This document shows, piece after piece, positions 1 to 64,000 of a stretch of 64,000 bases of DNA. A program made the position numbers and the translations under genes. This DNA comes from Octopus vulgaris (taxonomy: Eukaryota), in contig OX597837.1 in the NCBI GenBank assembly GCA_951406725.2, forward strand, positions 10,788,001 through 10,852,000, given 5' to 3'. The number at the start of each line of letters is the position of its first letter. Within the stretch, counting starts at the first letter, position 1. The notes below the pieces were generated by a model. The model did not search any database, was not told the DNA's origin, and worked only from the letters and a program-made list of their open reading frames with translations.

Positions 1-58
1 TTAACTGCTTTGTTTTCGTACTTCGTGTTGTTTACACAGTTGGTGACGTCCTGTACCC

Positions 59-63
59 ATATA

Positions 64-125
<62 letters not shown>

Positions 126-166
126 TATATGTGTATATATATATATATATGTATGTATACACACAT

Positions 167-203
<37 letters not shown>

Positions 204-249
204 ATATATACATACATACATACATAATATATACATAATATATACATAC

Positions 250-297
<48 letters not shown>

Positions 298-480
298 GTA
301 TGTATGTATGTATGTATATATTATTTATAGTATGTATGCATGTATGTATGTATGTATGTATGTATGTATGTATGTATGTATGTATGTATGTATGTATGTA
401 TGTATGTATGTGTGTATGTATGAATATACACATCTCATACTTATAGAAACGCATACATACACACACACATACATATACAC
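59..480. repeat. Compound microsatellite (TA)n/(CA)n/(TACA)n/(TATG)n
   Basis: Read directly; source of the Y/I/C/V/M-rich spurious ORFs. Confidence 0.97.
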
Positions 481-889
481 GAACACAAGTCACAGTACCG
501 TCATAGCCTTTTATTCATTATAAGCAGGATTTCTTTAATAATGTAGTCTGAAATAAGTTGTTTCAAAAAGACGAGATAGTCACGGTCAGAATCGCTTTTG
601 GTCATCATAGGTCGCCGACTGAACAATAGCTAAACCGCAGTCGAAGCAACTACTCGGAATTGAATACTACAATACGACTAAATTTTTAAAAATGATCAGC
701 AAGGGAAACAACTCTTTATGTACTGAATGTCGCTGAAAAATACGCCTTTGCAATATTCTTGATGGGCGAAATGCTTAGCGATATTTTTCATGCCGTTACG
801 ATAATATGGGGAATCAGTTGATCAACTGCTTACAAGACAAATGAGAAACGAAAAATACCGACAGCACATGCACGAGCAACCGTTTTATT

Positions 890-1206
890 TATTTATTTAT
901 GCGCCCTTTTCAAGCCTGGCCAGGCTCATGGCCCGGTTTCCCGGGTTTTGTGGCGCATGTATTCCCCCCAGCTGGACGGGACGCCAGTTCATTGCAGCGT
1001 TACTCAAGAAACAGGAAGAGAGAGTGATAGAAAGTTGGGGCGAAAGAGTACAACAGGGGTTGCCACCACCCTCTGCCGGAGCCTCATGGAGCTTATAGGT
1101 GTTTTCGCTCAATAAACACCCACAACGCCCGGTCTGAGAATCGAAACCGCGATCCTCCGACCGCGAGTCCGCTGCCCTAACCACTGGGCCATTGCACCCC
1201 CCACAC
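890..1206 (-). mobile_element. tRNA-derived SINE, family C (other copies about 10540-10840, 21880-22170, 60280-60552, all minus)
   Basis: Minus-strand head with Pol III A box TGGCCCAGTGG and B box GGTTTCGATTC; (TAAA)n tail; head and body recur four times. Confidence 0.85.
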
Positions 1207-1871
1207 AAGCAACCGTTATACCCGCATATTTTCTATTGGACAATCACAGGTGTACAACAAGTGTGATTGGCAAATGAGTGTGTAGCCGCTGCGTGGGTTT
1301 TTAAGGCCAACTACAAAAAAAGGATGAAAGCAAACGAAAAATTGAAAAATCTTAAAATTCTAAACCTTATCTGTTTCAAGCCACCCTGTTTTCACGATAC
1401 TTCAGCATCCCTTAGGGGATCGCGGACCCCACTTTGAGAATCACTGCTTTAAATCTTACGAAGGTCTTGCAGATTTTTATAATCCCAGATACAGTGACCA
1501 TTTGTAACGTATGTATGAAGGACTGGCGTTCTTTCTCCAAGATCCTAACTTCAGCCATACTTTGCTCCAGACGGGTTTGCATGTGTATATGTATGTGTGT
1601 ATGCTATGCATGTGTTGGGGTTTTGCCCCACCAATGCTGGGCAACCAGTGTTGGTTTGTTTACGTTCCTGTAACTTAACGGTTTGACAAAAGTTACCGAT
1701 AGAATGAGTACTGGGCTTATGAAAAATAAGTACTGTGATCGATTTGTTCGACTAAATCCGTCAATGCGGTGCCCCAGCATGGCCGCAGTCCAATGACTAA
1801 AATAAAATATAAAAATGACTAAAGTTATCTCCCCTTAACTGGAAGTATCAATTCTTTCTACTTCGTCCATC

Positions 1872-3020
1872 TCTGTCTGTCTATCTACCTGTCTGTCTGT
1901 CTGTCTATCTGTCTGACTGTCTATCTATCTGTCTGTCTGTCTGTCTATCTATCTGTCTGTCTGACTCTCTGTCTGTCTAACTGTCTATCTATCTATCTAT
2001 CCGTGTGTCTGTCTGTCTATCTATCTGGCTGTCTCTCTCTCTCTCTCTATCTATCTATCTATTTGTCTGTCTGCATGTCTCTCTCTCTCTCTCTCTTTAT
2101 CTATCTATTTGTCTGTCTGTCTAACTATCTGTCTGTCTGCCTGTCTCTCTATCTACCGGCGTTTTTCTCCCTCAATTTAATATATTACCTGAATCTCTCC
2201 CTGTCTCCCTAAAAGTGGTGATGGTGGTTCGTGGAGGCATTGAATCTGTATCACCTCCTCTTTCTTTCTGTCTCTCTATCTTTCGCTCTTCTATCTCCCT
2301 CTTTCCCTCTCTCTATTTCTTATCTTTCTTTCTTTCTGCTTCTTTCTTTCAATCTTAATACTCTTCCTCGTCATTTTCTCTCTCTCTCTCTCTTCGTCTT
2401 TCTGTATCTATCCTCCTCTACTTATTCCTCGTCTCTCCTCCTCCTCCTCTCTCTCTCTCTGCGTCTTAATGTTTCCCTCTGCATATCTTTCTATCTCTCT
2501 TTTTGTTTTCTCTTTTTCCTCGTTCTATCTTCTCCTCACCCCACCTCTCTCTCTTTCTCCCTCTCTGACATCCAGACGCGCGCGCAAACCCACACCTGCA
2601 TCCATACACATACACACTTTCCTCTTGCCGTCTATCTCCCCCCTCTCCTCTCGTTCAATTCTATCTATCTATCTTTTATCATCCCTCCCTCTCTCTCTCT
2701 CAGTTACTATCTATTTACACCTATCTATTTACATCTATTTACATCTGCCCTACTCACATTTGATGTATCTATCTCTTCCTCCCTCCCTTTATCCATCTGT
2801 ACATCTTCCTCACTTCTCACTTCCTCTCTCTATATCTATATTCCTTTCTCTTACCCTCTCTATCTCTTTCCCTTACTCTGTCTCTCTATTTATCTCCCTT
2901 CCTGACTCTCCTATTGTCATTCACTTCTTTTCGCTTTCCCTTCTCTCCCCCTCTCTCTGTATCTCCCTACCTGTCTATCATCATATTCCTCAACTCTCTA
3001 CCTCTCTTCTTTCACTCTAT
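1872..3020. repeat. (CTGT)/(CTAT) microsatellite and long CT-rich polypyrimidine tract
   Basis: Read directly. Confidence 0.9.
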
Positions 3021-3329
3021 CCCATTGGGTCGATAAATTAAGTACCAGTTACGCACTGGGGTCGATGTAATCGACTTAATCCATTTGTCTGTCCTTGTTT
3101 ATCCCTTCTGTGTTTAGCCCCTTGTGGATAGTAAAGAAATAGAAATAGGTATTTCGTCTGTCTTTACATTCTGAGTTCAAATTCCGCAGAGGTCGACATT
3201 GCCTTTCATCCTTTCGGGGTCAATAAATTAGGTACCAGTTTCGTATTGAGGTCGATTTAACCGACTGGCCTCCTCACTCCCCCCAAATTTCAGGCCTTGT
3301 GCCTAGAGCAGAAAAAATATTACAAACTC

Positions 3330-3785
3330 CATCACTACACATCTACTACTATTACTATCCTTACTACTACTACTACTACTACTACTACTATTCTTTCTAC
3401 TACTACTACTACTACTATTCTTACTACTACTACTACTACAGCTAGTTATAGAAGTAGTAATAGTAGTAATAGTTGTGGTCGTCGTCGCCGTTATCATCAT
3501 CATCATAGTCGTAACCCACACTACCACATTACCAACAACACCACTACGTATCACCACCACCATCGCTATCTCTACTTCGACTACTACCACTACTACCGCT
3601 AGGAATAGCGGTAGTCATCGTCGTCGTCGTCGTCATCATCACAGCCGTAACCCTCTCTATAATATTACTACTACCAACACCCCTACAAAAATCACAACCA
3701 CCACCGCCACCATCACTACCACTATAACCCCCTCCATCTCTACAACTACTACTACTAGCACTACTACTACAGCTAGTAATAGTAT
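3330..3785. repeat. Mixed trinucleotide low-complexity tract (ACT/CAT/CGT/ACC) with internal duplication
   Basis: Read directly; about 3440-3600 is repeated at about 3600-3785. Confidence 0.9.
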
Positions 3786-3884
3786 CTATTTTCACCATCT
3801 GCCATACTCACATTTTATGCATTTATCTCTTTCTTCCTCCCTTTTTCCATCTGTACAACTTCTTCCATTTCTCGTTTCCTCCGT

Positions 3885-4290
3885 CTACATCTTTTTTTTC
3901 TCTTACTCTTTCTCGCTCTTTCTCTTACCCTCCCTCTGTTTTTCTCTCACCCTCTCTCGCTTTCTCTTACTCTCTCTCTTTATCTTACCCTCTCTGTCTT
4001 TCTCTTACCCTCTCTCGCTTTCTCTTACCCTCTGTCTCTTTCTCTTACCTTCTCTCTCGCTTTCTTTTACCCTCTATCTCTTTCTCTTTTTCTCTCTCTC
4101 TTTCTCTTACCCTCCCTGTCTTTCTCTTACCCTCTATCTTTTTCTCTTACGCTTCCTCTCTTTCTCTAACCCCCTCTCTTTCTTTCTTTTACCCTCTGTC
4201 TTTTTCTCTTACCATCCCTCTCTTTCTCTAACCCTCTCTATTTTTCTCTTACCGTCCCTGTCTTTCTCTTACTTTGTCTTTCTCTCTACG
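3885..4290. repeat. Polypyrimidine minisatellite, unit about 16-20 bp (CTCTTTCTCTTACCCT)
   Basis: About 20 degenerate tandem units. Confidence 0.9.
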
Positions 4291-4359
4291 CTCGTCGTCG
4301 TAGTCGTGGTCGTGGGGATCGCCGTCATCGCAGTCGTACCTCAGTCCCACAGTGTCTGT

Positions 4360-4436
4360 CTATTATAAACTACAAACTACCCACAATCCCTCATTCCTAC
4401 ATTGTGTCTTTAGAGAAGATTGACAAGGCGCCATTA
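4360..4436 (+). promoter_or_regulatory. Candidate promoter with ZNF143/Staf-type site and YY1-like motif
   Basis: ACTACAAACTACCCACAATCCC at about 4370-4391 matches the ACTACA + SBS (YYWCCCRNMATSCMY) arrangement; GCGCCATT near 4428 is YY1-like; the unique sequence from here to about 5.8 kb retains many CpGs. Confidence 0.55.
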
Positions 4437-4517
4437 ATGCTCCTGTATTCTACACAAAAAACACAACAAATATCTCGCTTCGTCTCGCCTGCTTTTAGTT
4501 TCCAACCCAAAAATACT
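4400..4517 (+). other. Candidate distal first exon (5' end approximate)
   Basis: Follows the promoter motifs; ends at ACT|GTAAGC donor (GT 4518); ATG 4437 gives 27 codons in phase 0 with the 61465 exon. Confidence 0.45.
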
Positions 4518-5699
4518 GTAAGCATTCGTTTTAGTATCATTACTATCATTGTTACGATCTATTTTTCAAAAAAATATAATCCGAAACACTCTGAATGTCA
4601 ATTCGGGTTTTTTATGTTTTTTGGTGATTTCATTAATGTGTGCGTGTGTGTGTATCTGTATAAAATATTTCAGAAATATCCTTTTCTTATGTATATTCTT
4701 TTATCGTCATTCCTTAACATCTACCTCTGTCTTTATGTATGTATGTGTGATTAAATACCTTGCTGTTTCTTGTATATTTGATTTCTAGTGAAGGGGTGGC
4801 TTAAATGCTGGTTAGATTAAGAGTCGTTTGATCGGTATCTTTGCACCTCTTAATCGTATCGATCTCATAAAGTACCATTCAGTTTTAAAATATCCATATA
4901 TATATATATATATACATACATACACGGTTATTTATGTATGACGACGATGATGATGAAATTCTTTGTTATTTCTTGTATATTATATAATTCTAGTAGCATA
5001 ATCGAATACTACAAGACGAAGGGTCCCTTGATCGGGATGTTTTACCCTTTTTTAATATCGATCCGATAAGGGCGAAATAAAAAAAAAAAAGTTATGAGGT
5101 ACTTGAACTAGAATTCTGCTCAGATAAAGGTATACCATTGAGGTTTTGATTTGAAGTAAAATGAAGTGAAATAACTTTCTTTTCTGGGAACACTGAAACT
5201 CGAAGTAATATATAAAAGCTATAGTTAACAGCTTGTAAAATCTTAGATTAAGAAACCAAAAAAATATCCTTTGAATATAAAAAAAGTTGAAGGTTGTCAT
5301 GGGACACACGTCATTAAAATAAAGTATTTTTTGGGGAAGGTTTTAATATCATAAAATCCACCGTGGCCTCTTTTGCTCAAATGTGTGTGTGTCTGTTAAA
5401 AACCCTGTTATGGGTGGGTTTGTTCGAAATCAATATTAACCCTATTGAGAATCGATCGTTCTCATCACCCCTTTACTTCTCTTGTAATCGTTTCCGGTTT
5501 TGGGTATAATGTCGATCATATTGGCAAAGTATCGGGTACACGCGTACCAGTGAAATATTGAGCGTTGGTGTAATCGATTTATGCACGTCAATAGTGCTCC
5601 ACCCGATTTAAAATTAAGAAGGAAAAGCATTAATGAATTTTTTATCTTGTGCTTATAGAATTATATATATATATATATATATACACATATATATATATA

Positions 5700-6249
5700 T
5701 TCTTGAGGTAGTTCGAATCCCGGTCAAATATCGATTTTTGCCCCTCTTGAATCATTTAATCGTTTCCGAGATTCGATAGAATAAAATGTACCAGTGAAAT
5801 ACTGGGGGGGGGGGGGGGTCATTTATATTTGGGTTTCTTCTTCTTCACTTCCAAAAGAAAAAGAAAAGTACCAGGAATATGTCTTTAGACTTGTGACCAT
5901 CTTATGAAAAAATATTTTTTTTTATGAAATCGGTTCAAACCCCGGTCAAAGATCGGTTTTTGGTTTCTCGTCATTTCCATGGGGTTTCGATAAGAATAAA
6001 AAACAATATCAGTCATTTGCTGGGTTCTTATATAAAACCAAGTACCTTCCTATTCTTTCCCTTCCAAAACACACACACACACATACATATATGTGTGTGT
6101 GTAGATGTGTATGTGGCCCCGGCCATTCAAATCTAGGTCAAAGATCAATCTTTCGCTTCATCATTTCCAAGGGGTTTCAATAAGAATTTTAAAAAATATA
6201 CCGGTCATTTACTGAGGTTTTACCTTCCTATCCTTTCCCTTCCAACACG

Positions 6250-6283
<34 letters not shown>

Positions 6284-8830
6284 GATGTATATGTGGCCCT
6301 GGTCATTTCAAATTGAAGTCAAAGATCAATCTTTTGCCTCATCATTTCTGAGGGTTGATAGTTTTGGTAGAATAAAAAAATAACCAAGTACCTTACGCTT
6401 TGCCTTTTCCCTCTGAAGGTAGTCAAAATGAATTTATGGCCCTGTACCCATCCTTAAAGTTTTTTTTTTTTGTAATGCACTTCAAATCCCTGTCAAAGAT
6501 CAATTTTAGCCACTATCTGTTCTGGGGAGGGTTTTGATAAAGATACCAGTTATATACAGTGGATTAGATATAACTGAGTACCTTCCTTCTTTCCTCACTC
6601 CAATGCCGCAAAAATAAATTTGTGGTCCAGGATCTATCTTTTCTCAGTGATTGAACTGCTGGGGTACCACCCTGAAGGGTCTGGTTGTACAACTTGGCCC
6701 TAGTATGTATTTGTTTCTAAGCCTGGTACTTAGACTATTTTTGCCAAACTACCAAAGTTACAGGGACGTAAACAAACCAGCACCGGTTATCAAGCCATGA
6801 TGGTGGACAAATGCAGACACAAAGACACGTGCCTGTGTGTATGTGTATAAACAGGCTTCTTTCAGTTTCCATCAACCAAATTTACTCACCAGGCTTTCAT
6901 TGACCTGGGGTTATAGTAGAAGACACTTGTCCTAGGTGCCACACAGTGGGACTGAACCTGAGACCTTGTGGTTGGGAAGCAAACTTCCTATCACACAGCC
7001 ATGCCTTTTCTCAATCCCAAAGATCAATTTATGAGAGTAGTGTGGGCTGATAACTTTAAAAATACCAGTCATATGGTAGGGACTGTATAACTAAGTACCT
7101 TTCTAATTTTCCCCTTCCCCCAAAAATGTACCAAAAATTAATTAGTCTTGTGTTCATTTTCTTAAGGCATTTCAACTCCTTGTCAAAGATTGATTTTCAC
7201 TTCTCATCATGTTGGGTTGATAAAGTTAAAATACGAGACAAATATTAGGGGTCAGATGTCACTGAGTACCTTCCTACTCTTTCCCTTCCCAAAAACAAAT
7301 TTGTGGCCCTTTTAAAAAGAAAATATTTTCTTAAGACAGTTCAAATTTTAAAGATCAATTTTTTTCCTTGTTCTCAGTAAGGGAGTTCAGTAAAATATAA
7401 AATACCAATGATATACTTGTGGGGAGGGTTAGATATAGCCGAATACCTTCCTACTGCCCCACTCCTCCCCATGAAAAATGTAGCAAAAGTAAGTTTGGTT
7501 TATGTTAAGTAGTGAAAGATTGATTTTTTTTGAAAGAGGAGGTTGATAACTTTAAAAGTACCATTCATATGCTAGGGACCTTATATAACCATGTACCTTC
7601 CTAATTTTTCCCTTCCAACAAAAAAATGTACCGAAAATAAATTTGTGGCCCTGTGTCTATTTTCTTAACCCTTTCGTTACCAACCCGGCTGAAACCGCCT
7701 CTGGGTCTCTAGTACAAATGTCTTGTTTTCATAAGTTTTGAATTAGAATCTTTCATCAAACCTTAGTCACAATTTATGTTCCTAACACTAGCTGAATGAT
7801 AACTAAGTTATTTTACTAAATTCTTATATTTAAAATTAATTGAAAGAAAACACAGAGCATCTCAAAATAAATACGGTAATGAAAGGGTTAGGGCATTTCA
7901 AATCCCTGTCAAAGATTGAATTTTGCTTCTCATCATTTCCAAGGGTGGGAAAGGTCAATAAAATAAAAATTACTAGATAGATCTTTGGGGTTAGATATAA
8001 CTGAGTACCTTCCTACCCTTTCTCTTCAAAACAAAAAAAAAAAAAAAAATTAGCAAAAATCTATGGCCCTGCGCCTATGTTAAAGAATTATTTCCTTAAC
8101 CCAGTCAGATCTATTTTCACCTCTAATTTTTAGAGCTGGAGATCAGTAAAAATACCGGTCATATATTTGGGTTCAGTTGTATCCCAGTACTTCCCTTCTC
8201 TTTACATTTTCTCCCAAAACATCAAAACTATATTTCTGGCCCTACACCTTTTAAATTCCAATCAAAGATTGGTGTTCACCTCTCATTATTTCAGAGATGG
8301 ATAGGGTTGATAAAATATAAATACCAGTTAAATATTAGGGGTTAGATATAACCGAAAACCTTCCCATTCTTTTCCTTCCAAATGTGTAGCAAAAAATAAT
8401 TTGTTCCCTTGTACCCATTCCTAAAATAACATTATCTTAAGGCAATTGAAATTATGGTCAAAGATTGGTTTTTGCCTCTCATCATTTCTGGGTGGACAGG
8501 GTCAATAATATAATAATATCAGTCAAATATTTGGGATTCCATATTACTGAGTGCCTTTCTAGTCCTTTTCTTCCCCCCCAAATTTTTTTTTTTTTGAAAG
8601 TAGTAAGAATAAATTTGAACAAAAATATATTCTCCTGAACCAGTTCCACTCCCTGCAGATTTTGACATTTAGATTTCATCATTTATTAAAATAGTGTTTG
8701 GTACTCTCATGGGGGTTGGCTCAAAAATTTGTTGGCCATGTGGCTTATGTTACAAATATCATCACCATCATTCCATTATGTTTTGAGTTCAAATCCGGCT
8801 GAGGTCAGTTTTGCTGTTGATTCTTCAGAG
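5700..8830 (+). repeat. Degenerate tandem array of a 160-220 bp SINE-derived unit
   Basis: Recurrent TTCAAATCC..GTCAAAGATCRATTTT...TACCAGT...GAGTACCTTCCT...GTGGCCC at about 5712, 5933, 6127, 6307, 6481, 7010, 7171, 7340, 7515, 7897, 8100, 8254, 8447. Confidence 0.8.
7665..7891 (+). mobile_element. piggyBac-like MITE monomer (family P1)
   Basis: TTAA|CCCTTTCGTTACC ... GGTAATGAAAGGG|TTAG; other copies about 32118-32300 (partial) and 62655-62884. Confidence 0.85.
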
Positions 8831-8835
8831 ACTCC

Positions 8836-9047
8836 ATCATCATCATCGTTTAACGTCCGTTTTCCATGCTAGCATGGGTTGGACTGTTCGACCGGGGATC
8901 TGGGAAGCCAGGAGGCTGCACCAGGCTCCAGTCTGATCTGGCAGTGTTTCTACAGCTGGATGCCCTTCCTAATGCCAACCACTCCGTGAGTGTAGTGGGT
9001 GCTTTTTACATGTCACCTGCACAGGTGCCAGGGGAGACTGGCAATGC
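8836..9047 (-). mobile_element. RTE-related short element, family B (copies also about 22660, 28045, 36277, 46905, 49084 minus; 30110, 57822 plus)
   Basis: GGTTGGCRTTAGGAAGGGCATCCAGCTGTA body, similar to RTE 5'-UTR sequence as I recall it; TTAAACGATGATG tail; many near-identical copies. Confidence 0.8.
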
Positions 9048-9659
9048 CTCCCCCCCTTTTTTTTTTCTTTTAACTTTAGGACACCACCCTGAGGAATTTT
9101 TAGTTGAGTGTATTGACCCCCAGTACCTATTTTTTTAATTTTTAAAGCCTGGTGCTTATTCTATTGGTCTCTTTTGCTGAACCACTAAGTTCTGGAAATG
9201 CAAACACACACACGACAGGCCTCTTTCAGTTTCAATCAACCAGATCCACTCACGAGGCTTTGGTCAGCCTGAGGCTATAGTAGAAGACACCTGCTCAGGG
9301 TGCCATGCATTGACACTGAAACCAAAACCATATGATTTGGAAGTGAACTGCTTACCACACAGCCAAGCCTTGCCTGTAAAATAAAAGCGAAAAAAATACT
9401 GGTTCTAAATCAACTGATTCCCTTGGGTCCTAGAGCCCACAGGGCCAGCTATCCAGTTTACATAGCATATAAATGATCATGGTCACAATATTGCCCCTGG
9501 ATAGGACACCAGTCCATTGCAGAGTTAATTCATTTACAGCTGAGTGGACTGGAGCAACTTGAAAAGAAGTGTTTTGCCCCAAAAACACAATGCCCTGCCC
9601 CGTCTAGAAATCAAAACTACGATTTTGCAATCGCGAGTGCAACACCCTAACCTCTAGGC

Positions 9660-9971
9660 CTGGGGTTCTCAACCATTTTTATATATGGATCCCTTTGATT
9701 ACTACTTTATTCTGGTGGACCCACCCTGCATAGCCATTTGATGTTGAGAAACTTGTTTTATAGAAATCCCTATTTTGTTTTTCACCCTTTAACTTGTGTA
9801 GGTTGAATTATGTAAATTATTAGAGAAAAAACCCAGCTGTTTCTTACAATACATACATCTAAAGCAAAATTTTTTCAGGGACCTTTAAGATACTATTGTG
9901 GATCCCCAGTTTACTTTTTTGTTGCTCAGACCTCACAAAATCTTATATGGACCCTGGTTGAGAAACCACTG
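9660..9971. mobile_element. hAT (Charlie-like) MITE inserted into a CORE-type SINE head
   Basis: TIRs CTGGGGTTCTCAACC / GGTTGAGAAACCACTG; 8-bp TSD CTCTAG(G/A)C. Confidence 0.8.
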
Positions 9972-10507
9972 CTCTAGACCATAAATCCTCACCTTTCACC
10001 TATCATCTGTCCACCAGATGAAAATTAATACCAGTGCTAGTAAGAATAATTATTATTCCCAATTTAGGCAGAGGGCTGGTAATTTTTAAGGGAAAGGGGT
10101 TAGTCTGTTCCCTCATCCCTAGTATTTGACTGGTACTTTATTTCATTGACCCCCGTAAGTATGGAAGGTAAAGCTGAATAGGGAACTGAGTTTCAACTCA
10201 GAATTTGAAGTGCTTCTACAAATCCCACAATTCATTTTCTCTGGTGCTCTAACGATTCCAAGTACCTCATGATCATCATTTAACGTCCCTTACTCCAAGC
10301 TGGCATGGGTCGGGAGACCAGAGGACTACACCACATTTTGTCTGCTTCGGCGTGGTGGTTTCTTCTGGGCCTGAAATTTTAGACTTGGGCATTTGTTGAT
10401 GCCTTTGGCCTCAGCGTTTGTCTGCTTGACTGGTACTAGAATTTTATCAAACCAGGAAGGATGAAAGTCTGTATTAGCAATTGTTATTTTACAATATCAG
10501 ATCATGG

Positions 10508-10545
<38 letters not shown>

Positions 10546-10834
10546 ATCACGTGGCCGACCAGGCTATCAGATGTTGCTACACATCGCTGGTCACAATGTG
10601 CTTCGCATTGTTTTTGCCTTCAAATGACGCCACCCCGCTGGCTAAGGGAGCAGGCCAACAGAAGAAAAAGTGAGAGAAAGTTGCGGTGAAAGAGTACAGC
10701 AGGGATCGCCACCACCCTTGCTGGAGCTTTAGGTGTTTTTGCTCAATAAACACTCACAACGCCCAGTCTGGGAATCGAAACCGCGATCCTACGACCGCGA
10801 GTCCGCTAACCTAACCACTGGGCCATTGCGCCTC

Positions 10835-10867
<33 letters not shown>

Positions 10868-11042
10868 TATATATATATATGTATATATATATGTATATAT
10901 ATATATGTATATTATATATGTATATGTATATATATATGTATATGTATATATGTATATATATATGTATATGTATATGTATATATATATGTATATATGTATG
11001 TATATATATGTTTTTTTTTTTTTATTATATATATATATATGT

Positions 11043-11105
<63 letters not shown>

Positions 11106-11260
11106 TATATCATCGTTTATACGTCCGTTATGTACGCTATGCATGATATATATATATATATGTATATATATATGTATATATATATGTATATATATATATG
11201 TATATATATGTATATATATATATATATATGTATGTATATATATATATGTATATATATATT
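10835..11260. repeat. (TA)n/(TATG)n microsatellite block
   Basis: Read directly. Confidence 0.95.
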
Positions 11261-11432
11261 TGGTTTGCAAGATTTTTTACGTGAATTCGTGTGTTGAAGC
11301 ATATTCTTTGACGGAAAGATGCTTTCTAGGGAAAGTCATTCTCTTTCAGTGCCTTTATTACTTAACACACTCACCGGTTCGATTTCCATTCATTCGTTGA
11401 CTGAATGACTCTCACTAGACACAGTAATATAT

Positions 11433-11833
11433 ATTCTTTTACTTGTTTCAGTCGTTTGACTGTGGTCATGCTGGAGCACTGCCTTTAGTAGAACAAATTG
11501 ACCCCAGGACTTATTCTTTGTAAGCTTAGTTCTTATTCTATCAAACTCTTTTGCCGAACTGCTAAGTTACAAGGATGTAAACACACCAACATCAGTTGTC
11601 AAGCGATGGTAAAGGGATTAACACAGACACACAAACATACATATGTATATATATATATATATACATCACACAAACACACGACAAGCTTCTTTCAGTTTCC
11701 ATCAACCAAATCCACTTTGGTCGGCCCAAGGCTATAGTAGAAGACACTTGCCCAAGGTGTCACACAGTGGGACTGAATCCAGAACCATGTGGTTGGTAAG
11801 CAAGTTATATACCACACAGCCACACCTGCGCCT
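11433..11833 (-). mobile_element. tRNA-derived SINE, family A (about 390 bp, internal TA/TG microsatellite)
   Basis: Minus-strand head TGGCTGTGTGG...GGTTCAGTCCC, CCTTGGGCAAGT, tail (GTAAAAGA)n; further minus copies about 6643, 9078, 13556, 13993, 15534, 20786, 21251, 38530, 39908, 40806, 42208, 44858, 57619. Confidence 0.9.
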
Positions 11834-12689
11834 ACGAATATATATATATATAAAATATTATTATTTCAGGCGGTGAGTTGGCAGAATTGTGAGCATGCTG
11901 GACAAAACGCTTAACAGTATTTTGCCTACTGCTACATTCTGAGTTCAAATTCCACCAGGGTTGACTTTGCCTTTTATCCTTTTGGGGTTGATAAAATAAG
12001 TACCAGTTGAACACTGGGGTCGATGTAATCGACTCATCCCCTCCCCCCAAATTGCTACCCTTGTGGCAAAATTTGAAACCATTATTATTATTAACGAGGA
12101 TGCATAGCCTGGTGATTAGAGCGTTGCACTCACAATCGCAAGATTGTGGTTTCAATTCCCAGACCGTGTGGTGCGTTGTGTTCTTGAGCAGAACACTTCA
12201 TCTCACATTGCTGGCAGAATCGTTAGCATGCCGGACGGGATGCTTAGTGGTATTTCGTCTGCTGTTACGTTCTGAGTTCAAATTCCACCGAAGTAGACTT
12301 TGCCTTTCATCCTTTCGGAGTTGATTAAATAAGTACCAGTTACGCACTGGGGCTGATGTAATCAACTTAATCCCTTTGTCTGTCCTTGTTTGTCCCATCT
12401 GTGTTTAGCCCCTTGTGGGCAATATAGAAATAACTTCATCTCACATTGCTCTGCTATCCGTTTGGGCACCTGATGTATGGTAGACCATGGACCTGTTTGG
12501 GCAACATCAATTTGATGGAGAGAGTGAACTAATGTACGCACATACATTTGACCCCTATAAGCACATCATTTGTGCAGGTCGTTCAGCCAAAAACTGAGCA
12601 CTCATACATTATCCTCACCAGGGGAGTCCTTCATTTTCAGCTCTTTATGTCTTGACAGACATTCTAAGCGGCAGAGAATGTCTTTATTA

Positions 12690-13523
12690 AGGTACCTGTA
12701 GTCTTCTTTCGCAGCTCATCTTTCCTATGTTTGATGAGCAAGTGCTGCAAGCAAAGAAGGTGATGCAGGGTTGCAGAGTGTTGTCTTTCTTTGGCATTCT
12801 ACTTTAACCCTTTCGTTACCAACCCGGCTGAAACCACCTCTGGCTCTGTAGTACAAATGTCTTGTTTTCGTAAGTTTTGAATTAAAATCTTCCACCAAAC
12901 CTTAGTCACAATTTATGTTCCTAACACTAGCTGAATGATAACTAAGTTATTTTACTAAATTTTTTGTTATATTTAAAATTAATTGAAAGAAACCTGACAG
13001 AGCATATCAACAGAAATATGGTAACAAAAGGGTTAAAATATATAATAGAGAAACAATTCTTAACCCTTTTGTTACTAACCCGGCTGAAACAATCTCTGAC
13101 TCTGTAGTACAAATGTCTTGTTTTCAAAAGTTTTGAATTAAAATCTTCCTCCAAACCTTAGTCACAATTTATGTTCCTAACACTAGCTGAATGATAACTA
13201 AGTTATTTTACTAAATTTTTTGTTATATTTAAAATCAATTGAAAGAAACACAGAGCATCTCAAAATAAATACAGTAACGAAAGGGTTAAGGGCTGGAATG
13301 TTTTCTTCCTTGAGCTCTTTGACTCTTTTGCTCACTGAGGTTTTCCATGCTGTTCTTTCTTCTACTAACTTTTCCCAAGTGTTTGCATCGATGTGGGGCT
13401 TGGTCAGGCTGCTCTTACATGTATCCTTAAAATCTCAGTTTTGGTCGTCCTCTGGATCCTGTACCCTGAGCCAACTCAAATAACAGCTATTTGGAAATTC
13501 TGTTGTCATGCATCTACTTAACA

Positions 13524-13525
<2 letters not shown>
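12690..13525 (-). mobile_element. RTE LINE 3' fragment (RT C-terminus), split by a MITE dimer
   Basis: Minus strand, with frameshifts: HDNRISK*LLFELAQGTGSRGRPKLRFKDTCKSSL...WEKLVEERTAWKTSV then CSTC; matches the RTE C-terminal pattern. Confidence 0.75.
12804..13289 (+). mobile_element. Tandem dimer of piggyBac-like MITE P1
   Basis: Two TTAA-flanked units (12808-13032, 13064-13285) separated by a 23-bp spacer. Confidence 0.88.
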
Positions 13526-13556
<31 letters not shown>

Positions 13557-13943
13557 TCTTTTACTTGTTTCAGTCATTTGACTGTGGCCATGCTGGAGCA
13601 CCGCCTTTAATCGAGCAACTCGACTCCGGGACTTATTCTTTTGTAAGCCCAGTACTTATTCTATCAGTCTCTTTTGCCGAACCGCTAAGTAACGGGAACA
13701 TAAACACACTAGCATCGGTTGTCAAGCAATGCTAGGAGGACAAACACACACACACATATATATATATATATACATATATATGATGGGCTTATTTCAGTTT
13801 CCGTCTACCAAATCCACTCACAAGGCTTTGGTCGGCCCGAGGCTATAGTAGAAGACACTTGCCCAAGGTGCCACGCAGTGGGACTGAACCTGGCACCATG
13901 TGGTTGGTAAACAAGCTACCCACCACACAGCCACTCCTGCGCC

Positions 13944-13994
<51 letters not shown>

Positions 13995-14350
13995 TCTTTT
14001 ATTTGTTTCAGTCACTTGATTGTGGCCATGCTGGAGCACTGCCTTTAGTTGAGCAGGATTTACTCTTTGTAAGCCTAGTACTTATTCTATCAGTCTCTTG
14101 TGCTGAACCGCTAAGTCATGGGGACATAAACACGGCCACATCGGTTGTCAAGCGATGGTGTAGGGGTACAAATACAGACACACACACACACATATATACA
14201 CGTACACGATGGGCTTCTTTCAGTTTCCATCTACCAAATCCACTCACCAGGCTTTGGTTGGCCTGAGGCCACTGTAGAAAAAATTATCTTAGACATTCAC
14301 ACTTAATATTTTTAGGTTGATGTTCATGGATGGATTGAAAGAGTAAAAGT

Positions 14351-14384
14351 TATGACGTTTCGGAGATTAGTCCTTCTTCGGATA
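14351..14384 (-). ncRNA. Minimal hammerhead ribozyme motif
   Basis: Minus strand UAU-CCGAAGA-A-GGA-CUAAUC-UCC-GAAA-CGUC-AUA; palindromic ACGU stem III, GUC triplet, U4C variant. Confidence 0.65.
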
Positions 14385-14599
14385 CCATAGGAAAGTCCAG
14401 GGGAGACTGGGTAGAGGGTGGGTAACATTCTTATACATTTGATAGTTGTATAAAAATACAGACATTATGTATGTATATGTGTGTATATATGTGTACATGC
14501 TGTGAGCCTATATACACATGTTCTTTTATAAGTTTCAGTCACGCCGGAGCATGTATATAGGTTTTAGAAGTAGGAAGAAAAGAGCACAGTGCTTAGGGT

Positions 14600-14658
<59 letters not shown>

Positions 14659-14714
14659 GTGTATATATATAGATAGATAGGTTTGGTTAAGCGGAAGAAT
14701 TCACTGCTTAAATT

Positions 14715-14738
14715 TCTATGCATGTATGTATATCTATA

Positions 14739-14769
<31 letters not shown>

Positions 14770-15030
14770 GTACATGTGTGTATGTATATACATACTTATG
14801 TTTATGTACATGTATGGATATACTTATGTATATATATGTACATGTATGTATATGCACATATATATACACACATATATATATGTACATGTATGTATGTGCA
14901 CACATATATATATACACATATATATGTACATGTATGTATATGCACATTATATATATGTATATATATATCTATGTACATGTATGTATATGCACATTATATG
15001 TATATATGTACATGTATGAATGTATGTATA
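14715..15030. repeat. TA/TG/CA compound micro-/minisatellite
   Basis: Read directly. Confidence 0.93.
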
Positions 15031-15954
15031 GCCAAATCCTGTTTTATGAAATATTAATTCCCCTACAGAAGTGAAATATCACCAGTATGCCAGAATTTCA
15101 ATTTTGATGTAGAAAATGGCATTTGCTTCAATATTTTTTTGTCCATTTTCGCTCCGATAACAAAAAATTATTTAATAAATAATGAGTATATAATGTGTTT
15201 TTATAAATAAAAGTCATCAAGTGATAACTTCAGATCAATAGCACTTGTTGTACGGATTACATTGCATTCTCGTCACTTAACCCGGATCGAGCAGACGTAT
15301 TTGATTGAAAGCGCTCCGGTGATGGCCATCCTGTCGTTTTGTATATCAGGAACTACGGTATTTAATGTGTACTTGTTTTATTTTTTAAAAGCTATATTTA
15401 AGAGAGATGTTGTTGCTATTTCTGGCGTGTCAAACAACCGTGCAGACACCACTTCGTTTTAGGTTGCAAATTCAGACTGCATCCTAAGATCATGTGTGTA
15501 TGTAAGGATATATATGTGTATATATGTATACACACTTTTATTTATTTCAGTCATTTGACTGCGGCCATGCTGGAGCACTGCCTTTAGTCGAACAAATTGA
15601 CCCCAGGTCTTATTCTTTGTAAGCCTTGTACTTATTCTATAGGTTTCTTTTGCCGAATCGCTAAGTTACGGGGACGTAAACACACCAGCATCGGTTGTCA
15701 AGCGATGGTGGGGGTCAAACACAGACACACAAACACATATATATATATATACGACGGGCTTCTTTCAGTTTCCTTCTACCAATTTCATTCACAAGGCTTT
15801 GGTCGGCCCGAGGCTATAGTAGAAGACACTTGCCCAAGGTGCCACGCTGTGGGACTTAGCCCTGGACCATGTGATTAGGAAGCAAGCTACTTAACACACA
15901 GCCACTCCTGACGAAGGCAGGTGTATTACTTTGACGTTCGGGAAAAAATGGAAA

Positions 15955-15990
15955 AGCCTGGGGTTTCGAGCCTACGCTCTTCGTCAGAAA
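15955..15990 (-). ncRNA. Degenerate minimal hammerhead motif (cleavage triplet lost)
   Basis: Minus strand UUU-CUGACGA-A-GAGC-GUAG-GCUC-GAAA-CCCC; core and stem II intact, no NUH. Confidence 0.55.
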
Positions 15991-16486
15991 GGGCTGATAG
16001 GAAAAAAGTGGAAAGAGAACGGGGTGAGGATGTGTAGGGATTAACGGTTCTACATAATGAAATGACCATATATAGATAGATAGATAGATGTGTGTGTGTA
16101 TATACACACAGTCATACATTCCTGCTTTGATGTCTAAGCGAGGAGAAAAGTACGCAATATATGGCGCAGAGTTTATTCGTTCGAAAATTACCCCCTTTTT
16201 TTTTACCCCTTTCGACACTTGAAGAATCGCACACGACGAAGAACTCTCGAGCTGCGAAGAGCGTATTCCACAGAAGCCACTTAGCAAAAAAATCGCGGAC
16301 GAGGTTGTGAAGAATATTCCGTCCTTATATGATCGCAACAAACGGTTGCCACTGTGGTGTTGATACCGGATCTCCGTTGCCAACCTCTAGTTTATTTACT
16401 CTCTGCATATGTATCAATATAATGTGTGTATGTGTATATATTGTAACTGAAGGTGGTGGATAGCTGGTCTTATATTGCGCCTATAT

Positions 16487-16520
<34 letters not shown>

Positions 16521-17999
16521 GTTTGTATGTGTGTGTATGCATACACGCACACAGTTACGTCTGTGGCCCAATCCCTCTTGTTTGTAAAAACAACCCGGAT
16601 ATCCTAAATCTGGCGCAGGCCCCTTTTTCAAGACGCGAGCCGCAAGCGACATGGCTCGGTACTAGGGGACCTGCACTGCTAAAAAACAATCGGCGGCGGT
16701 AAAGAATACGTACACTACCCGTTTTAGGCCCTAACAAAAACCCTAACCCTAAAACACCGGGTGTACGTATTTTTTTACTTTTGCCAAAAATTCAAGGTAA
16801 AATTTTGCCGCGGGTCGCAGTTTGCCCATGTCTGTCATCAAAGATAGACAGGACAGGTGTGTGTAATCCCATGTTAGTCTGATCGACCAGGTACCAGTAA
16901 TCAAAGGCGTTGTCACTATGACAATACAAATATCTTATCTTTTGAGACTCTTTCGTTTTGCTAACGGAAGACTATAATTTGGAGTAGATTTAGTTGCTAT
17001 TTCTAGCAGGTCGTGCGACAGCAGTAGAAGTTCCCGTCACGGTTGCCTATTGAAGTGTACTAAACTATTTCTCTTCCCTCTTTAAAACGAGTTTATCAAC
17101 CATGTGCGTGATAAATTATTTTGTGGTTTTTGTCGTGTAGAGTTTGTGATAATAAGATGTTGTGTGTCGATTTATATATTAAACTATACTCAAAAATATA
17201 CCTCAACACGTATTTACTCGTGTACTAATTAAATGTTAAATCTTGGTCCTTTCATAGTTTCAGCTTTACCCCGTGTGGGTGGGTCACACCCCAGTTTTTT
17301 TTCTCTTTCCTTTTCAGTTAAAATCTAGTACAAAATAGTGCGACTTTTCCCCCAGTATATGAACTAAACCCATACACACAAACTCTAAATATTTGCGGCA
17401 TTCTCCTCCTAACTTCCGTGTTCACAAATTAAATTAAAATGAGAGTTAATTAGACTCCAATTAATACGTTGAGCAATCATTTTATTTACGCATCAATAAG
17501 ATATTAGCTATATATATTATATATATATATAGCTTATATAACCTTGTGTGTGTGTGTGTGTGTGTATGTATGATGTATGTATTATATATTTATATATATA
17601 TCCACAAATTTTTATGGATAACACCATACAAAATTCTGGTGCATCTAAATTAAGTACCATATTCATTTGAATCTAAATTTTTGCTGAACTATATATATAT
17701 ATATATATATGTTACACGCAGACTTCTGGTTAGACATTGAGAACAGACAAGGAAAGAAGTCAGGGAAGAAAACATTTTCTGAGAAGGAAGTTAGTATAAA
17801 AAACCATTGAAACGCTTCTTGGCGTTCTAAAATAAGGTGGACAGACAACCTTTATATATATTATATACACACATATTTATATATATATGTATGTATAATC
17901 TCCAGAATTCTGTGTTAGTCATCACCTGTGTTGAGGGGTAGTGAGTAAAGATAATTAATATTTCTAACCCAGTTTAGCTTCTTTTTTTTATTAATTATT

Positions 18000-18288
18000 A
18001 TAGTTCTTTCTGGTTCTCACGCGGTCGAGATAAAGCAGTCACAGAAATGGCACGAGTGCCTAAGAACTGTGTGCAGTGAAAGCCGCTTAATGTGATCGTT
18101 TTTTGTCGTTTTCCCTCTTGCTGTTGTAAACGGAGCTTCTTAGAGAGCAGTAGCAAAGAACCGAAGCTTGATAACATTATGCGGAAGCTAACAATATCCT
18201 TAACTTGTCTTAGTAGGAATCCATTTAATGTTGAGCGCTATAACATCCATGATTCTAATAAGCGGCTAATATATATATACTTTTTACT

Positions 18289-18325
<37 letters not shown>

Positions 18326-18416
18326 TTATCGTATATATATGTGTGTGTTACTGGGAAAATAGATTCGAATAAACAAACATTATTGCATATATAACAAATC
18401 AAACAGCCATAATTGA

Positions 18417-18474
<58 letters not shown>

Positions 18475-18853
18475 GTGTATGTATATACATCTAGGTTTGG
18501 TGTTAAAGGAACATAGAAATCCAAATATTGGTATATATTAATTTATTTTTTTTATTATTAATCAGCGATGTCTGGAAGAGCCGAGGGTTACGTCCAATTG
18601 GACTTACGAAGCTGGTTTCAAATTATGGTGCCGTGAGCGGGGGAGGGTCGCATTTTATACAGACCGGTTAAAATAATAATTCTCTGGTTTCTTTGCACGG
18701 AACTCTCTCTCCTTGAACCACTCTAATTCTACCGATGATAATAATAAATAATATATATATATGTATGTATAATGTTCAAATGTCTACTCGTATCTCCCTC
18801 CTCCCCCGGCTTTGTCATCTGTCTCCTACTCCCCGTCCCCTTTACTGATGAAA
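18000..18853 (+). other. Candidate alternative promoter/first exon ending ATG AAA|GTAAGT
   Basis: CpG-retaining unique sequence from about 18010; consensus GTAAGT donor at 18854 directly after ATG AAA (18848-18853), in frame with the 61465 exon. Confidence 0.45.
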
Positions 18854-19171
18854 GTAAGTTCGCTTTTTTTTTTCTTTTTATATATTAGCTGCCCCTCCTC
18901 CCTTTGTAAGTTGCTTTTCCTTGCTGCTGTGACCCTAATTTTCACTTTAGGTCAATATAGATAGATAGGTAATCGCGTATTCGTTCCTCTGTTCGTCTCT
19001 CTCTCTCTCGTGTGTGTGTGTGTGTTCAATGGCAAACATCGAATAATGGAATCAGGGAATCCTTTTAATATCCTATTCTTTGATATTTATGATCATGCAT
19101 ACTTTATGGATATTTGTGGATTTTTTCATATAATTGGAGGGGTCCGCGTGAAAAACCTTCACAAGTGTCTG

Positions 19172-19197
19172 TATATACACACACATATATATGTGTG

Positions 19198-19228
<31 letters not shown>

Positions 19229-19254
19229 TGTGTGTATATATATATATATATATA

Positions 19255-19289
<35 letters not shown>

Positions 19290-19354
19290 GTATATGTGTG
19301 TATATATATATATATATGTATATGTGTGTATATATATATGTCTGTGTGTATATA

Positions 19355-19410
<56 letters not shown>

Positions 19411-19535
19411 GTGTGTGTGTGTGTATGTATATATATATGTGTGTGTGTGTATATATATGTGTGTGTGTATATATATGTGTGTGTGTATATGTATGTGTGT
19501 GTGTGTGTATATATGTGTGTGTGTGTGTGTATATA

Positions 19536-19566
<31 letters not shown>

Positions 19567-19576
19567 GTGTGTGTGT
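19172..19576. repeat. (TG)n(TA)n compound microsatellite
   Basis: Read directly. Confidence 0.95.
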
Positions 19577-19699
19577 TTTTATCTATTCGAGGTCTATGAT
19601 TCATTCCATTATTATCGACTAGAAGTTTCTTTCAAGCGGCAAATAAGAGGAGAGAGAGAGAGAGAGGGAGGGAGAGAGGGAGATATGCGTGTGTGTAGA

Positions 19700-20595
19700 T
19701 AATTAAAAGGTGTCTCTCAGAAATCGAAGCGGAAACTATATCTGGTCGGTGCGTGAGTTGAGAGATATATTGGTAGCGGGTGGGGTGGTGAACGGGTAGT
19801 TTTTGAGCTGACGAACGGGGTGCTTGCTTATTCCTACGGCGGCTGCTGTGTAAGGAGGACCAGCGGGTGGTTGTTTAGGCTTTCTCAATCCTTAATGTAT
19901 TTAGCGATAGATTAAAAAAAAAAAAAGGTTGGCGGAGATGTGGGGGCTTTGATCAATTGTGATTAGTAGTCGAAAACTCCCTCTATTCGGTGTTTTTAGA
20001 GTGAGTATTGTTAAGAGTCTGCGTTCGATATCGGCCGGACTAAGAGCTTGGCCTTACAATTACTACTACTACTACTACCGTGGTCATATTTCTACTCCTA
20101 CTACCACTATTACTATTACTCCCCCTCCCTCGACTATCCCCTTCACTGTTATCACGAGCATCCCCTTCTGTGTTATCACGAGCCGACAATGGAGCTTGTA
20201 TGTGGTCGTCGCTCCTCCTAGAAATTCTAACCAAAATCTCCCTTTTATCACGCTCCACAGTCGAAGGAAAGACGAACGATGTCGTTCGCTGGCAGGACTG
20301 TCACGGCAGGAAAGCCTTTGGTCATCGTAAGGTGTGCTTTTACGGTGCTGCCGACCTTGGTGATAAAGCATCGTCGTAGTCGCCGTTGGCGGCCTCATCG
20401 CTTATTGTTAGTAGTACTACTAAGATCATCATCATCGTCGTCATCATCTTTGCTAGTACTACTACTACCATCGCCCCTGCTGTTGCTGTTATTGTCATCA
20501 ATATTGTCTATGCTACTACTAATACTACTACTACTACTACTCTCATCCATCATCATCATCATCGTCGTCATCATTCCAGTAGCAGAAGCCTGCTT
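19700..20595 (+). other. Candidate alternative promoter/first exon (CpG-rich, triplet-repeat rich)
   Basis: High CpG density, SINE-free from about 16.9 to 20.7 kb; donors GTGAGT at 20001 and GTAAGT at 20596. Confidence 0.35.
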
Positions 20596-21458
20596 GTAAG
20601 TGGTGGATGGAGGGAGGTATGCGGGGAAACACTTGTATATCTTAGAATAATCACGAGATCTATCTATATACGGTGATATATATATAGATAGATAGATGGG
20701 TATCGTTGAGGAGCGGGTTTGTGGTAAGTAGATAGGTGGGTTTATGGGTGGATGGGTCGAGGGTTGTGTGTGACATTTTTTAAAATTCTTTTATTTCTGT
20801 CATTTGACTGCGGCCATGCTGGAACACCGCTTTTAGTCGAACAAAATCGACCCCTCCAGGACTTATTCTTTGTAAGCCTAGAACTCATTCTATCGGTTTA
20901 TTTTTGCCGAACTGCTAATTTGCGTGGACGTAAACACACCAACGTCGGTTGTTAAGCGATGCTGGAAGGACGGGCTTCTTTCAGTTTCCGTCTACCAAAT
21001 CCACTCGCAAGGCTATAGTAGGAGACACTTGCCCAAGGTACCACGCTGTTGGACTGAACCTAGAACCATTATGTTGGTAAGCAAGCCACTTACCACATAG
21101 CCACTCCTACGCCTCTGTGGCATTAAAAAATTTTTTTTATTTAACCTTAGGTCAACCCTTGCCAAACAGACAGATATGATCAAAAGATATTCTACTGATG
21201 ATCATTTCAATTTTATATTTATTTATTTATTAAGCAACATCCATTTTCTTATTCTTTTACTTGTTTCAGTCATTTGACTACAGCCATGCTGGAGCACCGC
21301 CTAAAAGGGTTTCTAGTCGACGATGTCGACCCCCAGGACTTATTCTTTGTAAGCCCTAGTATTTATTCTATTGAATTCTCTTTGGCCGAACCGCTGAGTT
21401 ACGGTGACTTAAACACACCAGCATCGGTTGTCAAGCGATGGCAGAGTGACAAAAACAA

Positions 21459-21513
<55 letters not shown>

Positions 21514-23119
21514 CATAGACACACACTCACTTACATGTGTGTGTGTGTATACGACGGGCTTCTTTCAGTTTCCATCTACCAAATCCATTCACAAAGCTTT
21601 GATCAGCCTGAGGCTATAGCTGAAGACAGTTGCCCAAGGTGCCATGCAGAGGGTCTAAACCCGGAACCTCGTGGTTGGTAAGCAAGCTTCTTACCACATA
21701 GCCACACCTATTATGCATGACAGTGTGGTCAAGAAGCTCACTTTGCAACCACATGGTGTCAGGTTCAGTCCCATTGTGCAGCAGCTTTGGTTTCTTCTAT
21801 AACCCCATATCAATCAATGCCTTGTGAGTGAATGAAAAACTGTGTGGAAGCCCAGTGTGCATATATATATATATATATATCACCGTGACCGACCAGTTGC
21901 TACACATCGCTGGTCACAATGCACTTCGCATTGTCTTAGCCTTCAAATGATGCCACCCCGCTGGCTAAGCGAGCAGGCCAACAGGAAGAAAGAGTGTGAG
22001 AAAGTTGTGGCAAAAGAGTACAGTAGGGGTCGCCACCACCCCCTGCCGGAACCTCGTGGAGAATTAGGTGCTTTCGCTCAATAAACACGCACAACACCTG
22101 GTCTGGGAATCGAAACTGCGATCCTACGACCGCGAGTCCGCTGCCCTAACCACTGGGCCATTGTGCCTACTCTACAATGTCATTCTAAAAATAATGACAT
22201 CATCAAAACCCTCAAAACTTACTTTCAAAACGATGTGAATAAACAAACTTTACATTTGACAGAGAAATCTGAAAGCTAAAGGATGAAAAATTAGAACCTG
22301 CAGATAAACCACGGGTCTTTTGGTAATCTGAATCAGAGATTGGATTAACTAGTTTTGTCTTGCATTAAGGTCTAAGGGATTGGCTTCTCTTCCTAGCTGG
22401 TCAAACTACCAAATAGTTGTTTTTAGTTCCCTGCCATTTAGTTATCTCTGATCATCAGCAATCCTGCTGTGACCATCCCATTTATTTTTCCTTCTGTATA
22501 TCTTGCACTACTATGTCCTCAAATCTGCCTTTCCCATTTTAAGGAGGGAAGTGTGTGTGTGTGTATATAGCACTCACTTTTTAAGAGCGTGTACAATTGA
22601 GCACTTCATACTGTTTCTGAAGAGGGAAAAACAACAGCTTCTAAATGCACTCCTCACATATCATCATCATCATTTAACATCCGTTTTCCATGCTAGCATG
22701 GGTTGGACGGTTCAACCGGGGTCTGGGAAGCCAGGAGGGTGCACCAGGCTCCAGTCTGATCTGGCAGTTTTTCTACAGCTGGATGCCCTTCCTAATGCCA
22801 ACCACTCCGTTAGTGTAGCGGGTGCTTTTTACATGTCACCAGCACAGGTGCCAGGGGAGGCTGGTAACGGCCACGATTGGTTGGTGCTTTTTACATGCCA
22901 CTGGCACAGAAGCCAGTCAAGGCGGCACTGGCAAGTATTCATAATAGTGTGTAATCTGGATTTTAGACCATTCACACTATATCCCTTTTGTGTCTTCATC
23001 ATTTGACAGCTGTTTTCCATGCTGGCATGGGTTGGATGGTTTGACAAGAGGTGCCCCAGGCTCCATTTTGTCTGCTGCCCTTCCTAACGCCAGCAGCTTT
23101 ACAGAGTGTTACTGGGTAT

Positions 23120-23370
23120 TTTTAAACGTGGCACCTGCTTGTGTGCTTTTACGTGGTTCTGACATGGGTGCTTTTGTGAGGCACCAGCACGGCACTTTTG
23201 TGTGGTACCAACACAGGGTGCTTTTGTGTGGTACCGTCACAGGGTGCTTTAGTGTGGCACCAGCATGGCGCTTTTGTGAGGCACCAGCACGGCGCACTTT
23301 TGTATGACACCAGCACAGGGCGTTTTTATGTGGCACCATCACAGGGTGCTTTTGCGTGGCACCAGCATGT
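23120..23370. repeat. About 20-bp minisatellite (GTGGCACCAGCACAGGGTGCTTTT-like) derived from the family B module
   Basis: About 12 tandem degenerate units directly continuing a family B copy. Confidence 0.85.
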
Positions 23371-23984
23371 AAGGGATAATTAAACATATTGGCATCAAGA
23401 AGGACATCTAGTCTCAAAACAATGCCTCAAGAAAAAACTCCTCCCACCCATGCCAGTCTGAGCAAAATGTCTTCTGTTGTAGAGCAAATGATACGACCCA
23501 GAGGAATTGGTGATGGTATGTGTTGATAAATAGTTGGTACACAGCTCAGATGTGAAATATAGTGGTTTACTGTGAAGAAGGAATGTCTAATGTTTTTAGT
23601 ACAGCACACACACATGTACATAAAAACATGTATGTGTGTGTATATACATACATACATATATATATAAATGTGTATCGTTACTATTTTAGCATGGCATAGC
23701 ATGTAAACAACATTCTCTTTTAGAATGTATATAATTGAGCACTTTGTGTTGTTTATAAAAGCAGATGAAACAGCTTTTAAGTACACTTCTTCTACCCATA
23801 TGTACACGTGTATGTAAATGTATGTACACCCTGTAAGGTCTTAGTTTAACATTTCAAATTTAATGGATCAAAGGCATAAATGAATAATTTTACAAAATTA
23901 AGAATTTACAGAGCTGGCGCTGAAGTCCATTAACTGTTTTTTGAATGGCAGAGTGAGAGAGAGCGAGAAATAATGGTTGTGTAT

Positions 23985-24218
23985 GGTGGTGAGCTGGCAG
24001 AATCGTTAGCACGTCGGGCGAAATGCTTAGCGGTATTTCAGCTGCCGTTACGTTGTGAGTTCAAATTCCGCCGAGGTCGACTTTGCCTTTCATCCTTTCG
24101 GGGTCAATAAATTAAGTACCAGTTATGCACTGGGCTCGATATAATCGACTTAATACCTATGTCTGTCCATGTTTGTCCCCTTCTATGTTTAGCCCCTTGT
24201 GGGTAATAAAGAAATAGG
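23985..24218 (+). mobile_element. tRNA-derived SINE, family N (Nin-domain-like); copies about 3027, 11869, 12210, 33023, 52285, 57182 plus; 25218, 43230, 45092, 62230 minus
   Basis: A box AGCTGGCAGAA, B box GAGTTCAAATTC, central GCCTTTCATCCTTTCGGGGTCGATAAATTAAGTACCAG resembling the Nin domain; 16-bp TSD AACCTATAGCACCATG at the 52285 copy. Confidence 0.85.
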
Positions 24219-24339
24219 TTGTGTGTGTGTGAGAGAGAAAGAGAGAGATTTTAATAAATTCTGATGTTTGTTAAATTTTGTTGGCGCATCAGGGGATTGG
24301 TGGGGGGTTGAAGAAGAAGAAAAAATAATAAAGAGAATA

Positions 24340-24725
24340 GGCGCAGGAGTGGCTGTGTGGTGAGTAGCTTGCTAACCAACCACATGGTTCCGGGTTCAGT
24401 CCCACTGCATGGCATCTTGGGCAAGTGTCTTCTGCTATAGCCCCGGGCCGACCAATGCCTTGTGAGTGGATTTGGTAGACGGAAACTGAAAGAAGCCTGT
24501 CATATATATATATGTGTATGTGTGTGTGTTTGTCCTCCTAGCATTGCTTGACAACCGATGCTGGTGTGTTTACGTCCCCGTCACTTAGCGGTTCGGCAAA
24601 AGAGACCGATAGAATAAGTACTGGGCTTACAAAGAATAAGTCCCGGGGTCGATTTGCTCGACTAAAGGTGGTGCTCCAGCATGGCCGCAGTCAAATGACT
24701 GAAACAAGTAAAAGAGTAAAGAGAG
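24340..24725 (+). mobile_element. SINE family A, full length, plus strand
   Basis: GGCGCAGGAGTGGCTGTGTGG head to GTAAAAGAG tail. Confidence 0.9.
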
Positions 24726-24729
24726 TGTA

Positions 24730-25049
24730 AAATTGAAGAATCACGAAGAAAACGACGTTAGCAAAGAGAAATAAACAAAACTGAAAAAGCCGAGAGACTA
24801 CTAGAATGAAACGGCTAACGAGCACGATAAAGAATGATCCAGATAGACGAAGGCTTGTATATGTGCACGAGTCAGATGGTGCGAATAAGAATGTGTACGA
24901 GAGATGGGGGCGGAGGGGAGAGGTGTAGCTGCTCTGCCAACTTTGATTGAACAGACATTTTCAGCAGTTATTGCTGTTCTCTGTTTACTATTTTATGAGA
25001 CAGTTAAATCAAAGGATCTCTGTGTGTAATATTTTCTGATGGCATGGGG
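24730..25049 (+). other. Candidate alternative promoter/first exon ending ATG GGG|GTGAGT
   Basis: CpG-retaining unique DNA, GC box GGGGGCGGAGG near 24906, donor GT at 25050 after ATG GGG (25044-25049), phase 0. Confidence 0.3.
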
Positions 25050-26329
25050 GTGAGTACAAGGAGAGCGTGTTCATCTCGCTGTTCGGAACCATTAAAAAGG
25101 AGGCATTTTTATTTATCTCCCTCTGACAGATGGTGCTGCTTTGAAGCGTTGACACTTTCTCGTTCTGTCGACCGACCGAGCCGGTTTTTTTCTACTTTTG
25201 AACTGTTTTGCCTTATGCCTATTTCTTTATTACCCACAAGGGGCTAAACATAAAAGGGACAAAGACAGACATAGGTATTAAGTCGATTACATCGACCCCA
25301 GCGCGTAACTGGTACTTAATTTATCGACCCCGAAAGGATGAAAAGCAAAGTCGACCTCGGTGGAATTTGAACTCAGAATGTGATGACAGATGAAATACCT
25401 ATTTCTATTTCTTTACTACCCACAAGGGGCTAAACACAGAAGGGACGAACGGATTAAGTCGATTATATTGACCCCAGTGCATAACTGGTCCTTAATTTAT
25501 CGACCCCGAAAGGATGAAAAGCAAAGTCGACCTCGGTGGAATTTGAACTCACAACGTAACGACAGACGAAATACGGCTACGCATTTCGCCCGGCGTGCTA
25601 ACATTTCTGCCAGCTCACGTCTCCCCTGGTTGATCCACTGCCTCGTCGGAGAAATTCCATTTAGGGAGACTGTGCAGAAGCGTGTTCTGTACTGGTGCAG
25701 GCATGTATCTTGCTTTGCAGTCACGTGGTTTTGAGTTCAATCTCACTGCACAGCAACTTGGGCTAGTATCTTCTACTATTGCCCCAGGCTGGCCAGTTCC
25801 CTACCAGTGAATTTGGTAGATGGAAACTTGTGTGGAAACCAAAAATATATTTATGTGTGTGTCTTTGTGTGTGTTCTCCACTACCACTTGATATCTGGTG
25901 TAGGTTTGTTTACATCTCTGTAACTTAGCAGTTTTTGCAAAAGAGCTTGATGAAGTACCAGGCATGAGATATTAAGTACCGGGGTTGATTTGTTTGACTA
26001 ACCCTTCAAGGCAGTGCCCCAGCATGGCCGTGATCAAACGACTGAAACAGTAAAAGATATAAAAAGTATGTGATGTGTGGGTGTGTGTGTCTTTTGTTGA
26101 TGTCTTTCACCCAGATGTCAAGACACTGGATAAACCAGACCTTTGGAGAAAAAATTCCTTGGTGTATTTGTTCTGCCCAAGTTCCAGGCACGCCACTCTC
26201 CCTATCGCTTAGCCAATGTTGTAAATACAAGGAACTGCATTGATTGGTTGTCAGTGGAGATACCTTTTGTCTAACAATGCTATTGTTCACAAAACTGATA
26301 TGAAATGTATTAATAGCATCCGTCACCAC

Positions 26330-26530
26330 CCACTATTCCTGGGTGAATTGTTGGTCTAGAGTCCTTGCATACCTTCTCTGTAGGGTTCTATCAGAGGCAA
26401 CCATCAAGAGATTTTCTGGCTGGATTCCTCAGTGCAACTAGCTGAGACTGGGTATTATTATCCAGTCATTTTATTCATGGTCCACCCCCAGGTTTCCTCT
26501 TGCCTATTGGAGTGGCTTATAGAATCCATC
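26330..26530 (-). mobile_element. Degraded RTE LINE C-terminal fragment
   Basis: Minus-strand ATPIGKRKPG...GIQPENL..VASDR pieces resemble the RTE ORF end. Confidence 0.5.
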
Positions 26531-26574
26531 TTGTGATTCTTTGCTCTGACGTACTAATCACATGCACTTGTACT

Positions 26575-27110
26575 TGTGGCGACATTCACCCTGGGCGGGT
26601 TGAGTCGGCTTCTTCTACTCATGGAAGAAGTTTTGTGGGGATATGTGGATTTCACAAGCGGTCCCTAAAAATCTCGCATGTAGAGACATCCTGTTTGCCG
26701 CAGATTGTCCACAGACGCAGGGACAGAACGGCCGAGGGGCCGCCAGTTGCCGAAGCAGACACTCCGAAGATTTTCTCCAGAGCCCCGTCTGCTGGGTTGT
26801 GGCCCTAATACCACTCGGTGCCAGACCAATCCGCTTTGGGTGGTCCTACAAGGAACCGAAGTTCCTGACGGCCGTGGGAATATGTGGATTTCACAAGCGG
26901 TCCCCAACAATCCCGCATGTGGAGACATCCTGTTTGTTGCAGATTGTCCGCAGACGCAGGGACAGAAAGACCGAGGAGCCACCAGTTGCCGAAACAGACA
27001 CTCCAAGGATTTTTCACCCGAGCCCCGCCTGCCGGGTTGCAGCCCTACCAGGAACCGAAGTTCCCAACGGCATAGCTCTGATTCTATCCATTGCCAGCGT
27101 CAAGACCCCA
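26575..27110 (-). mobile_element. GC-rich RTE-type 5'-UTR-like sequence with a tandem duplication (period about 239 bp)
   Basis: Repeat starts at about 26636 and 26875; minus strand GAGCTATGCC..GGAAC-TTCG-GTTCC-TGGTAGGGC and TGTAGGACCACCCAA resemble BovB/RTE 5' ends. Confidence 0.6.
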
Positions 27111-28696
27111 CCCCCCACGCACACACATACAGAGGCTTAGTCTTATGTATTGGTTCATGTTTCTTGTTTAACCCCCGGTTGACTCTGATTGAGCAGACCC
27201 ATAATCATAGGCAATCCAGCCTCGATGATCCTGTCTTTTTTTAAGGGAATCTGTGACTACATTGTCCTATCTACTCCTCCTTAGTTAACCCTTTAGCTTT
27301 CGGATTATCTAATACTTATTTACTCACATCCATTTTGGATTAACCATACATTATTTCATAGTTGTGAGACTTCAAAGATGTGGTTGTTTATTTTTAGAAT
27401 GATATTGTAGGGTAGGTGTGAGAGACTGGATCTGGCTGGTTTAAACATAAAGCAGAATGTTTTAGCCGAATCTGACCATTTAAAATGCTAAACTGTTGAG
27501 TCAGTTACTTAGTAAAATTCTCCAAATTCTTGATGTGTATGTGGTGTCTGACCATGGTTATTTATAACTTTTTTATAATTTTATTTTTCCTGAACAACAC
27601 TGGTAATATAGATTGCGACCAGAATTAACGAGCAACATGATTCATAGCATTGAAAATGTGACACAGTCGAGCTTGTTCATAAAATAGACGAAAACATGTT
27701 ATTTTGTCTGTTCACGTCACTCACCTCTCCGGCCGGCCGGCACCCGACTTGCCTTGGTAATCAGTTCCAAGACAGGTCCAAAACAATGCAACATGAAAAA
27801 CATTTTAAAAAAGCTTTATTAGTTTATATCTGTTTTAATGAATAGTTTCTACTTGTTTCCACATCTAATTTCATTTGGGTTTTTCCACTTAACCCTCTTG
27901 GGACACGCAGGCTGATTGTTCGGCCCAAGCGATAAAAGCTGAAAGGACTTTGAAGCCGATCCATTGGCCCGAATGGAACAAATATTGTGAATGGTTGGTT
28001 TTGAAGTATAATAGCGAATCAGAGATCATCTTTCATTAGATGTATCATCATCTTCATCGTTTAGCATCCGTTCTCCATGCTAGCATGGGTCAGACGGTTC
28101 GACCAGGGTCTGGGAAGCCAGGAGGCTGCACCAGGCTCCAGTCTGATCTGGCAGTGTTTCTATAGCTGGATGCCCTTCCTAACACCAACCACTCCATGAG
28201 TGTAGTGGGTGCTTTTTACGTGCCAGGCAAGGCTGGCAATAGCCACGATCGGTTGTTGCTTTTTATGTGGCACCGGCACAGAGGCCAGTTGGGGCGGCGC
28301 TGGCAATGGCCACGTTCGGATGGTTCTTTTATGTACCACCGGCACTGGTATCACAACTACAATTTCCATTGATTTTTGAGCAATTTCGATTCCGATTTCA
28401 CTTGCCTCAACGTGTATCTCAATAGAAAAAATATTTTGTTTTTTTTTTTTACTACACAGACCAAAACATAGTGTGTCTCAAAACGGTCAGCTCTTAGTTT
28501 TTTAGGGGGTTTTTTATGTGTTTAAATGTGTTCAGATAATTCTACAGAAGTTGAGGTTTATTTTTCTTCCATTGATTTCTGTAAAAAAACACAAATAAAC
28601 AATATAAAGTTGGAAAAGTTGTCACTCAAAGCAACTTAAGTTTCTTGTATATGGCAAAGTAATTCAGCGAATTATGCTGGTAGATGAATCTAACTT

Positions 28697-28919
28697 TAAC
28701 CCTTTTAGCATTCAGATAATTCTGTGAAATATAATGCTTATTTATTCGCATCGATTTGAATTAGTCATGCATTACCTTTGAGATAACAATGACGTAAGTG
28801 TTTATTTTTAGAATAATATTCAAGGGTAGGTGTGACAGGCTGGATCTTAGCTGGTTTGAACATGAAACCAGTACAATATTTTGGCCTGGATATGGTCAGT
28901 TTAAATGCTCAGTGGTTAA
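28697..28919. mobile_element. piggyBac-like MITE family P2 (also about 27285-27500, 41665-41771, 62541-62995)
   Basis: TTAACCCTTTTAGCATT ... AATGCT(C)A..GGTTAA termini, recurrent body. Confidence 0.7.
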
Positions 28920-29191
28920 TAGAGTGAAGTCATTAGAAAATTCAGAGCCTGTCATATGATATGGTATGGGATAGAGCAATATTGAAATGATTGTAATCTG
29001 TATTGTGTTACAGAGCTATCCGAATATGTTGATGCAGAAACTATATACCTTCAACCGGCGTGGATCTGTGGTAAGAAGCTTGCTTCACGGCCGCAAGGTT
29101 CTGTGTTCAGTCCCACTGTGTAGCACCTTCCTTGAGCTGACCAAAGCCTTGTGAGTGAATTTGGTTGATGGAAACTGAAAGAAGCCCATTG

Positions 29192-29230
<39 letters not shown>

Positions 29231-30711
29231 ACATGTATATATATGTGTTTGTATCTGCTTGTGAGTGGTGGATGGAGGGCGATATGCGGGGAATACTTGT
29301 ATATCTTAGAATAATCACAAGATCTATATATATATGGTAATATATGTCCTATGTGCTGATGTGCCTTGATTCTATTGAACCTTGTTACTAATTAATGTGC
29401 GTTTGTGTAGACACACAATTCTTTCCTTGTACCTCTATCATACTTTCACCTCCTTCGGTACTATACTCCGAGTTTCATCTGACCTGTACATTTAGAGTTG
29501 TGTATAAGCATACGTATACAGTTATTCAGAGCGGTTACTGTGGAACCTGAATTTTATAATACCAACAGGGGGAAAATACTTGATTTTGAATGAATGTACA
29601 CGTACGTACACACACACACACACACACACACAGGCGTGCACATATACCATGGGTGTAGCCGGGATTTCTATTAAGGGCGTTTCCTAATATTAAAAAAATA
29701 AGTAATACCAAATTAAAATAAATGCTAGATAATAATCGTATCTCACATACCAAAGGTTACTTTGCTGTATACCCAAAGATTTTTTAGCTATCATTTTGTT
29801 TTTTAATCAATTAAATTCATTAGGTGTATGTGTAATTGTCTGTCATTTATTATTTGATCTCTGTGTTTATTGTCGTTAAATGTCTCTCATTTATTATACC
29901 ACATCAGTGTTTATTCTTCATGGTGTGGATTTATAATGAACACAAACACTTTTAATCTATCCATTAATCCATCTTCTCTGACTATTATCCCTGGGAAGGT
30001 TGCGGGTATTGAGTGCTCAAACATCTGTGCCATAGCATCCTATAAGAAACAACTGACATTGGACTTTACTGCCGAGGCTCAATATTATTATCCAACTGTA
30101 TCATTCTTGGTTTACAACCGTGCTAGTAGGGTGCCAAGAGCACCATCCGAGCGTGATCGTTGCCAGAGCATGTAAAAGGGCACCATTCGAGCATGAACGT
30201 TGCCTTACTGGCACCTGTGCTGGTGGCATGTGTAAAAGGATTCGAGCGAGGTCGTTGCCAGTACCGCCTGAATGGCCCCTGTGTCGGTGGCACCTAAAAA
30301 GCACCCACTACACTCTCAGAGTGGTTGGCGTTAGGAAGGGCATCCAGCTGTAGAAACTCTGCTAAATCAAGATTGGAGCCTGGTGCAGCCATCTGGTTCA
30401 CCAGCCCTCAGTCAAAATCGTCCAACCCATGCTAGCATGGAAAGCAGACATTAAACGATGATGATGTTTCCTACTGGTTGGCTCAGCTTGAAGAATTCAA
30501 CTTGCAATTCTTTCATTCTGCTTACATGTTCCTAGTACCAGTTGTGGCTTCTCAATGAAGAGAAGTCGTGGCTTGGCCAGGAGAGACTCCTTGGTCTCGA
30601 GGCTACACACCTTGTTGAGTAATGTTCTTCCAGATATCCTTCAGAAGTATTCCATTCCAGCCACTTATATTTGCAATTCGTCATTATACAACATTCATGT
30701 GGGTAAAGTAA

Positions 30712-30900
30712 AGGCACATGGCTCAGTGGTTAGGGCATCAGGTTCACAATCATGAGGTAGTGAGTTCGATTCCTGGACCGGGCTGTGTGTTGTGTTCTTG
30801 AGCAAGACGCTTTATTTCACGTTGCTCTAGTTCGCTCAGCTGTAGAAATGAGTTGAGATGTCACTGGTGCCAAGCTGTATCGGTCCCTTTGCCTTTCCCT
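30712..30900 (+). mobile_element. CORE-type tRNA SINE (also about 9420-9660 minus; 12100, 53400, 62095 plus)
   Basis: TGGCTCAGTGG / GAGTTCGATTC boxes followed by GTGTTCTTGAGCAAGACRCTT...CAGCTGTAGAAATG, similar to the CORE domain. Confidence 0.75.
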
Positions 30901-31038
30901 ATATAATAGGCTTCTTCTAGTTTCAGCCTACCAAATCTACACACAAGATTTTGTTTAACCCCCAAAAAACTATAGAAGACACTTGCCACTGCTGCTGCAC
31001 CGTGGAACTGAACCCAAGACCACACTGCCATGCCAGCA

Positions 31039-31091
<53 letters not shown>

Positions 31092-34000
31092 AAGAGAGGC
31101 AGAGAGAGAAATGGAAATAGAATTCAAATGTGTGTTAATTTTTGTTGCTTAAAATCTGTTTTGAAAGATTCCTAAGCTTAATACACAAGTCTATAAAAAA
31201 AGGGGTGGAAAAAATCTAATTTCTAACATCACCTGAGCAAATGTTAGCATGTTAACACCTGAACTGTATGTTTGGCTATAAGAAAATTATGTCACAAATA
31301 TTGATTATTTTTGTTAATGAAGTCTTGAAATGATATCTCAATGTTTTGCATTCCATGCTTTATTTTCCTGCTGTTGATTTCATGGTAAATGTATGTTGTT
31401 AGGGAATACCCATTCATAGAAATTTTAATATCTGAGCTGATGTTTCCCTATGTGGCCACTTAACCTGCTACAAATAGCAATACTAGTCTCCTTTAACCCT
31501 TTTGCGACCCTATTTCCAATGAAATTCATTATCCCTCGAAAATAATTGAAGTTTTTTTCATTATCATTATTATTATTATTATTAAAAGGGGTGAGCTGGT
31601 AGAATGGTTAGCATGTCTGATAAAATGCTTAGTGGTATTTTCTCTGACACGTTACATTCCGAGTTCAAATCCCACCCTGATCAACTTTACCTTTCTTTCT
31701 TCTGGGGTAAATAAAATAAAGCAACAAAATTTGTAACCATAATTATTAAGAGGGGGCTGTTGATTAATTAGTATTGTAAGCGTATTCGACTTGATGAATG
31801 TTATGTGGTATTTTTGCTGCTTCTTAGGTTCTGAGTTCAAATCTTGGTTGGGTCAGTTTTTGTTTCTATCGTTTTAGGGTTGATAAATAAGTACCAGTCA
31901 AGTACTGGGGGTCAGTGTTATCAACTAACCCGCTCCCCTCAAAATTGCTATGTGCCTTAATTAGAATTAATTATTAAGTAGTGGTGGAATGGCAGTCATG
32001 AAGTGTTCAGTAAAAATGCCTTGTGGTGTTTCTTCCTGCTGTTTGTGTGCTGAGTTTACATTCTGCCTTGGTTAACTTTGCCTTTCATCTCCCCGGGACC
32101 GATAGAATAAAGAATTCACCCTTTTGATACCAACCCACCTCTGGCTCTGTAGCACAGATGTCTTGTTTTCAAAAGTTCTGAATTAAAATCTTCCACCAAA
32201 ACTTAGCCACAGTTTATGTTCCTAACACTAGCTTAATGATAACTAAGTTATTTTACTAAATTCTGTGTTATATTTAAAATGAATTGAAAGAAAAATTAGG
32301 GTTGATAAATTCATTGAATGTTAGAAAACCATTTTTGCAAAGTTTAAACTCTACATCTTTTTTGTGCTCATACAGCTTCCTACCCAAACAGTTCCCCGTA
32401 GTTGGCACATTTAATTATTTCCTGAGTGTTTTTTCCACTGAAACAAAGTATGTTTTCTGTTATATTTGAATATAATCAAAGATTCGGAAGGATTTAGTAA
32501 AAAAAATGACTAATTTTGTCATGATTAAACTTCTGTTTGCCATATAATAGGAATTGTGATGGAAAGTTTTGTTTTCAGTCTGAAAGCTTTAAACAGAAAC
32601 AGTTTTGTATTGTGAAACTAGAGGTGGACTTAAGGCAGATTGGTGTGGAAAAAGGGCTAAAGTACTTAGCATTTCAATATGATGTCATTTACTTAAACCT
32701 TTCTTGACCAAATTTCTAATGAAATCTTTCTTTGTCGTTGTATTTAAATTGATTTTTGGAAATAATTAGGATCTTGGAAAAGTTTGCTTAATTAACTTTT
32801 TCATTAATGGCGTTGGTGGTTTAGAATATAATTTAACCAAAAGTTCTCATGTTATATTTTGTAATGTGGAACCAGGAGAGATTCTTAAGATTGCTGGTAT
32901 GAAACGGGCAATCAGTATTCAGTATTCCATGCCCTTCTTTTTGATGGGTGGGGTCCAAATAATTTCTCGTCTCACATAACCCACCCATTCTCGACAATTT
33001 TAACAAAGTTGGTATTGTTTTAGGGCGGCGAGCTGGCAGAAACGTTGGCACGCCGGGCGAAATGCGTAGCCGTATTTCGTCTGCCGTTACGTTCTGAGCT
33101 CAAATTCCTCCGAGGTCGACTTTGCCTTTCATCCTTTCGGGGTCGATAAATTAAGTACCAGTTAAGCACTGGGGTCGATGTAATCGACTTAATACCTATG
33201 TATGTCCTTGTTTGTCCCTTCTATGTTTAAGCCCCTTGTGGACAATAAAGAAATAGGTATTTCGTCTGCCGTTAGGTTCTGAGCTCAGATTCCTCCAAGG
33301 TCGACTTTGCCTTTCATCCTTTCGGGGTCGATAAATTAAGAACCAGTTACGCACTGGGGTCGATGTAATCGACTTGTCTGCCCTTGTTTGTCCCCTCTGT
33401 GTTTAGCCCCTTGTGGGTAGTAAAGAAATAGGTATGAAATGGGCAATCGGTATTCAGTACTCCATGCCCTTTTCTTTGGGGTGGGGTCCAAATAATCTCC
33501 CATCTCACATAACCCACCCATTCTCGACAGTTTTAACAAAGTTGGTATTGTTTTTACTTCCATTGCATGTCCAAGCCATCGTAGTTGCCTTTCAAATTTT
33601 AGAAATCAATGGTTCTAATTGACGTACTGCCGTTTTTTTCAGTTTCCTGCTTCAATCTCATTACTCCCGGCGATCAAAGCTCAACTCAGTCATTTCCTGT
33701 CAATATGGTATATGTATTTCCGTTTGCCGTGTTTCATGGTTGTATCCAGCATGTTTTAAGTGTGTTGTGTTATTGATACTCCTAGAGACAGTCTCTCTAC
33801 TCCTTCGGCACTTTACTTCCGACGCTCATTTCTGTGTCCTAAAAGCTATCTCCCTCTCGCTATCTCTCTCTCTCTCTCTCTCTATTTTATTTTAGTTTAT
33901 TTTATTTTATATCCTCTGGTGAACAGTAACATCTTTGGTTGTGGGTTTTTTAACAAGCCAGTCATTGGTTCACAGTTTAATTAACGAGGGAGCATTTGTG

Positions 34001-35859
34001 TAACTTGGGCAGAACAAACACCACAAGCAGTTTTACTTCGAAAGCACTGGTTTCCCAGTTTCTTGCTTATGTTTACATCTTTCGCCACTGCATATTACTA
34101 AAACACACATGCACACACACCTGGCACAAAGCTACCTCTTCCAATGCTGTGTCACTTCTCTGTCGAAAGGGTTTCGTTTTATGAGTTCCTTGACAACCTC
34201 GCTATTACAGATGCCATGCGTAAAAGCACCCACTATTTTCTAAACTGGTTGGCATTAAGAACATCCAGGTGTCGAAATCTCGTCAAAGTGGACACTGGAA
34301 GTCAACACAGAGCCCTTATGCTGGTCAGACCTTATTGGACTGTCCAGCGCATGCTGGCATGGAACAGACCTTAAACAAAGATGCTGACCTAATGGGTTTC
34401 CATTGAGTTTCTATCCACAAAACTGTCTCTGAAAGGACGTTGGTCAGCCTGAGGCTGTGGTAGAAGACACTTGCCCAAAATACCATCATGTAGTGGGATT
34501 GAACCCACACTTGCAGTTTACCACCTAACCTCATTAATATCTTTCAATGGTTTCTTACCTGCCTTTCAACTGTTTCTTGACTTATATATTAGTAATACAA
34601 AAGAGGTGAGAGCAAATGAAAGCGGGAGGTTTATATGGCTCTGGTGCTACTAATATTAAATCTCTCTTTTTCCTTTCTATCACTCTCACTGCCATTAAAT
34701 ATTGGCTTTCTAAATAGAATTTTATTTATATATATATATATATACACACACATGCACGCGCGCATACACATTCAACATATGTCTCTTGAGTTTCTGTCCA
34801 TCCACTCACAAGGCTTTGGTTAGCTCAGGGCTATACTAGAAGATTCTTGCTCAAAGTGCCACACAGTGGAACCGTACCCAGAACCATGTGTTTGGGAAGC
34901 AGAATTCTTACCACACAACCATCCCTGTCCCTATATATACACACATATATATATAAAAGATAAATTCAACTGTAGTTCAACTCTAGAAAGTGAACAAATG
35001 TGAATACAGCTTATTATTGTGTTTGCAAATAGAGAAATAAGGAGATTGCCCTGACATTTCATGGCTGGTTGACCACTTTTCAGATGTCCAATCTCTCCCA
35101 CATGCCTTTCTGCCTACAAAGAGAACTTCTTAGTAATTGCTGTTTGTTGGTTAAGTCTGGGTAATTAAGAGCAGCACACGAGGCCTTATTTTCTGAACCC
35201 ATCCCTAATACATCTGGGAGTGAGTGGGGTAAAACCCCTTAACTCCTGAGTTCTAACTGTAGAGAATAGTGTTATGAAGATATTGAATTCCCTTCAAATT
35301 GAAGTTCTACCTCAAATCTTTGTATCGGGGTGGACTCCGCTAAAGCTAACCAAGAACTGGGTAGTTGTTGAAATCTACCACCCCAACAGCACATACATAG
35401 CTATCTGATAAGCTTCTGTTTAATTTCTGCCTACCCAGTCTCACTCACAAAGATTAGGTCAACCCACTGCCTTTGGTAGGAGATAATTGCCCAAGGTATC
35501 GTCTAATGGTTGTGGTTCTCGACCATTTTCTACCTATGGACCCCTTTCGTCTGTCTTGTCTTGTAATGACATTCACCCAGGAGGGATTAAGCCAACTCCT
35601 ACTGAGTTCACTGTATTATGGTTCAAAGTGGCCCATGCACATCTGCCTGCAGCATGTTGAAGCCATTCCTGGTTCCTGTAACGGACACCAGCTGTCCAAG
35701 AATTTGGACCTGGAGATTTCCATTTCCAGTGACTTTCGAGGACCTCCTCCCAGTGGCGTCGGGCGTCAACGAAGAGCCCTCGACTACAACAAGACGACCA
35801 AAGTTTTTTTTTTCCAAGGTCTGGTGTCTCCCACCCCTAAATCCTAGACCATCACCTAA

Positions 35860-36050
35860 TCACCGTTATCCGTCTTGTTGCTTAATAACAACTGTAACAA
35901 ACACCAAAGACTTGAGGGCCAGAAACGGGCTCCATATCTGCTTTGACTGTCTTGAGCCATGTCTTTAGCTGACCACATCTCTGCTTGCGCCGACCTGAGG
36001 GAGGATCAGGTGCTATGGCCTTTCGCTCCTCTTTTACTCTACTAGACCTC
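35860..36050 (-). mobile_element. RTE LINE C-terminal fragment
   Basis: ORF track 35882..36214 contains PPSGRRKQRCGQLKTWLKTVKADMEPVSGPQVFG, an RTE-type end motif. Confidence 0.65.
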
Positions 36051-36904
36051 CATAACCATTCAATGAATATATTTAATAAAAATCCTACTGTATTTTTATA
36101 ATTAAATATTATTAGGAATTGTATTAGAAGATTAAAATATTTTGTGCATTGTAGTAATAGTAGTAGTACTAGTAGTAGAAGTAGTAGTAGCAGTACAAGC
36201 AATTTATTGCACATAGATTTTTTTAAAAATCTTATACAAGGCCCCGGGATCCATATGGACCCCAGTTGAAAACATTATCATCATCGTTTAGCGTCTGCTT
36301 TCCATGCTGGCATGGGTTGGACGGTGCAACTGGGGTCTGAGAAGCTAGAGGCTGCACCAAGCCCAGTCTGATCTGGCAATGTTTCTACGGCTGGATGCCC
36401 TTCCTAACGCCAACCACTCCATGAGTGTAGTGGGTGCTTTTTACGTGCCACCGGCACAGGTGCCAGACGAGGCTGGCAAACGGCCACGGTCGGATGGTGC
36501 TTTTTACTTGCCACCGGCACAGGTGCCAGGCGAGGCTGGCAAATGGCCACGGGTGTTCGGGGCTAATGTTTCCTATTTCATGGTTTAACCACACAGCCAG
36601 GCTTATGTCTACAGATGGCTGCTGTTGTATTATAAGAGATAATAACTGTAATTTGATTGGTTTAATCTTTAATTAAAACTCGGTGTAGATGTAAATATTA
36701 AAAACCCGTCTCATTCGTCTAACGATGAGGTTAAAAATTATAATCTTATTAACGACTCATTGCAGACTTTTAATCAGCCGTGCTATTCACTTGCAGCTAA
36801 TTGTGCCCGCGAGGATAAAAAAAAATTGTGCTTTTTGTGTGAATTGAGATGTTAATAACTAAATGCATTTTATTTGTTATGAAATCTGTCCAGTAGCAAA
36901 ACAA

Positions 36905-37080
36905 CATGTGTGTGTATATATGTGGGTGTGTGTGTGTGTATATGTATATATATGTGTGTGTATGTGTATATGTGTGTGTGTGTATATATGTATATATATG
37001 TGTGTGTGTATATATATATGTATATATATGTGTGTGTGTGTTAGTATATATAAATGTATGTATGAATATGTCTGTGTATC

Positions 37081-37128
<48 letters not shown>

Positions 37129-37140
37129 TATATATACATA

Positions 37141-37203
<63 letters not shown>

Positions 37204-37230
37204 TTATATATATGTATATACACACACATG
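36905..37230. repeat. TG/TA microsatellite block
   Basis: Read directly. Confidence 0.95.
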
Positions 37231-37885
37231 CTGTTTTTCTGTCTAGTTATAATAAAAAACAATTTGGCATTAGACTGAAGTACTCAGTACTTTTTTTTTT
37301 TTTTTCTGTGGAGTACCTGTTTATTAAACTTTTACGAAAAGGTGGTCGACAGTGATTTCGGAGTCGTTGGCACCTCCACCGCACACCTTGTAAAAGTTCA
37401 ATAAATATATGTGTGTGTGTGTCTGTCTGTGTCGGGTTGCGTTTGTGTCTGACTTTTTGATTCCTACGCTTTGCAAATTTGACATTCCCCACATTTCACA
37501 TAATTTGCCATTTTCAAAGAATGTACAGCTGCTTCAAGTTAGGCTTATTTATAGTTAAGATAAACAGTTTGCTCCTGCACAATCAACGCAAAATGTATGT
37601 ATGTGCGTGTGTCAGTGTGTCCTCACGCAAACTTAACATGTCTCTGCAATTAACTCGATATTCCATTTTCTGCTTTTATGCGACTGTTCTGAAAATATTA
37701 CGTTTTTGGCTTAGATTACATTATATTGCAGATTGGGTGGCATTTTTGTTTATCTGCATTTTTCTTGTTGTTTTTTTTTATGTATACTCTTTACTTGTTT
37801 CAGTCATTTGACTGCGGCCATACTGGAGCACCACCTTTAGTCGAGCAAATCGACCCAAGGACTTATTCTTTGTAAGCCTAGTACT

Positions 37886-38365
37886 TAAGTTAAGTTAAGT
37901 TAATTTTTTGGCTCACTGCTAGGCTGTGAAGTTAAGTTAAGTTAATTTTTTGACTCAAAAAGCAAAAAGCAAGGCCATGTAGGGGGACATGGAGTTATGT
38001 ACAGGGTGGTGTTCATGCAAAGAGTTCAGGCCATTTCTGGTCAAGAGAGAGACTTTGAACCGAGCGGTCATCGGCATCTTCACTATCTCGTCCGGCAGTT
38101 TATTCCACGGATCCGCAACCCAGACGGAGAAAGCCCCTCTCCTTCGATTGAGATGAAATTGTCGCAGATAGCTTTTCGGAGTGACCCCGCAGCCGACGCT
38201 CTGGAGCAGGAGTGAAGAACAGCTCCTTCGAGAGGTTACACTTTCCGCTTATGATGTTGTGAGCGAGAATGAGATCACCACAGTTCTATCGGTCTCTGCA
38301 ATGCAACTGATCCAACTACTAGATCGTCATTTTGATAGCAGACTACCATTGCAGGCTGTATCGTG
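37886..38365 (-). mobile_element. CR1-clade LINE 3' end
   Basis: Reverse complement of the 58.6-59.0 kb copy; (AACTT)n tail. Confidence 0.85.
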
Positions 38366-38732
38366 AGAAGTTTACTTCCTAACCACATGGCTTTGGGTTC
38401 AGTTCCACTGTGTGGCACATTGAACAAGTGTCTCTTCTATAACAATGGACTGACCAAAGCCTTGCCAGTGGATTTGGTGGATGGAAACTGAAAGAAGCCT
38501 GTTGTGTGTATTACTGTCTCTCTGTCTCTCTCTTTACTCTTTTACTTGTTTCAGTCGTTTGACTGCGGTCATGCTGGAGCACCACCTTTAATCGAGCAAC
38601 TCGACCCCGGGACTTATTCTTTGTAAGCCCAGTACTTATTCTATCGGTCTCTTTTGCTGAACCGCTAATTGACGGTGACATAAACACACCAGCATTGGTT
38701 GTCAAGCAATGCTAGGGGGACAAACACACACG

Positions 38733-38804
<72 letters not shown>

Positions 38805-41008
38805 CGACGGGCTTCTTTCAGTTTCCGTCTACCAAATCTACTCGCAAGGCTTTGGTCAGCCCGAGGCTATAGTAGAAGACACTTGCCCAGGGTGCCACGC
38901 AGTCTCTTTGTCAATTAGTGTCACAGTCCTACAAGCGGTGCCCTTCATTTTGTTTCCAATCTTCTATGAAAACATCGGGAAATATTACTTTATTTGGAAA
39001 CAGGTGAGGGTTGCTGACAGGAAAGGCATCCAGCTTTAGAAAATCTGCCTCAGCAAATTCCGTCTGACTCATACAAACATAGAAAAGCGGACACTAAAAT
39101 GACGATATAGTGTTTGCGTGCGAGTGTAGTGTATGTGTGTATGTGTAAATTACTTTGTACATATACAATTTCACTGTTTGTATATTTATAGAACACTCAT
39201 GTATTTGATGTGTATATGCATATTTGAAGTATATCATTTTACTTCAGAGCCTGCTTTCAAGGACTCTGCACATTAAACACATCTTTCACCTTAACCGTCT
39301 TAGCCCCAGCCGTATTCTTCATGTTAGTAGCGCTAATGCTTGTTGATATAAATATCAGTCACCGTGCCCTTTCTCGTCTTTCTTGTGACATCTGAACAAT
39401 CAGGCTTTTGTAATTGGAGAGTCTGGCTGTGATAAATGGCTGGTGTGCATTATTGATTCAGAACTTAACTGGCATTTGTTTTACAACTGGGTCTGGACTT
39501 AGATTCTGCATTTATAATCATCTGAAATCCTATGTTGACCTAAAAGTAAGCATATATATATGAGAGAAAGAGAAAGATGGATATAGATATAGAGATTATA
39601 TATACATATGTTTATTTATGTGTGTGTGTGTTCTTTTAAAATTTTCCCTTACTGGCATGGTAGTTTACATGAAGATTTATTTGAGGTAGAATTTCGCAAC
39701 TAAATGTCATACCTGTTCCAACCCTGCTTGTTTTTCCGAGTAAGCTTTTTTTTCTTTCTTTCTTTGTCCTATTGGCCTCGGAAAGGGCAGAGCAACAGAA
39801 TGTATCATCTACTGGGAATGTAAACATGACATCCCCATACATTGTTTTTTGCTCAGACTGTGAGAAATGATGGTACAAAATGACAATAGTCACTCACAGA
39901 CACACATACTCTTTACTCTTTTACTTTTTTCAGTCATTTGACTGTGGCCATGCTGGAGCACCACCTTTTAGTCGAGCAAATCGACCCCAGGACTTATTCT
40001 TTGTAAGCCTAGTACTTACTCTATCAGTATCTTTTGCCGAACCGCTAAGTTATGGGGATGTAAACACACCAGCATTGGTTGTCAAACGATGTTGGGGGGA
40101 CAAACACATACACATACATATATATATATACATATATACGATGGGCTTCTTTCAGTTTCCGTCTTACCAAATCCACTCACAAGGCTTTGGTCGGCCCGAG
40201 GCTATAGTAGAAGACACTTGCCCAAGGTGCCACGCAGTGGGACTGAACCCAGAACCATGTGGTTGGTAAGCAAGCTACTTACCACACAGCCACTCCTACA
40301 TACACACTTATCCATATATACTTGTATGTGTGTATACATAATTATATCGTCTGCATCATTGTTTTAATGCCGTCTTTTCCATGCTCACACGAGTCAGATG
40401 GAACTCGGTGAGATGGATTTTCTACGGCTGGATGCCTTTCCTGTTGCCAACCTTCGCCTGTTTCCAAGCAAGGTAACATTTCCCTGTGGCTAGACATGTT
40501 TTCACAGAACATTGGAAATGATTGAAACTGCTCCTATGATAATAACACTCGTTTACTATTGTCATGAATATCAAGACAAGGAGACAAGCACTTGCGCACA
40601 TGTATACACACACATTTCTATAGATAGACATGTACGACGGGTTTCTTTCAATTTCCATCTACCAAATCCACTCAAAAAGCTCTTTGGTCTGCCTAGCGCT
40701 ATACGAGAAGACGTTTGCCCAAGGTATCATGCAGTGGGACTGAACCTGAAACCCATATGGTTGGGAAGCCAACTTATACACATAGCCATACCTACATACT
40801 TGTATATATTTTACTCTTTTACTTATTTCAGTCATTTGACTGTGGCCATGCTGAAGCACCGCCTTTAGTCAAGCATATCGACCTCGTGACTTACTCTTTG
40901 TAGGCCTAGTACTTATTCTATCGGTCTCTTTTGCCAAGTTACAGGGATGTAAACACACCAGCATAGGTTGTCAAGTGATGTTGGGGGGACAAACAGAGAC
41001 ACACCAAC

Positions 41009-41043
<35 letters not shown>

Positions 41044-41219
41044 CACGACACGCTTCTTTCAGTTTCCGTCTACCAAATCCACTCACAAGGCTTTGGTTGG
41101 CCTGAGGCTATAGTAGAAGACACTTGCCCAAGGTGCCACGCAGTGGGACTGAACCTGGAACCATGTGGTTGGGAAGCAAGCTTCTTATCACACAGCCACT
41201 GTAATATATATATATATAT

Positions 41220-41462
41220 TACGTCGTCCTGTTTTCCGTCCTTGTTTTGTATACATTCGAGGCTTTCTTCCGAGGAATCTAATGCACTTGGCTTAGATTT
41301 TCCTTTGGGGCTGGCCAGATCGGAGCAATCTCAAGATTAATCAGCCAAAATTGCGAAGATGATCCGGTTCTTGACTGAAGATTGAAGGCTTCGAATGTCC
41401 CGTCCGTGTTTTTTGTATCGTCTTCTAAATGTTTTGCGTTCCTGTCCCAGTTTGTATTTTTT
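41220..41462. repeat. CpG-rich, hairpin-rich element between TA microsatellites (unclassified, probably a dispersed repeat)
   Basis: Compositionally distinct; hairpins GGAATCTAA..TTAGATTTTCC and GGCTGG..TCAGCC; only one copy in the window. Confidence 0.45.
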
Positions 41463-41478
41463 TATATGTATATATATA

Positions 41479-41530
<52 letters not shown>

Positions 41531-41771
41531 CATACATATATTTTTTACGTCTTAGCATAGGTGATTGGACATGTTTTTCTTTTTGGCATTATTTGTCATG
41601 CTGACAGATGTCTCCCTCACTTCTTTCCAGTTTTTTCCTTATTCTCAACATTCAGCAGCCTTGTCTTTCTAGAGTGGCATTGTAGGGTAGGTGTGAGAGG
41701 CCAGGTCTGGCTGGTTCAGGCATAAAACAGGTAGAATATTTGGGCAAGACATAGCCAGTTTAAATTCTAAA

Positions 41772-42050
41772 GCAGTGGTTCCCAAACTTTTGGGGCTGCT
41801 GCCCACTTGGAACCCAGGCCACACTCCTTGTGCTGTCCCCCCCTTCTCCACCACCTCCACTGCAAACACAGACCAGTTTCTGCGGCAAATTCTAAAACAA
41901 ATGCATTTCACGAATAATGCTTAACCGAATTAAGCCATTATTTTGTTTTTACGTAACATCGCCCCCTTTTGGCTACCCCATTTATCACCTCCACTTTTCT
42001 TCAGCCCCTCCTTGGATCTTTCCACAGCCCCCAGCGGGTCAGCACCACAA
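41772..42050. mobile_element. hAT-like MITE remnant inserted in the end of a P2 MITE
   Basis: CAGTGGTTCCCAAACTTTT terminus after TTCTAAAG; residual GGGTTAG near 42055. Confidence 0.55.
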
Positions 42051-44784
42051 AATAGGGTTAGACACAATCACACAGCCTCCTCTTCACTAAGAAAGCTTTT
42101 ATAGTTTTTGCCCTTATTATGGATGGCTATTATTGCTTTCAGAGCATCCACCTCCACTGGTCAGTGTGGTCACCTCAGTTATTGGTTATCAGCTACTTCT
42201 GAACGGTTACTCTTTTACTTGTTTCAGTCGTTTGACTGCGACCATGCTGGAGCACCGCCTTTAGTCGAGCAAATCGACCCCGGGACTTATTCTTTGTAAA
42301 CCCAGTACTTATTCTATCGGTCTCTTTTTGCCGAACCGCCAAGTGATGGGGGCGTAAACACACCAGCATAGGTTGTCAAGCAATGCTAAGGGGACAAACA
42401 CATACACACACACATATATATATACAACAGGCTTCTTTCAGTTTCCGTCTACCAAGTCCACTCACAAGGCATTGGTCGGTCCGGGGCTATAGCAGAAGAC
42501 ACCTTGCCCAAGATGCCACGCAGTGGGACTGAACCTGGAACCATGTGGTTGGTTAGCAAGCTACTTACCACACAGCCACTCCTGCGCTTGATAAATTTAA
42601 TTTCTGGAGTTCTCCCTACTCCTAGCTGCTCTGGAGCTTCTGTTACATGTGAAATCCTTCTACATCAACCTACTTGAGATCCATCCCTCTGAAGCTTCTG
42701 TGTAGCCATTGTATGTATTAGGTGGACACCATTGAGAGGTCATCCTGCTCTCTGTATGTCACCCTGTAGTAGTTCTGTTGTTTGTTTGTTTTTTGGGGGT
42801 TTTTTCTCATTTTTCTAAGACATCTTTCCTAAATCAACCTATGGCCCCCTTCTGAATCCTACACCCTGCTTTCATGCTTGAAACCTATTTTCTAATTTTT
42901 CATTCGCACACAAAGTGCCTGTATATGTCTCTATATACTTATGTGTATATTTGTGCGTGTGTATATGTGTACACATACATACTTATATGTGTGTGTGTGC
43001 AAAATAAAAAGAACAAGTTGAAAATGCGCAAAATTTACATATGTTTGGAATATCTTGTGTATATAGTTACAAGTATGATTGTTGCTTTTTAGCTTAGAGC
43101 TCCATGTAAACGATCATCATCTAGTCTGCTTCCAGTTTAGTTGTGTGGTTACCACTGTACCTAGTCGTATTACTGGTTATGTAGGAGAGATTAGGATACA
43201 GACTTGTGCTTATCGTAAATTCTTATATACCTATTTCTTTAATACCCACAAGGGGCTAAACACAGAGGGGACAAACAAGGACAGACATAGGTATTAAGTC
43301 GATTATATCAACCCCAATGCGTAACTAGTACTTAGTTTATCGAACTCGAAAGGATGAAAGGCAAAGTCGACCTCGGCGGAATTTGAACTCAGAACGAAAT
43401 ATTGCCCGGCGTATACCATCATCATCATCATTTAACATCTGCTTTCCATGCTGGCATGGGTTGGACAGTTTGATCAGAACTGGCAAGGCCAAGAGCCTGG
43501 TTTCCACATGGTTTCTACATCTTGATGCCCTTCCTAATGCCAACCACTTTACCGAGTGTACTGGGTTGTTTTTTTATGTGGCACTATCACCATCAAGATC
43601 ACAAAATACCTTGTAACGCCAAAAAAAAACCCTCGGTTGAGAGTGAGAAGTGGGGATTAGTATTGAGGTGGCAGGTGATTTTGTGCCATTTGAAAGATTA
43701 AAGGTATAGGGAGTGGAGATAGGTGTCTTGTTTTATTTATATATATATATATATGTATGTATGATCGGATATTGATTGATTTTCGTTTGCTTTACTCTCT
43801 GCCTGTGTGATTAAACTTCAAGTATTTTGGGTTCTCTGGAAGACCCTTTTTAAAGTAGAAGAAATGGCTAAGATTTTGGCTGCTATTTCTGAACTTCGGT
43901 ATGCGGTGAAGCAATTCTTTTGCTGAACCCTTTTATTAGTATTAGTATTACTAAAATTTACCGTGTTAGCGGCCCTGTTTTCATACCGAATTCTACTTGG
44001 TAAAATTTATTGATTACTTCTTAATTAATTAATTTTACCCTTTGATATTATATATATGTATGTATATATACACACATACATACACACAATGGGCTTCTTC
44101 AGTTTCCATCTGCCAAATCCACTCACAAGGCTTTGGTTGGCCCAAGACTATAGTAGAAGACACTTGCCCAAGGTGCCAGACAGTGGGACTGAACCCGAAA
44201 CCATGTGGTTGGTAAACAAGCTTCTTATCACACATAAACCAAATTTTACTTTTTAAAATAGGTGTAAATATTTCTCTATATGTGAAAATAAAGATTCAAA
44301 ATTATGTTTTATTGTAAAAAGAAATGTATTTTCACAAGGTGAGTTTTACACAAAGAGAAAGGTGAAATTTTATTGAAAAATTATCAGACACATACAGTTT
44401 GCATTAAACAAAGTTTCCATGTAGAAAAATACATAAAAACAAATGTTTTTTTTTTATAAAAAGAAGTTTTACTGAATAAATTTAAGCACACATAACCAAC
44501 AGATTGTGTGTGTGTGTGTAATTTATACATACACCATAATTGCATATCAATAAATATTAATTGGGTTTTCCTATCCATAGTAACACCGATATTTGATCTA
44601 TGGTAGTTAATTAGTATCATGATTGGCATTTTGGTAGTTGAAGAAAAAAAGTTTTATTTTTTTAATGTTCATGTATTGAAGTAAAACTTTGAACATGTAA
44701 GTTTATTTATACTTTTATTATAAATTTTAATATAAAATTGTTCTCCTCTTTTCTCTGTGTCAAATCTTAAACTTTAAACAGAAA

Positions 44785-45628
44785 TACCCCTAATCCCTTG
44801 AGTATCGTGGGTGTTGCGTTCCAAAACCCCATGCGATATGTAGAAACAGTACTGTATACTCTTTACTCTTTTACTTGTTTCAGTCATTTGACTGCGGCCA
44901 TGCTGGAGCACCGCCTTTTTTAGTCGAGCAAATCGAGCCCAGGACTTATTCTTTTGTAAGCCCAGTACTTATTCTATCGGTCTCTTTTGCCGAACCGCTA
45001 AGTAACGGGGACGTAAACACACCAGCATCGGTTGTCAAGCGATGTTTGGAGGGGGGGGGGACAAACACACACACACATATATATATATATATATTTCTTT
45101 ACTACCCACAAGGGGCTAAATATAGAGGGGACAAACAAGGACAGACAAATGGATTAAGTCGATTACATCGACCCCAGTGCGAAACTGGTACTTTATTTTT
45201 CTACCCCGAAAGGATGAAAGGCAAAGTCTACCTCGGCGGAATTTGAACTCAGAACATAACGTTAGACGAAATACCGCTAAGCATTTCGCCCGGGGCGCTA
45301 ACGTTTCTGCCAGCTCGCCGCCTTATGTATATATATATACGACGAGCTTCTTTCAGTTTCCGTCTACCAAATCCACTCACAAGGCTTTGGTCGGCCCGAG
45401 GCTTTGTAGAAGACACTTGCCCAAGGTGCCACGCAGTGGGACTGAACCCGGAACCGTGCGGTTGGTAAGCAAGCTACTTACCACACAGCCACTCCTGTGC
45501 CTATTTATTTATTTTATATATTTATTTTATTATAAATGCAAAAACAACACTATGCTTAAATAATAAACCCTAAGCTTAAATGATAAACCACGATGGGTGA
45601 ACTGTGATATGGCAAGGGATTACTGTAG
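44785..45628. mobile_element. pogo/Tigger-like MITE split by SINE A, which itself contains SINE N
   Basis: TAATCCCTTG.. left end and ..CAAGGGATTACTG|TA right end flank the SINEs. Confidence 0.6.
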
Positions 45629-46060
45629 AGGATTAAATTTCTGCAACATCATAATTCTCATCTGAAACAACAGCAGTGAAACCTCCGTCAAAATTATGTC
45701 CCACTGCCTTGAGAAACGAAGGCACTTTTGATGATTATTCTTCTATAAGTTTCTAAGATGGTCGCTGCTGGAATAACTGTTTGTTGCTCATAACTCAATC
45801 AGTGCTGATCTGCTGCTAGACGGGACTTGTGAGTAGACGCTGCACGTAGCATGGCATTACGCATTGACCTATATTAGGCTACACAACTTTTAAGAGATTA
45901 CAGTAGCTTCAGTATATAATAGCACTACATATTTAATATAGTTGGCAGATTTGGGTGGGCTTTGTTTGACATCAGATATATAAGTTCTTCTGTTTCAGAT
46001 AAAAAGAAAAATTTTGAAGTGTTTGGGAAGACAGGAAGCCTAACTTTGAGAGCTTTATTA

Positions 46061-46543
46061 TTAACCCTTTTGTTACCATATTTCTGTTGAGGAGATGTTC
46101 TGTGTTTCTTTCAATTAATTTTGAGTAGAGCAGAATTTAGTAAAATAACTTTGTTGTCGTTAAGCTAGTGTTAGGAACATAAATTGTGACTAAGGTTTGG
46201 TGGAAGATTTTAATTCAGAACTTTTGAAAACAAGACATTTCTACTACAGAGCCAGAGCTGGTTTCGGCTGGGTTGGTAACGAAAGGGTTAAGAATCGTTT
46301 CTCTATTATATATTTTAACCCTTTTGTTACCATATTTCTGTTGAGGAGATGTTCTGTGTTTCTTTCAATTAATTTTGAGTATAGCAGAATTTAGTAAAAT
46401 AACTTTGTTGTCATTAAGCTAGTATGAGGAACATAAATTGTGACTGAGGTTTGGTGGGAGATTTTAATTCAGAACTTTTGAAAACGATGTTTATACTACG
46501 GAGCCAGAGGCAGTTTCAGCCGGGTTGGTATCGAAAGGGTTAA
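46061..46543 (-). mobile_element. Second P1 MITE dimer, opposite orientation
   Basis: Two TTAA-flanked units with the same 23-bp spacer (46292-46314). Confidence 0.88.
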
Positions 46544-47142
46544 ACTTCTGAAAAGCATATTTCTCATGAAACTATAGGCGCCATGTGTTTTGAATAATTT
46601 AGAATAATCAACTAATTTCTCCAGTATTCAAATTAGTTGGGAATGACCACCACCACCATCATCATCATCATAATGTTCACTTTTCCATGATTGCATGGGT
46701 CAGACAGAGCAGGTTGAAACAGATTTTCTGTGACTAGATGTCCTTCCTGTTGCCAGTTCTCACCTGTTTCCAAGCAAGATAAACCTGAAAGACTGGAAAC
46801 AAAAAAAAACAAAACATTGCTTGTATGATGGTAATGCTCATTTACAAATGTCCCTAACATCAAGACAAAGCTGCACAGAAATGCACACATGCATATATAT
46901 ATATCATAATCATCATCATTGTTTAACGTCCATTTTCCACGCTAGCATGGGTTGGACGGTTCGACCGGGGTCTGGGAAGCCAGGGGCTGCACCAGGCTCC
47001 AGTCTGATTTGGCATGGTTTCTACAGCTGGATGCCCTTCCTAACGCCAACCACTCCGCGAGTGTAGTGGGTGCTTTTTACGTGCCAGTGGGGTCTGGCAT
47101 CGGCCACGATCGGTTGGTGCTTTTAACGTGCCACTGGCACGG

Positions 47143-47185
<43 letters not shown>

Positions 47186-47421
47186 ACAAGCGCCTTTCAG
47201 TTTCTGTCTACCAAATCCTCTCCCAGTGAGGCTTTGGTCAGCTCTTGGTCAAGGTGCTATGCAGTGCTAGTGAACCCGAAACCATATGGTCAGGAAACAG
47301 ACTTCTCAACCATACAGCCACGACTGCACCTATAACGTATTTTAAAACACATCTTACATGAAATTTAGTTTGAGATATTTTAAAACAATCGGCTTTGGAC
47401 AAGAGAACCAGCAGCAGTTTC

Positions 47422-47833
47422 GGATCTTTTCAGCTTGAACGGCAGTTTTTTCTAGCGGTGTCATATGAAATTGTCACCCATAATTATGACCCTAGTATCG
47501 ATCTATTGCATTTCAATCTGTTTTAGGGTTAGGGGTGGGGAAGGGTATCTTTTTTTTTCTTCACAAAAGTAAATAAACCCAATTTGTTTCTTAAACGAGG
47601 GACATATTCATACGGCACAGTATGTTTTTGTTACCTCAATAGACGTCAGTGATTGGTTGAAATTGCAGTAATTGAAGAAAAAAAACAACAAATATCTTAC
47701 AAACCATAGAATTTTCTCAATAAAGCCAAGAGAAAAAGATGTTTTATAAACACATTCTACCAGTATACGAAGTGTAAAATTTTTTAGTTACCTAGAAATT
47801 ATGTTGAAAACTGCCATTCAAACCGAAAAGATC
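47422..47833. mobile_element. TIR element with 9-bp TSD (MULE-like MITE)
   Basis: TIRs GATCTTTTCAGCTTGAACGGCAGTTTT / AAAACTGCCATTCAAACCGAAAAGATC; TSD AGCAG(T/A)TTC; internal TTAGGGTTAGGG. Confidence 0.75.
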
Positions 47834-48352
47834 AGCAGATTCTGCTCTCTAGCAAGTTGGTATCAAAAGCGCCATAAAACTGGTTTCTATTTAGTATATA
47901 AATCATTATACCGACGTCTAATGTCTACATCACCATTGATTATACACTATATACTTTGGTGTTTGTCAATGTTACAGCTCTTTGTATCATATCGTCCACT
48001 CTACCTGCACTGACATCAACCAGTTATATATTACATACTTTAGAAACCAAACTATGTAATATGGGTCTTTTTGTTTTCCATTTTCTATGGATTCTCTTGA
48101 TTTCAACAATGAACTTTTAAATTCTGTGAACTAGAATCAAACACCAACAAAGCATTTTACTCAGTGCCCTGCTCTATTGATTCTACTAATTTACCCTTTT
48201 TTTTTAGTATTGTTTTGTAATTATTATTATTCACTTATTTACAGTCACTTGCAATCCTCTCCATCTTCCTTGATTTTTCTGCTTAAATGTTTGGCGCTAA
48301 TGAAGCTCAGGTGTGTTTGTGTGAGGCTGGAATTTGAAAAATAATTAACATA

Positions 48353-48514
48353 GGCGTAGGAGTGGCTGTGTGGTAAGTAGCTTGCTTACTAACCACATGG
48401 TTCTGGGTTCATTCCCACTGTGTGGCACCTTTGGCAAGTGTCTTCTACCATAGCCTCGGGCCAACCAAAGCCTTGTGAGTGGATTTGGCAGACGGAAACT
48501 GAAAGAAGGCCGTC

Positions 48515-48586
<72 letters not shown>

Positions 48587-48799
48587 GTGAATGTGCGTGT
48601 TTGTGTTTGTCCCCCCCAACATCGTTTGACAACCGATGGTGGTGTGTTTACGTCAGCGTTACTTAGCAGTTTGGCAAAAGAGACCGATAGAATAAGTACT
48701 AGGCTTGCAAAGAATAAGTCCTGGGGGTCGATTTGCTCGACTAAAGGCGGTGCTCCAGCATGGCCACAGTCAAATGACTGAAACGAGTAAAAGAGTAAA
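48353..48799 (+). mobile_element. SINE family A, full length, plus strand
   Basis: Head to tail match with other copies. Confidence 0.9.
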
Positions 48800-49420
48800 T
48801 CGGCGTTTTTTTTGGGTTTTTTTGCAATTCTCTCCTGGGTTGGCTAGGTTTACATTATTGCTTCTTTCCAATTGTTGTTGTGTTTAACCTTCATCCCGTC
48901 TCGTACTCTGCAATTCTGAGAGATAACATACTTTCTTGGTTCTTCTCTGACACTTGAACTTTCGGTTATTTTTTACATGTTTCAGATTCCGTTGAACAAA
49001 TCAATCCCAATGCTCACATTTTTTGGTTTTTCTTCAGTTTGATACTTATTTTATCAGTTTCTTTTTGCCAAACTGTTAAGTTACATCATCATCGTTTAAC
49101 GTCCGTTTTCCATGCTAGCATGGGTTGGATGGTTTGACCGGGGATCTGGGAAGCCAGATGGCTGCACCAGGCTCCAGTCTGATCTGGCAGTGTTTCTACA
49201 GCTGGATGCCCTTTCTAACGCCAACCACTCCATGGGTGTAGTGGGTGCTTTTTACGTGCGACCTGCACAGGTGCCAGGCGAGGCTGGCAACAGCCACGAT
49301 CGGATTGGTGCTTTTTACGTGCCACCGGCACGGAAGCCAGTCAAGTCGGCACTGGCATCGGCCACGATTCGGATGGTGGAATGACTAATATATATATGTG
49401 GGCCATTGCGCCTCCACACA

Positions 49421-49476
<56 letters not shown>

Positions 49477-51628
49477 AACACACATGATGGACTTCTACAC
49501 AGTTTCTGACTGGACTTGAAACATCAATTATGGAGAAAAAAAATTATGCCACCCCCCCCCCCCTTAAATACTTGCTATTTGGTTAGGGAGACTGGCATAG
49601 ATTTTGTGTGCTCCGATAAGACATGAATAGCTATAGCACCAACAGACAGTGTAGAAGTAGTATTTTTCTGTTTAAAATAGTTGAGCAAGTTATATAACAA
49701 AAGAAGAAATGGCATTTAAAGCCGGCTAATTTCCTTTTTTTTCAAACAGTTCTTGACGCTGGAGTCAGACAATTAGTGATTTTAAATGCAGGCATAAAAC
49801 TGCCGTAAATCTGGTAATAGAAAATTTATTGATTCAAATTATGGTAAATTTCTACAGCAGTAGTCTTTGAAGAAGAAGAAATGTTCCGTTTTTCTTTTGA
49901 TACCGACACTCAGCAGCTGGATTGTTTGTGTATGGAAAAAAATAAAAAGAAAGAAAATAATTAAATTAATAAATCAAATAAAAAGAAAGATTGCATGCTG
50001 AACTTAAATTAAAAGTCAGCAGTGTGTGTGTGTGTGTGTGGTTTTAATTACTGTGTTTGATGGCACAAAAGACGTTCAGGCAACATTAGTTGCACCATAA
50101 TTTCAGCGGAGCGCATATTCGAGAGGAGAAAAAAGTTTCCAGTGCATTAAAGCATATAATATAGGACTAAAACGTATAATATAGAACAGGGTGTGGGGCG
50201 GGGTTTTTAGATTAAAAAAATTTTTTTTTTAGTGAAGGGGAATAGTGCCTTATTTACACTAGTAAATACATTGAGTAAAACAAAAAGAACCAAAATTAAA
50301 ATTTTTTTTTTTTTTTTTTAGATTAAATATTGTGTTTTTTATAATTTTTTTTCTCTGCTTTTATGGGATAGAAAGGGAGTTTCTAAATTATTCTGTTCTC
50401 ATGGCACAGATTTCCTTAAAATTCTCTGAGAAATATTTATGATAATTGATTTTACCGCAGTATATAGTTCACGTCACTGCATAGAATATTTCTTCTTTGG
50501 GGTATGACTATTTACAAGAACAGGTTTTGTATTTTTTAATAACGATGATAATAATAATAATTTTTCCTGATTTAGGTACATGGTCAGCAATTCTGAAAGC
50601 AGGGTTTTTAGTCAATAACATTAACCCCCAGTATTTGACCGCTACTTGATTTTATTCAGATTTCCTTATTGCATTGCAAACTTGGTAAATTGAAATTCCA
50701 CTATATTACACACACACACAATCACCATCATCATTTAATGTCCATGCTAGGGGTTGAACGGTTTGACAGGAGCTAGCAAGCCGGAGGGCTGCACCAGGTT
50801 CTGCTTGTCAGTTTTGCCATGGTTTCTACCACTGGATGCCCTTCTTAACACCAACCATTTCACAAAGTGTACTGAGTAATTTCTATGTTGGGTGCATTTT
50901 ACGTTGTGCTGTCCAGGGGCTTTCTACATGGCCCCCGGCATGAGTGCCTTTTACGTGGCCCCAACAGAGGTGCTTTTCACAGTTTCCTGTGAAGGCATAT
51001 CTGCCCATGGGGAAACATTACCTTAGTTGGAAGCAGGTGAGAGTTCACAACAGGAAGGCCATCCCAGCCATAGAAAATTTACCTTAGCAAATTTCATCTG
51101 ACCCATACAGGCATGAGAAGTGAACATTAAATTGATAATGATCATGATGTATTCCAGCTATGACCACCTACACTTCTCTCTGTTATGTATTGATCGTCGA
51201 GGACTCGTTGTTTGTACACGTCAAAGATTTAGCTGTTGTGTCTGTGAGGTCAAACAGTCACGAAGAGGTTCTCTTACTGGTTTGTCTCCTCCTAAATTGA
51301 TGTTGGTGGCTCCAGTAACATCTGTCATTATCATTTTTAACGCGAGATTTACTACTGGCTTGAATAACATTTCAATAATTACTTTGCGCCGAGTTAGGTA
51401 ATTAGACAGCTGCCGATTAATTGCCTACAACTGTCTGTCGGCTGGTTTTTGTGACAGTAGAAATCACATTAGTTTGTCGTTTGAAAGAAGGCTCTGGCTG
51501 ACTGTGAGTATACACTGACATCTATGGTTTAATTATTATAACATTGGAACAGTAGTGACTGGTTCAGCTCTGAATTTCTCTTATTTTCATCTACATGAAG
51601 GATAATACTGAAGTGTGTGTGTGTGTAG

Positions 51629-51829
51629 CAGTGGTTTTCAACCAGGGTTCCGCCAGTACAGTCCAGGGGTTCCGCTAGAAGTGACAAAACTGCTAAAATC
51701 AGCAGTAATTTTTAAGTCTCCTGTGCAGATATGTGTGCATAAGACTATTAAATTATTGCACAGGGGTTCCTCGAGCCAGTGGAATGTTTCCTTGGGGTTC
51801 CACTCCAGCAAAAAGTTTGAAAAGCACTG
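51629..51829. mobile_element. hAT MITE
   Basis: CAGTGGTTTTCAA / TTGAAAAGCACTG TIRs; perfect 8-bp TSD GTGTGTAG. Confidence 0.88.
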
Positions 51830-51862
51830 GTGTGTAGTATAGGACCATCAGTAAGTCGTCAT

Positions 51863-51923
51863 AATAGAACTCAGAGTTTCAAATGCCGGAGCTGAAAGCT
51901 TCGAGGCATTTTCATCGGCTGTT
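51863..51923 (-). ncRNA. Hammerhead ribozyme motif with extended stem II
   Basis: Minus strand AACAG-CCGAUGA-AAAUGCC-(17 nt with inner hairpin)-GGCAUUU-GAAA-CUCUGAGUU-CUAUU; U4C core variant, GUU triplet, one stem I mismatch. Confidence 0.6.
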
Positions 51924-54178
51924 TGGACTATAGACGCTATGGAAAAAAAAAAATGTTGAATAAAAGGGAAGTTACTCTAATAGGCATGAAAGAAATATAA
52001 AATATAAAAAATTAACCTGCTGTACACAGACCACTTAAGCTTTATATATATAGATATGTGTGTCTGTATGTATATATTATGTATACATGCATGTGTATGT
52101 CTTCTTATGTATGTATGTGTGTGTGTGTGTCTATATCTATGACATGTAGACATGTAAATGTGTATATATATGTTGGTTTTTGGGCGATCTTAATGGTGAA
52201 TCCTCGAAATATTTTGTCGATCTTTCATACATATACAGACGTACTTGGATATGTGTGTATGTATGTAAAACCTATAGCACCATGAAGGCGGCGAGCTGGC
52301 AGAAACGTTAGCATGCCGGGCGAAATGCTTAATGGTATTTCATCTGCCGTTACGTTCTGGGTTCAAATTCAGCCGAGGTCGACTTTGCCTTTCATCCTTC
52401 CGAGGTTGATAAATTAAGTACCAGTTACGCACTGGGGTTCGATGTAATCGACTAATCCGTTTGTTTGTCCTTGTTTGTCCCCTCTGTGTTTAGCCCCCTT
52501 GTGGGTAGTAAAGAAATAGGTATTTCGTCTGCCGCTACGTTCTGAGGTCAAATTCCGCCGAGGTCGACTTTGCCTTTCATCCTTCCAAGGTTGATAAATT
52601 AAGTACCAGTTACGCACTGGGGTCGATATAATTGACTAAATCCGTTTGTCTGTCCTTGTTTGTCACCTCTGTGTTTAGCCCCCTTGTGGGTAGTAAAGAA
52701 ATATATATATATATATATATATATAACCTATAGCACCATGTGCACTTGTGACAAGTCATGCAACGTGGTGGGGAATATGGGACGACTCCTAAAGATCAGA
52801 AGCTAAAAGCTCAGAGCGGATGTGAAACAAAGTCAGGAATGACAGACATGTGTGGGATTTAAAAATAGAAAAACCTTGTGCTACTAGGAGATAAAATTTC
52901 CATTATGTTCCTGGCAGAGGAGTACAATGGAGGCTACCGAACAAAAGCAAAATACAATGTAATGTAGATTTGTGTGTGTGTGTGTGATCAGGTAAAGTTT
53001 AAATCAGTAGGGGTCTGACACTAATTCAAATGTGTTTTAAATATGTTTTGATATCAACCGTCTGGGACTTCGTGTACTAAACTGGTATGTGTTGAAAGTA
53101 AATTTTATATATATATATATATAATTCTTTCAGTCATTTTACTGTGGCCATGCTGGAGCACTGCATGGCACCTTGGGCAAGTGTTTTGTATTATAGCCCT
53201 GGGCCAGCTAAAACCTTGTGAGTGGATTTGGTTGATGGAAACTGAAAAAAATTCATCATATATGAGTTTTTTCCCACCACTTGACAACCAGTGTTGGTTT
53301 GTTTACGTCCCTGTAACTCAGTGGTTGATAACACAGGCTAGTAGAATAAATGCCAGGTTTTGAAAAAATAAACATCGGGGTCCTCTTTGTAAAACTGGAT
53401 GGGCATGGCTTAGTTGAAAGATTGTTGGACTCGCAGTCGTAAGATTGTGGTTTCCATTCCTGGACCAGGCAGTGTGTTGTGTTCTTGAGCCAAGCACTTT
53501 ATTTCACATTGCTCCAGTCCATTCTGCTATAGAAATGTGTTTAGCCTGGAGGGGGATGGCCTCTGCTGGGCTTTCTTGCCCTAGATATACTGCATGACTG
53601 CAGCGTCCCCAACGACCCCTCAAGGGGTTACGGGACTTGTCGATTGTTCAACTGAAAACCTTTCTGGGCAGTGCTCCAGTATGGCTGCAGTCCAATGACT
53701 GAAACAAATAAAAGATGAGATATACCATTGGCATTTGTGTGTGTGCTGTACTACTAACTGTTAGAACCATCACCATCTGGAGTTTGTATGTGTGTGTGTG
53801 TGAATATTTATTTCACTAACTAATGAGGTTTGTATTTGAGTGTATTGTTGCTACATTGTGTGTGTGAGTTGCTGTTATTTTTTAAATATAAGGTCACTGA
53901 CTGTATAGCCTGAACTAGTAAATATCAAAACACAAGCATCTGAAAGAGATTGTATTGCTATGTTTAATGTACAGATGTGTGAAATTATTCCTCCACATAC
54001 ACAGGCTGTGTTTCACTGCATAATTACTATTATAACACTGCCAGAATAAAATTGTATTGTCACTGTGTAACTGGGGGTAGGTATTTCCATTGTTTACGGG
54101 TTTTATTGGAGCTGATTTTTATTTTCATACGCTCATAGTTTGCCCCTCCACACACAGATATATGCATACATACATCCA

Positions 54179-54375
54179 TATGAGGGGGCACTGAAAAGTT
54201 CCTGACTTTAAGGGTATCGTAAAAGGCCTGGTCTGAGGCCTAACCTTCTGAGTTCTTTTACAGGGCTTAGAAAATCTGAAGGACCGCTGCAATAAGTGTG
54301 TGAATCTGGGAGGGGAATAAGTTGAATAAAATCCTAATTAACTGATCCTCCTGTATTTTCTTTTACCCAAAGCCT
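54179..54375 (+). mobile_element. Internally deleted mariner element
   Basis: TA|TGAGGGGGCACTGAAAAGTTCC terminus; QGLENLKDRCNKCVNLGGE*VE* matches the mariner transposase C-terminus. Confidence 0.75.
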
Positions 54376-56569
54376 ATCCATCCATTGTAAATAATGTACA
54401 TAATTCCTCATCTCAAAAATATAGAATAGGAAAGAAACATACACATATATATATATATACAATGGGCTTCTTTCAGTTTCCATCTATCAAATCTACTCGC
54501 AGCCTGGGGTGATAGTAGAAGACACTTTCCCAAGGTGTCAGACAATGGGACTGAAATTAAAACCATGTGATTGGGAAGTAAACTTATTAACTTGTTCCCA
54601 TTGTTGTATATACATACATATGGTGTTGGGAAGGGCAGCCATCTGTAGAAACCATGTCAGAACAGACATTGGAGCCTGCTGTGGCCTCTGGCCTCACCAG
54701 CCCATGCCAGCATGGAAAACAGACATAAAATGATGTCACTGCCCATCTAATAATGTGTACATACGTTCATTAAATGTATATTTATAATTAAGTAGCCTTG
54801 TTTTTTTTAATCTTGGTTTAAGGAGACATCCTGTAGTTTAAAACATAAGTCGACTGTGCTCAAGCAAACTTGGTATTCCAGACATGACTATCCTGTCTGT
54901 ATACATCTTAAACAACAATATTGTTGTCTGACATGTCCATCCTCATTTTTCTTTTCTTTTTCTTCCCCCTTTTTTTTTTGTTAAAGCTTGTAGAGTGTTG
55001 TTTCTACTGTTGTTTCTAGCATGTCAAACAATCAAGCAGAGGCTGGCTCCGTGGTTGCTTTGTTTTGTAATTGGATATGTAAACGTGTGAGAATGCTGCG
55101 TTGCTTGCCCACGTTCACTCACACAAAACCTCATTCCCCCTTCTGTCACCAACTACAGTATTTCCTGTACATTAATGTTTTGTTCTCAAGTTGCAGCATT
55201 GGTGGTCGTTGTTTTGTCTTTCCCCCAGCTGTAATCATCACTATCTTAGCCTTTTCCCTCACTGCACAGTCAGTTCTTAATTAGATTATTATGTTAACGA
55301 CATTCTCTGTGTAGCACCAACTTTAACTCTTGTTTTGTCATACAGATGTGTATTTGAGTAGGTTTCTCTCGGTAATTTAATCTCCCAAATATGTTAATTG
55401 TCTAAGCCTACCTACTTCTGCACTATAACAAACATCTCGGTGGGTTTTTTCCATTGCTACTTCAGAAACTACAGTAAAGTCAGTACTTAGCTGAGGAGAG
55501 AGAATAAAACTGGAACACATTCAATATTGTCTCCCTTACTTGCCAGAATCACCACCATCATTTAATGTCCACTTTTCCATCCTTGTATGTGCCAGATGGA
55601 ATTTGTTGAGGCAGTTTTTCTATGGTTGGATGCCCTTCCTGTCAGCAGCCATCATCTGTTTCCCAGAAAGGTAATATTTCTCCATGTCCAGGTACATTTT
55701 CCATGGAAGAATGAAAACAAACAACCTTGCTGGTATGATGGTGGGGCTCATTTGAAACCATCACATGATGACTTGCCAATGGTGCACACTCACATATGTA
55801 TATACAATGGGCTTCTTTCACTTTCCTCTCACGAGGCTTTGGTCAGCCCAGAGCTATAGTAAATGACACTTGCTCAAGCTGCCATGCAGCAGGATTGAAC
55901 TTGAGACTACATGATGGGAAAGCAAGCTTCTTATTTACTTGCTTCAGTCATTAGACTGCAGCCATGCTGGGGCACCGCCTTGAAGAATTTTAGTTGAGCA
56001 AATCAACCCCAGCACTTGTTTTTTCATTTAATCCTGTTGCTTATTCCATTGGTGCCACGTAAAACTGTGCTGGTGCCATGTATTAAGCACCCAGTCCACT
56101 CTGTAAAGTGGTTGGCATTAGGAAGGGCATTCAGCCATGGAAACCATGCCAAAACAAACAATTGAAGCTTGGTGCAGCTCTCCAGCCTTGCCAGCTCCTA
56201 TCAAACACGTTAACTGATGATGGTCTCTTTTGCTGAACCGTTAAATGACAAACGTAAACACACCAACACCGGTTGTGAAGTGGTGGTGCGAACACACACA
56301 TGCATAGCTGGCTTTAGTCAACCAAGTTTATAAGACACTTGTCCCACACACAGTGGGACTGAACTCGGAACCATGTGGTTGTTGCAAAGCAAGCTTCTTA
56401 CTGCACAGCCATTCCTGCATATTGATATTACACATCCAGAGGAACCTGCAGGCTTCCATTCCTCTCCAGTCTTCACACTTTCTCTACATTCAGTGCCTAA
56501 ATTTTGCTGCACTCGGTGCACAGGTGTCATGCAGTCTACACTTTGTTCTATGAGAAAATTTCTTAGTTG

Positions 56570-57180
56570 TCAGCATCAGTAATAACTCCCTAAACATTCT
56601 CCACACCGATACTCTGGGTTCTGTGTTTTGGAGTAAATACCTTTGTGTTAATTAGGCCACCTGAATAAGAAAAAGCTATCAATTACTTCTCAGAGGCCTT
56701 CCAGGTATTTGAAAGAATTTATTTCACAGGTTCTCTTACTGCTAGCTACTTCTGTACATCTGGCACATATAATAAATAAAATCTTCCTTTTCTGCCAACT
56801 TGCCTCTGTTCCGATACACTCCTAGTTTACATTAGATAAACCATGTGGAATTACTAACTGTTCTGCAACACCAAACTTGGCCGCACTGCAAATCACAACA
56901 GAATCCAAGTCTTCTTTCCTGCTAACTAAAACTTTTGTCGTTGCAAGTTTTCCTTAGCTTTCTTGACTCTCGGCTTTGCTTCCATTTCTGGAATTTCTTA
57001 CTTGGCTATGAGAACTAGGTCACCAGCACACAGCAGTTCCCATGGAAAGCCAGTCTTAAAATGCATTATGATCTTGAAGAGCCAGTGATAAAGTAGGCTA
57101 CTGTGCGATTGAGGCGTTTGGAACCGAATCCTGTAAAACACTTACATGCTAAATTCCTCACTGAATTCTTTGGCAATTCT
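56570..57180 (-). mobile_element. Degraded RTE reverse transcriptase fragment
   Basis: Minus strand TGFPWELLCAGDLVLIA (decayed YADD motif)...KFQKWKQ...TKVLVS. Confidence 0.7.
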
Positions 57181-57618
57181 CGGCAGAAACGTTAGCACGC
57201 CGGGCGAAATGCTTAGCGGTATTTCGTCTGCCGTTACGTTGTGAGTTCAAATTCCGCCTAGTTCGACTTTGCCTTTCATCCTTTCGGAGTCGATAAATTA
57301 AGTACCAGTTACACACTGGGGTCAATGTAATCGACTTAATACCTATGTCTGTCCTTGTTTGTCCCCTCTGTGTTTAGCTCCTTGTTGGTAATAAAGAAAT
57401 AGGTATTTGGCTTGATTGGGGTCTCTGAAGCCTTTCATCTGTCTACAGCTAGTTTTCTTAAAACACCACCAGGTTACAGATTGTAGTATCTTGGTAAATG
57501 CCCTTCTCCAGATCAGCTAAAGCCCCCACACACACAACACAGACTTCAAAATTATGTTAACAATATTTAGCATTTGTAAAGAATAAAAAGTTTCAAATGG
57601 TACAACAATGGGCTATAT

Positions 57619-58347
57619 CTCTTTCTCTTTTACTTGTTTCAGTCATTTGACTGCAGCCATGCTGGAGCACCACCTTTAATCGAGCAACGCAGCCCCAGGA
57701 CTTATTCTTTTGTAAGCCCAGTACTTATTCTATCGGTCTCTTTTGCCGAACTGCTAAGTAACGGGGAGATAAACACACCAGCATCGGTTGTCAAGCAATG
57801 CTAGGGGGACAAACACACTCACGCATGAGTTTTGCTAGTCCGAACCAGCCAGGATCCCTGGTCTGGTGGTACGTAAAAAAGCACTATCCGAATCGTGGCC
57901 GATGCCAGCGCCGCCTCAACTGGCTTCCGTGCCGGTGGCACGTAAAATACACCAATCCGACCGTGGCCGTTGCCAGCCTCGCCTGGCACCTGTGCAGGTG
58001 GCACATAAAAAGCACCCACTACACTCACAGAGTGGTTGGCGTTAGGAAGGGCATCCAGCTGTAGAAACATTGCCAGATAAGACTGGAGCCTGGTGCAGCC
58101 TTCTGGCTTCCCAGATCCCCGGTCGAACCGTCCAAACCATGCTAGCATGGAGAACGGACGTTAAACGATGATGATGATGATGATGATACATATATACGAC
58201 GGGCTTCTTTCAGTTTCCGTCTACCAAATCCACTCACAAGGCTTTGGTCGGCCTGAGGCTATAGTAAAAGACACTTGCCCGAAGGTGCCACGCAGTGGGA
58301 CTGGACGGAACCATGTGGCTGGTAAACAATCTAATTACCACACAGCC
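57619..58347 (-). mobile_element. SINE A with a nested family B element (about 57822-58187, plus)
   Basis: SINE A halves flank the B copy; CTATAT duplicated at the SINE borders. Confidence 0.88.
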
Positions 58348-58527
58348 TATATACCTGTTGTAATTTAGTCAGTCATAGTCTGATGATATTTTGGAATAAA
58401 ATTCCTTCTTCAGATATTCCGATTATAGCAGTGACTCCATCTAAGAATATCTGAAGAAGGAATTTTATTCCGAAATATCATATCAGACTATGGACGACTA
58501 AATTACAACAGGTATATAGCCCATTGT
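58347..58527. repeat. Long inverted repeat carrying two opposed hammerhead copies (probable Penelope-like inverted terminal-repeat remnant)
   Basis: Left arm 58347-58419 (distal part at 57605-57618, split off by a SINE) is the reverse complement of right arm 58445-58527; 25-nt spacer. Confidence 0.85.
58447..58483 (+). ncRNA. Minimal type I hammerhead ribozyme motif, core intact (Penelope-like type)
   Basis: AUAU-CUGAAGA-A-GGAAU-UUU-AUUCC-GAAA-UAUC-AUAU: core boxes, 5-bp stem II, palindromic AUAU stem III, AUC triplet (predicted cut after 58479), 4-bp stem I. Confidence 0.75.
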
Positions 58528-58589
58528 CTATATTATAGTGCATGGTAGGGAAGTAAGCTTCTTAACTTTGTCTTTCGTAAGCTTTCTTA

Positions 58590-59012
58590 ACATTTGTCTT
58601 ATGAAGAAAGGCTGACGATGCTCAACCTTTATTCTCTAGAAAAATGACGATGCCGTGGTGATCTCATTCTTGCTCACATCATAAACGGAAAGTGTAACCT
58701 CTCGAAAGAGCTGTTCTTCACTCCTGCTCCAGAACGTCGGCTGCGGGGTCACTCCGCAAAGCTCTATCTGCGACGTATTTCATCTCAATCGAAGGAGAGG
58801 GGCTTTCTCCGTCCGGATTTCGGATCCGTGGAATAAGCTGCCGGACAAGATAGTGAAGATGCCAACAACCGCTCGGTTCAAAGTCTCCCTTGACCACAAA
58901 TGGCCTGAACTCTTTGCATGAACACTATCCTGTACATAACTCCATGGCCTTGCTTTTTGCTTTTTGAGCCAAAAAATTAGCTTAACTTAACTTCACTGCC
59001 TAGCAGTGAGCC
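58590..59012 (+). mobile_element. CR1-clade LINE 3' end
   Basis: LYSLEK*RCRGDLILAH...LRGHSAKL...WNKLPDKIVKMPTTARFKVSLDHKW with frameshifts; (AACTT)n tail. Confidence 0.88.
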
Positions 59013-59260
59013 AGTGTGTGTACGTGTGTAAAATATTGAATTTTTTATGATTCAATAAATAGCTTCTTTGGGTAAACATGCCTTGGTGGGTAGAAATCTT
59101 CACCTTTACCATGACTAGTCTGTTGCCTCGGTAACTGATAACCTAATTTATACGATTGTAGAGACATAACTCTTGACCTACTAACTCATTCGGTATTTGG
59201 ACGTACAAACAAGAACGAGGAAAAATACTTTATATCTGTGTTATTGTCATTATATATATA

Positions 59261-59658
59261 GGCGCAGGAGTGGCTGTGTGGTAAGTAGCTTGCTTACGAA
59301 CCACATAGTTCCGGGTGCAGTCCCACTGCGTGGCATCTTGGGCAAGTGTCTTCTACTATAGCCTTGGGCCGACCAAAGCCTTGTGAGTGGATTTGGTAGA
59401 CGGAAACTGAAAGAAGCCCGTCATATATATGTATATATATATATATATGAGTGAGTGTGTGTATGTGTTTGTCCCCCTAGCATTGCTTGACAACCGATGC
59501 TGGTGTGTTTATGTCCCCGTTACTTAGCGGTTCAGCAAAAGAGACCGATAGAATAAGTACTGGGCTTACAAAAGAATAAGTCCCGGGGTTGAGTTGCTCG
59601 ATTAAAGGCAGTGCTCCAGCATGGCCGCAGTCAAATGACTGAAACAAGTAAAAGAGTA
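59261..59658 (+). mobile_element. SINE family A, full length, plus strand
   Basis: Head to tail match. Confidence 0.9.
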
Positions 59659-60232
59659 TATACATACATATATATATATATATATATGTATGTATATATA
59701 TAAGCACCACCTTCATAATACGTAGCATGCATTTGTGTGTGGATGCATACACGCATATGTAAAACAGGTTCTCTTTTTACGAAAATGAGTTGTAGTTTTA
59801 ATTCTTGGGCGTTTTTTGTTGTTATTATTATTATTATTATTATTATTTAAGATTTTTCTCATATTACTTTGTTGGATTAACAATGTTATCAGTGTTTGTA
59901 AATCATAAGCAAACAACCTTAAAAGTTCTATGCATAGAAAACTGGGTAACTCTTGTTGCATTGGACAGACATGTATCACAGTCTCTCAGTGTTTGACTAT
60001 GCTTCTACAAGCACAAGATATTGCGTCATATAAGCACATCACAAAACCTAACAGGAAATTATCTTGTGATAAACAATATACACCCAGCAAATACTAGACT
60101 AGTCACATGAGCTATATTGTTATTAGTAAAATGTAATGCATCATATTTGGTGATATGGTGACCTGCATTGAAAACACAAGTTTGCAATCCTGCTTTTTAC
60201 TTTGTGTTTAATGGTGGAATTGGAGCTAAAAT

Positions 60233-60269
<37 letters not shown>

Positions 60270-61464
60270 GTTTGTTTGTTTCTTCTCGAGCCATGCCTGG
60301 CTCATAAGGGCCAGTTTCTCCACCTGGATGGGACGCCGGTCCGTCACAGGTGAGCTGCAAGATGCAGGAGGAAAGAGTGAGAGAAAGTTGTGGCAAAAGA
60401 GTCAGCAGAAGTTTCGCCATTACCTTCTGCCGGAGCCGCGTGGAGCTTAGGTGTTTCGCTCATAAACACACACATCGTCCGGTCTGAGATTCGAACCCGC
60501 GATCCCTCGACCGCGAGTCCGCTGCTCTAACCACAAGGCCATGTGCCTCCACTAAAATTTCTTTATGAATGATAGCAGTTGTTACTTAAGCCAATCCTGC
60601 CTGAGAAGACACTCTAATCAAAGAAGTCTTTTTTTTTTTAAAGCAGTAGATTGTGGTTTGAGGAATGTGTCAATGGTATTTCTAGCTGGTTAATTGGTCC
60701 ACCCTGTGGCTCTACTCATCAAAGTAAAGTAACATGTTGTTAATGGAGCATCTGCTTTGCAACGAACCCCGTTGACATCTGTTTACTCAGCTAAGTTAAT
60801 TAGAAAATAAATTATGCAGGTACACTGTCTATCAGCACCAAAAAAAAATGTAGTTTAGATACAGGTATGGCTGTGTGGTTAACAAGTTTGCATTGCAACC
60901 GTATAGTTGTGGGTTCAGTCTCACTGCATGACACCCAGCACAACTGTTTTCTGTAGTCCTGAGCTTACATTTAACTCACCTTTCATTTGGTTGATAAGTT
61001 TGTATTTGGGATACACGTAGAAGTCAGGTTTGTGATCTTTAAGTGTCATATATGGTTATTGTCTTGGTACATTTTTCTCTTCTATCCTCTATTTGTAACC
61101 TCATTAATTCCTGTGCTTTTCTCTTGATTCTGTTGCATCTACTGGGGTTTACAATTGTTTTTTAAATTTTAATTTTGGTTATGCTGTTTGAGAGAAGTTT
61201 TTTGCTGGATATCTTTGAATACCAGACTGTTTTTGTTTACCTGCAATTTCTTCCCCGACACACTCATAATGTTTGTAGTGGTTTGTAGTCTGAGTATAAG
61301 TGTGTTTTACCAGCTGTTTCTAAAATTGTTATGTCTTACTGTCTGTATGTATATAATAACTGTTTGTATATCTATATATGTATGTTTATCAGCTTATGTA
61401 TTTATATGTATATATTCACTATGTATTTATGTGAGTTTGTTTTTCTTTCTTTTTTTCCTTCTAG

Positions 61465-62069
61465 TGGCAAAGGGTTTTTGAGATGTCGGACCCAAATGAC
61501 CAACTTCATCCGAACATACCACCACCACCACCTCCACCACAATATATGAACACAGCGGTAGCTGCCGTTACTGCTGCTGGTCTTGTGGGCCCTCCACCAC
61601 CAGCTGCCATCGTTGGCACCGTGGGCACTTTCAACAACTATCGTCCTGCGGTCGCAGTCAACTCGGTCGCTGTGAACGCCGTCGGTGTGGTCAGTGGTGT
61701 CGGCGGTGCGGTCATCGCAACAGGTGGCTACAGGACCGACTACAATGACGCCTACCGGGGCGACTACGGCGCTGCCACCAGCTGCCCGCCGCCTGTCATC
61801 CCTGTCGGCCTCGTGGCGGGCAGCAACAACCTTGTCACCGCCGCCGCCAGCACTGCCATCACTGCGCCGACGTCGGGGAACACCGTCAGTCCTCCGCCGC
61901 CGCCGCCACCTGCTGTCGCCAACCCTGCCACCACCACTAGCACGAGCGGCAACAGTAACGCTGGTTACGACACCGGCTACTGCGAGAGTGACTACCGAGA
62001 CGACTATAACTACGAGGACAGACATGGCTACCGAAAGGACTCGGAGTTCCGGGATAGAGACAGGGACAG
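61465..62069 (+). CDS. Coding exon (ATG 61483; the 18 nt upstream are in frame, WQRVFE) of a low-complexity Pro/Ala/Val-rich, DY/RD-rich protein; probable splicing-related RNA-binding protein N-terminus
   Basis: Long pyrimidine tract plus CTAG acceptor (AG 61463-61464); GC- and CpG-rich open frame MSDPNDQLHPNIPPPPPPP...ESDYRDDYNYEDRHGYRKDSEFRDRDRD in an AT-rich background; donor AG|GTAAGG at 62070 (phase 2) joins in frame to the next exon. Confidence 0.88.
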
Positions 62070-62094
62070 GTAAGGGCCCTTTTTTTTCCCATCT

Positions 62095-63112
62095 TATATG
62101 CATTAGGGCAATCAGCTCACAATCATAAGGTCATCAGTTCAATTCCCGGCAGTTCATTGTGTCCTTGAGCAAGACACTTAATTTCACGTTGTTCCAGCTC
62201 ACCCAGCTGGCAAAATTCAATTGTACCTGTTTCTTTATTACCCACAAGGGGCTAAACATAGAGGGGACAAACAAGGACAGACAAAGGTATTAAGTTGATT
62301 ACATCGCCCCAGTATGTAACTAGTACTTAATTTATCGACCCCGAAAGGATGAAAGGCAAAGTCAACCGCGGCGGAATTTGAACTCAGAACGTAACGGCAG
62401 ACGAAATACCGCTAAGCATTTCGCTCAACGTGTTAACGCCTTTGCCAGCTCACTGCCTTTTAACAATTCACTTGTACCTGTAATTCAAAGGGTCAGCCTT
62501 GTTACACTCTGTGTCATGCTGAATCTCTCTGAGAACTACATTAACCCGTTAGCATTTAAACCGGCCATATCCGGCCAAAAGTATTCTGCCTGTTTTATGT
62601 TCAAACTGGCCAGATCTGGTCTCTCACACCAACCCTACAATATCATTTTAAAAATTAACATTTTCGTTACCATATTTATTTTGAGATGCTCTGTATTTCA
62701 TTCAATTAATTTTAAAAATAACCAAGAATTTAGTCAAAGAACTTAGTTATCATTAAGCTAGTGTTGGGAACATAAATTGTGATTAAGGTTTGGTGGAAGA
62801 TTTTAATTCGAAACTTATGAAAATAAGACATTTGTACTACAGAGCCAGAGGCGGTTTTGGCCAGGTTGGTATCAAAAGGGTTAACAGCTACCTCATCAAA
62901 TTCTCATAGCTACAAGATAATGCATGATTAGTTCAAAACAATGTGGATGAAAAAGCATTAATTTTGGTAGAATAATGTGAACACTAAAGGGTTAAGGGTA
63001 CGTATGTCTGTGGAGTGCTCGGCCACTTGCACGTTAATTTCACGAGCAGGCTGTTCCGTTGATCAAATGTTCTGGAACCCTCATCGTGGTGACCGACAGT
63101 AAAGTGCCAGTA
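62095..63112 (+). mobile_element. Nested cluster: CORE-type SINE containing SINE N and MITE P2, the latter containing MITE P1
   Basis: Duplication AATTCA(A/C)TTGTACCTGT flanks SINE N; TTAA sites flank P2 (62541-62995) and P1 (62655-62884). Confidence 0.8.
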
Positions 63113-63721
63113 GAGGTATTTACAGCCTGAAGGTCATGCATCAAATGTCTGCTGAATCAGGGCTGCTAGCTTTGCAATAAATGACATCATCACCATCACC
63201 ATCTGTTTTCCATGCTGGCATGGGTTGGAGGATTCAGCAAGAGCTGACATGTGAGAGAGCTACACCAGGCTCCAATTGTCCAATTTGGAATGGTTTCTAC
63301 CCCTGGATGCCCTTCTTAACACCAACCATTCTACAAAGAGTACTGAGTGATTTTTATGTGACACAAGCATCTCTGCTTGAATCAGTTTCTCTTGTCCTGC
63401 TTGAAATAGTAGCAAAATCGCCCTCAAATCACATGCTGTAGCCTTTAGAAGTGAGGATGCTTTAGGTAAGATAAGTAAATAATTAAGTTAGGTATTTTGG
63501 TTTGCTAAATTCTTGATGTGAAATCCTGTGTTAAAACAGATTTTGTTGTATGTTGCAGTAAATACCTCTAAATCAAAATTTTTTTTTTCATGGACCCCTA
63601 AGGTGCTACTACAGACCCAGTTTATCATTTTGCTTGTGTGAACCCCATAAAAAATCGTATAATGGACCCTGGTTGGGAGCCACTGGTTTAACGTGATGTA
63701 TATACTTGTTTCATTATGTAG

Positions 63722-63932
63722 ATCTCATCAGCCTGACAGGAGGGTGCATGACAGACGCAGAGGTCGGGTGGTCGACCGATCTCGACGCGACCGGGATCGT
63801 GACAGGGACCGTGATCGAGACCGAGGCTTCGACCGAGATCGAGACCGGAGCAGAAGTCGTGATGGACGAGATAGAAAGGACCGACCCTCTCGGGAACGAG
63901 GGGACCGATACGAAGAAGGCTTTGATTGTGAT
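63722..63932 (+). CDS. Next coding exon, RD/RS-repeat: (R)SHQPDRRVHDRRRGRVVDRSRRDRDRDRDRDRDRGFDRDRDRSRSRDGRDRKDRPSRERGDRYEEGFDCD; gene continues beyond the window
   Basis: Acceptor ...tcattatgtag at 63721, donor GTAAGT at 63933; 211 nt = 1 nt completing the split Arg codon plus 70 stop-free codons. This frame is absent from the ORF track because it has no start. RD/RS dipeptide runs are typical of splicing factors (RBM5/10, RBM25, U1-70K, DDX23/46 classes); no folded domain is visible. Confidence 0.9.
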
Positions 63933-64000
63933 GTAAGTTCAAAATATATATTTGCTATCTGTTTATTTTTATCTTTTATCTTTTGTTTGGCCCTGTCATT

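What the first reader, a model, noticed from the sequence alone, without database searches (positions are those of the whole stretch)
14351..58483. Five hammerhead motifs with four different stem II sequences in one 64-kb window
Motifs at 14351-14384 (-), 15955-15990 (-), 51863-51923 (-) and the pair at 58.38-58.48 kb share the catalytic core but differ in stems II and III (ACGU, AUAU, ACUCUGAGU palindromes), i.e. structure is kept while sequence varies. No PLE ORF is evident next to them. This density suggests a large, multi-family population of ribozyme-bearing non-autonomous retroelements (PLE terminal repeats or retrozyme-like elements) that ordinary annotation would miss.
Basis: partly seen in the sequence, partly recalled or inferred. 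Interest (0 to 1): 0.72.

Follow-up and report, generated by a model that had tools for sequence, protein, structure and literature searches.

The report
Decayed Penelope retrotransposon hammerhead stubs
The self-cutting-RNA (hammerhead) motifs are really in the DNA, but they come from only four insertions, two of the five have a broken core, and they are likely the left-over ends of Penelope-type jumping genes, a pattern already described in many animals.

Summary
The motifs are real and above chance: 3 complete minimal hammerheads against 0.14 in shuffles. They are four insertions, not five, because the 58.4-kb pair is one head-to-head duplication. Two copies are core-damaged: 15987 lacks U16.1, and 58413 has G12A. 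Contigs of public runs show that the 58.45-kb and 51.9-kb motifs belong to repeat families, roughly thousands and hundreds of copies. In these families the catalytic core is kept while loop 2 and position 17 vary, and the 51.9-kb family ends in (TA)n. No RT or GIY-YIG fragment and no tandem array lies near any motif. The same motif class from other organisms has an inverted upstream copy in 24 of 81 loci, and in L064 it ends a GIY-YIG ORF. Best reading: solo, 5'-truncated terminal repeats of endonuclease-bearing Penelope-like elements, as described in PMC4209133. No ORF was linked to these particular families, and cleavage is untested. This scan already reported such stubs elsewhere in this genome and in other genomes. 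One oddity is left: three of the four insertions have a splice-acceptor-like tract 6-25 nt before the core.

The parts
14351..14384 (-). M1: minimal type I hammerhead (CCGAAGA core, 3-bp stem II, ACGU palindrome, C17, 3-bp stem I); weak and probably decayed; family not tested with reads
   Evidence: custom model R2 27.6 bits, E 6e-6; fold z +1.3
14407..14424 (-). Pyrimidine tract + CAG (splice-acceptor-like) ending 25 nt before the M1 core
15955..15990 (-). M2: hammerhead core and 4-bp stem II (GAGC/GCUC), but stem III broken (no U16.1); predicted inactive; family not tested with reads
15994..16011 (-). Pyrimidine tract + CAG (splice-acceptor-like) ending 6 nt before the M2 core
51835..52009 (-). 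5'-truncated copy of a repeat family carrying M3; other copies are followed by (TA)n at the 3' end
   Evidence: tables 2, 7, 8
51863..51923 (-). M3: hammerhead with CCGAUGA core, 7-bp stem II with inner hairpin, 9-nt palindromic stem III, U17; one stem I pair is lost in this copy but present in the family
51937..51954 (-). U-tract + UAG (splice-acceptor-like) ending 18 nt before the M3 core
51629..51829 (.). MITE with terminal inverted repeats and an 8-bp target duplication (GTGTGTAG), inserted at the 3' boundary of the M3 copy; hAT-like (family name from recall)
57578..57618 (-). Likely continuation of the left (M4) copy, cut off by a SINE block (57619-58346) that is flanked by a 6-bp duplication CTATAT
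   Evidence: one search matches the loose-end consensus behind 58543; duplication
58347..58419 (-). Left arm: inverted, more truncated copy with M4 (core at 58413; G12A; predicted inactive)
58422..58543 (+). Right copy: 5'-truncated member of a high-copy family, with intact minimal hammerhead M5 (58447-58483)

Best explanation
The motifs are minimal type I hammerhead sequences in four separate insertions of different repeat families, and they are likely the 5'-truncated, decaying 3' ends (pseudo-LTR stubs) of endonuclease-bearing Penelope-like retrotransposons. Inferred mechanism: the element's GIY-YIG/RT protein cuts AT-rich DNA or (TA)n and starts reverse transcription a short way downstream of the hammerhead. 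It usually stops early, so only the hammerhead and its tail are inserted, sometimes as two head-to-head copies (M4/M5). The structure was kept by selection on the active source elements. The stubs then decay: CpG transitions, lost stem pairs, later SINE and MITE insertions. A single stub is predicted not to cleave. Its stem III needs a second copy, M2 and M4 have lost core bases, and M5 would be locked in a long hairpin with M4's complement in any + strand transcript. Shown: motifs, damage, repeat nature of two families, (TA)n end, inverted pair. Inferred: PLE origin of these families, insertion mechanism, inactivity.
For: Above chance. M5 family: 2033, 913, 972 and 81 contigs were laid on 58335-58650, many of them on the separate LINE piece at 58591-58644. 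Summed depth on M5 reaches 281,000 in X1, against 19-60 for single contigs. Variants listed inside the motif are only loop 2 (58464, 42-55% of depth, plus a TTA insertion), C11.1>U at a CpG (7-15%) and C17>U (8-15%). M3 family: depth 15,000 in X1 and 34,000 in X5. Position 17 varies among U, A (31-43%) and C (5-36%) with no G row. The centre of the palindrome varies, its arms do not. 92-100% of depth has the base that restores stem I. Copies end at 51835 followed by (TA)n in three runs. Other members of both families continue upstream, so these copies are 5'-truncated. Of 81 metagenome loci with the same motif class, 24 have an inverted copy directly upstream, 0 downstream, and 1 a direct copy upstream. 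L064 shows the full picture: a 313-aa frame with GIY-YIG (Pfam E 4.7e-4, below the curated cut-off), a hammerhead at its 3' end and an inverted one at its 5' junction. Literature: solo minimal hammerheads, several families, opposite-strand pairs (PMC4209133); inverted 5'-truncated copy, tail and microsatellite bias (PMC8557442, PMC3846280); internal priming and AT-rich cuts (PMC11167929); 30 recently active Penelope families in an octopus (PMC13282606). The pair folds to -103.6 kcal/mol.
Against: No RT or GIY-YIG sequence was linked to any of the four families: none lies in the window, no whole genome was held, and loose ends reach only 30 letters. The PLE link seen in L064, L013 and weakly L068 is from other organisms and only 3 of 106 loci. 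None of the 150 (of 170) upstream fragments scanned had an RT or GIY-YIG Pfam hit. M1 and M2 were not tested for copy number. No tail or target duplication was fixed for the M4/M5 insertion itself. M3 lacks the usual G10.1-C11.1 pair and bulge and carries C4 in most of the family depth (U4 in 5-24%); it was not found by model R2. No monomer fold beats shuffles (z from +1.3 to -1.0); this is expected for dimer-type motifs but gives no support.
Confidence: 0.74

Rival explanations
1. One or more families are non-autonomous, SINE-like derivatives of a PLE terminal repeat (for example with a tRNA-derived promoter) that PLE enzymes copy in trans; the window holds truncated copies of them.
For: High copy number of the short hammerhead segment. 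Upstream of the M5 copy the family is A-rich, with no frame seen in the 30 letters available. Unreviewed scan notes report tRNA-headed hammerhead repeats in this genome.
Against: No fixed 5' end: contigs go on upstream beyond 58419 and 52009. No tRNA-like head was seen or tested here. Truncation of autonomous elements gives the same picture.
Confidence: 0.14
2. The sites are dispersed monomers of non-LTR retrozymes (200-400-bp tandem units that make circular RNA).
For: Retrozyme monomers can be dispersed and derive from pLTRs (10.64898/2026.07.22.740005). Scan notes report 360-bp retrozyme arrays in this genome. M3 has a longer stem III (self-dimer -10.3 kcal/mol).
Against: No tandem period holds a motif, and no direct copy lies within 280 nt. 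No joint or 43 returns to the start of a unit, apart from one 30-nt slip at 58534. The motifs are the minimal PLE type rather than the canonical type of coral and mussel retrozymes (PMC7229834 passages). No look-alike was found among earlier findings.
Confidence: 0.07
3. The motifs have been kept by the host as a local cluster of regulatory ribozymes, or as a hairpin RNA, in a gene's upstream or intronic region.
For: Four insertions in 44 kb. A likely coding exon lies 3 kb downstream on + (61465-62069). The pair would form a ~75-bp hairpin.
Against: Two of five cores are broken. The window's M3 copy has lost a stem pair that its family keeps. SINE and MITE insertions cut the copies. In the run guessed to be RNA, the M5-to-LINE depth ratio (0.29) equals that of the DNA runs (0.27-0.36), though contigs cannot measure expression.
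Confidence: 0.03
4. Chance matches or an assembly artefact.
For: Short motifs in AT-rich DNA. M1 has only a 3-bp stem II and M2 is incomplete. No contig spans the whole palindrome.
Against: 0 of 100 and 0 of 200 shuffles reach the observed counts. Two families are multi-copy. The arms differ by substitutions and a 2-nt indel. One X5 contig (58347-58462, 17 differences) crosses the head-to-head junction.
Confidence: 0.02

Closest known systems
Minimal hammerheads (min-HHR) of metazoan Penelope-like element pseudo-LTRs (Cervera and de la Pena 2014, PMC4209133; parts 1-2 of 4 read, supplements not seen)
   Same: Type I core, palindromic 15.2-16.2 positions, short stem I, bulged base before stem II and G10.1-C11.1 (M1, M2, M4, M5), several sequence families per genome, mostly solo copies, opposite-strand pairs.
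   Different: M1 and the M3 family have C at position 4. M3 has a 9-nt palindrome and no G10.1-C11.1 pair. No PLE ORF was tied to these families here.
Inverted-pLTR insertions of EN+ PLEs (PMC3846280 and PMC8557442, passages read; Poseidon of Anolis, PMC11167929, parts 1-2 of 4 read)
   Same: Head-to-head inverted 5'-truncated copy, AT-rich or (TA)n target, hammerhead close to the 3' end of the insertion.
   Different: Here truncation is so strong that no ORF remains; tail and target duplication were not resolved; the clade (Poseidon or Neptune) cannot be named.
Drosophila virilis Penelope hammerhead variant (PMC4209133)
   Same: Longer palindromic helix III (M3); an intron end mapped at the 5' end of helix I resembles the acceptor-like tracts before M1, M2 and M3.
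   Different: No donor site or spliced RNA was shown here; stem II and stem I differ.
Animal non-LTR retrozymes (PMC7229834, passages; 10.64898/2026.07.22.740005, parts 1-3 of 5)
   Same: Non-coding, type I hammerhead, related to pLTRs, dispersed monomers exist.
   Different: No tandem units, no canonical helix sizes, no circular RNA evidence.

Membership tests
Minimal type I hammerhead | Core C3-U4-G5-A6-N7-G8-A9 and G12-A13-A14, A15.1-U16.1, H17 | tested here: inconclusive
   Fully met by M5. M1 and M3 have C4. M4 fails at G12 and M2 at U16.1. The M5 family keeps the core.
Minimal type I hammerhead | Stems I and II closed, palindromic stem III | tested here: met
   M1, M3, M5; M3 stem I is restored in 92-100% of family depth. 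Not met by M2.
Minimal type I hammerhead | Self-cleavage after position 17 (as dimer or protein-assisted) | not testable with these tools
   Only contigs were available; they cannot show RNA ends.
EN+ Penelope-like element terminal repeat | Linked ORF with RT and GIY-YIG domains in full-length family members | tested here: inconclusive
   None in the window; genome not held. Link seen only for the motif class in L064 and L013.
EN+ Penelope-like element terminal repeat | Dispersed, multi-copy, 5'-truncated copies | tested here: met
   M3 and M4/M5 families; M1 and M2 not tested.
EN+ Penelope-like element terminal repeat | Inverted truncated copy head-to-head at the 5' junction | tested here: met
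   M4/M5; 24 of 81 metagenome loci; four opposite-strand joints, one contig each, for the M3 family.
EN+ Penelope-like element terminal repeat | AT-rich or microsatellite target | tested here: met
   (TA)n loose ends at 51835 in runs X1, X5, X8.
EN+ Penelope-like element terminal repeat | Optional 30-40-bp tail and target-site duplication | tested here: inconclusive
   Both M4/M5 copies are cut by later insertions; the family goes on beyond 58543.
Non-LTR retrozyme | Head-to-tail tandem units, each with a hammerhead | tested here: not met
   trf and local alignment around all sites; other loci of the families not examined.
Non-LTR retrozyme | Abundant small linear and circular RNA | not testable with these tools
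   No RNA holder on record and no raw reads.
Rfam hammerhead families | Match to a curated model | tested here: not met
   None among the rows shown (150 of 256; 1 of 1; 58 of 58).

The most novel reading that the evidence does not exclude
In three unrelated families of this genome the hammerhead sits 6-25 nt behind a retained spliceosomal 3' splice site, so splicing of the terminal-repeat intron would rebuild helix I and gate cleavage, separating the spliced mRNA from the intron-keeping template. This would extend a feature noted for D. virilis Penelope into a recurrent design, and M3 (C4 core, 9-nt palindromic stem III) would be a new active core variant.
Probability: 0.17. Interest if true: 0.55.

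Novelty: new member of a known kind. Interest (0 to 1): 0.2.

Why it matters
As it stands it adds undescribed families to a known class: hammerhead-bearing PLE ends that Rfam-based annotation misses. The giant squid paper lists 235 Rfam hammerhead-1 loci, while one family here has roughly thousands of copies. A recent octopus repeat annotation does not mention hammerheads in its main text. A descriptor scan would help classify 'unknown' repeats as PLE debris. It would matter more if the acceptor-hammerhead coupling held in full-length elements, because it would make testable two open points: what the PLE ribozyme is for, and how PLEs keep introns.

Tried and rejected
Whole-genome work was not possible: no genome is held. 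Pattern scans of viral contigs for the M5 and M2 types found 0. A genome-contig scan for the M2 type gave 3 prokaryotic matches, about what chance gives by my rough estimate; they were not studied. Look-ups of the four sites among earlier findings gave nothing. No RNA holder was listed; run X23 is only guessed to be RNA and is kept as contigs, so expression and cleavage stay open. No U3-A8 core variant with a 4-bp stem II is in the window. My first covariance model and pair count used a structure string that was off by two columns; they were discarded and redone. Model R2 found M5, M1 and M4 and no further motif below E 1. It missed M2 and M3, and it favours M1 and M5 by construction, because its training set came from a pattern like theirs. 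Post-cleavage tails of the four families are not alike, so a single family was rejected. The acceptor-like tract is not general: 5 of 89 metagenome motifs against a 2.6% background. miRNA-family Rfam hits on the palindrome are far below gathering scores and reflect the hairpin only. The exon at 61465-62069 had no Pfam or Atlas hit. Three NOG1-gene loci (L008, L034, L076) among the 106 metagenome matches are chance hits in coding DNA; they were left in the counts of 107, 91, 89 and 81 where flank length allowed.
Full report
Setting. The window is animal DNA rich in microsatellites and SINEs: 38% is repeated within the window and 8% was masked as simple repeat. It looks like octopus DNA; that is a recalled resemblance, not tested. 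No whole genome was held.

Observation. A descriptor scan (core CYGANGA, stem II of at least 3 bp, GAAA, stem III, UH, stem I of at least 2 bp) found three complete motifs: M1 (14381-14354, -), M3 (51918-51868, -) and M5 (58451-58479, +). 100 dinucleotide shuffles in 1-kb blocks gave a mean of 0.14 and a maximum of 1. Asking only for core, stem II and GAAA adds M2 (15987, -): 4 hits against a mean of 0.235, none of 200 shuffles reaching 4. M2 continues GAAAC-CC-C, so the conserved U16.1 and the palindrome are missing. A GUC followed by a 4-bp stem I partner lies 27 nt further on, but it would close only a 2-bp stem III. M4 (58413, -) has A in place of G12. M4 and M5 are the arms of one inverted repeat, both reading outward from a 25-nt centre. 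So there are four insertions, three complete motifs and two damaged ones. The four stem II sequences differ, and the tails after the cleavage site are unrelated. No Rfam hammerhead model appears in the rows shown. No RT or GIY-YIG was found in 353 stop-free fragments of at least 42 aa, chosen outside high-copy and simple repeats, nor by motif search or tblastn.

The M4/M5 family. Contigs of four public runs were laid on 58335-58650 at 80% likeness (two runs guessed DNA, one of unknown kind, one guessed RNA). Summed depth over M5 reached 281,000 in X1, where single contigs have 19-60. Dividing by 58.8 gives about 4,800; the tool warns that this is no copy number, so I take only 'thousands'. Of the 12 substitution rows, those inside M5 are loop 2 (58464), the CpG cytosine C11.1, which leaves a G-U pair, and C17>U, which is allowed; a TTA insertion also falls in loop 2. 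No core base varies at 8% or more. At the left arm, 40-62% of the depth has the base that restores G12, so M4's defect is likely CpG decay. Other copies go on upstream of 58419 (A-rich) and downstream of 58543, so the right copy is cut at both ends. The downstream continuation matches 57618-57578 on the minus strand. That piece is separated from the left arm by a SINE block flanked by a 6-bp duplication, so the left copy was likely longer before the SINEs arrived. One contig crosses the head-to-head junction with 74 and 41 letters on the two sides and 17 differences; none spans the whole stretch.

The M3 family. On 51833-52070 depth over M3 reached 15,000 in X1 and 34,000 in X5, roughly hundreds of copies at this likeness, in runs of three organism labels. 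40 of 54 variant rows were shown. Position 17 varies among U, A and C with no G row, as the NUH rule predicts. N7 and the unpaired centre of the 9-nt palindrome vary. G5>A (6-25%) is at a CpG. No row falls on nine non-CpG core positions or the six other stem III arm positions, against 7 of 17 loop II positions (Fisher p 0.008; p 0.046 if two changes that may be private to this copy are dropped; post hoc, and C4, G5, N7 and H17 were left out). The base that breaks stem I in the window is restored in 92-100% of depth. C4 is kept by 76-95% of depth, so it is a family trait; one loose-end consensus of 3 contigs shows a sub-family with the usual CUGA. Copies end at 51835 and are followed by (TA)n in three runs.

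Relatives elsewhere. A pattern scan of metagenome contigs (23 of 64 parts scanned) gave 106 loci with 107 matches; most look like animal host DNA (inferred). 75 have ACGU, 78 have a stem II of 4 bp or more and 33 a stem I of 3 bp or more: solo, variously decayed motifs. None aligns to the window at E 1e-4. In 91 distinct motifs, stem I position 2 pairs in 40 against 24.8 in shuffles (0 of 1000); position 3 in 32 against 24.2 (39 of 1000); positions 1, 4 and 5 do not exceed shuffles. In 34 of the 91, chosen for pairing and so biased, 43 cells show two-sided change against 15.0 in shuffles. Of 81 loci with enough flank, 24 have an inverted copy within 280 nt upstream, none downstream, and 1 a direct copy upstream: the M4/M5 layout is typical of the class. 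L064 holds a 313-aa frame with a GIY-YIG motif, a hammerhead at its 3' end and an inverted hammerhead at its 5' junction; L013 is a relative of it. Most loci show no such frame.

How it likely works. PMC4209133 reports minimal hammerheads in the terminal repeats of PLEs, about 2,000 in a blood fluke and 4,000-9,000 in coelacanth and frog, in several families, mostly single, with opposite-strand pairs; monomers did not cleave. PMC8557442 and PMC3846280 describe 5' truncation, the inverted copy at the 5' end, the tail and microsatellite bias. PMC11167929 shows AT-rich cutting of both strands, reverse transcription starting inside the RNA downstream of the hammerhead, and a ribozyme that needs the protein and is not needed for insertion in vitro. 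Together these predict short inserts that hold little more than the hammerhead. That fits M3 and M4/M5 directly and M1 and M2 by analogy. What is missing is the ORF link for these families. The stubs are predicted to be inert. If the exon at 61465-62069 marks a + strand transcript that covers them (extent unknown), M1-M4 are antisense and M5 is locked in a -103.6 kcal/mol hairpin.

An unexplained detail. M1, M2 and M3 each have at least 12 pyrimidines in 15 nt followed by YAG, ending 25, 6 and 18 nt before the core; 2.55% of background positions (379 of 14,851) have this, and M5 does not. The thresholds were set after seeing the sequences. D. virilis Penelope has its intron end at helix I (PMC4209133). 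Against it: only 5 of 89 metagenome motifs have the tract, no donor was found, and in the M3 family the AG is kept in most of the depth but is missing from some loose-end consensuses. U-rich 3' UTRs could give the same look.

Novelty. The kind is known. Searches for hammerhead + Penelope + octopus (4 of 5 listed), 'hammerhead ribozyme' + octopus (4 of 5 listed), U4C (none) and Penelope + intron + hammerhead + splice + pLTR (3 of 4 listed) showed no paper on these families; the library lacks most subscription papers, and I saw no supplements. PMC13282606 and PMC8967140 (passages) record abundant Penelope elements in cephalopods without the word hammerhead; PMC6962438 (passages) lists 235 Rfam hits in squid. 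Earlier unreviewed notes of this scan reached the same reading on other DNA of this genome and for head-to-head stubs in other genomes; I treat them as leads only. Verdict: real, ordinary, new members of a known kind.

Noticed in passing
window 61465-62069 (+): Likely coding exon with a good acceptor and a GTAAG donor, ATG at 61483, Pro/Ala-rich with DYRD and DRDR repeats; no Pfam or Atlas hit.
   Followed up: partly
window 51629-51829: MITE with terminal inverted repeats and an 8-bp target duplication, inserted exactly at the 3' end of the M3 copy; not repeated in this window.
   Followed up: partly
window 58591-59013 (+) and 37909-38281: Two copies of a LINE 3' end (CR1-like by recall); contig depth about three times that of the M5 family.
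   Followed up: partly
window 56422-57530 (-): Decayed LINE reverse-transcriptase remnant (RTE-like by recall), interrupted by a SINE at 57182-57408; no Pfam hit in its short frames.
   Followed up: no
window 52014-52056: 43-bp piece of another very high-copy repeat (depth 590,000 in X1) abutting the truncated 5' end of the M3 copy.
   Followed up: no
window 16130-16390: CpG-rich unique stretch just upstream of M2, with a possible donor (GG/GTAAAA) on the minus strand; may be a promoter or first exon.
   Followed up: no
window 26635-27047: GC-rich tandem duplication of about 240 bp with long open frames on both strands; no Pfam hit.
   Followed up: no
window 52334-52703 and 33005-33374: 185-bp head-to-tail dimers of a SINE-like repeat, with no hammerhead core.
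   Followed up: partly
L064 2399-3387: Compact 5'-truncated PLE copy in a metagenome contig: GIY-YIG frame, 3' hammerhead with a CCGAAGA core like M1, inverted hammerhead at the 5' junction.
   Followed up: yes
L061 512-679: Head-to-head pair with both hammerhead patterns intact, same layout as M4/M5.
   Followed up: partly

Follow-up and report, generated by a model that had tools for sequence, protein, structure and literature searches.

Does a hammerhead ribozyme motif that lies in the same sense as a spliced gene of Octopus vulgaris, and that is paired with its own inverted and broken copy, serve that gene as a conditional self-cleaving element, or is it the remnant of a mobile element? 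We addressed this question in a 64,000-nt stretch of contig OX597837.1 (referred to here as the window, with coordinates counted from its first nucleotide), for which a sequence-only reading had proposed conditional self-cleavage of an intron, with neutral decay of a Penelope-like element (PLE) insertion as the simpler alternative. The data, including CpG decay and ordinary conservation, favour neutral decay: the locus is very probably a decayed EN-bearing Penelope-like insertion, in which two 5'-truncated, hammerhead-bearing ends stand head to head and the ribozyme, predicted to be locked in the resulting hairpin, is likely inactive.

The minimal + strand hammerhead is present as had been claimed, with the core and stems I and II read from the sequence, and the upstream inverted copy with a broken core was likewise seen; the two motifs lie approximately 40 nt apart:

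58447-58483, + strand: minimal type I hammerhead motif with an intact core (sequence, pattern match, listed pairs); predicted cut after C17 at 58479.
58383-58417, - strand: broken hammerhead copy, in which G12 is replaced by A at 58392 (G12A, a CpG transition) and the 3' strand of stem I has lost 2 nt.

In the + strand motif, core positions C3, G12, and C17 correspond to 58451, 58472, and 58479; stem I (58447-58450/58480-58483) has 4 bp, stem II (58459-58463/58467-58471) has 5 bp and a 3-nt loop, one additional A is found between A9 and G10.1, before stem II, and helix III is only a 4-nt palindrome. The motif thus shows the features given for the minimal hammerheads of metazoan PLEs in the available portions of PMC4209133 (Cervera & De la Pena 2014), i.e., the core boxes, the extra base between positions 9 and 10.1, a G10.1-C11.1 pair, a palindromic minimal helix III, and a helix I of 4-5 bp. 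The same portions, in which octopus is not mentioned, describe dual minimal hammerheads located close together on opposite strands, 100-700 bp apart, and relate most such motifs to truncated PLEs; the two motifs in the window are closer than that, and helix II is shorter than the 7-8 bp described for Schistosoma families. The proposed check with Rfam hammerhead models returned no hammerhead match, either at the gathering threshold across the 64-kb window (0 matches) or among the 21 matches found at E ≤ 10 in 58000-59000; these weak matches were to miRNA hairpin models, scored far below the gathering scores, and mirror only the palindrome. A loose core pattern was not found above chance in the window (13 matches versus 6.4 ± 4.2 in shuffles), and its 13 matches sit at four places, the three besides 58447-58483 all being on the minus strand. 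What makes the motif credible is its stems and its position within an element, rather than the loose pattern or Rfam.

The inverted arms, 58347-58419 and 58445-58519, are separated by 25 nt and had been described as arms of about 75 nt with a 25-nt spacer. The arms and the gap measure as described, but the supposed spacer is family sequence belonging to a longer right arm, as seen in an alignment to a reference arm of the same repeat family (L025):

58419-58546, + strand: right arm, a 5'-truncated piece of a PLE 3' repeat (pLTR; reference arm positions 22-149), with the 3' end also lost.
58420-58444, + strand: hairpin loop, additional 5' sequence of the right arm and no independent spacer (reference positions 23-47).
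58347-58419, - strand: inner part of the left arm, a second pLTR piece that is truncated further and lies inverted, head to head with the first (reference positions 48-122).
57573-57618, - strand: outer part of the left arm, displaced by a later insertion, ending at the tail-less family end (reference position 181), with an internal deletion.
57619-58346, - strand: inserted block that interrupts the left arm, consisting of an abundant SINE-like repeat into which a second repeat is nested (window self-BLAST, flanks).
58601-58922, + strand: broken 3' fragment of another repeat, adjoining the cut-off right arm (translation; second copy at 37909-38281).

The right arm is 94.5% identical to the reference arm over 128 nt, which places the window copy in the family. 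Both arms join at 58419 with a 1-nt overlap and differ from each other at four positions plus an indel. The 728-bp insertion in the left arm is flanked by a 6-bp duplication (57613-57618 and 58347-58352), and its SINE-like label follows from its size and copy number. The right arm ends at 58546, with its tailed end gone, beside the LINE-like fragment, which presumably represents the end of an ORF2 of the CR1/L2 type; because this end is lost and the tail-less end alone is kept, no target-site duplication is readable for the window copy. An inverted pair of SINE-like repeats straddles the element (57625-57825/59456-59656, 94%; 58186-58347/59272-59434, 91%), and its duplexes would exceed the hammerhead hairpin in length.

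Longer copies of the family in the same genome identify the parent element. An RT-thumb query gave 825 candidates, and in 13 of the 15 loci retrieved the window's arm was present and adjoined RT/EN coding sequence. Upstream of the arm, fragments matching RVT_1 fell short of the curated cut-off (E 1.2e-6, just under it, and 7.8e-5), and a match to GIY-YIG (E 7.8e-6) passed it; in one locus, L219, both domains lie in a single open frame, 0.4 kb from the arm. The order typical of EN+ PLEs, with RT followed by a C-terminal GIY-YIG upstream of the pLTR, holds for the family, while the window copy is non-coding, and EN+ PLE features were read by eye in the translations of L057, L219, L221, L224, and L227. 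A CX2-5CxxC motif in the RT-EN linker is whole in L225, and its last cysteine is changed in the other copies read; by the criteria in the available portions of PMC8557442 (Craig et al. 2021), this sequence motif suggests Neptune or Nematis. An element ORF ending directly before the hammerhead was considered and ruled out, as the ORF ends approximately 0.3 kb upstream. Next to one PLE copy, an open frame (L226:2768-3331) was found that may encode a mariner-type transposase.

When the 2.8-Gb genome of the species was queried with 58340-58560, 1611 candidates were obtained; scoring 40 of these yielded 80 matches, most of which share the two-armed form of the window. The full arm is approximately 200 nt long. 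A family sample was then picked by an exact 30-mer outside the core, which avoids core-based selection (483 matches), and 89 loci were analysed, each with 1.5 kb on either side (from 100 of the matches, 90 were retrieved, two being second arms of retrieved loci and the last eight left out, and duplicate L149 was dropped); this sample favours young copies (exact 30-mer; contigs C1-C10). The 89 loci comprise 33 head-to-head pairs, each with an inverted 5'-truncated copy as in the window, 54 single arms, and two split arms; two single arms located 1.9 kb apart (L141 and L142) may be one large inverted insertion entered as two singles. One tailed and one tail-less end were found in 23/33 pairs, with the tailed arm end extending approximately 40 nt further out than its partner, which corresponds to the Penelope "tail", and one pair (1/33) was tailed at both ends; TA or TAA repeats adjoin 39/56 tailed ends. 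The core is intact in 57/99 arms spanning the motif; by core, the 33 pairs include eight with both copies intact, seven with one intact, seven with both broken, and 11 truncated into the motif. The inner junction varies from locus to locus among the sampled pairs, suggesting that the palindrome was made anew at each insertion and was not itself the mobile unit. Neither the window nor the 89 loci showed head-to-tail arrays of a 170-400 nt unit, and two "tandem" calls were single arms split in two. With RT/EN sequence upstream of the same arm, head-to-head pairs, and a one-sided tail, the Penelope origin named in the sequence-only reading is supported.

Arms within a pair differ by 8.6%, compared to 10.2% for arms of other pairs (33 pairs, L125-L214), and at subfamily-diagnostic sites the arms of a pair agree at 17/23 and 22/30, with about half expected; the two arms of some head-to-head pairs may thus derive from different templates, or may have undergone conversion afterwards. 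Two loci showed more complex structures. In L045:200-1560 (G000:C5:9751855-9755067), inverted and rearranged RT thumb and 3' pieces, joined by internal deletions, precede the direct arm, representing a more complex insertion than the usual pair. L054 and L059, which are located on different contigs, share approximately 2.2 kb around the arm at 87%, beyond the element itself; this segment is a candidate duplication, or a candidate capture within a larger repeat.

This insertion pattern has been described before. Head-to-head is the most frequent PLE arrangement, with a one-sided tail, in the available portions of PMC3846280 (Arkhipova et al. 2013), and a Penelope "tail" at one end appears in that paper as well as in PMC8557442 and PMC11167929 (Frangieh et al. 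2024). The octopus family resembles the inverted-pLTR EN+ PLE insertions of these three sources, as far as their available portions go, in joining an inverted 5'-truncated copy head to head, in carrying a tail of 30-40 nt at one end, in its probable (TA)n targets, and in an RT followed by a C-terminal GIY-YIG with two cysteines inside the motif; unlike them, the window copy has no coding sequence, tailed end, or readable target duplication. The non-LTR retrozymes of metazoans, as presented in the accessible parts of PMC7229834 and bioRxiv 10.64898/2026.07.22.740005, are likewise short, AT-rich, non-coding repeats that are related to PLE pLTRs and carry a type I hammerhead; however, they form head-to-tail arrays with mostly canonical motifs, whereas the octopus copies are minimal, single or inverted, and continuous with a PLE ORF. 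A search of titles and abstracts on hammerhead ribozymes and octopus found no description of this family, while the supplements of PMC4209133 and PMC8557442 may list cephalopod families.

In line with such insertions, the RT and GIY-YIG nuclease of the parent element would have written both arms in one target-primed event; methyl-CpG deamination would afterwards have struck G12 of the left arm, and slippage would have removed 2 nt. G12 follows C11.1, forming a CpG, and the G12A change is CpG decay. Exact 34-mer counts across the genome gave 183 intact copies, 37 with G12A, and 34 with the mirror C-to-T change, C11.1U; the mirror change, which would leave a G-U pair, is as common as the core-destroying one. 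Among the sampled arms, G12 was changed in 19/113 and C11.1 in 16/112, and the two positions of a CpG outside the core were changed at similar rates (16/79 and 13/81). Because G12 sits in a CpG, a pair with one intact and one broken core arises by decay alone in approximately one third of whole pairs. The second defect of the left copy, the loss of 2 nt directly 3' of the cleavage site, shortens stem I; this deletion recurs in at least 18/99 arms (reference arm positions 82-85) and is likely due to slippage in a short direct repeat.

Better preservation of the sense copy than of its relatives, which a role in the host would lead one to look for, was not found in this within-genome comparison. 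The right arm of the window differs from the family majority at 3/97 scored positions (3.1%; family mean 5.3%), and 20% of 100 arms were equally close or closer to the majority. Non-CpG core positions were changed in 37/1055 cases (3.5%) versus 433/9890 (4.4%) elsewhere in the sampled arms. As judged from these sequences, the sense arm appears mildly on the conserved side, which is not striking and gives no evidence of selection.

The geometry supports the proposal that the ribozyme is locked in a long hairpin. The stretch folds as one hairpin of -103.6 kcal/mol (z -15.4; 0/200 shuffles equal it), in which 72/73 nt of the left arm are paired on the + strand. If stems I and II are forced to form around an open core, the penalty is 3.8 kcal/mol for the isolated right arm, in which stem I is predicted to be populated at <1%; adding the left arm raises it to 44.6 kcal/mol. 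In a cofold of two copies, the dimer helix was not formed; nearest-neighbour folding is a method that cannot settle dimer activity. No second sense copy that might serve as a dimer partner was found within the 64-kb window. According to the portions consulted of PMC4209133, minimal PLE hammerheads show undetectable cleavage in vitro as monomers and low cleavage as dimers, and those of PMC11167929 report that an Anolis PLE hammerhead was cleaved in vitro only with the protein of the element. The prediction for any read-through transcript is a ribozyme trapped in the hairpin and likely inactive. Whichever strand is transcribed, the polymerase would reach the antisense arm first, and this arm would capture the nascent motif; head-to-head geometry would cause such masking in any copy. 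The hammerhead likely served RNA processing of the parent element, as a dimer or with the help of a protein, rather than the host gene.

Whether the motif could affect a host transcript also depends on the neighbouring gene, for which the following features were annotated:

61465-62069, + strand: first coding exon seen of the neighbouring RRM-RRM-OCRE gene (ATG at 61483; GT..AG junction).
15001-21000, no strand assigned: CpG-rich, repeat-poor stretch, a candidate promoter and first non-coding exon, inferred from a CpG o/e of 0.77-1.04 in unique sequence.

The exon ending at 62069 is joined to the next exon across a GT..AG intron in contigs of 4/4 presumed-RNA runs, and the downstream exons match RRM_1 twice and OCRE (the domain scan covered 88 of approximately 190 open stretches), an order which we take to be the RBM5/RBM10 arrangement. 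There is a strong acceptor ahead of 61465; in two contigs the first placed base is preceded by exactly 82 letters, which would put their start at 61465, and in two further contigs by 84 and 112 more letters. The CpG o/e ratio comes close to 1 between 15 and 21 kb and is reduced in most of the 1-kb bins between 21 and 61 kb, and candidate splice donors in 15001-21000 are located at approximately 18853 and 20596. The acceptor, contig starts, and CpG profile together suggest that the hammerhead site likely lies within a first intron of approximately 41 kb. A second CpG-rich region is located at 1-6000 of the window; its strand skews are strong, and open frames of low complexity occur at 2000-4800. 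Read depth and A>G differences over the element come from contigs that combine many family copies and are uninformative for the window copy.

Octopus is an animal with very high ADAR activity, and the asymmetry between the two copies could be read as an editing-gated switch, in which the antisense arm keeps a sense hammerhead closed within intron 1 of an RBM5/10-like splicing-factor gene until the duplex is opened by hyper-editing or a helicase, whereupon intron cleavage changes the output of the gene. An intact core in the sense of the neighbouring spliced gene and a 72-bp duplex that would be an ADAR-type substrate are consistent with this reading, as are the conserved intronic hammerheads of amniotes (PMC6155905) and the protein-assisted cleavage of a PLE hammerhead in vitro (PMC11167929), as described in the available portions of these papers. 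However, the same asymmetry was found in 7/22 pairs with both motifs whole, which makes it a common CpG accident, and G12A is no commoner than its mirror change. The barrier imposed by the left arm, the sparse population of stem I even in its absence, the lack of a dimer partner in the window, and the absence of cleavage by single minimal PLE hammerheads in vitro (PMC4209133, available portions) also speak against cleavage. The left arm is itself interrupted by an insertion, and any editing of core adenosines would probably damage the motif itself. Nor does the hairpin stand out as a dsRNA substrate, except for its short loop: 74 other, longer inverted pairs (≥100 bp at ≥80% identity) lie in 20600-61465, two of them straddling the hammerhead site. 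The amniote hammerheads (e.g., RECK) share with the window motif a type I structure in gene sense and a probably intronic position, but the available portions of PMC6155905 describe them as few-copy and conserved across lineages, whereas the window motif is one of at least 183 intact copies in the genome, does not fold stably as a monomer, and is covered by its own antisense arm. Conditional intron self-cleavage as suggested in the sequence-only reading is thus unsupported, and we consider a co-opted switch very unlikely.

A palindrome that moves as a unit, i.e., a MITE or fold-back DNA element or a non-autonomous retrozyme, would account for the two-armed form at many loci and for its short, non-coding nature, yet 54/89 loci are one-armed, the inner junction varies by locus, the ends are asymmetric with a tail on one side, the arms run on into RT/EN sequence in longer copies, and the arrays of a retrozyme were not seen; this possibility is already largely refuted and has little probability left. 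Long near-perfect palindromes can be artefacts, and the inverted copy could have been produced by assembly or by library fold-back. Against this, an indel and four mismatched positions distinguish the two arms, an insertion with a target duplication lies in the left one, and the two-armed form recurs at dozens of loci with different junctions, making an artefact extremely improbable. A decayed Penelope-like insertion, by comparison, is the reading that we prefer.

What is new here is one more copy of an apparently Neptune/Nematis-type Penelope family, inserted in an already described pattern. Co-option, if true, would represent ribozyme cleavage gated by RNA editing and would be of real interest. 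Caution is needed in this and similar cases, as any head-to-head PLE stub will show, on each of its strands, a sense hammerhead that its own antisense masks.
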